64,000 bases of DNA from Chiloscyllium plagiosum (GCF_004010195.1 NC_057751.1:12416908-12480907), one strand, 5' to 3'. Positions 1 to 64,000 are shown, counted from the first letter of the stretch. Notes: a model not told the origin generated them from the letters alone. A program made the numbers and translations.

Positions 1-318
1 GTTAGATGAGGAGACTAGGACCCGTGGACACAGCCTTAGAATTAGAGGGGGTCATTTCAGAACAGAAATGCGGAGATATTTCTTCAGCCAGAGAGTGGTG
101 GGCCTGTGGTATTCATTGCCACGGAGTGCAGTGGAAGCTGGGATGCTAAATGTCTTCAAGGCCGAGATTGATAGATTCTTGTTGTCTCGAGGAATTAAGG
201 GCTACGGGGAGAACGCTGGTAAGTGGAGCTGAAATGCGCATCAGCCATGATTGAATGGCGGAGTGGACTCGATGGGCCGAATGGCCTTACTTCCACTCCT
301 ATGTCTTATGGTCTTATT
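1..318 (+). mobile_element. CR1-type LINE 3' end
   Basis: Encodes TRTRGHSLRIRG...FFSQRVVGLW...GYGENAGKWS* (CR1 ORF2 C-terminus), then a 3' UTR hairpin and a tcttatg tail. Confidence 0.9.
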
Positions 319-559
319 AAAGCCAGTGAAATTGATGACATACAAGGAAGTTGTGTGAATTTAGCAACTTTCAAATGGCAAAAACACAATGGAGGGTATC
401 AGTGTGAAGGCAAAATTTTGTCTCTGTTTAACGGTTGCACTTTCCAACTGTATCATGGAGAGATATATCAATGACAAGTAGGATGGTAAAGATGAGTACA
501 AGAAGGATATCGTGTTAGTGACAGAAGAGTCTCTAACAGCAGCTGATGAAGTCAGGCTG

Positions 560-619
560 TTCTCCTGCTCTTCAGATGCTGCCTGACCTGCTGTGCTTTT
601 CCAGCACCCACTCTCGACT
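560..619 (+). mobile_element. Short Penelope-like terminal fragment
   Basis: tctcctgctc..gatgctgcctgacctgctgtgcttttccagcac, shared with elements at 17.0, 41.3, 52.8 and 60.0 kb. Flanked by aagtcaggctg / aagtcggctg. Confidence 0.7.
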
Positions 620-707
620 AAGTCGGCTGATGCTTGAATATCGTATGTAAGCAACCACCCTCAACTTTGGCATAAGTCCTGAAATATGCATGAAGAAGTA
701 TTTTCAT

Positions 708-1105
708 TGCCAGCAACAATTCATGCTTTTGTTCCTTTCTAGTAAATCAACTTCAGAAAAAATCAATAGTTTCAGGGCAGCCAATGACAAATAGTTTTGT
801 AATCCTAATATGCTCTGTTAGTGGGCAACAAGGGCAAATGTGAGGTAACAATTCTACAAACCAGAGTCCTTGCTGACAGCCCTGCTACTTCTCAACAGGG
901 GATAAAGGGAGAGCACAAAGAGAATCATACATCCTTCTTTGCTGATTCAAAGCCCGTAAGTCCTGAGAATCTGAGATTGGATTTCAGCTTGCTGCTTGAG
1001 CAAAATTACATATAAGCCATTCAAACCTTTGAGCCTGCTCTGCCATGCATTAAGATTATGGCTAGTCTGATTGTAACCTCAAATCAACTCTCCCCTATCC
1101 CTGAT
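708..1105 (+). repeat. Local direct duplication, copy 1
   Basis: Colinear, high identity with 1991-2387; paired ORFs 821..1015 and 2103..2297 are near-identical. Confidence 0.95.
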
Positions 1106-1990
1106 TGGAAGTGCCTTGGTTGTGTCCTGATTTGATACTCAGATTGCAACCAAGTGCTCAATTCGGTTTTATTCTTTCTGCTCGTTAGAGCAGTTGACTC
1201 AACTGAACATCCTGTTAGGCCAGTTCAGAGAGTAGTTAAAAAGCAAAACAGCTACTTCAGGTACTCAAGTTACATATAGGCCAGACCAGGTAAGCATGGC
1301 AGGTTTCCATTCCTGTGATGCAATCCCACAGTATTACCAAGAATTTTCCTGAAACCAGCTTCTTATTCCAACTTCCCTGCTCTCCTCATTTTGGTGACCT
1401 AATCACCTTCAGTAATTGATCAGTGTTGAGGCCATCTAATTTTGTAAAAAAATGGGTCTAATTGCCTCTTTTCCATTTCATGTTTATAACTCATTGGCTG
1501 CTTTCCAATTATATGCTATCTGACAGTAAAGCCTGAAAATGATTTCCATGACCTTTCATTGTCACACATAAATAACACAAGTAATTACTGTTCTGCTGCA
1601 TGCTGATGTTACATAATGAGTGAAAAACATTGCTATCTACATGACAGTTATTTCACATTTCTTCGAACAATTACAACTTATGTTGTTGAATTGTTCCAAT
1701 GAAAGTGTTTATTCAGAAAAATAGTCTCCAAAATTGGCATGCTACAGGGAATTTGCAATTTTTTGTTAATGTCTGCTATGGAGAAAATGCAATTGTGTAT
1801 GCTATCACATTGCACAGTTGGAAGAATTTTCTTATGCTTTCCCCCCCCATGCTTAATGAAAACCTGCTGTGCTGTCTGACACATTGAATAAGTACCCTAA
1901 GTCAGGCTTTGAAGTGTGTCTTTTGCAGTTTTAATTTTTTAAGAAGTCTAGAAATATATGCTTCAGCAAATTATTGCTTGCTATTAATTG

Positions 1991-2387
1991 TGCCAGCAAC
2001 AATTCATGTTTTTGTTGTTTTCTAGTAAATCAACTTAAGAAAAAACAATGGTTTCAGGGCAGCCAATGACAAATAGTTTTGTAATTCCAATATGCTCTGT
2101 TAGTGGGCAACAAGGGCAAATGTGTGGTAACAATTCTGCAAACCAAAGTCCTTGCTGACAGCCCTGCTACTTCTCAACAGGGGATAAAGGGAGAGCACAA
2201 AGAGAATCATGCATCCTTCTTTGCTGATTCAAAACCCATAAGTCCTGAGAATTTGAGAGTAGATTTCAGCTTGCTGCTTGAGCAAAATTACATATAAGCC
2301 ATTCAAACCTTTGAGCCTGCCCCGCCATGCATTTAGATTATGGCTAGTCGGATTGTAACCTCAAATCAACTCTCCTCTATCCCTGAT
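1991..2387 (+). repeat. Local direct duplication, copy 2
   Basis: Colinear with 708-1105. Confidence 0.95.
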
Positions 2388-2840
2388 AACCTTTCCCATC
2401 CTTACTTAACAAGAAGCTATCCATCTTGACCGAAGAAATATTCAGGGGCTCCACTTCTACCACCTTTTCAGAAGAAAGATCCAAAGACTGATGACATTCT
2501 GAGAGAAAAAAGTGTTGCCTCATTTCTGTTTTGAACCAGCAATGCTTGATTTTTAAATCAAGTGATCCCTTCATTTTAAATTCTCCCATAGGAGGAAACA
2601 TCCTTTCTGCATTTAGACTGTCAAGCTTCCTCAGGTTCGTAGATGTTTCAATCGAGCCATCTCTGACCATTCTAAGCACCAGTGGATACAAGCCTTGCCT
2701 ATACTAAGTAAAAGACAATGCCCCCCACCCTGGCTTTCATTCCTGATATTTGTGGAGTAAACCTTCTCTGATCTGCCTTCACACATTTACAACTTCCTTA
2801 TATAGGAGTAACAATTCTTTGCACAGTCCTTCAGATGTGA
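2290..2840 (-). mobile_element. Old CR1 LINE 3' portion
   Basis: ORF 2377..2691 resembles a decayed CR1 ORF2 C-terminus (ERMFPPMGE..FKTEMRQHFF..KVVEVEPLN..MDSFLLSKDGKGY). Confidence 0.75.
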
Positions 2841-3202
2841 TCTCATATTTACATGCCAACTTTTCACAGCTTATTAATTTAAAGTTAGAAGCATAAAAGT
2901 AGGAGCAGGAGTAGACCATTCAGCTCTTTGAGCCTGCTATGCCATCCAACATGATCAACAAACACCAAAATGTTGCATTTAGCTCCCTCATCCAGGTCAT
3001 TCATGTTGAATGAATGAACAACTGAGGCTCAAGCAGTTATCCTTGCAGTACCCCTAGGTCAACTGCCTGACACTTGGATAAAGATCTATTTATTTCCATT
3101 GTGTCCAGTCTGTCAAACAATTCTCAATCCATGCCAATATATTATCCCCACTGTGTGCTTTACCTTTTCCCATTCACCTCTTATGTTGGATCTTATTAAA
3201 TG

Positions 3203-3497
3203 GGAGGCACGGTGGCACTGCTGCATCACAGTGCCAGAGACCCGGGTTCAATTCCCGTCTCAGGCGACTGACTGTGTGGAGTTTGCACATTCTCCCTGTG
3301 TCTGCGTGGGGTTTCCTCCGGGCGCTCCGGTTTCCTCCCACAGTCCAAAAATGTGCAGGTCAGGTAAATTGGCCATGCTAAATTGCCTGTAGTGTTAGGT
3401 GTAGGGGAATGGGTCTTGGTGGGTTGTGCTTCGGCGGGTCGGTGTGGACTTGTTGGGCTGAAGGGCCTGTTTCCATACTGTAAGTCATCTAATCTAA
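3203..3497 (+). mobile_element. HE1-like tRNA-derived SINE (V-SINE core, CR1-type tail)
   Basis: B-box-like gggttcaattccc, core tgtgtggagtttgcacattctccc, tail gggcctgtttcca...atctaatctaa. Confidence 0.9.
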
Positions 3498-4174
3498 AAA
3501 CCCTCTGAAATTCGTCATACACCACATCTATTTTTATTCTATCAGTTACATCCTCATTTTGTGCTTATTCTTTGCTGTTTATTAGATTCAGACCAAACTT
3601 CTCATGTGCCACCTTTCTTTCCACAATTAATTTTTTTTAACAATTTGATATTGTGGTTAACTTTTCCAGTGGGTGGTGTATTATTCTAGTATTATCAAAG
3701 TATTCTCTGAACCCTTCCCCACTCTGCATCTCTTCCCTTCTATTTCTGTTTTTTTTTAATACTTGAGATATTTTCAGTTAAAAGAGTAATACATATAGAG
3801 CAAAACTAATTAGAAACATTTTATGATTATTTATTCCCCAGTAATGGGATGATGAGATTAACTGCAAGACTCTTCCACCCTGACTGACAGCTACAACCTT
3901 GGCCCAAACTGATGTGTGACTGTGAACCTTTCAAGAGTATGGCTCCCCAGTATGATGTTTTATCAACTATGTTGTCAAAAGGCAACAACACAGTTTTGGA
4001 CCTGGAGTCATGCATTTGGTGGCTGGATCCTGAGTGACTTGGAAGCTCAATCTGCTTCCCTTTTCTCTGTTGAGTGCATATGCGTATTTCAACCTGGCTT
4101 GTCTAGGACATTAAGCTACTGGAGCAGGCATCCTCTGCTATGCAAAGCTGAGAACATTTTGATATCACTCAATC

Positions 4175-4931
4175 AATGCATTTTACATTTTAAGGGTAGG
4201 GCTTACATTGTTAATGGTAGAGCCTTGGATAGTGTTGTAGAACAGAGGGACCTAGGGGTTCAGGCACATAATTCTTTTAAGTTTGCGTCACAAAGAGACA
4301 GGATGGTTAAAAAGGCATTTGGAATGCTTGCCTTCATCGCTCTGTGCTTTGAGTATAGGAGTTGGTAAATCATGTTGAAGTTGTACATTACATTGATGAG
4401 GCCTCTTCTGGAATACTGTGCCTAGTTCTGGTCACCTAATTATAGGAAGGATATTATTAAGCTGGAGAGGGTTCAGAAGAGATTTACCAGGATGTTGCTG
4501 GGTATGGAAGGTTTAAATTATAAAGAAAGGCTAGATTGGCTGGGACTTTTTTCGTTGGAGTGCAGGAGGTTGAGAGACCACCTTATATAAGTTTATAAAA
4601 TAATGAGGGGATACAAAGGGTTAATGGTAGGTGTCTTTTCCCTAGGATGGGAAATATCCTTGGGGTTCTTAAGGTGAAAGAATAGAGATTTAAAAAAGAC
4701 ACTGGGGGGCAGATTTCTTACACAGACAGTGTTTGCATGTGTAATGAACTTCCTGAGAAAGTGGCCAATGTAGATACAATTACAACATTTCAAAGGCATT
4801 GGGATAAGTAGACAAATAGGAAAGGTTTGGAGGGCTACGGGCCAGGAACAGACAGGTGGAACTAGTTTAGTATCGGATTATGGTCAGCATGGACTGGTTG
4901 GACTGAAGTATCTGTTTCCATGCTGTATGAC
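4175..4931 (+). mobile_element. CR1 LINE, 5'-truncated
   Basis: EQRDLGVQ..VKKAFGMLAFI..EYRSW motif; 3' end gtttccatgctgtatgact. Confidence 0.9.
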
Positions 4932-4939
4932 TTTATTAA

Positions 4940-7910
4940 TATAACTCTGGCATATTTATTGGCTGAAGGTCAATCAAGTGTCAGATACAGAGCCATTTGC
5001 TGTGATGACATGCAAAACCCCCCTACCCCATTGTTAGCAACATTGATAACCATTCCACATTGGTGTCCGCCCTGCCAGTATAAGGATTTCTTTCAGCATC
5101 AACCCTGCTGCGGGTCCCTAAACCTCCTCCAGTGAATAATAACAACAGTATCATTCAGCTGTACAGCATGAATTCATTTCCCATTGTGAGATGCCTTTCT
5201 TTTCCTTCTGTGTTTGTGCTCAGTATTGCATTTGCATGTTGTGTCTTCACATCTTGTTGAAAAATAACTTTTAAAGCAGCAGTTTCAACATGTACAAGGG
5301 TAAATGTTTCTTTAGATTGGATTACTACAAAATCAGGAAGTCAATATTAGCTTGTGGCATGTGTAAAATTAAGGAGTTTTTTTTGTTCTAACTTGTTATA
5401 CCCAGAGGAAAGTAACTCTGGCTGAATTTTGAGATCACATCTGTGAAGTGAACATTGCACACATGTGAGGTAAGTATGAAATGGTGCTTTTGCTTACCTA
5501 TGTGGGAAGATAGCCTTTTACCTCCCACTTTAATGCTGTGTACATTTGTTTCCTCTTCAGCTGTGTTGAATTGAATGGTTTAAAATGAATATCTCCTTTC
5601 CTTCAAATGTCAGACGGAGGATTAAACAACTCTTAACATTTTTGTTCACTACATATGCAATTCATTATTATCAAATTACCCAAAAAAACCAGTTGCTCTG
5701 AAAAAAATGTGGATCCACTTAATATGGACATCACTTGATGGAGCAAATGCTTCCATGTGCATATAGACTGGCAATCTGAGGTAAAGGTCTAGTTGTGAAA
5801 TTACATGATTTCAGGACTGAATTTGCTTGACTCTTTTTCAGGTTGACCAACATTTCTGCAACCGCCTTCCCCTGTCATGTGACTGAAAAGCAAGTTTGTA
5901 ATTTGCATTTAAATCTTACAGAAATGGTTTTTCATGTACAAACCAGCTTTCTCTTGGTCTATTTCCAACCACGTTGAGGTGTGGCTCTAGTTATCAACCA
6001 AGTAGCCACTCCTTGTTATCAAGGGCTATTTGGTTATGTGAGGGAGCACCGCTGCTGAATTATGCACATCACACATTGATCAACAAATGAATATTGCAGG
6101 GCAATGACAGTACTTGGATGAGTTTATTTTTGCCCTGATATCTCAGTGCAGAAGAGAGAACATATTTTAGTCCTCTCTCATCTGAACAAGATAGTTAATT
6201 TGCCACTATGGTCCTTCCCTTCCAACAGTGTGATCATTTCAGTTCCAAGAGGGCATGCCCTCCTCTAATAGATCCCAGTTCTATCTGAAAACAACCTGAT
6301 CAGAGATTAACCTAGAGCAACATAAGGTGGGCATGTCCAATTTTCTTGGCATTCTTCTTGGTAGTTCCTGATCTGATGGTCATTTGGCTAAATTTCCAGT
6401 TTGGTTATCCTTCTGTGCCTCTGTTCCCACAGATAGATCAACTTTATAAAGAGTAGATTTTGAAATATGAAGCAAAATTCAAATTTTGAACCAATTTATT
6501 TTCAAAAAGCAGGTCTAATTACAAGGAACTACAAAGGAAGCAGCTCTTTACTCTGAGCAATTATCCAAACTGTTTGAAATAAGTGAAATAAAGTCAGGTG
6601 AAAACAATACTTCTCCAGATACTTTGTCATGGTAGAATGATATATTCACAGTGCAGTCTTTTTTTTAGAACTTTAAATGAGTTGATAACACATTGAAAGA
6701 GATGAAAATATATCAGTGTAATACAGAAACACCATTGTACCATTGCTTTACTGAACGCAGGTAAATCTGTAAGAGAAATCATAAATGATTATTAACACAC
6801 AGAAGACTAAACGCAGGAAATGAAGAAGCTGCTGATATTTGTTCCAGTATAAAATTTGTCTTTTGACAAACACCAACAGCAGTGAAGCTCTACTTTAAAA
6901 AGTTTGTAACTGAAAACCTCCCTAACTCATGTCCTCAAATCTACAAAGAACAAAACTTGGTTCTCTCTGAACCTTTTCCTAATTTGTCCATTACACAAGG
7001 CTCATCTTTTCCAAATTACTTGTTAATTCTATGTGAACACATTCGAGCTGTTCAAAGCTGTCAGTCTGTAAAGCTGCAGTGCCAGAAGGAAATGGGAGTC
7101 TTTGGAAATAGTCCAAGTTCAATACCATATGATGTTCGATGAATCTTTTAAGAAGTTTTTATCTTGCAATTATACCGAGGGAGAAAGTGATGGTCAGATG
7201 TTAGTTATAATCTGCAACAGTGAGTGTTTACAGGTCAGCACTTTGGGCAGAAGCCAAGTGGTTTTTTGGCAACTTTGTCTGTACCCAGAATCTTTAAGCA
7301 GATCTGAAACTTCCCAGGTAATCAATCACATATATAATCCAACCAAGTGCTCACTAAATAAAATACTCAAATGACTTTTTTTCAAAACTGTGCTCTTATT
7401 TCCCTCTTGTGGTTCTTCAAAGATCACGTGGGCATGAGAGATGGGGTCATAAAGGCTGAACAATTTCTGTTATACTCCAAACATCATTTCTAAATTTAAA
7501 TTCCATCCAATCACACTTTTAAAGGGCCTGAGTAATGACTCCCTTTCTAAAGGTGAAGGTCAAGTTATCATAGCCCAAGAGGATCATAGGACTGCTTGCC
7601 CATTAGAGAGGTTTTTATCTGTCTGAACATTGTTGGATGATATTTAATTAGCAGAAAAAACATAGACTTGATCCAAATATCTCCCTTTAAAATTTCTTTC
7701 CCTCTCTCTGGCTTAATAGTCTATGCTATTGTACTGATTAACAGAAAGAAATAAAAAATACTTTCATTACACACAGGATCTAAGTAAAAGGGGAAAGTCA
7801 TAGTTCAAAAGGAATATCCTATTTTATGGAAAAAAATCAGTTTAACTTTTATTTTAAAAATGCATGTGCAAGTTCAACTGCTCTTGATTGATTAAAGACA
7901 AGGCAGAACA
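4940..7910 (-). other. SFRP1: Probable SFRP1 3' UTR
   Basis: About 3 kb directly after the stop codon with no recognisable transposon, unlike the rest of the window. AATAAA on the minus strand at 7848-7853, 6495-6500, 6123-6128 and 4955-4960. The true end is uncertain. Confidence 0.55.
4955..4960 (-). terminator. Candidate distal polyadenylation signal AATAAA
   Basis: tttatt on + at the far edge of the repeat-free block, just before a CR1 3' end. Confidence 0.4.
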
Positions 7911-8236
7911 TCATTTGAAGACACCCTGGAATGTGGGACATACATGAGTCTTCATTTTCTTCACAGCTTTTTTGACTTCCTTGCTCTTTTTGTCCCACCT
8001 GTGAATAACTGTCAGGAGATTCTGTTTGTTCACCTTACGACCCATAATGAGAAAGTTACTGTTGAGATTGTCTAGCTGGTGGCAAGGGCAGTCGGCCCCA
8101 TTCTTAATGTACAAGGTCAGCTTCTTCAGGTCCTTTTTCTTGAGTGGTCCCAGTTTCAGAGGCTTTTTCTTCTTCTGTGGAATGATTTTCCGATCTCCAT
8201 TCTCCTTCTTGACTTCTTTGATCTTCATTTTGAGAG
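7911..8236 (-). CDS. SFRP1: Secreted frizzled-related protein 1, last coding exon (NTR/netrin-like domain C-terminal part)
   Basis: Translation (A)LKMKIKEVKKENGDRKIIPQKKKKPLKLGPLKKKDLKKLTLYIKNGADCPCHQLDNLNSNFLIMGRKVNKQNLLTVIHRWDKKSKEVKKAVKKMKTHVCPTFQGVFK* matches my recollection of vertebrate SFRP1 exon 3. The C-terminus CPTFQxVFK fits SFRP1 rather than SFRP5. Phase-1 acceptor ...ctgttttattcaag|CT at 8237-8238; TGA at 7911-7913. The ATG at 8228 is internal, not the real start. Confidence 0.95.
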
Positions 8237-8699
8237 CTTGAATAAAACAGCACAGTGATTAATTAAAGGTGCCAAAAATAGAGACCTTTTATGAATAATG
8301 GACAACAAGTCTTGTTCATCTCTCTCCCTCCCATAGCCCAAGACTGTACAGTATTTGTTTTTGTTTTGTGGATCTACTCTCAAAAACATACACTTGAACA
8401 GCTGCAATCCTGCAATTGAGCATGTAGTTTTGCCAGAAGAAACCCTAAGGTATTAAATCAGCTTTCTTTCTCACATTGCCATGTTTTCTAACTCTGCCTC
8501 AGACATCTTGGAGAGTGGGTAGATTTCAATTTAGATATTATTCCCCATCCCTTTTCATCCAGACAGAGTGAATACACAACTGATGAAATTTAAGACAGCT
8601 CGCCATGGTTGAACCTGCTTTGGTTTCAAGTGCATTGAGACTAAAATTTGTCCATGGGTTCCTAACCTTCAAAAGATAGATGTCAGATCTCAGGTTTTC

Positions 8700-8870
8700 C
8701 AAGAAATTGCTAAATACAAGCAAGTTCCTGCAAGTCCTTCACAGGTCAGACAGCATTTGTGAAGACAGATGCACTTGATGTTTTTGGTTGAAGTCACCAC
8801 CACAAATGTGGCCAGCATGTGAGTATTTCCATTTCTTTCCTTGCTTCAACATTTTGCAGTATTTTTGCTT
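8700..8870. mobile_element. Highly decayed Penelope-like terminal element
   Basis: caggtcagacagcatttgt ... cattttgcagtatttttgctt resembles the 38.9 kb element. Confidence 0.4.
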
Positions 8871-9579
8871 CTGGCAGTTTGGTTCTGCTGTATTCTAACA
8901 TGGAGAAGATGATAAAAAACCAAAGCCATGAGATTTGTGCCTCACTGTGTTGTGAATCTGAGCTTGAGAAATACATCCGCCATGTACTACTTGTCATTTG
9001 TTTCATAGAATGTCAAATATCATTTGCATTTTCTCTCAAAATTATTCAGAACCTTGTTAACCAATGCATCATGCCTTTCTTATGCCACTTTACTATCACC
9101 AGGCACCAGTTTTTCTTTTAAAACCTGGCTATCATTCTCAAACAGAAACTGGAAAAGGAACAGAAACCTTTCAATTCCACAACACAAGGAGGTTCCAACT
9201 GCTTTACAATTGAAGACCAAGAAAATGTTTGAGTCAATTCGATAATTAAGGTTCAGCTATAATAAAAGACTGAATGAGTGTTCTCTTGTTGGTGCTGCTG
9301 ATTGAGAAGGTCGTGTGAGCCATGACCCCAGTGGATTTCTCAATTAGCAGCAGACACCAAATCATCATCAGGGCGATATAGTGCAACAAATTACTTTTGA
9401 CAAATTATTTCCTCAGTGGAATTCCCAGCAGTTGCTAGACCTCCAGGGAATGGATAATGACTTGAAAGAAGTACTGTGCCCAAGACACTGAGGAGATTAA
9501 TTAACTTCGGTGAGATAGTTATTGACCAGAAGGACTTTGGAAGCATTGTATTTTCAATTACGTTTATACTACTGCCAGG

Positions 9580-10855
9580 ACTCTGAATTTAGTGACCAGT
9601 GGGGTGTTCTGCAGGTGTCTGTTCTCAGACCTCTGCTTTTTGTGATTTTTGTAAATGACTTGGATGAGGAAGTGGAAGGGAAGTTTAGTAAGTTTGTCGA
9701 TGACACAAAGGTTGGTGGAGTTGTGGAGAGTGTGGAGGTTGCAACAGGACATTGATTGGATGCAAAGATGGGCTGAGAAGTGGCAGATGGAGTTCAACCT
9801 GGAAAAGTGTGAAGTAATTCATTTTGGAAGGTTGAATTTGAATACAGAATACAAGGTTAAAGGCAGGGTTATTGGCAGTGTGGAGGAACAGAGGGATCTT
9901 GGGTTCCATGTCCATAGATCCCTCTAAGCTGCCACCCAAGCTGATAGGGTTGTTAAGAATATGTATTGTGCGTTGGCTTTCATTAGCGGGGGATTGAGTT
10001 TAAGAGGCATGAGGTTATGCTGCAGCTCTATAAAGCCCTAGTTAGACCACACTTGGAATATTGTGTTCAGTTCTGGTCACCTCATTATAGGAAGGATGTG
10101 GAAGCTTTTGAGAGGATGCAGAGGAGATCTATCAGGATGCTACCTGGAATGAAGAAAGCTTGCGGGAACTAGGGCTTTTCTCATTGGAGAGAAGAAGGAT
10201 GAGAGGTGACTTTATAGAGGTGTACAAGATGATGAGAGCCATAGAGTGCATAGCCAGAGACTTTTTCCTCGGGCAGAAATGGCTATAGTGAGAGGGCATA
10301 TTTTAAGCTGATTGGAGGAAGGTTTAGGGGAGATGTCAGAGGTAGGTTCTTTAAACAGAATGGTGGGTGCATGGAATGCATTGCCAATGGTGGTAGTAGA
10401 TGAGATACATTAGGGATATTTCAGCAACTCTTGGATAGGCACATTGATGATAGTAAAATGAAAGGTTAGATTACTTACAGTGTGGAAACAGGCCCTTCGG
10501 TCCAACAAGTCCACACTGACCCACCGAAGCGCAACCCACCCGGACACATTGCCTACATTTACCCCTTAACCTAACACTATGGGCAATTTAGTATGGCCAA
10601 TTTACCTGCCCTGCACATTTTTGGATTGTGGGAGAAAACTGGAGCAAACCCATGCAAACACGGGGAGAATGTGCAAACTCCACACAGAGAGTTGCCTAAG
10701 GCGGGAATTGAACCTGGGTCTCTGGTGCTGTGAGGCAGCAGTACTAACCACTGTGCCGCCCACGGGTATAGAGGTTAGTTTGATCTTAGAGGAGGATAAA
10801 AGATCGGCACAACATTAAAGGCTGAAGGACCTATACTGCACTTTTCTATGTTTTC
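9580..10855 (+). mobile_element. CR1 LINE (RT to 3' end), interrupted by a SINE
   Basis: PLLFVIFVNDLDEEVEGKFSKFVDDTKVGG; WAEKWQMEFNLEKCEVIHFG; the 3' UTR resumes after the SINE. Confidence 0.92.
10465..10762 (-). mobile_element. HE1-like SINE nested in CR1 3' UTR
   Basis: ttagattacttacagtgtggaaacaggccc ... gagaatgtgcaaactccacacag ... accactgtgccgcc. Confidence 0.9.
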
Positions 10856-11627
10856 TCAAAATATGAAACAGAAATTGAGACAAAACAATTCCTGCCAATA
10901 AAAATATTGATTGAAGATATAATATTCAATATTTATAGCGATTGAACTTTTTCTGAATGTTGATTGATATGACCCTGAATTCCATCTGCAGATAGGTTAT
11001 GTTGACTTTTGAAAATGCACTTTCAAGGATTTTTCGATTCACATTTCTTTCATGCACTGGTTAGTTGAAAGAATATCATTTGGTGTGAAATGCTTAAGAA
11101 ATTAATATATATGCAGGCAGTCCAGACCGAGAAATGACTCTTTTCTCATGATGTAAGTGTTGAAGGCAAGGTTGGCGTTTCATTTCCCATCTCTTGCTGT
11201 TCTGTGGATTTGTTGAACTTCTGGTAATATAGACACAATGCAGTGCTGTGGTTGGTCTTGTATTTGGTCAGTTCCCCATCTCCTGAAATTGTGACCCATT
11301 CCCTCCTTCACATTTTATTATGTGGTTGTAAAAAGTCATTTTAAAATGTGCATTCCTGCCTTTAATTGTCTGTGGGTTCAGTTTTGACACAATTTCTTCG
11401 AAAACTGCTCCTGTCTTCCTGGCAAATCCATCCACCAAGAACAGCTGTATTAGCTCAGCACCAAAGTTTCAAACATTGTCTTTACATTTTCTCAATACCA
11501 TTTATGAAAGCAAAACAAAAGTTTAATGCAAGCAGTGAAACAATTGCATTCATGGTCCAATTATCATTGATCATGCTCTTCTTCATTTCAAAATAAGCCA
11601 AGATATTGATGCTTTGGATTGATGCTC

Positions 11628-11871
11628 TTCTGCCTCACAGCACCAGAGACCCAGGTTCAATTCCCACCTCGGGCAACTGTCTGTGTGGAGTTTGCACATT
11701 CTCCCCATGTCTGTGTGGGTTTCCTCCCACAATCCAAAAATGCTAAATTGCCTGTAGTATTAGGTGTAGGGGAATGGGTCGGTGGGGGGGGGCGGGGGGG
11801 AGTGGCGGTGGGTCGGTGTGGACTTGTTGGGCCGAAAGGCCTGTTTCCACTCTGCAAGTAATCTAATCTAA
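11628..11871 (+). mobile_element. HE1-like SINE (internally deleted)
   Basis: Same core and (atcta)n tail as 3203-3497. Confidence 0.88.
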
Positions 11872-11914
11872 AGAAATGCTGTTATCCTCCTACCACAACT
11901 AAATAGAGAGAACA

Positions 11915-12165
11915 TCATTGCAGGAATTTCTCAGGGCCATATCTGAGGCCCAGTTATCTTCAGCTGCTTCACTAATGAGCTTCCCCCATTTCAGCAGTCA
12001 GGGGTGAAATTGTTTACTGATAATTATAACTTTCAATTTGCCAGTTCTCAGATAATGAACCATTTCATACTCTCACAGGGCAAAACCGAGATAACTTCAC
12101 ATTGAACAAATTAGGGGAATTAATTTGGGTGCCACACAAATGCCAGGCAATAAGCATTTCCACGA
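11915..12165 (+). mobile_element. Ancient LINE RT fragment (CR1/L2 clade)
   Basis: Decayed GxxQG..LxPxxFSCFxNxLP-like coding sequence. Confidence 0.5.
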
Positions 12166-12437
12166 ATTTAAACACCTGGAATGTTGAAACAAACACAGAA
12201 AATACTGAAGAATGCAAGCTCAGTGTTTTGCAAACAACCTTTGCCTTCTGAAAGGCAGATAGCTAAGATCAATAAATACTGGCTTTTCCACTGTCCCCCA
12301 TGTCCCAAGAATGATTAAAAAGACATACTGAGTTCAAGCTGAATACCTTAGGTCAGGATGGAGTTTGCAGCCACTGATCCTTATTTGACTTATTTTGGAT
12401 GTTGTTCCATTTACTTTAAGTTGGTTGATGCCACAAT

Positions 12438-12600
12438 CAAGAAACATAGGAACAGAAGTAGGCCACTCAGCCCCTCAAACCTGTTCTGCCATTGAATGAG
12501 ATCATGGCTGATCCATGGCCAAACTCCATAAACCTGGCTTTGTCCCACTTTGTTTAATACCTTTGCTTAACAAAAATGTTTATACCTCAGATTTAAAATG
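12438..12600 (-). mobile_element. CR1 3' tail
   Basis: ataggaacagaagtaggccactcagcccctcaaacctgttctgccatt...gatcatggctgat. Confidence 0.75.
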
Positions 12601-12607
12601 AACATAT

Positions 12608-12815
12608 GACATTAACAAACATATCGACTTGGACCTCATTTACCAACCTCTCAGAAAAAGTGATGTCACCCACCACAACAGGCCAAGACACATAAATAGC
12701 AAGCTGGACAGAACATCAGCGCTTCACTGGAGGCTCACTGATGATGTTACCTAGCATGCCGATGAAACATCTGAGATCAAATTGATCAGCTCAATGAGCA
12801 AACTTGCAACCGGAA
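12608..12815 (+). mobile_element. Penelope-like element 3' terminus with hammerhead-like motif
   Basis: Encodes INKHIDLDLIYQPLRK (cf. SINKHIDLDPIYRPLQ at 32.9 kb). ctca-CTGATGA...GAAACATC-tgag at 12734-12775. Confidence 0.8.
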
Positions 12816-14090
12816 ACAGTTTATCTTTACCAGTCCTGTGTATTCCTGTATTGGATCTTGTTCATCACCAGACTTATCAATTTTTTTTGGAATATTGGCT
12901 ACTGTTCAGGTTTTAATGGAGAAATATTTTGCTTGATTCTTTAACAGTCTGAAAAGCTGACTCTTAGAAATATTTACATATTGTCAGAATTGCATGTCGT
13001 TGTTCAGGTTTGCCATGGTTGGTGCTTTAGATAATTTCACAACTTTTTTTTTAACTGACTTTGTTGGACATGTTAAGTTTTTGGGTGCTCCCTAGACGTT
13101 TGTATGTAGGCTTGTCACCTGTGAATAAATGAACTCTTGGAGGTTATATGACTTTTCCTTATACTTTAGCCATTGTTAGCTAATGTATCCAGCCTTGTGA
13201 TGCACTGCCTTTGTCTGCCAGATGTAAAGCAAAAAGACTCATTACCCCATTGAATGAAGCTTGATTGACAGCCAAACACCATTTTCCACCATTTTTAGGT
13301 GTTTTCAAATTTGCGATTGAGAAATCAAAGAAAATGATTTTAAAATGTCATTTTTAATATCCTGGTCCTTTTCATTCTGGTGATAGAGCTTCAATTCCTG
13401 GCAGCCTCCAGGCTAGTCATGTAGGGGTGGCAACCATATTTACAAGGTAGATGCCAAATGTGCTATGGCAGTGACCGTACAGAAAGGGAAGGCTGAAGTC
13501 AGCAATGAAATCAGTGAAAGTGCTGTAAAGTGTTTAAGCATATGAAACATGACATAGAGCGGAATTAACCAGCATTATGCAGTTCTGATTCCACAGCCAT
13601 GTGTGCTTATTGATGAAAAATGATTGGAATCAACTTGATCCTTTCCAAATTAAATCTCTTAAGTGTTAGAGAGTAAAATGCACTTTGGATCCAGATTAAA
13701 ACAAAGCCAAGGTCATCATTAGATGGGGCTAACAAGTAACAAATTAAATTTGGTTTTCATCAGTAAAATATGGCAATAATATATCAACAAAGATTGCCAA
13801 TGCTCAGCATTCTTGGAATTGGGACAACCTGTGAGTATCGTGTGATGGGTTGCTGAAATATTTTCAGTTTGAAACAATGGTGTACATGTTTTTCATGCCT
13901 TCCATGTTGTAAAACACTTCACAGCACAGTTATTAAACAAGATTTCACACTGAGCCAAGTGAGGAGATATTAGGACAAATGGCCCAAAAGCTTGGTCAAC
14001 AAGTTATCTTTGAACAAGTGAATTAAAATATAAGAGAGAAGGGAGTGGCAAAGAGATTTCGGGAGGATTGCCATAGCTTCAGTCAAGAGA

Positions 14091-14380
14091 TAGATTAGAT
14101 TACTTACAGTGTGGAAACAGGCCCTTCAGCCTAACAAGTCCACACCAACCCTCCGAAGAACAACCCACCCAGACCCATTCCCCTACATTTACCCCTTCAC
14201 CTAACACTACGGGCAATTTAGCATGGCCAATTCACCTAACCTGCACATCTTTAGACTGTTGGAGGAAACCCACTAAGACACGGGGAGAACGTGCAAACTC
14301 CACACTGACGGTTGCCCAAGGCGGGATTTGAACCTGGGTCTCTGGTGCTGTGAGGCAGCAGTGCTAGCCACCGTGCCACC
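14091..14380 (-). mobile_element. HE1-like SINE (within a decayed L2-like tail)
   Basis: tagattagattacttacagtgtggaaacaggccc ... gctagccaccgtgccacc. Confidence 0.9.
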
Positions 14381-17019
14381 TGGGGATAGTGAAGGGCATC
14401 ATCACCAATGGCTGGATGAATTATTTACAGAACCTCAGTAAAGGTTGACACCTCTACCTTTGACAGGCACCCTGCTCTCAACTCAAAACTCGAACTTGGT
14501 AATGCAATCCAAGATCACAATGGGCCCATAGTTGGTATAGTTTTCCTGAAATGAAAATGTTTAAACTGATGGACTGTCTCCATATTACCGTGATTGTGGA
14601 ACAGTTGCCAAATGTTCTCTCAAAAGAACAAGGAGTTTTGTCCGTATCCTGACATCATTTATCCATCACCCAGCACCATCTCAATGCTTTGTTGATCTGC
14701 TTTCCTTTCTACGAGGCCAGATGGTGAACTAACTGGCCCCATTTGCCCATGAAGCAATAACCACTGCACCGAAAGTAATTAATGGTTATGGTATGCTCTT
14801 TCTGATATTTTAAGCATATGAAACATGTCAGAAAAATGAGAGTTAGTTCTTTCTTAATTGGCACTGTTGTTTTTGTTCATTTTGGTCTACTCTTTCCTCA
14901 CCGACCGACTACAGTTTCAGTGCAGACATTGTATTCTAGTGGCTATCAATTATCAGAGTAGACTAATTAAGTGGTGCCATTACCACAGCATATTTTGCAA
15001 AAATGTGCTCCTAGGGGGAAACCTGCTCACTGGGAGTTCATAACTGGATTAATTTTAATGGAAAGAAAATCACAGAGTGGGTATCTTGTGCATGCTTTTG
15101 CAGTATAGACTTCAGACTTGGAGAACCAAGGCTCCCCAACTGAAGCATAATTTTCGAAAACCAGCCTTTTAGACTTCAAGTCTAAAAAAAAATAACATCT
15201 CTTACAATCAATAAGTCTCACAATTCTTTATAGGAACTGGCATATTAACTTCCCAGTGTTGTTGACATAGGAGGCACTACAATCACACCAGTAAAAATAT
15301 TTTTCAGCCATGATCCTGAAAGTAACAGTAACTAGTTTGACATTCATTTAAAATACATATCATTTTGCGGAGCCATGCAGCCAAAGAATTGGAGAAGGTG
15401 CAAGAGAAATATTATTCAGTTTGTACGAGGGATACAGACTTCAAATTACCTGGCAAAGCCATAACTAGGAACATTTTGCTTCAAGCAGACAAGGTTACGG
15501 AACGATAATAGACATTTTCAAGATCATGAAAGGAGGATGCTTTTGATGCCACCATGGCAGATATGTCAATAATCCAAAAAACAAGATGTAAATGTTTGGG
15601 CAGAAAAGCAAGAGATGAAATGACGTGACGTATGTTTCCTGAGCAACTTGAATTAAACGGGATGTACCACGTGCAAGGACAGAGAAGAAAAGGATAATTC
15701 ATGATGAATTGGCATCAGACAGTAGAGATCTCTTTGCTGGTTAGCCGATGCTGGAGGAACAGCAGAGAGTAAACTGTTTTGTCCTCTTCATGCATCTCTA
15801 AGGAATATGATGTCTAAGTCATTCATCATTATATTTATGGTATGGAATCTCATTGCCCTGTGTATCAATGGTAGATTTAATGATACAAGTAGCCTCTACT
15901 TTCACAGCAGAATCACTGTTGTATTCTACATAGGAGGCATTAAATAGCAGTCAGGCAATGTCCTGAAATCATGCACCGCTACTGAACATGCAGTTTTTCT
16001 GGATTATCAAATTTGCTGTTTATTCAGTGAAATAGTTTCTGTAAGCTTTGCAAAGTGAACACACGTTCATAGCACTGGGTGTGAAGCATTTTGGTCCAAC
16101 TAATGCCAATAAAGGTACTTTATCAATCCTGTGTAAATTTGACTAATTGTACATTGTAACTGCAAGCTACTTAAGCTAAAATTGTTTTTTCTCAAGTGAC
16201 CAACTCCTGTTTCAGTTACTTCTGCAGACAATCAAATTGTTGGTACTTGTGCATCACTTTTAATATACTCCATGCAGAAGAATAAAAAGGGGATTATTTG
16301 TAATTACTATGAATTCTCATTCACTTTAAACACTTGCTCTTCTGTCTACTTCTGTGGATTTTGCATGCAATTTAATTGTGAAGTAATTAGTACTTATGGT
16401 GTCTTTGGACTTGAAAGAGTTACTGAGCACAGAAACAGAAAGAATTGAATTAATCTGGAAAGAACTATAATCACTGAGCTTCAGCTTCATTGCGGTCTCG
16501 ATGGTGCCTTGCAGAGTAGACTTTCAGCGAACAAGGCACTACTAAGCATTTGCTATTGAAAGAAAAAAATGTTCAAATTGACAGAATGGAGAATTAAAAT
16601 AAAATATAGACTGCTTAGAAAAAGAAAAATCCATGTTCCTGATTAGTTTCATAGCACACAGACTGTAATCATCTCTCATGCTGTGGCTTCATTTGAAAAT
16701 GTCTTATAGGTGCTTTTTGTTTACTTGGGATGGGCATGAGTGCTCACAGGAAATCACTATGCTTCATGAAGTATTCCAGTGTTCCACTGTCCCAAGTTTA
16801 CACATAGAAATTCATCATATTGAGAAATACACTTGTTGATTGATCATATATTTGAAAATATGTCTTTTACCTGAAACAATTGGTGTCTATATGTATGTAA
16901 AAAAACACAGCATCATCGATATTCTTGTTAGAATCAATCACTGCTGCCTGCTCTATGTTAACCATGGAAAATTGTTACATGATCAGCACATTAGAGAAAT
17001 AGCCAGACTGAGTACAGCT

Positions 17020-17225
17020 AGGAGAAAATGAGGACTGCAAATGCTGGAGATCAAAGTTGAGAGTGTGGTGCTGGAAAAGCACAGCAGGTCAGGCAGCATC
17101 ATCGGGGGAGAATTGATATTTAAGGCATAAACCCTTGCACCAGGAGGGCTTATTCCCGAAACGTCAATTCTCCTACTCCTCAGATGCTGCCTGACCTGCT
17201 GTGCTTTTCCAGCGACACACTCTCG
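17020..17225 (-). mobile_element. Palindromic Penelope-derived mini-element with 15 bp TSD
   Basis: TSD agactgagtacagct at 17005-17019 and 17226-17240; internal inverted arms gctggaaaagcacagcaggtcaggcagcatc / gatgctgcctgacctgctgtgcttttccagc. Confidence 0.88.
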
Positions 17226-17559
17226 AGACTGAGTACAGCTGCCTGCCAGCATGTGAGTTGCTCATTCCATGTGTCTTGGCTCCATCATCATGAAAACACC
17301 TTCAACCCCAAACACTTCGCCATCCTGTGATCATGAATTTGACCTCATGCTCTCTGCTCTTATTTCACTCCCCATCCTGACTCAAAAGCAAACTTATCCT
17401 CACTGTTCGGTCTGTACTCATGGGAAATACGCTGGTGTACTTTATGGTTTCTGCATTGCGTACAATTTTTTTCTCACCATTCAGACTAACATTGGATCAC
17501 CCTCATTCTTGTGATTGCCCACAAGTTCATTGAGTTTAGAAACTCAAGTGTTTTCAAAG

Positions 17560-18135
17560 ACAATTTTAGTTTCAGCACCTAACTTTAGAAATTATGCAGC
17601 ATGTAATGGACAGACCACATCTGAAGTTCTGGATACAGGTTTGGTCTCCTTAGGGAGGGAAAGTTATATCGGCATTAGAATTAGTTCAGAAAAGGTACAC
17701 TCACGTCAATATTGGGATGGGGTTTTAATTCTGAGGAGCGATTGAATCAGTTGAGTCTGTATCCTGTAGAGTTCAGAAGAATGGGAGGTGATCTTATTGA
17801 TCCATATAAGATCCAAAGGGGAGTTGACAAAGTAGTTGTCTAGAGGATGTGTTCCCTTGTGGGAAGAGCCTGTAGCTTGGGAATTAAAGAGTCTCGCATT
17901 TAAGATGGAGATGAAGAGATCTTTTTTCTCTTGGAGGGTACTTTATCTGAAAAACTGCCTTTTGCTGACGGCAAAATGAATGTTTTTTAGCCTAAGATAG
18001 ATATATTTTTGATTGACAAGGTTGTCAAATTCTTCAGGAGGTAGACAGTAAAGTAGAGCTCAGGGCACAATCAGATCAATCTTACCAAAGAGCATAGCAG
18101 GCTCAAGTGGCCAAATAGCTGCTCCTGTACCTCAT
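17560..18135 (+). mobile_element. Old CR1 LINE 3' portion
   Basis: gagttcagaagaatgggaggtgatcttattga, taagatggagatgaagag, tail gcaggctcaagtggccaaatagctgctcctgt. Confidence 0.75.
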
Positions 18136-18661
18136 AAATAAATGCAAAATTTAGATGTTTGTTGATTGATTGATTACAACTTAGGAACACATTTTGGATG
18201 CAATTCAACAGTTCGTTCGGTCAAAACCACGGATGATGCAAAATAGCAAGAGTGTGAAGTCTATCAGACCACAGTTTCATCACCTGTGAAGACGTTGGAA
18301 ACATCAAAATCTTTGAAAACCAAACTTTTTGATCCTGTAGCATTTTCTTCAGTGTAATTCCAGATATATGTCCTCAATACAAGAACTTTGAAATTTGTCT
18401 GTAAAATACATGGAGTCCAAACTTCAGAGCAGCTCAAATTCATTCTGAACCTTCAGGTACATAACTTTTCAGTTTATTCTGTTGTATTGGTGCATGGTGC
18501 AGATGGTTATGATTTTTTTCACTTATTGGAAAAATACAGCTGATTGGGAATGTATCACAAGATCACGACATGCACACGTTAATTCTGAACCTGGTTTTCA
18601 TGCTCCAAGAAGTCACTTGAATCCCATTACTCACAATGGAATGTCAGCAATATGGATGTCA

Positions 18662-19400
18662 ATCATAGAGAGAAAGAGATTTACAGCACAGGACAGACAC
18701 TTCAGTCCAACCTGTACATACCAACCAGATATCCCACTCCAATCTAGTCCCATTTGCTCGCATTTACACATCCTGATGCCTTTTAAATGTTACAATTGTT
18801 CCAGCATCCACCATTTCCTCTGGTAGCTCATTCCATACACACACCACCCTTTGAGTAAAAAGGTTGCCCCTGAGGTCCCCTTGGTGGAGCAGGCTCGAAG
18901 GGCCAGATGGCCTACTCCTGTTCCTAGTTCTTATGTTCTTATGACCCTTTTAAATTTTTCCCCTCTCACCCTAAACATATGCTGTCTAGTTCTGGACTCC
19001 CCCACCACGGGGAAAAGACCTTGTTTATTTACCCTATCCAAGCTTCATCCTCTCCCTATCGCTGAAACCCTCCAACCCTGGCAACCTGCTTGTAAATATT
19101 TTCTGAATCCTTCAAGTTTTGCAACAAGTTTTTTTTATAGCAGGAAGACCAGAATTGCATGCAATATTCCAAAAGTCCTGTACAGCTGCAACATGACTGC
19201 CCAACCCCTATACTCAATGCACTGATCAATAAAGGCAAGAATACCAAGCACCTTCTTCACTATCCTATCGACCTGTGACTCCACTTTCAAAGAATTATGA
19301 ACCTGCACTCCAAAGTCTCTTTGTTCAGCAACACTCCCCAGGATCTTACCAGTAAGTGTGTGAGTCCTGCCCTGACTTGCCTTTTCAAAATGCAGCACCT
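18662..19400 (-). mobile_element. CR1 LINE 3' portion containing a ~60 bp sense-strand CR1 tail (about 18881-18942)
   Basis: LGSVAEQRDFGVQVHNSLKVESQVDRIVKK; the inserted tail is gagcaggctcgaagggccagatggcctactcctgttcctagttcttatgttcttatg. Confidence 0.88.
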
Positions 19401-21251
19401 TGCATCCTTTGGCTTCAAATTATCTCAAACTTTACTTCTTCCAATGCTCTCAACTGTATATATTCTGACAAGTTACTAACATCATTGATATTTCACAGAT
19501 ATATAAAGAAAAGATCATCAAGCCATATTTCACTTCTGTCACCTCTGTATCTCACTATGATATTCGCATGTGTAGGTCTGGATATCAGAGACAACTCCTT
19601 GTATCAACTGGCCAGTTAACTTTCTAAAGAATGCCACTGTTCCGGACTCACCAAGGTCTTCAACTGATGTGCAAGGAAATAGTCCACATCATCAACAACT
19701 GTCATTTGGTTCATGCTTTTAATGAAGTGAAGTGCCCCAAGGACACAGACATAACCTCATAGAAACTGACAGGAAGCCAATGAATAGTTGACCAAATGCT
19801 TGGTCAAAAGAAATAGGACTAAGGGAGGGTCTGAGTGAAAGAAAAACAGAGCGCAAAGGATAGGAATAAGGGGCCATTACATTTTGTTTCCACACATCTG
19901 TTTTAGTGCATACTTTATATCACCTCTGCTCATGCAAACATGTAGATTTTGTGGAAACATTTGCAAGGCATAAACCAAAAACTTCTGGACCCTCTGTCTG
20001 CATCCACTTATATTTCTTGTGCATTGGCTTCTTTATTTTATAATTAAACTCAGCTGTGCACCTCAATGTAAATTGTCCAAGTTGCTTGAAAGTTTCATCT
20101 GTGGAGGAAGTATTTGTGTTTAAATTATGACTTCCAAAAATGAATGGAAAAACATTGAGGAATTATTTAGCAGGGCATCTTCATAAAAAATAGTTGGCAA
20201 AAATTTTTATTTACAAGCAGCATACTTGACATACTTTAAGACTTGTCAGGTGAACTTGTGCTATGAACCATGAATCATATCTCTTCCACAACCACAAAGA
20301 ACAACTATTTTGCTGCATAGTTTGAAATCTATGTCTGTACGGTGTAAATTAGCTGTAATTTCTTGCATCCAAGTGTTGCTTTTTGAAATCCAGAAATAAT
20401 CACTGATTGTAAACAATACCCTTTTCTGTTGTTTGCTATTTTTATTTAGAAGAAATCAATGATCTCTGGTTTTAATTTTTTTCACCTGGTTATGCTGTTT
20501 TGGATCATATTGAATGCTGAATCTGCTGAATAAAACCAGCTATTATTACAATTTTGACATTTTAGAATTTTAGCAAAACACCAAGCCATGTTATAAGGAT
20601 TGAAGTGATTAGCATTGTGGATTCTCCTCAAATGCACTAATCAAACCACAAAGTCCGGTGAGCAAAGCTCTGTCATGTACGTAAGTCTGACTCCAAAGCA
20701 AAACTACACCAAACTACCATAAGAAGTCATGTGGGGAGAGTCATCACAGTTTCTGAATCACATAGGCAAGTAAGCACTACTATACTGAATGCTGCATTGC
20801 AGATCAATTTTGTTATCAGAATGAATTGGCCTATATGTTAACTTAAGGAGTACAGGCTTTTGCTGCTCATTCCCCCAATTCTTTTCCTTCTCACACTTCC
20901 TTCAAGCACGTACCCTTGTTGGGCTCAAGTCCCACAATCACTAAAGCCTGGCAAGAACTTCCTCCAGTGATTTTACTATGGTGTGATACCAGAAGTAGCA
21001 AATGTTGACAAGCTATTGTTGGAACCAGATGGAACTTATTTCATCCTCAGACAATTTCCAGCAGTCATCCCTGTGTGGCATACTGGAGATAGAAAGCGCC
21101 CCGTCTGATATTTTCTCTTCCTAATCCCAAAAGCACATTCATGGTGCTACTAGTATGTGGATCAAATAAAGATAGTGCATTAAAGATGAATTCTGGTATA
21201 TTTGTTAATGTCTACACTGACTAAAATCTTTTTCCATGCTAGGCAAATAGA

Positions 21252-21545
21252 TCATAGAATCCCAACAGTGTGGAAACAGGCCATTTGGCCCAACAAGTCC
21301 ACAGCGACCCTCCAAAGACTAACCTACACAGCCCCATTCCACAATGGATGCGCTTAACCTACACATCCCTGAACACGATGGACAATTGAGCATGGCCATT
21401 TCACCTAACTTGCACATCTTTGGAAACCCACAAAGACACAGGAAGAACATGCAAGCTCCACACAGACAGTCACCCAAGGCTGGAATCAAACCCAGGCCCC
21501 TGGTGCTATCAGGCAGCAGTGCTAACCACTGAGCCACCATGCTAC
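21252..21545 (-). mobile_element. HE1-like SINE
   Basis: catagaatccc..cagtgtggaaacaggcc ... gcagcagtgctaaccactgagccacc. Confidence 0.88.
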
Positions 21546-22944
21546 CTCTATCTTGTATGTCAGCAACTGATTTGTAAGCTGGTCCTACTGACTCCAGTAT
21601 TATCCCTAAATTTTGAGGTTATTGAAAATTGTATCTCTTCTAAGCTGGCACTGAAAAATTCCAAATCTTTAGTCCCAAAACCACAGGAAAATTGTATTTC
21701 AGAAATAATTTTATTCTGAGTTGGCAATATACAGGAAAATAGTTAATGAGAAGCTGGAGTGCAAAAATGCCCTGTCTAATCCGCTCAGTAAATTAGCAGA
21801 TTTTTTTTTAGTGCAATCATTTAACAGTTGGCATAGAACAGTTTGAGTTCATTGCACAACCGGTCCTGTGTGAAAATAAACCAGAACCTCTCTCCTTCCC
21901 ACTTTGTGACACGAAGCCAAATGGAAATATTTGGAAGTATTAATGGGAACACAATTTAGGACTTCATTAAGTGGCAGTGCTTCAGCTGGCATGCTTAAGA
22001 GCTACACAACATTCACTGTACAGAAAAAGGCCATTTACTATATGGCAATTTTTTTAATGCTGCACAGGAGACCTGTCCCAATATTAATTCACCTCACCCT
22101 AACAGCTTATCCTCCTAATTCTTCTAGCCAATATACCTAGCTTCCTTTTCCATGCCAGTCATTTTAAACTCTCCATGTGGTTATGAACTTCATACCCTCA
22201 CCATTATAATTAAAGATGTTAAATCCAAATTGAAAAAACTTGTACATGTCTCAAAGCAATTGATTTGGATGACTGATGAATGTTTTTCCATTACGGTCTA
22301 AAAGGTTATCTGAATCAACAATATATTGATGCCCCAGACCCATATGTTGCTCAACATAATTGTGCTTGGATATACCAAAGGCTTTTTCTGGCTTTTATCT
22401 TGATGATATTAAATATTTTATTACTTCTTCCATCTGAGAGTGAACTCAGTTGCAGGAAGGAGACTAATACTCTCTCAGATCAATGACCTAACATTTTTGA
22501 TATTCCTTAAATATATTTTAAATATTCAGCTTGCTCACAAACTTACCTCATCAAATTAGACTGCTCTTAAAGATGCTTGGATACTGACTGTTTGAATTTT
22601 AAAGTACAATTCTCCTCCAGTAATTCTTAAATAGGTGGGTGGCCCAGGAAGTTTTGCCAGGATATTTACTGATTAGGATTTTATTACATGGAACACATAC
22701 ACAACATATTTAAATTTTTATGTGAATAGCAGAACAGGAATACTGCGCCACACACACTGAGTAACCTGGAATACTGCTTTGCACTTTTTGTGTTGGGTAT
22801 TTAATTTCTTTGCCACCAAATACTTACTTGGGCATTAATGAAATAGGTACATTAAGAATAGCCAAAACAAGGTGTCTTACAACTTGAGCTAAGAGGGAAA
22901 CACCTCATCATAAACCAGAAGATCATGCCAGATCCACGTCAGGG

Positions 22945-23280
22945 AAGTTCAGTGTTGGGTCATGCTGAGGGAGTGATGCATTGAGTCTTATTCCCAATAA
23001 CTATAACATTAAAACAAGCCCTGGCCCATATGAAGGTAGATCAACATGACAGCACTATTTGAAGTGGGGCAGGAAGAATTCTTCTGGTGTCTTGTCTCAT
23101 TTGCTTCAACCAAATAAATGGAATCAGAAATTGATAATTCATCTAATTTGTCCTTTTTGGGACCTCGACATGAGAATATCGGTTGTTGCATTGACCTACA
23201 CTGCAGCAATGACTTAACATCCAATAGTGCTTAGGGATTTCCCAATGATGTGAAAATTACCAGATAAGTGCAAGTTTTTT
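22945..23280 (+). mobile_element. Decayed Deu-domain SINE (SacSINE1/AmnSINE-like)
   Basis: gctgagggagtgatgcattg ... gcactatttgaag..gggcaggaagaattcttctggtgtc. Confidence 0.5.
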
Positions 23281-23666
23281 TTCATTTCATTCATTGTCTT
23301 AAAACTATTACTTTATAAAAACTTCTATTTACTAAATGTGAATTGCTTTCAATAATTGAACAAGGTATTTACCTGCAAGTCTTGATTAAAATCTATGTAT
23401 ATGAATGTACTATGTTCTAGCTGGGGCACCAACTCTGAAAAACGTACCTTCTTCAAATATATTATTTTCCTCTAGACTTACACTAATTTCATCAAAAGAT
23501 TAGAAGTAGTTTTTGAACCTTCATTTACAAAGATGTAAATGTGGAGATTGAACATCAGGGAACACAAACTTCCTCCAGCAGAAAATGGAAATACAAACAC
23601 GGATTGTTTCATTAACTTATTGAGCAGACTGCAGCAATTTGTCGGTCTCCACCCATCAATTTTAGT

Positions 23667-23800
23667 TTCATAGAATTCCTACAATGAAGAAAGTGGCTAT
23701 TTAGCCCATCAAATTCCTCACAGACAGTCCCCTAAGGTTGGACATGAAGCTGGGTCTGTGGCACTGTGAGGCAGCAGTGCTAAACACTAAGGCACCATGC
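23667..23800 (-). mobile_element. Internally deleted HE1-like SINE
   Basis: catagaattcctaca ... cacagacagtc ... gcactgtgaggcagcagtgcta. Confidence 0.75.
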
Positions 23801-25412
23801 CATTTCAGTAGATAGCACTTGAGGGTTTGTGAGTGGGATCTTTGCAGCAGTTTGATGAGGTGGTAGCCAGGCAGGCAACCTTTTTGGAAACATTTGTCAG
23901 TTGTCCCCTTGAATGAAGGATGGAGACTGAGACAACAGCTCACGTGAACAAAACTTGATCTCCCCTCCATTGCTGCAAATTGATTGGCCTCCAATCTGAT
24001 TTCTTGGCAACATTGGGAATATTGTGTTTCACACTTGCACAAGTCTACCTCATCATATTTATTTAGAGGTGAATACTGTACTTTGATCCTGCCCCAAGAT
24101 TTACCCTTTCAAGGCACATCTGCAACCCTCTCTTCTCACAAGTTCTCTCCTGTCCTGGAGCAGTGAATTGAGATAGTAAAGTTGACTCCTCCCAGATCGC
24201 AACCTGAGTTTGAAGAGCTGTACAAGAGTAGTTTGGAAGTAGTTGGTCTCTCAAACTTTCTTTCGCTCCAAGAAATGTCAGATTCCCCACTCTGTGGCTC
24301 TAAACACTGACACTATGATGAAGAACAATGTGGCAGATTATGGAGAGGAGCTGAACCAACAGCACCATCATTTCACCTTATCTCCTAGTTTTTGGAATTA
24401 TAGCTGATGAACAAGTAAGTAGCTTACTGAAAACCATCTTACTCAGCATATGAAATCATTGTTCAGGGAAAAGAGTATCATTACATTTTAAGAAAATAGA
24501 CGAAATGGCAGAATTACGCAATTTCTGGAGCCTGTTGTGATAGTGTCCAATGAGTCATGACATGCTTAATATATAGCAATGAATTATAATTGCTACAAGT
24601 GTGTGATAGGAGTGAAGCAATGTTTGGTCAATGTGGCTTTGACTTTGTAACAATGTCAAATTCTCAAGTAGGAGAAACATAACAGTACAGTTCTTCAATT
24701 CTTAAGAAAATTGATTGGAAAATAGCTCAAAGAAAATCACTGTACATCCAAAGGAGGCATTTTTGTTCAAATTGCAAAATGATTCTCTTCCAGAAATGGG
24801 GTGCTTGCAACAAAGTGATAGATGATTTGAATTTAGTGTCTTGTAAACAGTTTTAAATTCCATTTTGTTTTTCCATCTGTAAGATGCACTGTAAAAGTAT
24901 TTCATGGTGAACTAAGAACGAGATAGAAAACAGATTTTGGTAGAGCAAAACAATGTACAGGCTTCAAAATGTACAAATAAACACAGCTGTACAGTTAACA
25001 ATTGATGTGCACCACTTTCATTTCTAAATTTTATTTCTGCTTCATGTCAATTCATATTACAGTGTATTTCTTCTCAGAAACAAACATCTCAGTTCGAATC
25101 CCACTCCAGGGCCTGATTGTTTAACAGATTAATATCTGTATGTTGAATGATGCAGCAAAATACTTACAGAGATTTATGGGGTTTATGATGAATCTACAAG
25201 TTAGCACAATGCCAGTTTCCACCTTTACCTTTTGCAGCTTTTCCTTGTCCAGAAACAAAATCCCACACTGGCGAAGAACCAGCTTCAAATTTAATTTTAA
25301 AACTTCTACTCACCACCAACTAATTATCAACTTGGATTTCCAGAGCAGTGTGACAAGAACAAAACGTTAAGAAGACAGTGTGCAAGAGAGGGGTATTAAT
25401 CAAAATGGGTTT

Positions 25413-26365
25413 TCATAGAATCCCTCCTGTGCGGAAGCAGGCCTTTCAGCCCATACCAACCCTCCAAAGAGCAGCACTTACCCCATCCCTGTAACCCTGT
25501 ACTTCCCATGGCTAATCCACCTAGCCTGCACATCCCAGACTCTGGACAATTTAGCATAGCCACTCCACCTGACCTGCACATCTTTCGTATGTGGGAGGAA
25601 ACTGGAGCACACCCATGCAGACACAGGGAGAATATGCAAACACCACACAGACAGTTGCTTGAGGGTGGAATCAAACCGAGATCTCTGGCGCTGTGAAGTA
25701 TGTGATGATGCTCCTCCTTTAACAAGATTATGCTGTCCTTGGCTTTTCTTTCAGAAAGGTCATAAAAGCAATGATTCCAAAAAGTCTAGGGTTGAAGGGA
25801 TTTAGGGCCAATTTGATAATAGTAACAAGTTTTATAAGAAAACACTAAAACAGTGAAAGGGGAGTGGCCATTTCTCCCAGCTCAGCTTTTCTCTGGTTTG
25901 GTTTGTACACTGAAAGCAGTAAGTTCAGTTTGAGGCTGCTGATCCAAGGAATAGCGACAGGGAAGAGGGTGTTCCATGCTGCCATCTCTCTCTCTCTCTA
26001 TCTCTCTCTCCTGTAAGACCCTGTGCTTGATTTTACTTTTTGTGCCAAGGGGTGTTTATGGGGATTGTTGCAAGTATTTGGAACAGCGTCATTAAGTTGA
26101 GATGATCTGCTGGGTTTTTGGACAGGTTAAGTTATTTGGTATTCTGTTCTCTTTTGCTTGTGTTTCTTTCGGTAATCTTGTAAATAAATTCTGTTTTGTT
26201 TAAAACTAAGTGGTTTAACCAACTTCATTTCTCCTGGAATATCCACTTTACAACTGCTGAAAACAATGAGCAAGGTTAGAGTCTGGGCTACTTTCTTCAA
26301 GTGTTTTGAGGGGGTCTGGCATGGTCCAAAACAGGCAGCACTGCTAACCACTGAACCATGGTGCC
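25413..26365 (-). mobile_element. HE1-like SINE split by a solo LTR
   Basis: The SINE motif ctggcgctgtga|ggcagcactgctaaccactga is broken at 25700/26334. Confidence 0.85.
25701..26333 (+). mobile_element. Solo LTR (Gypsy-like)
   Basis: TGTGATGATGCT...ggggtctggcatggtccaaaACA; internal aataaa; homologous to the LTRs at 31336 and 33357; decayed 4 bp TSD agta/ggca. Confidence 0.85.
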
Positions 26366-26518
26366 AGTTGGGGGAAATAATATACATCCTCTGTCAAGGT
26401 GCCCAAATAATTTAGCCCTCAATATTTCTAATCAAGCCATTTAGACATGTTAGGATACATCTCTGGACTTGAAACGAGACCTTCTGGTCCAGAGGTAAGG
26501 ACATGAGCAGTTGCGCCA

Positions 26519-27488
26519 CTCACAAACTTGGTTGAGTTTTTTGAGGAAGTAACAAAGAGGATTGATGAGGGCATAGCGGTAGATGTGATCTATATGGACT
26601 TCAGTAAGGCGTTCGACAAGGTTCCCCATGGGAGACTGGTAAGCAAGGTTAGATCTCATGGAATAAACGGAGAACTAGCCATTTGGCTACAGAACTGGCT
26701 CAAAAGTAGAAGGCAGAGGGTGGTGGTGGAGGGTTGGTTTTCAGACTGGAGGCCTGTGACCAGTAGAGTGCCACAAGGATCGGTGCTGGGTCCTCTACTT
26801 TTTGTCATTTACATAAATGATTTGGATGCAAGCATAAGAGGTACAGTTAGTAAGTTTGCAAATTACACCAAAATTGGAGGTGTAGTGGACAGTAAAGAAG
26901 GTTACCTCACATTACAACAGAATCTTGACTAGATGTACCAATGGGCCGAGAAGTGGCAGATGGAGTTTAATTCAGATAAATGCAAGGTGCTGCATTTTGG
27001 GAAAGCAAACCTTACCAGGACTTATACACTTAATGGTAAGGTCCTAAGGAGTGTTGCTGAACAAAGAGACCTTGGAGTGCAGGTAGATAGGATAGCAAAG
27101 AAGGTGTAGGGGTGACCTTATAGAGGTTTACAAAATTATGAGGGGCATGGGGGGATAAATAGACAAAGTCTTTTCCCTGGGGTGTGGAAATCCAGAACTG
27201 GAGGGCATAGGTTTAGGGTGAGAGGGGAAAGATATAAAAGGGACCTAAGGGGCAACTTTTTCACACAGAGGGTGGTACGTGTATGGAATGAGCTGCCAGA
27301 GGAAGTGGTGGAGGCTGGTACAATTGCAAAATTTAAGAGACATTTGGATGGATATATGAATAGGAAGGGTTTGGAGGGATATGGGCCAGGTACTAGCAGG
27401 TGGGACTAGATTGCGCTGGGATATCTGGTCGGCATGGACGGGTTGGACCAAAGGGTCTGTTTCCATGATGTACATCTCTATGACTCTA
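26519..27488 (+). mobile_element. Young CR1 LINE, 5'-truncated, internal deletion near 27.1 kb
   Basis: DFSKAFDKVPH..VPQGSVLGPLLFVIYINDLD..KFANYTK; 3' tail catctctatgactcta. Confidence 0.95.
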
Positions 27489-28319
27489 AGAGCCCTCAAG
27501 AAATCAGCTATTAAATGCAAAGTGCATTGAGCATTTCTTCCTCTCGATCAACTCTACAGTGGTTTTGTCTGAACCTTAAAGGGGCCTACAAACTTACGCT
27601 TGCATTAGCATTTGTAACATAGCAAACTGCCTGTAAGTTCTTAAGAGGAGGGGTTTCCTGGACAGCTCCTCAAAGGTTTCCACCCCCAGTAAAATGGGAG
27701 AGTTAGTGGCATGGAGAGCATTGAGCTGTAACAATAGCTGTCAACTCGAAACAAAATGATGGCTGACTCTCATGTGGTCAAGCAGCATTGTGGTGACCCC
27801 ACATAACAGGGGAAAGTTAAAAGAAAAAGAAATCTGCTATACTTGTGTTTAATTTCCATGTTTTTGTTTCATTTCGCAACTAAGACACTTCAGATTATTC
27901 TGAGTTGGCAAAGTAAACCATGTGCATAGAAGTAGCACAGGGGACTTGATTTGTATTATTACTGATTTTCAATGTGTTAATTGCAAGCATTGGATGCCAT
28001 TTATTTGAGTTAGTCTCCAATGCAGTGCTGGAAACAAAGAAGATGAAATGGAATATCAATTTTATTTTACTCATTGGCAATGCTGCTAATGTCATGAAAT
28101 ATCACTACAAAACCATACTACTGCAGAAAGAAGCCAGTGGTATTTAGTCAGATATCAAATTGGTGCCTCAGGTAATCCCATCCTGAATGTACTAGCAGTG
28201 ATGCAGGACTGTTGTAGTGGGGGAGAGGGAGACTACACAGGATCTATGTCAGTCATGACACAGTGGGAACATTCCAGCTGTATTCAGAATCAGAACATTG
28301 TAATTCAAACGCTGCTCAA

Positions 28320-28590
28320 AAGACTTCAGCTCAAAGGATCTCTGGAACAGTGATGAGGGAATGCTGCATTGTTGACGGTGCCATCCTTGCTATGAGACAT
28401 TACATCAGAGGTCTTCTCTCTCATCTTTGTATAAAAGATCCCATGCTCTAATTTCCAAGGTTAGGTGGACTTTTCCCCACTGTTCTGGTCAATATTTTTC
28501 CTTCAACGGTGCATAATTAACATGTGTAAGCATGCTGCTGTCCTTCCGACATTACACCAGTGACTCCACTTCAAAAGCATTAAACTAAGC
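28320..28590 (+). mobile_element. Decayed Deu-domain SINE (SacSINE1/AmnSINE-like)
   Basis: gagggaatgctgcattgttgacggtgccatc..tgagacatt..taaaagatcccatg..ctggtcaatatttttccttcaac..cattacaccagtgact. Confidence 0.65.
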
Positions 28591-29487
28591 TGTAACTACA
28601 ACCTAATCAAAACTGTAAAGTCAAAGAATAATAGTTAATCCCACAGAATGTTAATCTATTCAACTCCATAGTAAATTGATGAGCTTTAAGTGATGAAGTG
28701 CTAGTGTGTGTTTGATGTTTGAGTGTGAATGAAGAGACAGCTCAAATCATAACATTCTCGTTAAATTAAGTGGCAGGCAAGAATTTTTTCTGCAAATGAG
28801 TTCAGCCTTTATGGGCTAACACTCTCACTGAGTGATTTCAAGGCTTGAATGTCACTTACACTTGCTGAAAATAAATCATAGATGAAGTGTAAGTTTTAGC
28901 TTGTTGCTGATTTGAGGCAGGAGAGTCACAAAAATGAACTTTTCTCTTTGAGAGCAAAATTTAGATGAGAAATGTGACATGTGGAAACTTAGAGCCAAGG
29001 AATTACATCCTTTGTGGAATGAATCGCCTGAGTCTAACATATCTAACTCTATGCCTACACATATGGTACTTAAAAACATTGAATTTTTAAATTGCTTCTG
29101 AAAGGAAAAATAAATTATTTTACAAATTACTACGATAGAGGGCTGTAGCAAAGGTTTTGTGTGTCTTTGGCACTGCCAGTGAGCATAGAGAGTATTCCTG
29201 GATCAGCACAAATTTTTGGAACAAAATTTGTGACCTTCATTATTACTGGCTGACAACATCAAAGCTAAATAGATACAAGTGTTACACAACCATAATCTTG
29301 AAAAGAGAACTGGAAGATTAACTTTTTTTTAAATAAATGAAAGTACTTTTCACATATTATTTTACAATTGAAGTGGCATTAAATCTGCTCCTAGCATGGC
29401 TTAACTGCATATTAATGACTCCATACGTAATTCTGAGTTAGCTCCATTTCTGCAACCACACTCACTGAGGGTTTCACCTCCAAACTA

Positions 29488-30400
29488 TGTTATGATCAGG
29501 ATGGGGGGAATAAACTGATTCCTTTCCTTGTCTCAATCCCTACTGGTCACAACAAATGTAGAACTTTAAAGAAGGTGGAACTGAAAATTATATCTGAGAC
29601 TGTGTTTAGTTCCGGATCAGAATCAAGTCAGCCATATTAATAACGTAACAAATAAATAACTAGTGTATGGCAAACAGAACTTCTTGAAGCACAAGATGTA
29701 AATGTTTTTAGCAACTGTGAAACTGTGCAAAAAGATATAGTAATCCCTCTCACAAGATAACACATGCACACAATCTTGCAGCCTTGGAAAATTGCATAAC
29801 ATTTTGCACAATATGACATTCCTTCAACCAAGTAGAATTAAATTCAGGAGAAAAAGAATCAGATTTTCCCAATCAGTCTGCAGCTGAAATCACTTTGCCC
29901 TCCAGCGTTTGGCACCAGAGTTTTCTTGACAGGCTACAGCTGGTTACATTCTCTATTCCCGGAGAAAGTAATGTTGATTCAAAATCCTCATTTTGGAAAC
30001 CTTCCTTTTGGTGATGAGGTCTTCCAGTGCGTTTTCAGTTCACAAACTTGAGGAGGGTTTCAATGAAATGGAGAGAAAGAGGGCAAAAACTATTGCTCTT
30101 GAAGCAAGTTGCCTTGGACTTTCTGTGTTCCAATCCAATACATTCATTCTATTCACAAGTTGGGTCAGGTGATCCCTCTGGGATGCAGTGTGGATTTAAG
30201 TGGCTGTAGTCATGAAGTTTATGTTCATATATGTGCCACAAGTTGGGTCGGGTGACCCCTCTGGGATGCAGTGTGGACTTAAGTGGCTGTAGTCATGAAG
30301 TTTATGTTCCACATTTTTCTCTGATGCTTTGTCATAGACCCATCTATGTCTCGTCAATGATTTTCTAAATTAATAGTTCATATGTCATAACTTTATAACA
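29488..30400. mobile_element. Solo LTR with perfect 4 bp TSD
   Basis: acta|TGTTATGA...TTATAACA|acta (TSD 29484-29487 and 30401-30404); terminal inverted TGTTAT/ATAACA. Confidence 0.8.
30154..30309 (+). repeat. Tandem duplication, two 73 bp units with 83 bp period
   Basis: cacaagttgggtc..ggatgcagtgtgga..catgaagtttatgttc at 30154-30226 and 30237-30309. Confidence 0.95.
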
Positions 30401-31447
30401 ACTACCATGTTGACCCTGAATGCTGGACAAACCTGTTGAAAATACTCTTTACTGAGTCAGTTCCTAATCACTAATGCAAAATCTTGAATGAAGCTAGTAG
30501 CCAGAAATAAATAAAAAGCATATTCCAGTGATATCTCAAAACAATGGTTTTAAGTAGCAAGATAAGGCAACTGAGACAACATCCTTTTTAATGGTATCTT
30601 TTCATTGATAGAATTCAAGAATTGACAGTAAATTACTTTCTTACTCAGAAAAGGTTGTACTTCTGTTAAATATCATATGAAACCAGAAACTCACTCATCT
30701 TTGACAGAATGATTTTTTTTTTGCCTGTTCAGTGCTGCTTTTCATTCACAGTGAAATATTGTCTTGCTATTTTATTGCAATAATACATCATCTCAACTTG
30801 CTATCTAATGAGCAAGAAGACAGCCTGCAAAGATGAAGGACAGAGGGCCTCGACTTAGTTCTGAGTTTGTGCTATGTAAACTGATGCTGTTGCAAATTGA
30901 TAGCCCTAATGAATTGATTGCATTCATGTATACTGACATACACAATGTTGGTGCTTCTTATCAAGTGAAACTAATTTATCAGTCTTGGGCTTCTGGTCAG
31001 GGGAGACACTTCAGTCATTTTGTCTTGTTCTGTTTGAGTGTCAAATATCTCCCAAATCTTCAAATATCTGGGGAGATTGAACATCACTTCCAAAGAATAG
31101 ATTCATCATTCTGAACTTTTTATTTGTCTGTGGCCAAGAAAGTACACTGATGTTCTTGTTGTTGTTTACATAAATTAATTAGATGCACAAGAACTAATTG
31201 TCATGACATGCTAACTAACTTATCTGGCAATGGCAGCTGATTAAAATAGTTATATTAAGCAGACCGAAAAGACTTGCGCATTTTATCACAAGTTCTTTTC
31301 ATGAGCTGCGCTTAGCTAGGTTTGGTCAAAGAGATTGTGATGATGCTGTCACTTTAAAAAGGTTATTTTGCCTTGGTTTTTTTTAAGAGAGGTTGTAAAA
31401 GGCAGAAGTGGAACTTAGGAGGCCTTTAGATTTTTTTAAAACAGTTA

Positions 31448-32697
31448 TAGAGTCATAGACTCATAGAGATGTGCAGCGTGGAAACAGACCCTTTGGTCCA
31501 ACCCATCCATGCCGATCAGATATCCCAACCCAGTCTAGTCCCACCTGCCAGCACCCAGCCCATATCCCTCCAAACCCTTCCTATTCATATACCCATCCAA
31601 ATGCCTCTTAAAAGTTGCAATTGTACCAGCCTCCACCACTTCCTCTGGCAGCTCATTCCATGCACGTACCACCCTCTGTGTGAAAAGGTTGCCCCTTAAG
31701 TCTCTTTTATGTCTTTCCCCTCTCACCCTAAACCTATGCCCTCTAGTTCTGGACTCCCCAGGGAAAAGACTTTGGCTATTTACCCTATCCATGCTCCTCA
31801 TAATTTTGTAAACCTCTATAAGGTCATACCTCGGCCTCCGACGTTCCAGGGAAAACAGCCCCAGTCTGTTCAGCCTCTCCCTGTAGCTCAAATCCTCCAA
31901 CCCTGGCAACATCCTTGTAAATTTTTTCTGAACCCTTTCACGTTTCACAACATCCTTCTGATAGTAAGGGGACCAGAATTGCATGCAGTATTCCAAAAAT
32001 GGCCAACCAATGTCCTGTACAGCCGCAACATGGCCTCCCAACACCTGTACTCAATACTCTGATGGATAAAGGAAACCATACCAAATGCCTTCTTCACTAT
32101 CCTATCCACCTGCGACTCCACTTTCAAGGAGCTATGAACCTGCACTCCAAGGTCTCTTTGTTCAGCAACACTCCCCAGGACCTTACCATTAAGTGTATAA
32201 GTCCGACTAAGATTTGCTTTCCCAAAATGCAGCACCTCTCATTTATCTGAATTAAACTCCATCTGCCACTTCTCAGCCCATTAGCCCATCTGGTCAAGGT
32301 CCTGTTGTAATCTGAGGTAACCCTCTTTGCTGTCTACTACACCTCCAATTTTGGTGTAATTTGCAAACTTACTAACTGTACCTCTTATGCTCGCATCCAA
32401 ATCATTTATGTAAATGACAAAAAGTAGAGGACCCAGCATCAATCGTTGTGGCACTCCACTGGTCACAGGCCTCCAGTCTGAAAAATAATGCTCCACCACC
32501 ATCCTGTCTTCTACCTTTCAGCCAGTTCTGTATCCAAATGGCTAGTTCTCCCTGTATTCCATGAGATCTAACCTTGCTAATCAGTCTCCCATGGGGAACC
32601 TTGTTGAACGCTTTACTGATGTTCATATAGATCACATCTACCGTTCTGCCCTCATCAATCCTCTTTGTTACTTTCTCAAAAAACTCAATCAAGTTTG
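31448..32697 (-). mobile_element. Young CR1 LINE, 5'-truncated
   Basis: RT and C-terminal ORF pieces (31535..32044, 31945..32235, 32281..32502, 32402..32728); tagagtcataga tail. Confidence 0.95.
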
Positions 32698-32727
32698 ATT
32701 GGAAGGGGAGTAGCCAGTTCTCATACA

Positions 32728-33130
32728 AAACATTACATAGGACAAACAGGAAGACAGCTAACGATCCGTATCCATGAACACCAACTAGTCACGAAACGAC
32801 ACGACCAGCTATCCTTAGTAGCCACACACGTGGATGACAAGCAACATGTGTTCAACTGGGACAACACTACTATTATAGGACAAGCCAAACAGAGAACAGC
32901 CAGGGAATTCCTAGAGGCATGGCACTCATCCACAGATTCTATCAACAAACACATCGACCTGGACCCAATATACCGGCCACTGCAGCGGACAGCTGGAACT
33001 GACAACCTGAAGCAGCAGAGACAAACCACTATAAATGCCGGAGGAAACATCACAGAAGCACTTCACAGGAGGCTACCAAGCACTGAGGATGTCACCTAGA
33101 CAGCGGACGAAACGTCTGCAACACAAATTC
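32728..33130 (+). mobile_element. Penelope-like element 3' fragment: GIY-YIG endonuclease piece plus hammerhead motif
   Basis: KHYIGQTGRQLTIRIHEH...AREFLEAWHS..SINKHIDLDPIY; 14 bp direct repeat ccagttctcataca at 32714-32727 and 33131-33144. Confidence 0.92.
33080..33119 (+). ncRNA. Minimal type I hammerhead ribozyme motif (PLE-associated)
   Basis: gca-CTGAGGA-t-gtc...gac-GAA-ACGT-C-tgc: intact core, 3 bp stem I, stem II closing gtc/gac, palindromic ACGT in place of helix III. Confidence 0.75.
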
Positions 33131-33356
33131 CCAGTTCTCATACAGCAGGTTTTCTAATTTCTTTTAGCTGCAGCAGTCAGAATCTGTTTGGGGTCTCAGA
33201 AGAGCTGGGGCTTCAGTAAATGATTCCCAGCTGTTACTTTCTCAAAAATCTCTCTTGATGTTGTTTCCTTCTGGATTGGATTACTACAGGTAAGAATCTT
33301 TGTCTGAATTTATGTTTTTGCCAAGAGTTTATGGGATGTTACTATATTGGAACAGT

Positions 33357-33999
33357 TGTGATGATGCTGCTTCTTTTGCAGAGTTATGTTGTCCTTGGCT
33401 TTTTTTTTCAAGAGGGCTTATAAAAGGCAGAGATTCTGATTTATCTGGGATAAGGGACTTCACTAAAGGCTAATAGATACTGCCGGCGGCAACAATCAGG
33501 GAAAAGGCTTGTAGGTTTTTTTTAAGCACTTGTACAATCAAAGGAGAGTGACCAGTTCTCCCACTTCAGTGTTTTAGCAAGCAGTTGGTTCAAAGTGACT
33601 GGTCAAATAAAGCTGCTGGGAGAAAAGGTTCACCGATTCAACAAATGTTTTTGGCTGAGTCTCTCTCTAACATCTTTCCTGCAAGAATCTGTGTTTGAAT
33701 TTACCTTTTCTTTCCAAGGGCTATTTATGGGGATGTTGCAGGAAATTGGAACAGCTCCTTTGTTAAGTTGCAGGGATATCGTGTTGGTTGGTAGGTGTTA
33801 TTCTAAATTCTGTTTCCTTTTGCTTGTGTTTCATTCAGTGGTATGTAAATAAGTTCTGTTTTACTTGAAGCCAAGTGGTTTGACCAGCTGCATCACTCCT
33901 GAAATATCCACCTCACATCTCCCTAAAACAACTATAAAAAGTTAGGGTCTGGGCTACCTTCCTGAAATGTTTTGAGGGGGTCTGCCCTGGTCTATAACA
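33357..33999 (+). mobile_element. Solo LTR (inner) with perfect 4 bp TSD
   Basis: cagt|TGTGATGATGCTG...ctggtctataACA|cagt (33353-33356 and 34000-34003). Confidence 0.9.
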
Positions 34000-35551
34000 C
34001 AGTTAATTAGTACAGGAACTGTCTCTATTATTCAGTTGAGTTTTCCAATGGTTGTTATTCTGAACTCCACTGTCTTTTCTTTGTTTTTTAACAATAGTGT
34101 TTAAATAAATTGTGATTTGCTTAACATCGAGTAGTTTGACTGTTGTTTCACATCTGGAACACACACTTCACATCTACCATTAAAATAAGAAAAATTTAGG
34201 GTCCAGGTTATCTTCTTAAAATATTTCAAGGGGGTCTGGTCTGGCCTATCACAAGATCCATTGGCCTTCAAGGCTGGAAGCATTAGGCCATCCTAGGTTC
34301 CTTTAGCTAATGACTTTCCAGCAAACCTTGCATGTGCTGTCAATTCAGAGTTGGTCTCAGGTCTGCTTATAACGGCACAGTTGTCATTGTCCAAAAGTTC
34401 ACTGATACTGGCCCATCTCATGTGAGAATAGCCACTTGAGCTAAGTATTGGATAGTACTAGAGGTTATGTAATAATGTGACAGCAAATACTCTGAGAGAG
34501 GAGTGAACTTAAAGAGCATGAACACATGGAAGTGAGTGGAACACCATTCTTCAACAGCAGTGTAGATAGTGAATTCAGCAGCATAAATCAAATGTTTGCA
34601 TTTTGTTCTGCAATGGTCTTTTTAATCGCTGTTTGTGATAATAAAGTTTGCATTTCAACACAAAAAGGAACAATTTAGTCAAGCAGACTGCAATTACTAT
34701 CAGTTATCATTTCCCATGCTCCATAACCACTTCTAAATAGCCAGCTCAATGTCCCAAATTTCCTTCAGCAACCCAAGCAGCCCTACTCCTTACTTTAAAA
34801 AGATGAACATTTACTATTTCTGTAAATATGAACTGACAGTGGATGTATAGGGGAACCAGTGGATGTGGTGTATTACAGAAGGCTTACAATACGGTCCCAT
34901 ACAAGAGGTTAGTAAAACAAATTAGGCCACATTAGATAGGAATAATGTACTGGCATGGATTGAAGATAGGCTCACAGAATGAAAACAGATTTGGGATGAA
35001 CATGCCATTCTCAGGTTGGCAGACTGTAAGCAGTGGGTGCCACAGAGCTTGGATCCCAGCTATTCACAATCTATATCAATGACTTTGATGCATCAATTAA
35101 CAGTAATATTTACAAGTTTGCAGATGACATAAACTGGGAGAGGATACATGTGAAAATAATGCAAAGAAATTCAAGGGAATTAAAAGGGCAAAAATGAGGC
35201 AGATGAAATATATTATGGATTAGTGGTGGGGTGCAAAATATTTCTTAAACACCAAGAGATTGGACAAACTTGACATGTTATGAATTGAGGAGGTGATGAG
35301 ACAGGTTGACGAAGGTCAAGCAGTGTATGTGGTGTACATGGACTTCAGCAAGGCATTTGATAGGGTTCCCCATGGTGGGCTCATTCATAAAGTGAGGAGG
35401 TATGGGATACTGGAAGATTTAGCTATCTGGGTTCAGAATTGCTTGGCTGACAGAAGGCAGAGAGTGGTTGTTGATGGAAAGTATTCTGCCTGGATGGCAG
35501 TGGTGAATGGTATCCCGCAGGGCTCTGTTCTTGGGCCCCTGCTCTTTGTAG

Positions 35552-35949
35552 AGTCATAGAGGTGTACAGCATGGAAACAGACCCTTCGGTCCAACCCGTC
35601 CATGCCGACCAGATATCCCAACCCAATCTAGTCCCACCTGCCAGCACCCAGCCCATATCCCTCCAAACCCTTCTTATTCATATACCCATCCAAATGCCTC
35701 TTAAATGTTGCAATTGTACCAGCCTCCACCACATCCTCTGGCAGCTCATTCCATACACAAGCCACCCTCTGCGTGAAAAAGTTGCCCTTTAGGTCGTTTT
35801 TATATCTTTCCCCTCTCACCCTAAATCTGTGCCCTCTAGTTCTGGACTTGCCGACCCCAGATAAAAGACTTTGTCTATTTATCCTATCCATGCCACTCAT
35901 AGTTTTGTAAACCTCTATAACATCACCCCTCAGCCTGCGACGCTCCAGG
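35552..35949 (-). mobile_element. Young CR1 3' end nested in CR1
   Basis: SRTRGHRFRVRGERYK..GYGLGAGRWD; short gtag duplication at the junctions. Confidence 0.92.
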
Positions 35950-36814
35950 GTAGTTTTTATAAATGACTTGGATGAGGCGGTTGAGGAGTGGGCTAGTCAA
36001 TTTGCCAGTATCGAGGGGTATTGCAGGCTACAGCACAACATTGACAATATACAGAGCTGGGCTGAGAAATGGCAGATGGAGTTCAACCTGGATAAATGTG
36101 ATGTGATGTGATGCATTTTGGAAGGTCGAACTTAAATACTGAATATAGGATTAAAAACAGGGTTCTTGGCCGTGTGGAGGAACAGAGGGATCTTGATGTT
36201 CAAGTGCATATGTCCCTCAAAGTTGCCACCCAAGTGGATTAGGTTGTTAAGAAAGCATATGGTGTTTTGGTTTTCATTAACAGGGCGATTGAGTTTAAGA
36301 GCTCTGAGGTTTTGCTTCAGGTCTACAAAACCCTAGTGGGACCACATGTGGAATATCATGTCCAGTTCTGGTCACCCTATTATCGGAAAGATGTGGAGGC
36401 TTTGGAAAGGGTGAAAAGGAGGTTTACCAGGATGCTGCCTGGACTCGAGTGCTTATCTTACGAGGAGAGGTTGACTGAGCTCAGTCTTTTCTGGAGAGAA
36501 GAAGGAAGAGAGGTGACCTGATCAAGGTGTACAAGGTAATGAGAGGCATGGATAGAGCCGATAGCCAGAGACTTTTCCTCAGGACAGGATTGACTGCCAC
36601 GAGGGGTCATAAGGTGTTAGGAGGAAGATATAGAGGAGACATCAAAGGTAGGTTTTTTAAGCAGAGAGTTGTGAGCGCATGGAATGCGTTGCTAACTGTA
36701 GTGGTGGAAACAGAGTCATTAGGGACATTTAAGCGACTGCTGGACACGCACAAGGACAACAATGAATTGAGGGGAGCATAGGTTAGGTTATTTTATTTTA
36801 GGTTAGGATTAATG

Positions 36815-37133
36815 ATTAGATTAGATTAGATTCCCTACAGTGTGGAACAGGCCCTTTGGCCCAACCAGTCCACACCGACCCTCCAAGAGTAACCCACCCA
36901 GACCCATTTCCCTCTGACTAATGCACCCAACACTATAGGCAATTTAGCATGTCCAATTCACCTGGCCTGCACATCTTTGGACTGTGGGAGGAAACTGGAG
37001 CACCTGGAGGAAACCCACGCAGACATGGGGAGAATGTGCAAACTCTACACAGACAGTCACCCGAGGCTGAAATCGAACCTGGGACCCTGGTGTTGTGAGG
37101 CAGCAGTGCTAACCACTGAGCCACCGTGCCACC
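36815..37133 (-). mobile_element. Full-length HE1-like SINE nested in CR1 3' UTR
   Basis: (attag)n tail, core, head accactgagccaccgtgccacc. Confidence 0.92.
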
Positions 37134-37416
37134 CCTTTAATCTTCGGGACAACATTATGGGCCGAAGGGCCTATACTGTGCTGTACTTTTATATGTTCTA
37201 TGAATTAAGTTCAAAGGACTTAGGTGTTTTTGTTCATAAGATACTGAAAGCTCACATGCAAGTGTAGCAAGCAATTAGAAAAGCAAATTATCTGCATGTC
37301 TTTATTAAAAGAAGATTTCAGAGAAGGGGTAAAGGTACCGTTTAAAAATACCTTTTTAAACTGGTGTCCAGAAACAGGGTGAGTTGCATCAGTAATTGGT
37401 TGCTTACTTTACTTTG

Positions 37417-37508
37417 AAGGCCTGAAGAAGAGTTACACCTGAACCATTGACGTCTCCACCTTCTGATGCTGCCTGGCTTGCTGTGTTCTTCCAGCTCCTG
37501 CTTGTCTA
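37417..37508 (+). mobile_element. Short PLE terminal fragment with decayed hammerhead motif
   Basis: cCTGAAGAagagttacacctGAAccattga..ctgatgctgcctggcttgctgtgttcttccagc; actttg on both sides. Confidence 0.65.
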
Positions 37509-37519
37509 ACTTTGTTTAC

Positions 37520-37591
37520 TTAACAAATACTTTTCACTGTATCTTGGTACATGTGACAATTAATAAATCAAACCAAATCAAATTAAATCAA
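37520..37591 (+). mobile_element. LINE 3' tail with (aaatc)n, Rex1/RTE-like
   Basis: tacttttcactgtatcttggtacatgtgacaat..aaatcaaaccaaatcaaattaaatcaa. Confidence 0.5.
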
Positions 37592-38877
37592 TAGGTGGAG
37601 TTGGTTCAGTCATGCCAATCAAAACGCTTCTATTTTCTGGAAATGTGTTTAAAAGATCAATAATAAACTCTCATTTTGTGCAAATGGCATGAGGAGAATT
37701 TACCAAAATTTACACATTACTTCCTGTCCAAAGTCTATATCATGATTTCCTCACATTTAATGGAGAGCATTCAGATAAATTGGTTAGCTCCAGACAACAT
37801 AATTACTGCAACAGAACCGTGCAAGTTTCAACCAATCAAATATTATCCTTGTATAAAGAATACTGTCTCACTGTACAGAAAATAAAAGCAACATGACACA
37901 TTGCCAAAGTATCTCTGCCTTTGTCATTTTGATAGCAACTAAAACAAAGATCATGTTTCCTACCAATGAGACAAGTTACAGCCAGAACTGATTGCCCTGT
38001 TGTAAAACAAAACAGGCCTCCAACAAATCTCGGCCTGCATTAATTAATCAGTTCCATATTGACAGCACTGAATGGGTTGTGATATTGTATGGAATGAGTT
38101 GAAGCCATCTTGATCTTATGACTATAGCAAAGCAAGTTATTGAAAACAAGGCAGCATGCAACTGTTCAGATACAATCTTGCTTTGAGAACCAGTGCTGAG
38201 CAATGCCATTCACAAGTGAGTGTGTGTCCACGCACGCGTGTGCGGGAACTCCTAACATTAATCAGAAGGTGCAGCAACACATCCCAATCTCCCAAGTGTC
38301 TCAATTCCAGGTGACAATTCCCAAACTCTTAAGCCCTGCCCCCAACTGCACCCCACAGTTCATTAGATCCTGAGTAAATTTTACCCTGCAGCAAATAAAC
38401 CAAGAAAGACAATGAGAAAGAATGTTGAAGTTTCAGAGTTTGCTTTGTGAACTCAGCAGTATTCTTTTGAACTGGATGACACAATGCTAATGTCATTATC
38501 CTTGCTTTTTTGATTGGTAAAATTCCTGGAAAAGGCTGCCTCCTCTTCCATCAACTTCCAAGGCATATTTGCTTTGGAGCAGTTTTACGGAAATATTGCA
38601 CAAATGTGGGCATTTCCGAGAGCAACATAGTTTCCTTCATTTGTACTGAACTACATTTCTGCTCTCATTGTTTCCACCCACTTTTAGATGTGTGAGTTTG
38701 TCCTTTTCAAAAAGCAGAATATGAATCGGGTTTCTGTTTCTAGTTGGAAGGGAAAATCAGCTAAATTGCTTTCAAGTGGGCAAAATACTGATTTTGCAGT
38801 AGATGTTGTATGAAGAACTATGAGCCTTAGCTTCTGAAGACAGTCTCATTTTCAAAAACAAATATTCACTTTTCTTT

Positions 38878-39090
38878 AAAAGCAAAGTACTGCAGATGCT
38901 AGAAACCTGAAACAAATGACCGTTGCGCTGAAGAAACTTAGCAAGTCTGATAGCATTTGGGGAAAGAGGAACAAAGTTAATGTTTTGAACATTCTGAAGA
39001 AGTCAAGCCAGGTTCAAAATGTTAACTCTACTTCTCTTCACAGATACTCCCAAACCTGCCCACTGTTGCCAGTGTACTCTGCGTTTTCTT
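38878..39090. mobile_element. Decayed palindromic PLE terminal element
   Basis: aagcaaagtactgcagatgctag..aaagttaatgttttgaac-attCTGAAGAagtc..ggttcaaaatgttaact: inverted arms around a decayed hammerhead-like centre. Confidence 0.6.
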
Positions 39091-41329
39091 CATTTTTCTT
39101 TCAGTTGCTTCCTTGCCATCAGGAAGTACTGGGGAGGATTAAACTGTTAAATCAGTGACAGCTTGTAATAGTTGAAAGGAGCCCTCTGCCAATTTGTTCC
39201 AGTCTGTGTATTCCTTCCACTTGTGGCTGAATGAAGCTCCAAAGGGTGAAGCCATCGATGATCTCTTTTCACTGCTCATTCAGTCGTGAACATCAGCACT
39301 TGTCCGAGAAGGGAGGTGGTTGTGTCTTCACTCTCAGGTAATGTCACAGACAGTGTTACAATGAAAATTTATTTTTCTTCCCGTTGCAAAGACTTGCTAA
39401 GCCATGCAGCAGTTTTAGCATGACGGAGCTCTTGGTTTAGAAAACAAAACTCTCCTTTGTGTGAAGCATGCATCAAGTCCCATTATTGAGCAGTTCTTAC
39501 GGTTGAATGTAGAAACTGTTTCCTTTCTAATGCAGCAATGAAGAGAGTTGAACCTTCTTCAGCATTTCAGAACCAGACAGAACTCATTTATGAAAGTCCC
39601 TCTATTTTGACAAACTTGGTTTTGCTTTTGGAGGCTGAGGCTGTCCGCAGAATGAGAGCAAGGTAGATTTCATTCCCTCTTGCTGAAGAGAACAAGGCAC
39701 AGTGAGCACGCTGCTTTGCTTAGATTACAGATTTCTCCATGGTGGAATGAGCATTAACCTCACAAGCACTGTTCTTTCTAAGGACAAGTTAACTTTGTAT
39801 TATTCTGAAATAGAAATGATTCAACTCCTGCAATTTCCAGTTCTTGAGTGACCACAAATGGAAAATCATAAAGACCCAATGTCCAGTATCTTGTCAATGT
39901 GAATATTCCTTCTTCATCCAGCTGTCTGTTATCCCACTTACATTTGAAATACCATAGTAGTACTCCCCTTCAACAGTATCTGCTGATGACATGATTCATC
40001 TGTGTTCATTAAACCTTTTGCAGCACTGCATCCAGATCCTTTGGACTTGGTTCCTGCCATTGAATTCCATAGGTATGTATCCCTTGTGCTTTCTGAGCTC
40101 ATTTTGGAAGGATCTTTTGGCTCTCTCCAGGCACAGGACATTCCTCCCTCCTTTGTAGTATTCGAAAAGCATGGAGTCTGTGCTGACTCCTGTGTTGTAC
40201 TATCCTTCACTATTCTGCAGATTAGATCGACTTTCTGCATAACTGCGAGCAGCAGCTCCAACCACAACCAAAGTATCCTGATGTTGGCCAAATGCATCAG
40301 CAGGGACCAATCAACAGAATAGTTAGCACTGTCTGGAGGGTGAACTTATAGAAACAGGCAGGTATTGCCAAACTAGCATGCTGCCTACACTGCAACCAAT
40401 TGTCATGAGTTAATCACCCCCACTTTTAGGCACTGTTGAGTTTAGCCCCTGCAATCACTCTTTGTATTCCCATTTGTACCGTACGTTTATGTAATACAAT
40501 TTCACATCTGTTTGTTGTTTTATGAATAAAGCTTGGACCTAACTCAACAAAAACAGCCAAGGAAGCCTACATGTAAGCAATGTTTCACAGTAACACAAAA
40601 CTTTTACCACACCACATGAGCACTGCCTGTAACTAAGAGCAGTCATCATTTGCCTATGACAAATGATGATGGCTTTTTGTGGACAGTCATATCATCCATA
40701 GATGACTTGCAAATATGTTAATACAACAAAAAGAACCAGAATTAGGACTAACTACTGCAACTGAGCTCAGGAGAAATTACATTTCTCTAACTTGCATCAT
40801 GACTCGGTTGATTTTTGTGCTTAATGGAAACTTCTTCCTGCAATACAAATGACTGGCATTTTCCTTGACATAACTCATCAGATCAGAATTTGGTACATTG
40901 ATCTATTTTTTTAATAGGAACATAGGATGAGTAAAGTAATAACTGGTTGCTTCATCTCTTCCTTATGGCTGTGGCAATGTCTTGCTGTGATGATTAAACC
41001 ATTGAGAATTAGCTGCAATTCTGAATTGAGGAAGTTGTGGCAGAATTTCCCTGTCTCACATTTGTTCAACATTTCTCTGTCTCCACATAGATAACAGACC
41101 AAGTGACAGAGTAGCACAAACCCTGAACTGGAGACATGTTGGGCTCGATTATGATAGGAAAATACTGATGAGGGCTCACGGATACCAGCTTCTCATGACC
41201 ACTCACCAGCAATTAGGCACAAAATTAGAGCTGTTGCAGTTCATGTTTTCATGTTCCTCTGTGAGCTTTGGGTGGGATTGCAATGCAGATTCACCAGAAG
41301 GGTACTTGGGTTGTGTGAATTAATTTTTC

Positions 41330-41546
41330 TGAAAATGTGTTGCTGGAAAAGCGCAGCAGGTCAGGCAGCATCCAGGGAACAGGAGAATCGACGTTTCGGG
41401 CATAAGCCCTTCTTCAGGTTCCTGAAGAAGGGCTTATGCCCGAAACATCGATTCTCCTGTTCCCTGAATGCTGCCTGACCTGCTGCGCTTTTCCAGCAAC
41501 ACATTTTCAGCTCTGATCTCCAGCATCTGCAGACCTCACTTTCTCC
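41330..41546 (+). mobile_element. Young palindromic Penelope-derived mini-element with 14 bp TSD
   Basis: TSD tgaattaatttttc at 41316-41329 and 41547-41560; 90 bp arms 41329-41418 / 41421-41510 with 2 mismatches. Confidence 0.95.
41390..41417 (-). ncRNA. Minimal hammerhead ribozyme core on the SFRP1 sense strand
   Basis: Minus strand reads CTGAAGA-A-GGGC-TTAT-GCCC-GAA-ACGT-C. Confidence 0.7.
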
Positions 41547-42053
41547 TGAATTAATTTTTCACCCAGAGAAACAGATACATTTAATGACTCTCCTTAAGCA
41601 TTGAAAATTCTTTGCAATCTTTTACTTTATCAATGTACAGCACAGAAAGAGGCTGGTGTGTTGATCCCATGGTGTATTTTGACTGCACCCAATCCTGCTG
41701 CCTCTCTAACTATGTCTTTCGCCATTCTCCTGCAACCCTTCCATTCCTTGGTGCTTTGTATGCATTAATCCTCAACTGGGACAGTTTTTCAATAACGTGT
41801 CAGCAAAATGATGTTCCAGAAAATAACTAGTGACATAAATAGGGAAATAACAGACTACGCTGAGATAAATCTTAGTCTATAAGAGTGCTGTAACCTGTCA
41901 GAGTTACCATGGAGCAACAACTCTCATTACTCTGGTAAAATCAATGTAATGGGCATCCACTTTCTTTAGCAGCTTCTCAAGTTTTGTTTTCATTTAAGTA
42001 TTACTGAACTTTTGAATTTGGTATTACTTCACTTGACAAATTTGAGCTTTTAC

Positions 42054-42288
42054 TGAAATAACTCCAAAGAAGCCAATATCCCATTACCAAGTCTCCTTTT
42101 ATTTACACGTGGAAAGACCTTTACAATGGTACAGCCTTTTTAGAGTCAACTCTTAGAGTGTCAGGATGTCTGACACTCTTGTTTTAATCTGTCAGCTAGG
42201 GCTCCATGAGTGGACAGGGTTAACAGCCCCAATCAGGGACCTCATATTCTGTGAGGTCAACCTGCATGACCTTGTTACAATTACTACA
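42054..42288 (-). mobile_element. Short solo LTR
   Basis: Minus strand TGTAGTAATTGTAAC...aataaaaggagacttgg...gagttatttCA; decayed flanks tttac/cttgc. Confidence 0.7.
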
Positions 42289-42644
42289 CTTGCTGTGTAA
42301 GAATATAGAAGATTGTTATTCTATTCAATTAAGTTATTTTAAATTAATATTTACAGTTATATTGCAGCCTCTAAAGACATCTCTTTCAGAGTTACCAGCA
42401 CCCATCCCTTCCCAAAGTACTTGCATTGCTGCGGGATAATCATGTTGAGTTGCTTCTGCCAACTCATGTCTCACCAATCTATAATACATGCCAAATTGTT
42501 CCAAAAGGTTAAATTGGAAAGTCAAAATTCCATGTGTTGGCTGGGGGAATATGAGGTAGGATGGATGTAATTTTGAGAGTAAAATAGGAAATTAAGAAAT
42601 CTGGACACTGAGCTCCCTCAGCTTTTCTATTTCTCTGCTTCTTG

Positions 42645-42990
42645 AAACCCTCACCATACAGATTGGATGCAGGGAAGATATGGTCCCTCTGCTGGACATA
42701 TCCAGAACAAGGGGTCATGATATGAGATTCCTGTCTAGATCATTTAAGACTGTGATGACGAGAAATCTCGTCACTTGAGTGATGGTGAATATGGGGAATT
42801 CTCTAACACAGAAGGCTGCATAGGCTAGGTCACTGAGTATGTTTAAGAAAACAGAAGATCAATTTCTACAGCCTAAAGGCATCAGGAGGCAGAAATATGA
42901 CATTGAGACAGAAAGATCAGGCACAATCCCATTGACTAGCTGAATGGGCATTTTGGGCCAAGTGACTTACTCTAGCTTCTATTTCTATCC
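42645..42990 (+). mobile_element. Old CR1 3' end
   Basis: tccagaacaaggggtcat..catttaagactgtgatga..ggccaagtgacttactctagcttctatttcta. Confidence 0.75.
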
Positions 42991-43539
42991 ATGTGGTAAA
43001 TGACCTATGCTGGCTCTGGGTTAATCAACAAATTGATCTTAAATTTCTTATCCTTGTTTGCAAATCACTCCACAGCCTCATCTTTCTGGCTCCATCTTGA
43101 ATCTCCCCATTGCTGCTCCCCTTCCTGAGAAACCTATGCTCATTTAAATTAGCCTCTTACGAGTTCCATTGTTTAACTCAGGTTGCCAACTCTGGCTGGA
43201 CATATTCCGGGATATGTTGGTAGAAATGGTGTCACAGGAAACTCCTGGAAGCAACATCATGGGAAAGCCACCTTGTGGGTACATGAGTACCTCCACTGTT
43301 GGGAACATCAGTTGAAAGACAGGGCTGTACCCCCAAATGGGCACTACAATGCAATCTGCTAACCTAAAATGGCAAGCTTTTGCAATGAACCGGGCAACAA
43401 ATTGGGTTTCTTAGCCACAACTTCCCATTGAATTGATCCTGTGTGTGGCTTCACATGAAGCTAAAAGGCCTTGTTCCACAGAGTGGGAGCTGCCATGCAG
43501 AGGTATTGAAAAATAACACACATCAAAGAAATTCAGAGG

Positions 43540-43860
43540 GAGGTGGTGATGAAAGTGATAATCTCATTGGAATAGTGATCCAGAACCTAAATTCAATATT
43601 CTGGGGTATGGGTCTAATCCCACATGGCAGATAGTGGAATTTGCTTTCAATAAAAATCTGGTAGAAAAAGTTAACCACGTAGCATAGAATCCCACAAATA
43701 GCCATTCAGTAAGGAAATCTTGTGGGTTTACCTGGTCTATTCTACATGTGACCCCAGACACACAGCAATGTAAAAAACTGTTAACTGCCTACCTGGCAGT
43801 TAGGGCAAGCAATAAGTGCTGGCCTAGCCAGTGATGTCCCATTCCCTGAATAACTTTTTT
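43540..43860 (+). mobile_element. tRNA-derived SINE (second family; related 3' half at 62.8-63.0 kb)
   Basis: aatcccacatggcag..aggaaatct..acctggtct..catgtgaccccagac..gggcaa..ataagtgctggcctagccagtgatgtcccattcc. Confidence 0.7.
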
Positions 43861-46141
43861 GAAAAGTGGGTATGTGCAACAACACTTTGATGAGAAATGG
43901 ATGATGCAATTTTTCTTCGCTTGAGGTGATGAGAGAAGGAGCGATAAGGGGAAATAATTGGGAGCAGTGATTGTGGACAGCATAAGCAAAGGGAGCACTG
44001 AGGGAGCACATACCTATAGATGTGCATATGCAGTGTCTGCTGCCTGTATTAAAGATAAGTGCTGACCAAACAAACATAGACGAGAGCTCCCGTTCACCCT
44101 CCCCTTTCCCCTGCTCCCTTTGTAATTGATGTTGCAGTTTACAATGATGTTGTCACCTACACGTGCAGGAAGGATGCTGGCAAGCAAGGGACGAGGTGAA
44201 TTCCAATCTGTCAGAATGCTTTTATTAACCAGCAGAAGATTGATGCTCTTTCGGGTTTTCTCCCTGTCAACCCTATTTCTAATTGCTGCAGCATTTGTGG
44301 ATGTAATTTCAGCTGCTCAGGCTCTAAGATCTGGAATTGTCTCCCTCTCTACTTCACTTTCTCATTTTTCATTGTCTGAGCTGATATCTCCTTTTGTGGG
44401 TCAGAGTCACATTTTGTGACAAAAGTTTCTGTGAAGCATGCTTTATTAAATTGAAGCCGCCATCTCAGTCGAAGCATTGATAGCAAGGGTGAACAACACC
44501 GTTGTTGAAATGGAAAGAAAATAACCAGAAAATATGAGAGAAAAAGAAAAGGAGACTTTGTAAATGTGTTTGAGATTGTTTGGTTGGCACTCCAGCAGCC
44601 AATTTTCACAAAGCAAGCTGCTGGAATTAATAATGTGATCATAGAACACATGCTCAACATGCATTGAGCATTGTGTGATTGTTAATACTCGATTCAGAAA
44701 ACAAGGAACCTGGTATATTCTCTAAGAAACTGAAAAGACAGTGAGATTGCATTGTCGAATATCAGAAAACAAGCTAAGATTTGAGGCAAAGTGAGAAAAA
44801 TATCCAACTGAGATGCTTGTTAAGTTATCCAAAGCTTTGATCTTCATCGTACTCCAGGCTAGAGAACAGCTTTCACAAGTGGAGCAGTTCCCACATGCCT
44901 CAAGAATGAAAGAGAACAGGAATCACAATGAAAAATACCAGATCCTCTTTTTCTCGACAAGCCTAACTCAGAGGGCAGAAGTTAAAAAAAGGGAGTTCTT
45001 GGAAATAAATGTACAGATGATGTGCTGAACCTTTATCTTGGAGAATACAAGACAAGTCAGACCAGTATGTCTCCTTCTCCAGATTCACTGATTCTTTTCT
45101 TCCTCTCACCCGGCTCCAGTGCCTTGTCTGAATGTGCATGCTTCAATTTTGAATTTAGACAGATATTAAATAAGCCTGTTTGACAGTGGAAGCTTCGCTG
45201 CTGAAGTACTACTAGTATTGTCTGCTATGTGTCCATAATGGCCTCATTCCATATTATGAGTTGTGCTATGATTCCAAAGCTGGTGCCATTCATGGCTTTC
45301 TATTCATTTGCCTGTGTAATATACAACATGACACTTGTATTCTGAGGTTAGGAATGAGACATACACATAAACGTATTTACATACTTGTGTTCTTGTTGAG
45401 TTGGAAATCATGACGTTTATGTACAAGACTAACAATTTACACCTCAACAATATCGCAGACTTGGGTTGGTTCTATGCTGATTGATACACCTGCATTTCCC
45501 AGGAGACATTCAACAGGGACATGACAAAGGGTATATTAATGAGGGGATGCCCCTGGTGCTGAAGCTCAATTGACAGGCCTATGGAAAAGAGAATTCACCA
45601 AGTGACAACATTTTAATGAATCACATTAATCATCAGGCAACTGAAGAATGTTGAATTGTGTCCCCTAACTTTGGCACTCAACTACACTCAGTCCTGTTTG
45701 GTCAGGCTCAATACTCTGTTACACATCCTCAGTGAACTTCACCTGATGTAATCACTTAAAGTCCACAGTGATATCAGGGATTCATTCTTGCCATGCTTTT
45801 AATAAACTACATATTTTATTATTTATAGTACTATTATTTATTATTTAGAAAATGGAAGAAGAATTCAACTTCAAATTCAATGACAGAAGTAGATCAATCA
45901 GCCATTGTAAATTTCACTCACTTGGTTTCTCCACTGCTGTCAATGGACAGGGCAGTTTGCTCGATGTATATAAATACACACCAATGGCTGTTTTTGTACC
46001 CATGCCAAGGTCAGGTTTCACCCAAAAATACATTTTTATTGCTCAAAAATATGCAATGTAGTTTTTGTAACAAAGTGGAAAAGCATGCTGCATTTCCAGA
46101 CAAAAATGAGCATTCTGAAGTATTTCTCTGCTGCAAACTTA

Positions 46142-46335
46142 GACTCATAGAGTCATAGAGATGTACAGCATGGAAACAGACCCTTCAGTCCAACCCGTCC
46201 ATGCCGACCAGATATCCCAACCTAATCTAGTCCCACCTGCCAGCACCTGGCCCATAGCCCTCCAAACCCTTCCTATTCATATACCCATCCAGATGCCTCT
46301 TAAATGTTGCAGTTGTACCAGCCTCCACCACATCT
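46142..46335 (-). mobile_element. Young CR1 3' end
   Basis: catagagtcatagagatgtacagcatggaaacagaccc.., nearly identical to the 31.4 and 35.5 kb tails. Confidence 0.92.
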
Positions 46336-49300
46336 CAATTTATGTGGCTTTCTTGAATGGAATTGTTGCCTGGCAGAAGGAAGCACTGCCAATTCATTCA
46401 GAGCTCTGAGCAATTTCTGAATTGTTATGGAAGGGTGTGCAGGGGAGGATCATTTACAAGAAAAACTATAATAAAAAGGGCAGTATGATCCATCTGAAAA
46501 AATGCCAAATTAATGTTTCTGTGATATGAAAAAACATTTATGATGAAGGTTGAATTGTGAGTGGATGGAAAACAATTGCATACTGTGATGGAAAGCTTTC
46601 AACAGTAATATTACGCAAGTTATTCATTGAAAATGGCAATTTATTGCATCACTGAAGGTACTGTACCATTTTTATAAAGAGGGAAGTGACTTCTGAAGCA
46701 GCAGTTTTCAAAATGGCTGAACATTTACATAACTTCACCTGACAATTTACAAGGCTATCAGAATGGAGTCAGAGTTTCTCAAATCAATCCACAGACACAG
46801 TCAAACTATCTGAATGTAAATGGCCCATTCCCGAAACCATTCACAAATATCTAGACATATTCATTTGTTGAGACAGGCAGGAACAAGCCATTAAACTCAA
46901 TCACCTTGGGCAGCAGACCCTGACTTGCAAGTAAACGCTGTGGCCCTGAAATGAAGGTTTCCCAACTTGCTCTGACTGTATCTGGTAACTGACTAATTTG
47001 TGAATGAATGTCATGCGAATCAGTAAGCCAGCTCTTTGTGTTTTAAGATACTGCTGCTTTTCCACAGTCAGAGACCAGAAAGACTTCAAGTGGGTGACAG
47101 CAGAAAGGGCACTTGCAGTCTCGTTGATTCTCTCTGCAACCATCCTAAAAAGTTTGTATCCTGCTTCTCTATGGCAAGCTAACCACCAGGCTGAATTTTC
47201 AACATTAAGCAAGCAGTTGCTGACTCTGCAACAAAGGACAGATCATCCATCAACCTTTCCAATCATCCTGCTGCATAATCCAGAAGATCACAAAGTCGGT
47301 ATGTAATTATCCTAATCATCAATCTACAGGATGGCTTTACTTTGTGAGCCTTACGCAATTTAACTCACTCTCCCTCATTGTAACAGGTGTATGTCATGTT
47401 AAGTACAACAAATAGTATTGCCTTTTCTTTGGGAACTGTCAAAATAAATCGCAGCACTTCATCACTTAAACAGTCATTGAATTGGCAAGCAAATTATTTT
47501 AAAGACACCAGCTGCAGTCAATTCAGATTTGTCAGCCGTTCTATCACCCCTCACCTGGACTGAGTAATAGATTATGAGGAGACAAAGAGGATTGATTTGT
47601 TGATTACTTTTCACTTTTATTTTCCAAACGTAACACAAAAATTGGCATTCTTGAAAAACTCATCAACTAAAACCTTTTCAGTCCTTCATTCAGCTGATCA
47701 AGTGAACTCTTGGTACAAGAATTTGAAACTTGTTAAAAAATCAATTTTCCACCTATGTTTGCTTTCTTCATGGTCCACGAACAGTGACTCATGCTGGGGC
47801 TTGATTCTACAGGTGTTGTTCATAGTCCATTACCTGCCAGATATTCTCAACATTGAACAATCAGTTGGATTATTCAGTGTTCAGCATCTGGGGCTTCACA
47901 ACCAAGTCCAATCATGTCCTCAGCTGACATCCACACAGTGGTGTATTACAGCAAGGAGATACTGGATGTTCTTCAGGAGAGGAGATTGATCCTTCTGGTA
48001 TGGACTTGAAATAATAGTCAAGGCAAGAGGAATGATCATTTGTAAAAACTAAGTAATTAATTCAGCAGCAGTGAATGTTAATGCAATCCCTTCACACAGT
48101 CAAATACTAAATAATCCCTCCCACCTATACTGTCCCAAAAATGCAACCATTTAATTACATATTTCAAAGGATAATTTCCTACACAGCGACAAACTGATTC
48201 TTTTTATGTGATTTGTTGACACTAGGGAAAACTCAGTTCACTTTTTCACTTAAGTGATGTCAAAAGTTGGCACAAGAATTTGTAACAAACTGCCCCATGG
48301 CACACAGGAAAGAGATGTCACTGCACTCTGGGTTGGTTTGAAATTCCCTTCCTTGTATTTTGAAAAAGGCCATCAACAAATGTAAATAAATCAGATGAAG
48401 TTCAGATAGCAGATACAGAAATGTCATATTTACTGATTTGCTTCCAGTGAAGCAGAGAACCTTTTCAACCCAATTGAGTTTGATGTGATATCCAACTCAA
48501 GTCCCTGCAAGCAAGTGAAGTAGTCTGCCAAATATTTCATTTTGGTGTGTCCCTTTAAAGTGTGATTGAAAATATAAAATAATATTAAAAAGGCTGCTAG
48601 AGTCCATCACAAACTCCTTGCAATACTTATTTCTTGAAAGGGGCCAAGACAGTGAACTGTTGTAGTCAAGGTACTTTTGGACTCTTTCCATCTCAGAGGA
48701 AATCTGGAATCACTTTTCAGCCCCTTAAATATAAATTTTGTCCTGTTGTCGGAATCACTTAGAAGTCTGCAAGATAATGGTGTCAGAAATATTGATTTTC
48801 GATAATATTGGGATGCCTAGCTACTGCTTTGAAGACTGTTTCATACTGCCTTTTCTGCACTATATCAGTATGTTGATAACTATCTCTGTTGGTTTCTCCT
48901 TTTCCTGAATCAGCAAATTATAACATTCTGCGTGCTTGGAAAGGTCAATGTGATCTTTTGTTCCTAGTAAGGAGAAGTAATCAAATCCATACACAATCAG
49001 TAATGATTGATGTCTTTATTTTTCTCATATTTCAACCCATCAATTCATCAGTTGGCATCTGACCATCTTATTCCAAGGCTTGCCACTGCTGGTAATCCGC
49101 ATGCGAGCATTCCAGGCCTCTTATGATATTTTGTTCATTTGTTCACCTTCCTTGTGGGATTCACGGAGTTTACATTCAGATTAGCTCCCATTGTCAGCTC
49201 AATAACAGCAACTTAATTTCTCTATTTAGCAAGTAAACAAGAGAGTTCCTCCACTCTGTGACTAACATGCTTGAAACATTGGGCTGAATCTTCCCTTTTT

Positions 49301-49659
49301 ATGTGTAAGTGTCCATTTTGGTGAGCTCATGGACAGTTTCCGTCCACACGAGCTGGGGACTTGTCTCGTGCGATCATCCAAAACTACCTGTCCCAACCCT
49401 CGCATCCAATGCCGGCTTCTTTCTGCCACTCACCATAGCCGGAATATCCTGGAACAAAGCAGCATTGCTATTGACAGCGCTGTCTTTCAAAGGCCATTGT
49501 GCACTCAGCTAAGTGCTAACAGTCCGCCCACCCCTGCACAACGCCCAACATCGGCACCAGATGTAGTAGATAAGGGGAAATTGAAAGAGGAACATCCGCT
49601 CTGCTATCTGGAGTAATGACAAGCAGCAGAGCAAGAGAGTCATTGATCTTCTCTACTCA

Positions 49660-49789
49660 ACCACCACCCTCTATCTTCTTTCAGCTAGCCAATTTCTGAT
49701 CCAAACCGCTAATCATTCTCAATCCCATGCCTCCGTATTTTGTGCAATAGCCTACCATGGGAAACCTTATCAAACGCCTTATGGAAATT
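49660..49789 (-). mobile_element. Internal CR1 RT fragment (no 3' tail)
   Basis: ccatgggaaaccttatcaaacgcctt = reverse of KAFDKVSHG; ends at RVV. Confidence 0.8.
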
Positions 49790-49976
49790 CAGCTATGGAG
49801 CATGGAAAGCTTCAACAGCTGAGTCCAATAAAAATTTTGAGAGATTCATTTCACAACCATGTCCTGTTACACGAAAGAAGCATGATGCTCAAAAGTCCTG
49901 GACTTGACCTGACCCAAATGAAACAATAGTTGTGTGGGCCCTAAAATGACCTTAGATCCATTGGTCAATTCAGACC
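49790..49976 (+). repeat. Inverted repeat arm 1 (187 bp)
   Basis: Reverse complement of 51050-51236, about 5 mismatches. Confidence 0.95.
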
Positions 49977-51049
49977 ACATCTGCTGTATGCTGCATTTGC
50001 TCCTCCGACACAAGGACTTCAAGGTCGATTCTTCCTCAGATTCTTCTCACGATATTCTGAGTTTTCTTTCTTCACATATCACACTTGTTCTCAACTGCAA
50101 AAAAAGTTTCAAAGAGGCAACCTCAAGATGCACTCCCACCTTCCCAGTGCAATCTTGTCCTCTCAATTCATCTCTACAGTCCACTACTCTCAGACATTTG
50201 CTCTTTTTTTTGAACTTGCCACTTCTGAAACATTCCCATGCTTGTTAAACAAGGATTAATTAATTTTTTAAAACAAGTCAATTTAGGTGTGGAGAGCAAA
50301 ATAAAATTTAAAACAGCATTTAAATGTACACCTGCTTTGGAAGAGGGCAATTCCGACAAACAATTTATGATGCATTTTTAGTGACAGAAACAAAGCATGT
50401 TCTGACTGTATAGCATGAAGCTGAAAGGATTTGAAAGCTAAATGTGTCCATAGCATAGTCATACTGAACTATTCAGACATTGATAAGAGCCAAGGATTTT
50501 GAACAGACAATGAGCAGCAGAGTCATTGTGAAGACACATTTATATTCAAAGTCTGGCTTTTGGAATGCTGAAATGAAAATCCACTGGTACAAAAAATATA
50601 CCTTCTTGATGGTATCTTGTATTTAAATCATGTTGAGCAGTACTTAGGATGGAAGATTTTTCAACAGATGCTTTTGAAGTTTATTATTTGTCCAGCTGGT
50701 GTTGAAGAATTGAAACTGTTCATATTTGCATCAGGACAATAAATGTAAGCATTGAATCACCAATACACAATGCAACAAAGCAGTAGTTTGCAGCACTGAA
50801 CATGAACATTAACATCATTTTTAACACCCTAATGATTAAAACTTCACATTCCAAATGCATCTGTCGTCTTTAAACTTGAGATAACTGACATCAACTCTTT
50901 TTTTCCCTCACTTTAATGCTTAAGCCTTTGTTCCATTCATAATCACATTGCTATTTATGTGCAGCACTTCCAAATGCAGAGCTGCTATCTTGTTAGTTAT
51001 GAGTCCTTCCCTTTATGTGTAACCTCCAAGTGAGAGTTGGATCACTGTA

Positions 51050-51236
51050 GGTCTGAATTGACCAATGGATCTAAGATCATTTTAGGGCCCAGACAACTAT
51101 TGTTTCATTTAGGTCAGGTCAAGTCCAGGACTTTTGAGCATCGTGCTTCTTTCGTGTAACAGGACATGGTTGTGAAATGAATCTCTCAAAATTTTTATTG
51201 GACTCAGCTGTTGAAGCTTTCCATGCTCCACAGCTG
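51050..51236 (-). repeat. Inverted repeat arm 2 (187 bp)
   Basis: Reverse complement of 49790-49976. Confidence 0.95.
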
Positions 51237-52818
51237 GATAAACTAAATATTTGTTCTTTTCCTGGTGCCGTGCCACCTGCTGAGGCTGTCAAGCTGGAGG
51301 AGTAGAATTAACATGCACAGGCGAAATAAAGAGCTGCTGTACAGCCCCACCAACTTAATGGACTGTATCTCTGCACTGTGTTGACCTGCCACATGTTGTT
51401 AACGTCTGCTTACTCTTCTTTCAAGCTCATTCAGCCAGACTTGGTTCTCATCTCTTACTGATTAAAATAAAAATTTCAAATGAAAAAGAAGAAATGTCAC
51501 TCACTGATAACTTGATATAGTAAAGAGTTGCAGTTTGTGCCAATTGCTGAAAGAAATTAACTGAAGTCTTAGTGAACCTGTAAAATAGCAATTTTTGTTC
51601 ATGCAACATGTTATAAGTCGAGAATATATAAGACCAAGAGCTTTTATTTGCCCTTGAACTGGAGGCAGATGGGAGTGACAGGGGCTGCAATACAGGACAA
51701 TGTAAATAAAACAACTCACCTCTGAGACAAAATTCTTCTTTCACCTTCAACATCCAATTGATTTTCTTTGTAATTTCTCTTTTGTCACTTTATTTCATCA
51801 ATGTTACTGATATTATTTGCTACCTCTCAAGCTCTAACCACAATATTACCTGCATCCTCAATGTGACGAAAATTAAAATACTCTGACTGACACTTTGATG
51901 AAAGACTTCAAGCAGCACAAGAGAGGAGCTGCCTTCTGCAATTGGCATCTGTTTACGTACTGAACAGAAGCAGACTGGTGAGTACGGATAAGTTTTCCTC
52001 ATACTCTAATTATAGTAAATAGGTTCTAAAGTTGTCAAATGGTTGGTCAGCTCAGCCAAGTGCAGTGTACATTATGTAGTATGTGCGAAGTTATGGAGCT
52101 GCCGTGTCCCAGTCACATCTGCAGCTGCACAAGCATGAACTTTGGGTTTCAAGCTTGAGCAGTGGCTGAATTCACTGTTGTGGATGGTATATTTAGAGAA
52201 GTGGTTCCACCAAATGGTAGGCAGCAAGAGGATGGGTAACCATTAGGTAGGCATTGCAGGAGTCCTCTGAGTATTACCATGCTTGCTAATTGATGTTCAA
52301 TTTTGGGTGATGTTATAGTCTGAGGGCATCAATGTGACTCCAGGATAGTATGTTGCCTATCTGGTACCAAGTAAATGCTACAGGTTATTCTTCTGAAGTG
52401 TGGGTGATCAACCAGCGGTCATGGTTCAGGTTGGCACCAATGACCTAGGTAGGAATGGGAATGAAGATCTCAAGATTACCTCCAACCCCACATGCTATTG
52501 TCCTTCAAGAAATGAGTGATGAACACTGACCTTGGGGAGGGTTTAAACTAGATTGGCAGGGGGTTGGAACCTGAAGGCACATTCGGACCAAAAGATGAAA
52601 GGAAGAAACTAACCAAGTGTCTCTGAGAAAGGAAGCAGAGGCTAAAAAATATATAATACAAAAGGTGAACAGTATTAAAAGGTATATGTAAGGCATATAG
52701 TGAATAAAGTCAGTGAGCTGAGGGCACAGAGAGACATAATGCAGTTGGGTGTAGTATCATTATGGAAAAAGACAAAGATAGAATAGAAGTAAAATTTCTC
52801 AATTGGGTCATTGTAAAC

Positions 52819-52906
52819 CTGAGGAAGGGCATGTGCCCGAAACGTCGAATCTCCTTTTCCCTAGATGCTGTCTGACCTGCTGTGCTGTTCCAGCAATAAA
52901 GTTTCA
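52819..52906 (+). mobile_element. 88 bp PLE-derived insert beginning at an intact hammerhead core, 11 bp TSD
   Basis: TSD tcattgtaaac at 52808-52818 and 52907-52917; CTGAGGA-A-GGGC-ATGT-GCCC-GAA-ACGT-C at 52819-52846. Confidence 0.88.
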
Positions 52907-53334
52907 TCATTGTAAACTTTACCAAGCTGGCAAATATGGTCTCGCTACAATAACTTGAAAGGAATTCAGTGACAAATCAGTGAGAAGCATTCAAAAGTGA
53001 GATTCTACACGCACAGTGTTGACATACTCTCCCAAAGAAAATGAATGGTCCTGCCAATCCTACAGTCCCCTGCTTATCCAGAACCACACAAAGTCAGGTG
53101 AAGCAGAAGAATAGAGCTTAAGACAATCTTAAAAATATGTTTGGAAGCTTTATGGAGTATAGAAAGTACAGGGGTGGATTCAAAAGGGAAGTTAGGAGAG
53201 CAAAAAGAGGATACGGAAATGTATTGGCCCATAAAATTCAGGAAAATCCAAAGATATTTTATCAGTACAATCAGTGAAAGAAGATGATTAAGGAAAGGAT
53301 TGGGCTACCAGAGACGTACACGGTAACTTCAAGT

Positions 53335-53835
53335 CAGAGAGTCATACAGTACAGAAACAGACCCTTTGGTCCAACCAGTCGATGCCAACCATAACCCCAA
53401 ACTAAACTAGTCCCACCTGCCTGTGCTTGGCCCATATCCTTCCAAACATTTCTTATTCGTGAACTTATCCAAATGTCTTTGGATAAATATACTCGCATCC
53501 ACCACTTCTTCTGGAAGTTTATTCCAGCCATAAACCAACCTCTGTGCCAAAAAACGTGCCCCCTAGTCTTGAAATCCCTCACTTTAGGGAAAAGACACCT
53601 GCCATCCACATTATCTATACTCCTCATGTTTTTAGAAACTTCTAAAAGAAGTTCTGTAAAGACACCTCTCAACCTCCTACTTTCCAATGAAAAAAAGTCC
53701 CAGCCTCTCCTCATAACTTAAACCCTCTATTCCAGGCAACATCCTGGTCAACCTTTTCTGAACCATTTCCAGCTTCATAATATCTTTCCTGTAATAGGGC
53801 GACCAGAAGGGGTCACACTACTCCAGAAGAAGCCT
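53335..53835 (-). mobile_element. CR1 3' portion
   Basis: gagtcatacagtacagaaacagacccttt..; FSLESRRLRG..FKTRGHVF. Confidence 0.88.
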
Positions 53836-53837
53836 CA

Positions 53838-54083
53838 CATTCTTTTGCCTATGTTGCCTGTGTTCTGATGATGCCACCTTCCAAAATAGTACTGCCCATG
53901 GCTTGCTTCTTCCATGATGGTGGTTTTCCAACCACTGTGGTCGACAGGGGCTTCAACCACATCCAACCCATCACCGTGCTTCCAACCTTTCCATCACTCA
54001 CAACAGGTGAGTCCTGTTGTCCTCACCTTTCATCCCACCAGCCTCAGCATTCAAATGATCATTCTCTGCTATTTCAGACAACT
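53838..54083 (+). mobile_element. Penelope-like ORF internal fragment (region between RT and endonuclease)
   Basis: CSDDATF..FFHDGGFPTTVVDR..PVVLTFHPTSLSIQMIILCYFRQL. Confidence 0.7.
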
Positions 54084-55064
54084 TGTGTGCATGAGATGGG
54101 CCAAATAATTGTGGGCTGGTCAGTTTGGCCTTGGTGATGGGCAAATTTCTGGAATAAATATTGAGAGATGGGATTAAACAATTACTTGGAGAGGATGGAT
54201 AAATTCAAGATAATCAACCTGGTTTTGAAAGGAAGGCTTCATCTTGCGAAAATTAATCCTTTTTTCAGGGCGTCACAAGGAGAGTTGATGATGGTAGTGT
54301 AGCAGAAGTTGTCTGCATGGATTTTAGTGGGACATTTGACAATGTCTCACATGGTAGACTGGTCAGAAAAAGCAAAGCCCATGGGATACAGAGGAACATG
54401 GCAATTTGGATCCAAATTGGCTCAGTGACAGAATATTAAGGATTAGAAGCATGTTTTTATAAATGGGAAGCGGTGTTCAGAGGTGTTTACAGGGTTCAGT
54501 GTTAGGGCCCTTGCCTTTTGTGGGACATATTAATGATTTAAAGATATATATGGGAGGTATATGCTTGGGAAATTTGCAAATTACATAAAAATGGGCTCAG
54601 GTCAATGATAGTGAAGTTCGACATCAATGGTTTGATAAAACAGCAGAACAATGGCAGGTGGAATTCAGTCTGGAGAAGCGCAAGGTTATGCATTTCAGAA
54701 TGGCAAATGAAATAAGGGAATACATAATACATGGAAGGGTATTGAGAGGTTTGGAGGAATTGAAAGATCTTGAAGTACATGCACAAAGGTCTGTGAAGGT
54801 GGCAGAACATGGAGATAAGGAGATAAAGGCTTCACATGGGAAGCTTTCCTTTAATGGGCGGGGTACTGAATACAAGATCAGGGATGTTATGCTGAAACTA
54901 TATGAAAGACATGTTCAGCTCCAACTGTGATATATTTGCCCCAGAGAAAGTAAAAGGGAGATTGACAAAAATATTGCTAGAGCTTAAAAAGTTTAGATAT
55001 GAAGAAAGATTGGATAGGCTTTGTTTACTTTTCTTTGAACAGAAGAGGCTGAGGAGTGACTTAA

Positions 55065-55473
55065 CACAACGGCTGGAGGAAGAGCACCTCATCTTCCACC
55101 TAGGAACCCTCCAACCACAAGGGATGAACTCAGATTTCTCCAGTTTCCTCATTTCCCCTCCCCCTACCTTGTCTCAGTCCCAACCCTCAAACTCAGCAAT
55201 CTTCCTAACCTGCAATCTTCTTCCTGACCTCTCCGCCCCCACTCCCACTCCGGCCTATCACCCTCACCTTGACCACCTTCCACCTATCGCATTTCCAACA
55301 CCCCTCCCCCAAGTCCCTCCTCCCTACCTTTTATCTTAGCCTGCTGGACANNNNNNNNNNNNNNNNNNNNNNNNNNNNNNNNNNNNNNNNNNNNNNNNNN
55401 NNNNNNNNNNNNNNNNNTTTCCAGCAACACATTTTCAGCTCTGATCTCCAGCATCTGCAGTCCTCACTTTCTC
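55065..55473 (+). mobile_element. Penelope-like 3' terminus (GIY-YIG C-terminus plus terminal repeat) spanning an assembly gap
   Basis: QRLEEEHLIFHLGTLQPQGMNSDF; same end sequence as the 41.3 kb element; cttaa on both sides; splits CR1 ..gagtgacttaa|ttgaggtgtac. Confidence 0.85.
55351..55417. other. Assembly gap (67 N)
   Basis: Run of n. Confidence 1.
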
Positions 55474-55849
55474 CTTAATTGAGGTGTACATGGTAAGGAG
55501 AGATAGAATGGACAGGAAAGATCTGTTGCCTCTTGAGGAAAAGTCAATTACCAGGAATCACAGATTTAAGGTGAATAGTAGCATGGTTAGAGGGGACACA
55601 AAGACATTTTTATTTTCCCAGAGGATGGAGGTTTTCTGGAATTTGCTGCTCATTTGAAACTCTCAACTCATTTAAAGATAACCTGGATCTGCACCTGAAG
55701 CACTGTAACTTGCAAAGCCAGGTTCTGGGAAGTGAGTAAGTGAGTTTATTTAGATGAGGTTGACATTATAGGTTGAATGACCTCTTTCAGTGCTGTAACT
55801 TCTTTGTGGTTCTGGTTTCCCAGGATCTCAGATCATGAAGCCTTCTTCC

Positions 55850-55875
55850 TTCTCTCTGTCTCTCCCTCTCTTTTG

Positions 55876-55916
<41 letters not shown>
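55850..55916 (+). repeat. (CT)n microsatellite
   Basis: tctctctctc run. Confidence 0.95.
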
Positions 55917-56899
55917 ATGCCTTCAATAATTTTCAGGCTTCACTTGACTGTCAGCTTAACATCACTCACTACCATTGCTAAATTTGCCTCATCTTTCTTC
56001 CTGCACAAACTCACTTCATGTCCTACATTATGAGCTTGCTTTCTCCCTGAAAAACTATCAGTTGGCACAGTGATTGTCCCTATCATCAGTTTGAGATGAA
56101 AGTGAGGTATTCTATTTGGTACAGATAGGTGCATTGTTGCATTATCTTCACCTATGCCAAGGATAAAGCCCAAACTGACAGAAGGAATTGCACTTGCTTT
56201 CATGTCACTGTAGTCCTTCACCAGTTGGCCAAAGAGAAGCTTTGACTGAGTTCTCTAACTGTATGTTCATGTAAATCCAAATATATATGGGTCTTTAAGA
56301 TCCAAGAAAAAGAAGACAGCAGAAGAGTCAAATAGAGACCCAATCAAAAGATTGTTTTCATGTGATATTTTTCTGACCTCTTTGAATACCATTATGTTTC
56401 AAATGCTGTAGATTACTGTTTCACCAGAGGTTCCTATTACTCTATTGCATTTTAGCTGCTTTCTTATGAAGAGCTCCACTGAAAAGCCCTTGATTCAGAA
56501 AGCAAATTTGCTCAGGGAAAATTCAACACTGAGCCATTAACACCAGTAATTCATAAGACCTCAAGGTTAATATGGACGAGTAAAGCTCTTTGGCTTTAAT
56601 TGCCTCATCCATCTCATAAACACAGTATCCAACAGTTCCTTCAATAACATGGTGATAGCACTCAATACAAGAAGACACATATTCAATACAAGAAATCCCT
56701 TATCAATGTCTATCAGTCTTTATAGAAGAAAAACAGTTCAAGTATTTCTTTCATTTAACTGGGTTAAATCAAATCCACTGCTATGTTGAAGCCATACCTG
56801 GAAGTAGTTATCCAGATTTACTTTCCTTATGTAATTAAGTATAAATTTCTCTTTGTTTCTCAACCATGCATATTCTTTTTACATTTTATCCTGACACAA

Positions 56900-57030
56900 G
56901 AACTTAGAACTTAGGCTCAGGAGAAGGCCATTTGGCCCTTTGACTTTGGGATGCAATAAGATCTTGGCTAATCAGGTTATGGTGTCAGCTCCACTTTCCT
57001 ATAAGCATCCCAGAACCTTTGAACTCATTG
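56900..57030 (-). mobile_element. CR1 3' tail
   Basis: aagaacttagaacttagg..aggagaaggccatttggcccttt. Confidence 0.65.
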
Positions 57031-57074
57031 TCCAGATTAAACAAGTCCAAATAAATAATAGAGATGGCCTTGAC

Positions 57075-57520
57075 AACAGCCACTGAGTCAGAAGGCTATG
57101 GCTTTTTAACATTCTTTCATAGGATGTGGGTGGCCCCAGCATTTATTGCCTATCCCTATTTGCCCTTAAGAAGCCAGTGGTGAGCTTTTTGAATTGCACC
57201 TATATGGTGTCAGTACATTGAAAGTGCTTTAAGGTTCGGTCCCCACTTCAGAGACTTCAGCACAACCACGGTAGATACTCTTTTGAAGAGTCGAAGACTT
57301 CCTCCCAGTACTCCTTCCAATAGTTATCCCTTGACCAACACCATTTAAAAGGAAACTTGAGTAGTTCTTCATGACCACATTATTTTTTGTTGAACAAATT
57401 GGCTAACACGCTTTCTACATTACCATGACTCCATTTTAAAAACGCTTCACTCCTATCACATGCTTTGTGACATTTCAAGATTGGAAGAGGTACAATACAA
57501 ATGTAAATCTTGCTCTCTTT
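57075..57520 (+). mobile_element. Decayed Deu-domain SINE with a second SINE tail inserted
   Basis: ctgagtcagaagg..ggttc..ccccacttcagagactt..tttctacattac..aaatgtaaatctt. Confidence 0.45.
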
Positions 57521-59469
57521 CTGTTTGCACTTTATGAAACAAAGCTATTGTGAGGCACTATCCCTCTCTTCCTTGTTTAGTTCAGACTTAAGTCACTTGT
57601 AAAAATTCCCAAGCAGCCGATGTGAATTTTTTGTTTATTTTCCATGAGGAAGAAAAACAGGAGCACCAGGAAGACTGATTTTTTTTTCCATTGCATCAGG
57701 GAGTTGATATTTCAAATGACATAGTTAATTTAAATCTCATCTGCAGTGCAAATCCTTTGCAGGACTTAGGGACAAATGTTGGTTGCAATAGTAAGAATGA
57801 CACCATTGAGTATCTAATTAGTATGAATTGATATTTTAGGGCTTATTTGTATAAAAAGCCCACACTTACTTTTCTTCACTTGGTTGTTCAGTATCCTTCT
57901 GCAGTCTTATATCTTAGCCTGTGCAGTTCCTTACTATGCCATAAATTGGTTTATCAATGTAATTGCTCTCAACAGACTATTCTGAAGCAATGCAGCAATG
58001 GCCAAGCTATTTCACTCTCTGTTCCTGTTCAGCCAATTTTACTCCTCATTGCTGCAAATTGATGGCCTGATATCAGGACTTTGTGTGTTCATTAAAAAGC
58101 AATATCACACTGACATTTTTACCGCTCTCACTATCTCCTGCTCTCTGCCAAGAACATTTTTGCATTAGAATAAAAACTATTGTGATTGCTCAGGGAACGG
58201 TGAAATAGAAAAGCAAGGTGCTTCTCTCTCTGGTCTGCATTTTGCTTTAATATTGTATTTCATTTCATTTCTCAAGACTGAACAGCTTCAATGCAGAGAT
58301 TTGCACTGCATTTCTATGGTGGAGATCACATGCTGGCTATCTTTTCTCTGAAAATTGTCTGGTATGGGGGGAGGAAATTATAATGCAACCATTTTTCTGA
58401 GGAGTTGAGCTATCAGACAGAATTTTCCTGTTTTTGCCTTAATGGGAGAGGAGAGGAGTCAAAATTCTCAAAGCTCTTTTCTTCATCAACAATGTTTTTT
58501 TAAAGCTGTTGTAATTATTCTACATGACTTGAAAACTCAAAAACAGGTTGTGTGAGTAATTTTGTTGCTTCATCTCATAGAGTGTGGGAGTGCTTGGGTA
58601 CGGAATAAAGAAGAGAGAAGGTTGGAACATTTGCTGAAAGGTTAGGATTTATGCTGAATTTATTGCCTCTTGTGATAGTTATAGCTATTCGAGAAACCCA
58701 CAAAGAAGCTAAGATGTAGTTTACAACAAAACAATTTAAAACAGAGAAGGATGTTTGTGGTATTTAAAGTGCAATTGTAGCACATTTTCAATTAGCTTGT
58801 CATCTAATTATCAAGGACCAACCATTCAAAAAGAAACTTTTGCACTCTTGGCTGAAGTGAAAGGGACACAACATCCCCACCTCCTCAAAATCCCAGTGAT
58901 CTTCATTTCAGATAAAGATGAAAAGATTTCCAATTTAAAAATGAAATGATGCTTCCAACAGTACTGTCATATATTAAACTGCCCAAATCATTAGAATTTG
59001 CAAATGCATGTCAGTTTGAAGCAAAATTATCACCGAAAAGGTTGCTTCTGTTGCTCTCACTCAACATATCAATGGTAACAATTCAACCTGTTGTAGCTAA
59101 GAGAAACCTTATACTTCAAAATTTACGATGCAACTGGGTATCCAGATAAAAAGTTGCACCATCACATTAAAGAGGCATCTTGTTGAAAACCTCATAAATC
59201 TTAGAATCCTCATAACTATTCTGCAATAAATTATAACATATTATAGCACTGAAACATTTAGCCCAACAGGTCTATATTTTAATATATACACAAGATGAAA
59301 TACAAAGGCGAAAACCTTTTTTTAAATAAGAATGACTATGCTTTTCCATCTTGCCACAGTGTTATTGCAATTGGAAAACAATTCACTGGCACTCTAAGTA
59401 GTGCAGTTGGCAGTAAAAATTTGCGAAGGATATTGCTAGATTAAGTGAGTGGTAGCATTGGAGTGTACA

Positions 59470-61215
59470 GAATCTGTAGAATCACAAGAGGATTATGTTG
59501 CAGAAGGTGGCTATTTGGCCCATCCTGTCTGCACTGGCTCTCCAAATGAACATTGTGACTTCTGCCTTTTCCCTAGACCTTTGCATTGTTTCTGTTCAAA
59601 TACTCATCCAGTGACCTCTTGAATTCTTCAACTAAACTTGCCTCCGCCACACTTCCAGACCCAAATACTCATTGTGTGAAAATATATTTTCAACATCACA
59701 TTTGCCACTTTTGTAAAACACTTCAGATCTGTGCCCTCTTGGCCTGATCCTTGTACAAACAGGAACAGTTTTGCCCTATCTATTTGATCCAGCGCCCTGA
59801 TGATTTTGAAAATTTCCACCAGATCGCCTCTTAACTTCTTTCCTCCAAGGTGAATAGGCCCAAACTGTGCAATCTATCCTTACAACTTAAGTTTCTCATC
59901 ATTGTAACTATTCTCGTAAATCATTTCTGTACTGTCTCTCATGTGTTCAAGTACTTCCTATAGCATGTTATGTAGGATTCATGTCACAATAATTGTGCTG
60001 AGTCCCACAAGTGTCATCTTGTATTCTATGTGGCAAAAGTGCGTACTACAGATGCTGGAGGTTGGAGTCAAGATTAGAGTGGTGCTGGAAAAGCACAAGA
60101 CAGGCAGCATCTGAGGAGCAGGAAAATCGACATTTCGGGCAAAAGCCCTTCATCAGGAATCAGTCCTCATAAAGTGCTTTTGCCCGAAATGTCTGACCTG
60201 CTGTGCTTTACCAGCACCACTCTTGTACTTTATGTCCCTATTATTAAAGCTGAGGACACTGTATACTTTATCATCTGGCCTCTCTATTTTGCCCTGCCAC
60301 TTTGAATAATCTGTGCAACTATACAGCTCGATCCTTCTGTTCCTGCATCTCATTAAGAATTGTACCTTTTTTTTATTTTATCAGTCTGTGCTGTTCTAAT
60401 CAAAATGCAACACCTCACACTCACTCAAACTTCATCTACCCTTTCCGCTGACTTAGCTACGTCCTTTAAAATTCTGCAATGTCCTTTTGGTAGGTTGTAA
60501 TGCTTCCTACATTTGTATCATTTGCAAACTTTGACCTATCCCCTGCACAGCACGACTGAGATCTTGAATATATATCAGACAAAATGAGTGTCCCAACACT
60601 GACCCCAAAGGAATTCCATGACAAACCTCCCTCCCCCCTAAAAATTATTTATCGATACTCTCCTATCGGTCGGCCACTCCTGTATCCATATCGCCTTTTT
60701 CTTCATGAGCTATAACATTTCTCACGTCTTTCATGGGCATGGTATCAAATGCCTTTCAAAAGTCCACTCACTCCATATCAACCCAATGCCCTCATCAACC
60801 CTTTCTGTTAATTTTTCAAAAATCTGCAACAAGTTATTTCGCCTTTAGTAATCCATTCTGGCTCTTCCTAATCAACCTACTGTTTTCCATGTGACCATTA
60901 ATGTTATGCTGAATAATTGTTTCTTGAAGCTTCTCTGCAACTGAAGTTAAACAGACCGCTATGCAATTGCTGAGTTTATTCTCACAACATTTCTAGAACA
61001 ATGTTGTAATGTTTGCAATTCTGCAGCACTTTGACATTTCCTGTAGGTCTAGAGAAGATGACTTTGGCCAGGACCTCTGCAATTTCCACTCTCACTTCTT
61101 TCAATATCCTTGGAAGCATCTTATCCACTATTAGTGCCTTGTCAACTTTCAGTACTGACAGTCTATCCAACAATTTATCCTTATCAGTTTTGAAGCCTTG
61201 TACTGACAGTGTTTC
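59470..61215 (-). mobile_element. Old CR1 LINE
   Basis: LKVDKA..MLPRILKEVRVEIAEVLA (60982..61173); 3' tail at ~59480. Confidence 0.8.
60032..60220 (-). mobile_element. Palindromic PLE-derived mini-element with 15 bp TSD (2 mismatches)
   Basis: tcttgtattctatgt 60017-60031 / tcttgtactttatgt 60221-60235; minus strand attc-CTGATGA-A-GGGC-TTTT-GCCC-GAAATGTC. Confidence 0.85.
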
Positions 61216-61349
61216 CTCCTTAAGAATCAGACAACTGTTGGTGAGTTTAACTTCATGGTTACCACAACTCAGGCAAGGTTGAGAAGGCAGGCCTTCCTGG
61301 TGATCTCAGACAGTATGAAAATAGAACCAATGCTGCCATCATGACTCCA

Positions 61350-62029
61350 CAGGTAGTTCTGCTATAACGCGTGTTTCTTAAGCAATTTGGCTATAAAACG
61401 CAATTTGAAGATTAGATTCCCTACAGTCTAGAAACAGGCCCTTTGATCCAACAAGTTTAGCATGACCAATTCACCTGGCCTGCACATCTTTGGATTGTGG
61501 GAGGAAACCAACACAGACATGGGGAGAATGTGAAAACTCCACACAGACAATTGCCCAAGATAGGAATCAAATTCAGGGCCCTGGTGCTATGAGGCAGCAG
61601 TACTAACCACTGAGCCACTGTGCTGCCCCAGAATTGCAGACTTGTTTTATAAAGTGAACTCTTGTTCACTGTTAAGTGATTTTCCCAGCACTAGGTGTCA
61701 TGGTGTGTGGATGACTGGACTCTGCATCAGTATCACTTGCTTTCTGGTGAAGAACTTTGTGAAAGGTACAAGTGCTGTAGTCAGTAATTTAGTGTTAAAG
61801 TGTTAAATTTATTGCATTATTTCATTAAATAAATCTTTAAATCATATATTTTAAACTGTGCAATGTTTGTCTTGGCAAATTACTATTTTTGTTTTAATTT
61901 TTCCTGGTATTTTTGGTGATTTGCCGTGAACCGTCTTTTTCCCATCGGGACCATGATTTCAATTGCACAATTTTCCACAACATGGCACCACACAGGAACA
62001 CAGTTATGGCATTAAAAGAGAACTCCCTT
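61350..62029. mobile_element. Possible Tc1/mariner (pogo/Tigger-like) non-autonomous element
   Basis: Left CAGGTAGTTCTGCTATAACGC (61350-61370) vs right gcattaaaagagaactccctt (62009-62029): 15/21 inverted match; no clean TA TSD. Confidence 0.45.
61410..61628 (-). mobile_element. HE1-like SINE (internally deleted)
   Basis: gattagattccctacag..ggagaatgtg..gcagcagtactaaccactgagccac. Confidence 0.85.
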
Positions 62030-62854
62030 TTCATTGCAAACCAGCTGTTCAGCCTACTAAGCTAATCGACCCAAATAATTCACTCAATATAATGCTCTGT
62101 ATCATGATAGGAAGCATAGCACCTTCATCCTGCATCTCCCACTCCCAATCTACCCTCTCAAGGTACATCTAGCAATAGGACCTGAGCAGGTCACTAGATT
62201 AATGAAATCAAATGACCATGCTGTATCTTGATCATTACTCTCTTCGTAACCTTCTTCTATTGTAAAGCAATAAAGGTGTGAGTTGGGAAAGGATTGAAGA
62301 ATGGCAATCAAATTTAACCTTCTCTGTGTCTCTGGTTAAATCACAGCTTACCTTTCTGTAGAATGTGATGATAATCTGCAGAAATAATTATTCTGTTTCA
62401 ATCATGTGCACATAGACAGCAAACCTACAATCTGAAGGAAAGCACCACAGCCAAGGCCAATCCATATCAAGTCAGCGTACAAAGAAAGCTCTCATCCCTG
62501 AAAGAAGAAACAGTGACACTGGCAACATGAGATAGACTGGTCTGATGCATGTTACATACTTCAAAATGGAGGTCCAGTGTGACCAGTATAGTCATTCGTA
62601 GGTGTTTTCCAGATATTAGTTTCTCTTTTTAGTGAGTATTCTTCCTGCAATGCTTTTCATAACCTTAGGACATTGCAAAATACTTTACAGATAATGAAAT
62701 GCTCCCTCACTCCAGTCATTGTAACACAGGTAATACTGTAGTTTCCAAACAGCAAACTCCAACAAACAAGAGCATAGGGATAAGATGATTGAGTCATTTA
62801 TTTATGTGGTCGAGGAATAATGGAGGTAATGATAAAAAGTTTTGAAGAATGCAA

Positions 62855-63030
62855 AGGCACTAGTGTCCATGAAGGAAGGAAATCTGCTGTCCTTACCTGA
62901 TCAGGCCTGCATGTGACTCCAGACCCATAGCAATGTAATTGACTTGTCACTGTCCTCTGAGCAATTAGGGATGGGCAATAAATGCTGGCCGGTCCAATGA
63001 TGCCCACATTCCATGAACGAATGTAAAAAA
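62855..63030 (+). mobile_element. SINE/LINE 3' tail (family of 43.5 kb)
   Basis: aggaaatctgctgtccttacc..catgtgactccagaccc..gggatgggcaataaatgctggcc..atgcccacattccatgaacgaatgtaaaaaa. Confidence 0.75.
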
Positions 63031-63287
63031 ACAATTCATGTGCAGACATATGAAGGATTTGATGTTGCATCTGACAAGCAGCACCTCCTACAGTCCTGTT
63101 TTGGGACTGCACAGAAGTATCAACCGAGATTAAGTGCTGAAGCCTCTAAGGTAGTACTTGCATCCACAATATTCCAACTGGAAGAGAGCCATGACTATAA
63201 AGTGGAGGGGAATAGGTGGCGTCGAGAGAGTCACTTAGGAGAGGAATCTTGGTTGAGTTTCCCCTCCCCTCCCTTGACTGGGAATGC

Positions 63288-63436
63288 TCCACCAACTACT
63301 TGATGAAGGAGCAGTGCTCCGAAAGCTAGTGCTTCCAAATAAACCTGTTGGAGTATAACCTGGTGTTGTGTGATTTTTAACTTTGTCCACCCCACCGCCC
63401 CACCCCACCCAAGGTCCAGCACCGGCACCTCCAAAT
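63288..63436 (+). mobile_element. Short PLE-like terminal insert with hammerhead motif and perfect 15 bp TSD
   Basis: TSD cttgactgggaatgc at 63273-63287 and 63437-63451; tac-TTGATGA-A-GGAGC-agt-GCTCC-GAA-AGCT-A-gtg at 63297-63331. Confidence 0.85.
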
Positions 63437-63459
63437 CTTGACTGGGAATGCCATTGCCA

Positions 63460-63722
63460 AAATGGTAGCATAGTAGCTAAACGGTTAGCCTTGCTGACTC
63501 TCAGTACTAGGGAGTAGGGTTTGAGTCCTGCCTCAGACAATTTTGTGCTTTGGAGTTTGCATATTCTTCCCCTGTCTGTGCTCCAGTTTCCTCCCACACC
63601 CCACAAAGATGTGTAGTTTAGGTGGATTGGCCATGTGAAATGCAGGGATGGGCATAGGATGCTCTTTGGAGGATCGACAATGGGCCGAATGGCCTGCTTC
63701 TACACTGCAGGGATTCTGTGGT
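63460..63722 (+). mobile_element. Older HE1-like SINE
   Basis: tggagtttgcatattcttcccc..ggccatgtgaaat..gggccgaatggcctgcttctacactgcagggattct. Confidence 0.8.
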
Positions 63723-64000
63723 TCAACTGAGATCAGCTGAGGCAACAAGATGCCTTTTCATAATAAAAAGCTCTCAAGTTTTGTTCAAAGAATACTTAGC
63801 AGCTGCAGCTCAGCTGGAATGGAATAAAGCTTTCCCAAAAACTTTCCCTTGCATGCACCTTGAATTGATTTTTGTTCTGCCTTCTGACTCTGTTACTTTA
63901 CCCTTTGGGAAGTAAATTCATTTCTTTTATCAGATCTTACCCTTCTGGCACTGAAATTCATGTACAGCATGTTTCAAAAATAAAACACAGAACTTTCGCA

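Follow-up and report, generated by a model that had tools for sequence, protein, structure and literature searches.

The hammerhead-bearing inserts in a 64,000-nucleotide stretch of Chiloscyllium plagiosum DNA (the window, meaning the whole stretch that was analysed) are the 3' ends of three Penelope-like element (PLE) families, of which A and C are classed as Neptune-type and B as Poseidon-type. The new observation concerns the Neptune-type families, whose 5' ends accumulate immediately ahead of the core; a TATA or TATA-like box lies 30-32 nt above them, and the joint carries an additional G. The stubs are probably truncated PLE 3' ends (pseudo-LTRs), the shortest of them being run-off cDNAs of capped, uncleaved RNA that starts just before the core.

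The motif itself belongs to the minimal hammerhead class described in 2014, and is hence already known. The families carry the core CUGANGA ... GAAA..UH with a G10.1-C11.1 pair and one additional base after A9, and a palindrome at 15.1-16.1 (ACGU in A and B, AGCU in C), with computed self-duplexes of -3.1 and -4.5 kcal/mol, replaces helix III. The expected cut is after GUC in A and B and after CUA in C. All three families also have a 3-4 bp helix I, overlooked by the original prediction, which measures 3 bp in B and C and 4 bp in A3, and which in A1/A2 consists of 2 bp, a U-U and 1 bp. The letters of helix I differ from family to family, and helix II showed double changes in 3/7 and 2/7 altered copies among 192 (copies, not events), in agreement with the proposal that stems and palindrome vary between families while pairing is retained. 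Core, palindrome and a context of reverse transcriptase (RT) and GIY-YIG frames likewise bear out the identification of minimal type I hammerheads of PLEs in several families. All 11 core letters are retained in 47 of 67 A copies and 6 of 14 C copies, and inserted copies show neutral decay with CpG loss.

Within the window, the exact core with palindrome occurs only at 33083(+), 41417(-) and 52819(+), these 3 motifs comparing with 0 in every one of 100 shuffles, and tolerating one change in core and palindrome gave 6 motifs against a shuffle mean of 0.12 and maximum of 1. Each site originally listed carries a motif or relic, above chance, but the exact form is confined to three. An Rfam search at the gathering threshold gave no match. 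Genome-wide, there are 87,506 (A), 14,648 (B) and 18,482 (C) exact motifs, with 0 in reversed controls, and 231,495 generic core patterns against 1,301 in the control, or about one core per 15 kb, counts that are not independent because the copies descend from few masters.

A GIY-YIG frame lies upstream of every motif family, joined by RT in longer copies. The longer family B copies encode RT (Pfam RVT_1, 1.3e-9) and a GIY-YIG motif, family A frames contain GIY-YIG (E 1.8e-4, just under the cut-off) and RT motifs, and the family C element L154 has an RT frame and the layout hammerhead-ORF-hammerhead. Pfam returned no match for two B frames (159 and 414 aa) or for two RT fragments of families A and C. 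The CX2-5CxxC linker ahead of the GIY-YIG domain was found in 11 of 22 A motifs and, as a weak signal, in one of four C motifs, both sets coming from broken copies, and in 0 of 37 B motifs, as in the Penelope/Poseidon clade. By linker motif and frames, A and C therefore appear to be Neptune-type and B Poseidon-type. The family C ORF has its start ~94 nt below the core, coinciding with the second 3' end; in family B, the final codons of the ORF overlap the core. Inserts have 11-15 bp target duplications, are often head-to-head inverted and use two alternative 3' ends, ~40-45 nt apart.

Family B is represented by a 5'-truncated Poseidon-type element with an open frame at 32698..33135(+), antisense to an SFRP1-like gene, its left limit being set by the end of a LINE repeat. 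Its GIY-YIG frame stops at TAG 33097-33099, and its intact core, at 33083-33115 with a 3-bp helix I and a cut predicted after 33116, has exactly the core and palindrome, with gtc/gac stem and ACGT, that had been placed there; this copy has 150 scored relatives in the genome. The decayed 3' end of an older Poseidon-type element of the B lineage occupies 12610..12810(+), outer limits approximate. It aligns with six older B copies and has a BLAST match to the 33-kb copy, so that the decayed gtc/gac copy expected at 12.7 kb is present as a relic, but its core remnant (12738-12770) has the palindrome ACAT and a weak stem.

The GGGC/GCCC stems with ACGT reported at 17.1, 41.4, 52.8 and 60.1 kb fall in family A inserts. 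The 52.8-kb motif is exact: this solo stub, 52819..52906(+), starts at its intact core (52819-52845), lacks the 5' strand of helix I and is flanked by an 11-bp target duplication at 52808 and 52907. The head-to-head inverted insert at 41329..41546, with a 14-bp target duplication at 41316 and 41547, has arms of 90 nt that are 98% complementary, and folding predicts a single long hairpin (-194 kcal/mol). Its minus arm has a short tail and an intact core (41417-41391) with the exact motif, but its plus arm, with a long tail and core at 41422-41448, reads ACAT, so ACGT is found on one strand rather than both. Another head-to-head inverted insert (17020..17225, 15-bp target duplication at 17005 and 17226) is indeed family A, but the CTGA half of the core is missing from both arms and one stem pair is broken in the plus arm. 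At 60078..60220, the minus arm runs from -4 (60160; 5'-end positions are counted relative to C3 of the core), with a G at 60161, and is accompanied by a partial inverted arm at 60170-60220; the core is present (60156-60130), but reads ATGT. A longer family A copy at 55069..55475(+), with the end of the GIY-YIG frame, the promoter region and a long tail, was overlooked earlier, its core lying inside an N gap (55351-55417). A further fragment at 560..607(+), downstream of the SFRP1-like gene and outside the span first considered, is tail only, with no core.

The decayed versions noted at 37.4 and 39.0 kb proved to be members of two older lineages, both located by local alignment with scores above shuffles and both with broken cores. 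The copy at 37422..37500(+), from an older A-lineage subfamily with a GGGT/ACCC stem, scored 129 and 115 to two genomic copies (shuffle maximum 22-23), and the heavily decayed copy at 38994..39070(+), from a still older A-related lineage, scored 51 to two genomic copies (shuffle maximum 21-22). The GGAGC/GCTCC stem with AGCT at 63.3 kb corresponds to a solo family C stub with a long tail at 63288..63436(+), antisense and with a 15-bp target duplication at 63273 and 63437. The stub carries AATAAA at 63338-63343, but its core (63300-63327) reads TTGATGA, C3 being changed to T.

The distribution of family A junctions rests on 749 kb, an unbiased sample of 748,717 bases with 114 tail-bearing A hits, in which long copies were flagged by EN peptide only. 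Starts at -10..0 account for 40 of the 114 (35, or 3.2 per nt, after filtering removed four with an EN frame upstream and one at a gap), starts within the core for 27 (25 after filtering, 0.9 per nt) and starts at -50..-11 for seven (five after filtering, 0.13 per nt); 21 lie beyond -50, four at +28..34 and 15 beyond +34. Stubs starting at the ribozyme cut site were rejected, as 0/114 begin at +28/29. The 5' ends of the Neptune-type families cluster at about -4 in A, where the cluster is broad (-10..0), and at about -8 in C, for which the unbiased sample is small (23 hits, two short starts at -10..0 after filtering). Family B showed no pile-up near the start that TATA spacing predicts for it, at about -23 (or -18), 44 of 59 copies extending at least 100 nt in a sample enriched for long copies. 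A splice acceptor at the pile-up, as in Drosophila Penelope, was also rejected, there being no AG at that place in long copies. Among 87 family C copies TATAAA occurs 35 times, 31 of them at a distance of 30 or 32 nt above the start; among 196 family A copies TTATCT, which is non-canonical as a TATA box, occurs 74 times, 69 of them 29-34 nt above the start. RNA reads, in 3'-type libraries and contigs of related organisms, revealed no place where many molecules begin; loose ends at -4 were confounded by subfamily differences and set aside.

The base replacing the element's own was counted by eye at family C joints. At -9 it was G in 78, A in 9 and T in 13 (first 100 of 1,986 matches), compared with 18 G, 20 A and 62 T at -10 (first 100 of 1,461) and 28 G, 18 C and 54 T at -8 (first 100 of 1,227); the G:A ratio differs between -9 and -10 (Fisher p 9e-7). 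Family A at -5 had 65 G and 35 A (first 100 of 15,812 matches) where 40:60 was expected. The control at -6 gave the same ratio in its raw form (63 G, 37 A), becoming 26:37 once 37 matches of one subfamily variant, which has G at -6 in long copies (L141), were removed. Support for a cap origin of the G is weaker in family A than in family C. At inverted C loci with G, the partner arm ended anywhere from -10 to +64 in 30/30, 15 of these loci having been selected for having G, so that a target preference of the endonuclease does not account for the G. In 16 of those 30 the G is the next letter of the partner arm, and of 14 solo A stubs with a target duplication (a set that includes one locus twice and one tail artefact) 10 have the G inside the duplication; only a minority of joints therefore show a G that is strictly untemplated. 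Target duplications were detected in 9/43 solo loci by a strict test and 23/43 by a relaxed test, and under the latter the G was not mostly untemplated. An additional G at 5' joints of full-length L1 has been interpreted as the cap (PMC11702581), and the G excess here is likely what a reverse-transcribed cap produces.

A poly(A) signal is present in family C. Polyadenylation in RNA reads falls 27-30 nt past the predicted cut site, before either 3' end is reached: 1,404 of 3,218 reads of run X21 have poly(A) loose ends at L085:1556-1559. Most C copies (82/91) end at least 45 nt below the core, beyond the poly(A) site. With a working poly(A) site above the priming sites, full-length copying would require either a jump from end to end or a read-through RNA; family C stubs may also supply host transcripts with poly(A) sites.

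Under the favoured reading, RNA polymerase II would start at -4 (A) or -8 (C), just before the core, and the element protein would nick the target, with reverse transcription starting internally, 55-100 nt below the core. The RT would pass the uncut ribozyme, reach the cap and add a C, and microhomology would serve to join the cDNA end either with the target or with a second cDNA. Selection would maintain the ribozyme only in active elements, where it would cut close to the cap, either dimerised or aided by protein. In LTR retroelements, minus-strand strong-stop DNA is a short first cDNA ending at the cap, and a more tentative proposal, plausible but on balance doubtful, is that Neptune-type replication has an LTR-like first step. 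The RNA would have the form R-U5-ORF-U3-R-poly(A) with a hammerhead in each R; priming would be possible only below the 5' R, the first cDNA would then be a strong-stop product that terminates at the cap, and the palindromes would pair the R copies within a single RNA, drawing its ends together either for strand transfer or for circularisation by cutting and ligation, with the stubs as failed transfers. If true, tens of thousands of shark stubs locate the start site to the base.

The same PLE relics could also arise if RT stalled after a folded hammerhead in a longer read-through RNA, with microhomology joints, an ATT-type target preference and the G as a terminal-transferase by-product. The breadth of the family A cluster, joints that share G and 1-5 element letters with the target duplication, and the folding of the A3 stub as a hammerhead from -4 are consistent with this, as is the preference of the anole enzyme for ATT (PMC11167929), which matches the A start. 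Stalling is nevertheless unlikely, given that the family C G excess is limited to one position 30-32 nt below TATAAA, that the G holds at inverted joints, which are not nick sites, and that the C start lacks ATT and lies outside helix I by 5 nt. The original prediction took the short inserts for several non-autonomous mini-elements, which would be SINE- or retrozyme-like with their own masters. Recurrent 5' and 3' ends and target duplications do resemble a defined 110-140 bp unit, and PLE-derived retrozymes have been reported from one chondrichthyan genome (bioRxiv 10.64898/2026.07.22.740005), but the upstream GIY-YIG frames, RT in long copies and variants common to short and long copies make separate elements very improbable. 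G-start stubs represent at least five loop variants in A and six in C that are common to long EN-bearing copies, lack an upstream promoter box and grade in length into long copies; comparison of short and long copies gave no mini-element master with private variants, and the window holds no motif-bearing head-to-tail tandem array, its copies being solo or head-to-head. Because their loop and stem variants are identical to those of long copies, the short inserts are, on sequence grounds, truncated insertion products of autonomous families.

The placement of the inserts in an SFRP1-like intron was confirmed. Exon 3 (NTR module, 7911..8236(-), Pfam NTR E 2.7e-13) encodes a peptide with 100% identity to the SFRP1-like cluster of Chiloscyllium punctatum; a PDB sequence search with this exon gave no match, and an atlas search with exon 1 gave the less specific cluster names SFRP5/SFRP3 at 0.90-0.93. 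Exons 2 and 1 lie on the minus strand ~34 and ~52 kb past the window, so that the whole span from 8237 to the window end is part of intron 2, which is 90 kb long. The interest implied for cores in the host pre-mRNA, and with it the idea that any of the copies has been domesticated as an intronic ribozyme acting on that pre-mRNA, was not borne out. Two intact-core motifs (41417 and 60156) do lie on the sense strand, the only two in the 90-kb intron, but the first is locked inside the ~90-bp hairpin and the second has an altered palindrome. Core density equals the genome mean (5 vs 4.2 expected per 64 kb), the majority of window copies point away from the gene and copies decay neutrally. RECK-type domesticated intronic hammerheads are sense-strand, with canonical helices and orthologous-site conservation, whereas the sense copies here are compromised and at average density. 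Published minimal hammerheads also lack cleavage as monomers (PMC4209133). Domestication is thus extremely improbable, and the intronic copies are likely inert in the SFRP1-like gene.

The PLE minimal hammerheads of Cervera and de la Pena (2014, PMC4209133) have the same core, base after A9 and G10.1-C11.1 pair, a palindromic 15.2-16.2 without helix III and a short helix I; they too occur mostly as solo copies of truncated elements, or as inverted pairs on opposite strands. Helix II here, at 4-7 bp, is a difference, and the ~230,000 generic cores here compare with ~4,000 in coelacanth and ~9,000 in Xenopus, obtained with another descriptor; the portion cited neither names sharks nor maps the transcript start. 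The Anolis carolinensis Poseidon element PAc (Frangieh et al. 2024, PMC11167929) has two internal RT starts that yield an optional tail, as here, extends both strands, uses uncut RNA as template and has a hammerhead near the ORF start, the first three features having been shown in vitro. The PAc ORF starts in stem II, unlike the ORFs of families C and B, and neither joints derived from a cap nor a poly(A) site ahead of the RT starts is described in the sections cited.

Neptune and Penelope/Poseidon EN+ PLEs (Craig et al. 2021, PMC8557442; Arkhipova et al. 2013, PMC3846280) share RT with a C-terminal GIY-YIG, heavy 5' truncation, head-to-head inverted copies with a tail at one end, and a putative TATA box and Inr in the pLTR. 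The rotifer promoter is putative, and that of Drosophila Penelope is TATA-less and internal, with an intron (PMC2377424). The rotifer paper attributes inversions to self-priming, with an antisense strand as template; the joints here are instead consistent with end-to-end fusion of two cDNAs, both copied from sense templates. The U3-R-U5 order of LTR retroelements, with a promoter above the start, a poly(A) site shortly below and priming beyond, is a likeness in working, not membership: the elements here would be target-primed, with no tRNA primer or integrase, and strand transfer is only inferred. Retrozymes, as head-to-tail arrays whose non-coding units each carry a hammerhead, are unlike the solo or head-to-head window copies.

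The abundance of cores in this genome constitutes a fossil record of Penelope reverse transcription, bearing on its mechanism and on the role of the hammerhead. The joints predict the transcript start at base level, with the ribozyme contained in the first 32-37 nt of the capped RNA, and indicate that uncut RNA serves as template in vivo, as earlier shown only in vitro.

A descriptor of the minimal hammerhead (CTGANGA, an optional extra base, a stem of at least 3 pairs, GAA and a 4-base palindrome) matched the window exactly at 33083 (plus strand), 41417 (minus strand) and 52819 (plus strand), against 0 matches in 100 order-2 shuffles; relaxing it gave 5 matches versus 0.02 in such shuffles, and relaxing it further gave 6 versus 0.12. 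Of the original prediction of ribozyme cores at about ten places, these three sites carry exact copies and the other places hold relics: 41422 (ACAT palindrome), 60156 (ATGT palindrome), 63300 (C3 changed to T), 12738 (ACAT and a weak stem) and both arms at 17.1 kb (without CTGA), while 37422 and 38994 scored well above shuffles when aligned with older lineages at other genomic sites. Target duplications of 11-15 bp flank four inserts (17.0, 41.3, 52.8 and 63.3 kb), and an Rfam search of the window at the gathering threshold gave no match. The inserts are members of an already known kind of minimal-hammerhead Penelope-like element (PLE), the association of motif and PLE being as in PMC4209133, whose tables may list shark examples; a retrozyme study includes one chondrichthyan (bioRxiv 10.64898/2026.07.22.740005), and literature outside subscription journals, Repbase and Dfam yielded no shark report of these hammerheads.

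Three PLE families, A, B and C, have exact genome counts of 87,506, 14,648 and 18,482, with 0 for the reversed controls, and a generic core pattern occurs 231,495 times versus 1,301 for its control. These motif counts are lower bounds, because gaps lie within inverted PLE structures at many of the retrieved loci. A longer family A copy at 55069-55475 has its hammerhead inside a 67-base N gap. Frames with RT motifs, a CX2-5CxxC linker and GIY-YIG lie upstream of A copies, longer B copies encode RT and EN in a single frame, and one family C element (L154) has the order hammerhead, ORF, hammerhead. The linker precedes 11/22 A, 1/4 C and 0/37 B endonuclease motifs; since its presence separates Neptune-type from Poseidon-type elements (PMC8557442), A and C would be Neptune-type and B Poseidon-type under this criterion taken alone. 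At locus L140 (1980-4355), a fragment of the family A endonuclease, repeated in tandem, makes up a 792-codon open frame.

The B copy at 33 kb is the end of a GIY-YIG-type frame with its stop codon within loop II, and in family B the TATA-like box and first hammerhead half (33030-33099 in the window) fall within the last ORF codons, so that coding and ribozyme constraints overlap. This Penelope fragment adjoins what we take to be a CR1-type LINE or SINE-like repeat; many presumed CR1-type LINE fragments and SINE-like repeats occur at 26500-27500, 31450-32700, 35280-36000 and other places, and a two-copy tandem of 83 bp lies at 30154-30309. A helix I of 3-4 pairs, its letters differing between families, is present in all three, and double changes in helix II within the A lineage fit the expectation that pairing is kept while stem letters vary. 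Inserted copies decay neutrally: core letters are 94-100% identical to the best reference at non-CpG and 73-87% at CpG positions, and all 11 are retained in 47/67 A and 6/14 C copies. The inserts themselves are thus not under selection, which acts on the active lineages.

The predicted location in an SFRP1 intron was confirmed by exon 3 of an SFRP1-like gene at 7911-8236 (minus strand), which matches a cluster from Chiloscyllium punctatum at 100% identity, with exons 2 and 1 at ~98 and ~116 kb from the window start and all listed inserts in the ~90-kb intron 2. The inserts are ordinary at this locus: the window holds 5 generic cores where the genome mean predicts 4.2, and 585,834 random bases hold 37. 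By gene strand, 2 cores of intron 2 are sense and 3 antisense. Of the sense cores, 41417 and its inverted arm form one long hairpin in the fold prediction and 60156 has an altered palindrome. Solo inserts of intron 2 (8237-64000 and the next 34 kb) number seven on the plus strand, antisense to the gene (12.7, 33.1, 37.4, 39.0, 52.8, 55.1 and 63.3 kb), with a single minus-strand insert (97.3 kb); these numbers are too small to establish a bias.

Of 82 A and 49 C copies that have the core intact, many start no more than 11 nt from C3 of the core, whereas 44/59 B copies extend at least 100 nt in a sample that locus choice enriched for long copies. A core-unbiased sample of 748,717 bases (the window, the next 100 kb and six random blocks) included all tail-bearing matches, only 23 of them from C. 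The 114 A matches start at -10 to 0 relative to C3 (40), +1 to +27 (27), +28 to +34 (4), beyond +34 (15), -50 to -11 (7) and beyond -50 (21), and no start coincides with the predicted cut site. Dropping those with a gap or an upstream EN frame (long copies of greater age that match no reference) left 35, 25 and 5 starts at -10 to 0, +1 to +27 and -50 to -11, or 3.2, 0.9 and 0.13 per base; the ends reported by BLAST carry noise, and part of the late starts come from older lineages. At the 3' side, A copies stop near either +54 or +100, and C copies end 52-66 nt (44/92) or 92-103 nt (32/92) below the core, the latter coinciding with the ORF start codon.

Upstream of the stub starts (-8 in C, -4 in A), TATAAA begins at a distance of 30 or 32 nt from the C start in 31/35 occurrences among 87 copies, and the distance from TTATCT to the A start is 29-34 nt in 69/74 occurrences among 196 copies, a spacing that holds across subfamilies with differing spacer sequence; in B, TA[TC]AAA lies 53 nt above C3 in 62/75 occurrences. 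A putative TATA box and Inr are described in a rotifer pLTR (PMC3846280), and an internal TATA-less promoter was mapped in Drosophila (PMC2377424); no evidence of cap, TATA, poly(A) or strong-stop in PLEs was found in literature outside subscription journals, Repbase and Dfam.

Immediately before -8, a position occupied by C in long copies, the first 100 of 1,986 family C matches, counted by eye, had 78 G, 9 A and 13 T, versus 18 G, 20 A and 62 T one place upstream (first 100 of 1,461) and 28 G, 18 C and 54 T one place downstream (first 100 of 1,227). Among 30 unselected C loci, a point change in a long copy accounts for all 4 cases of T, and 15/22 with G were inverted structures. In 30 inverted C loci, 15 of which had been selected because they carry G, the end of the partner arm varies between -10 and +64; the G continues that arm's sequence in 16 loci but does not in the other 14. 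For family A, the first 100 of 15,812 matches had 65 G and 35 A just before -4, an excess that is suggestive only, since the control at -6 gave G:A of 63:37 raw and 26:37 after dropping 37 rows of a subfamily variant. The G lies within the duplication in 10/14 solo A stubs that have one, which fits an extra cDNA C annealing to a target G but also a target preference. Full-length L1 copies have an additional G at their 5' joint that has been ascribed to the cap (PMC11702581).

ATTAAA or AATAAA is present in 65/82 C tails, with a GU-rich stretch downstream of the signals at 63338-63343, antisense to the SFRP1-like gene, and at L085:1539-1559. In one single-cell poly(A) run from a related organism, 1,404/3,218 reads on a C copy were A-tailed, 12-15 nt past the hexamer and 27-30 nt past the predicted cut; read depth continues across the cut site, and the A-tailed reads may be of element or host transcripts. 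Genomic C copies mostly end past the polyadenylation position, not at it.

Alongside the observed structure, families, counts, end distributions, family C G excess, box spacing and poly(A) use, a copying route may be proposed. RNA polymerase II would start at -8 in C and -4 in A, reverse transcription from sites below the 5' hammerhead would run off at the cap to leave stubs, and two run-off cDNAs from opposite nicks may produce head-to-head inserts such as those at 17.1, 41.4 and 60.1 kb, which each have one short tail and one long or partial tail. In PMC11167929, reverse transcription starts internally at two sites and both DNA strands are extended, the template is uncut RNA and the ribozyme is active only with protein; dimer cleavage is reviewed in PMC6765202 and PMC6155905. 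Because priming in C takes place downstream of the poly(A) site, a complete copy would require RNA that reads through, a circle or an end-to-end jump. Family C starts lie head-to-head with an inverted family A tail at three loci (L087, L224 and L302), which suggests that a single insertion site can receive copies of two different element RNAs. The pattern of start sites and joints is a testable mechanistic lead, and at least ~18,000 C copies could terminate host transcripts via their poly(A) signal.
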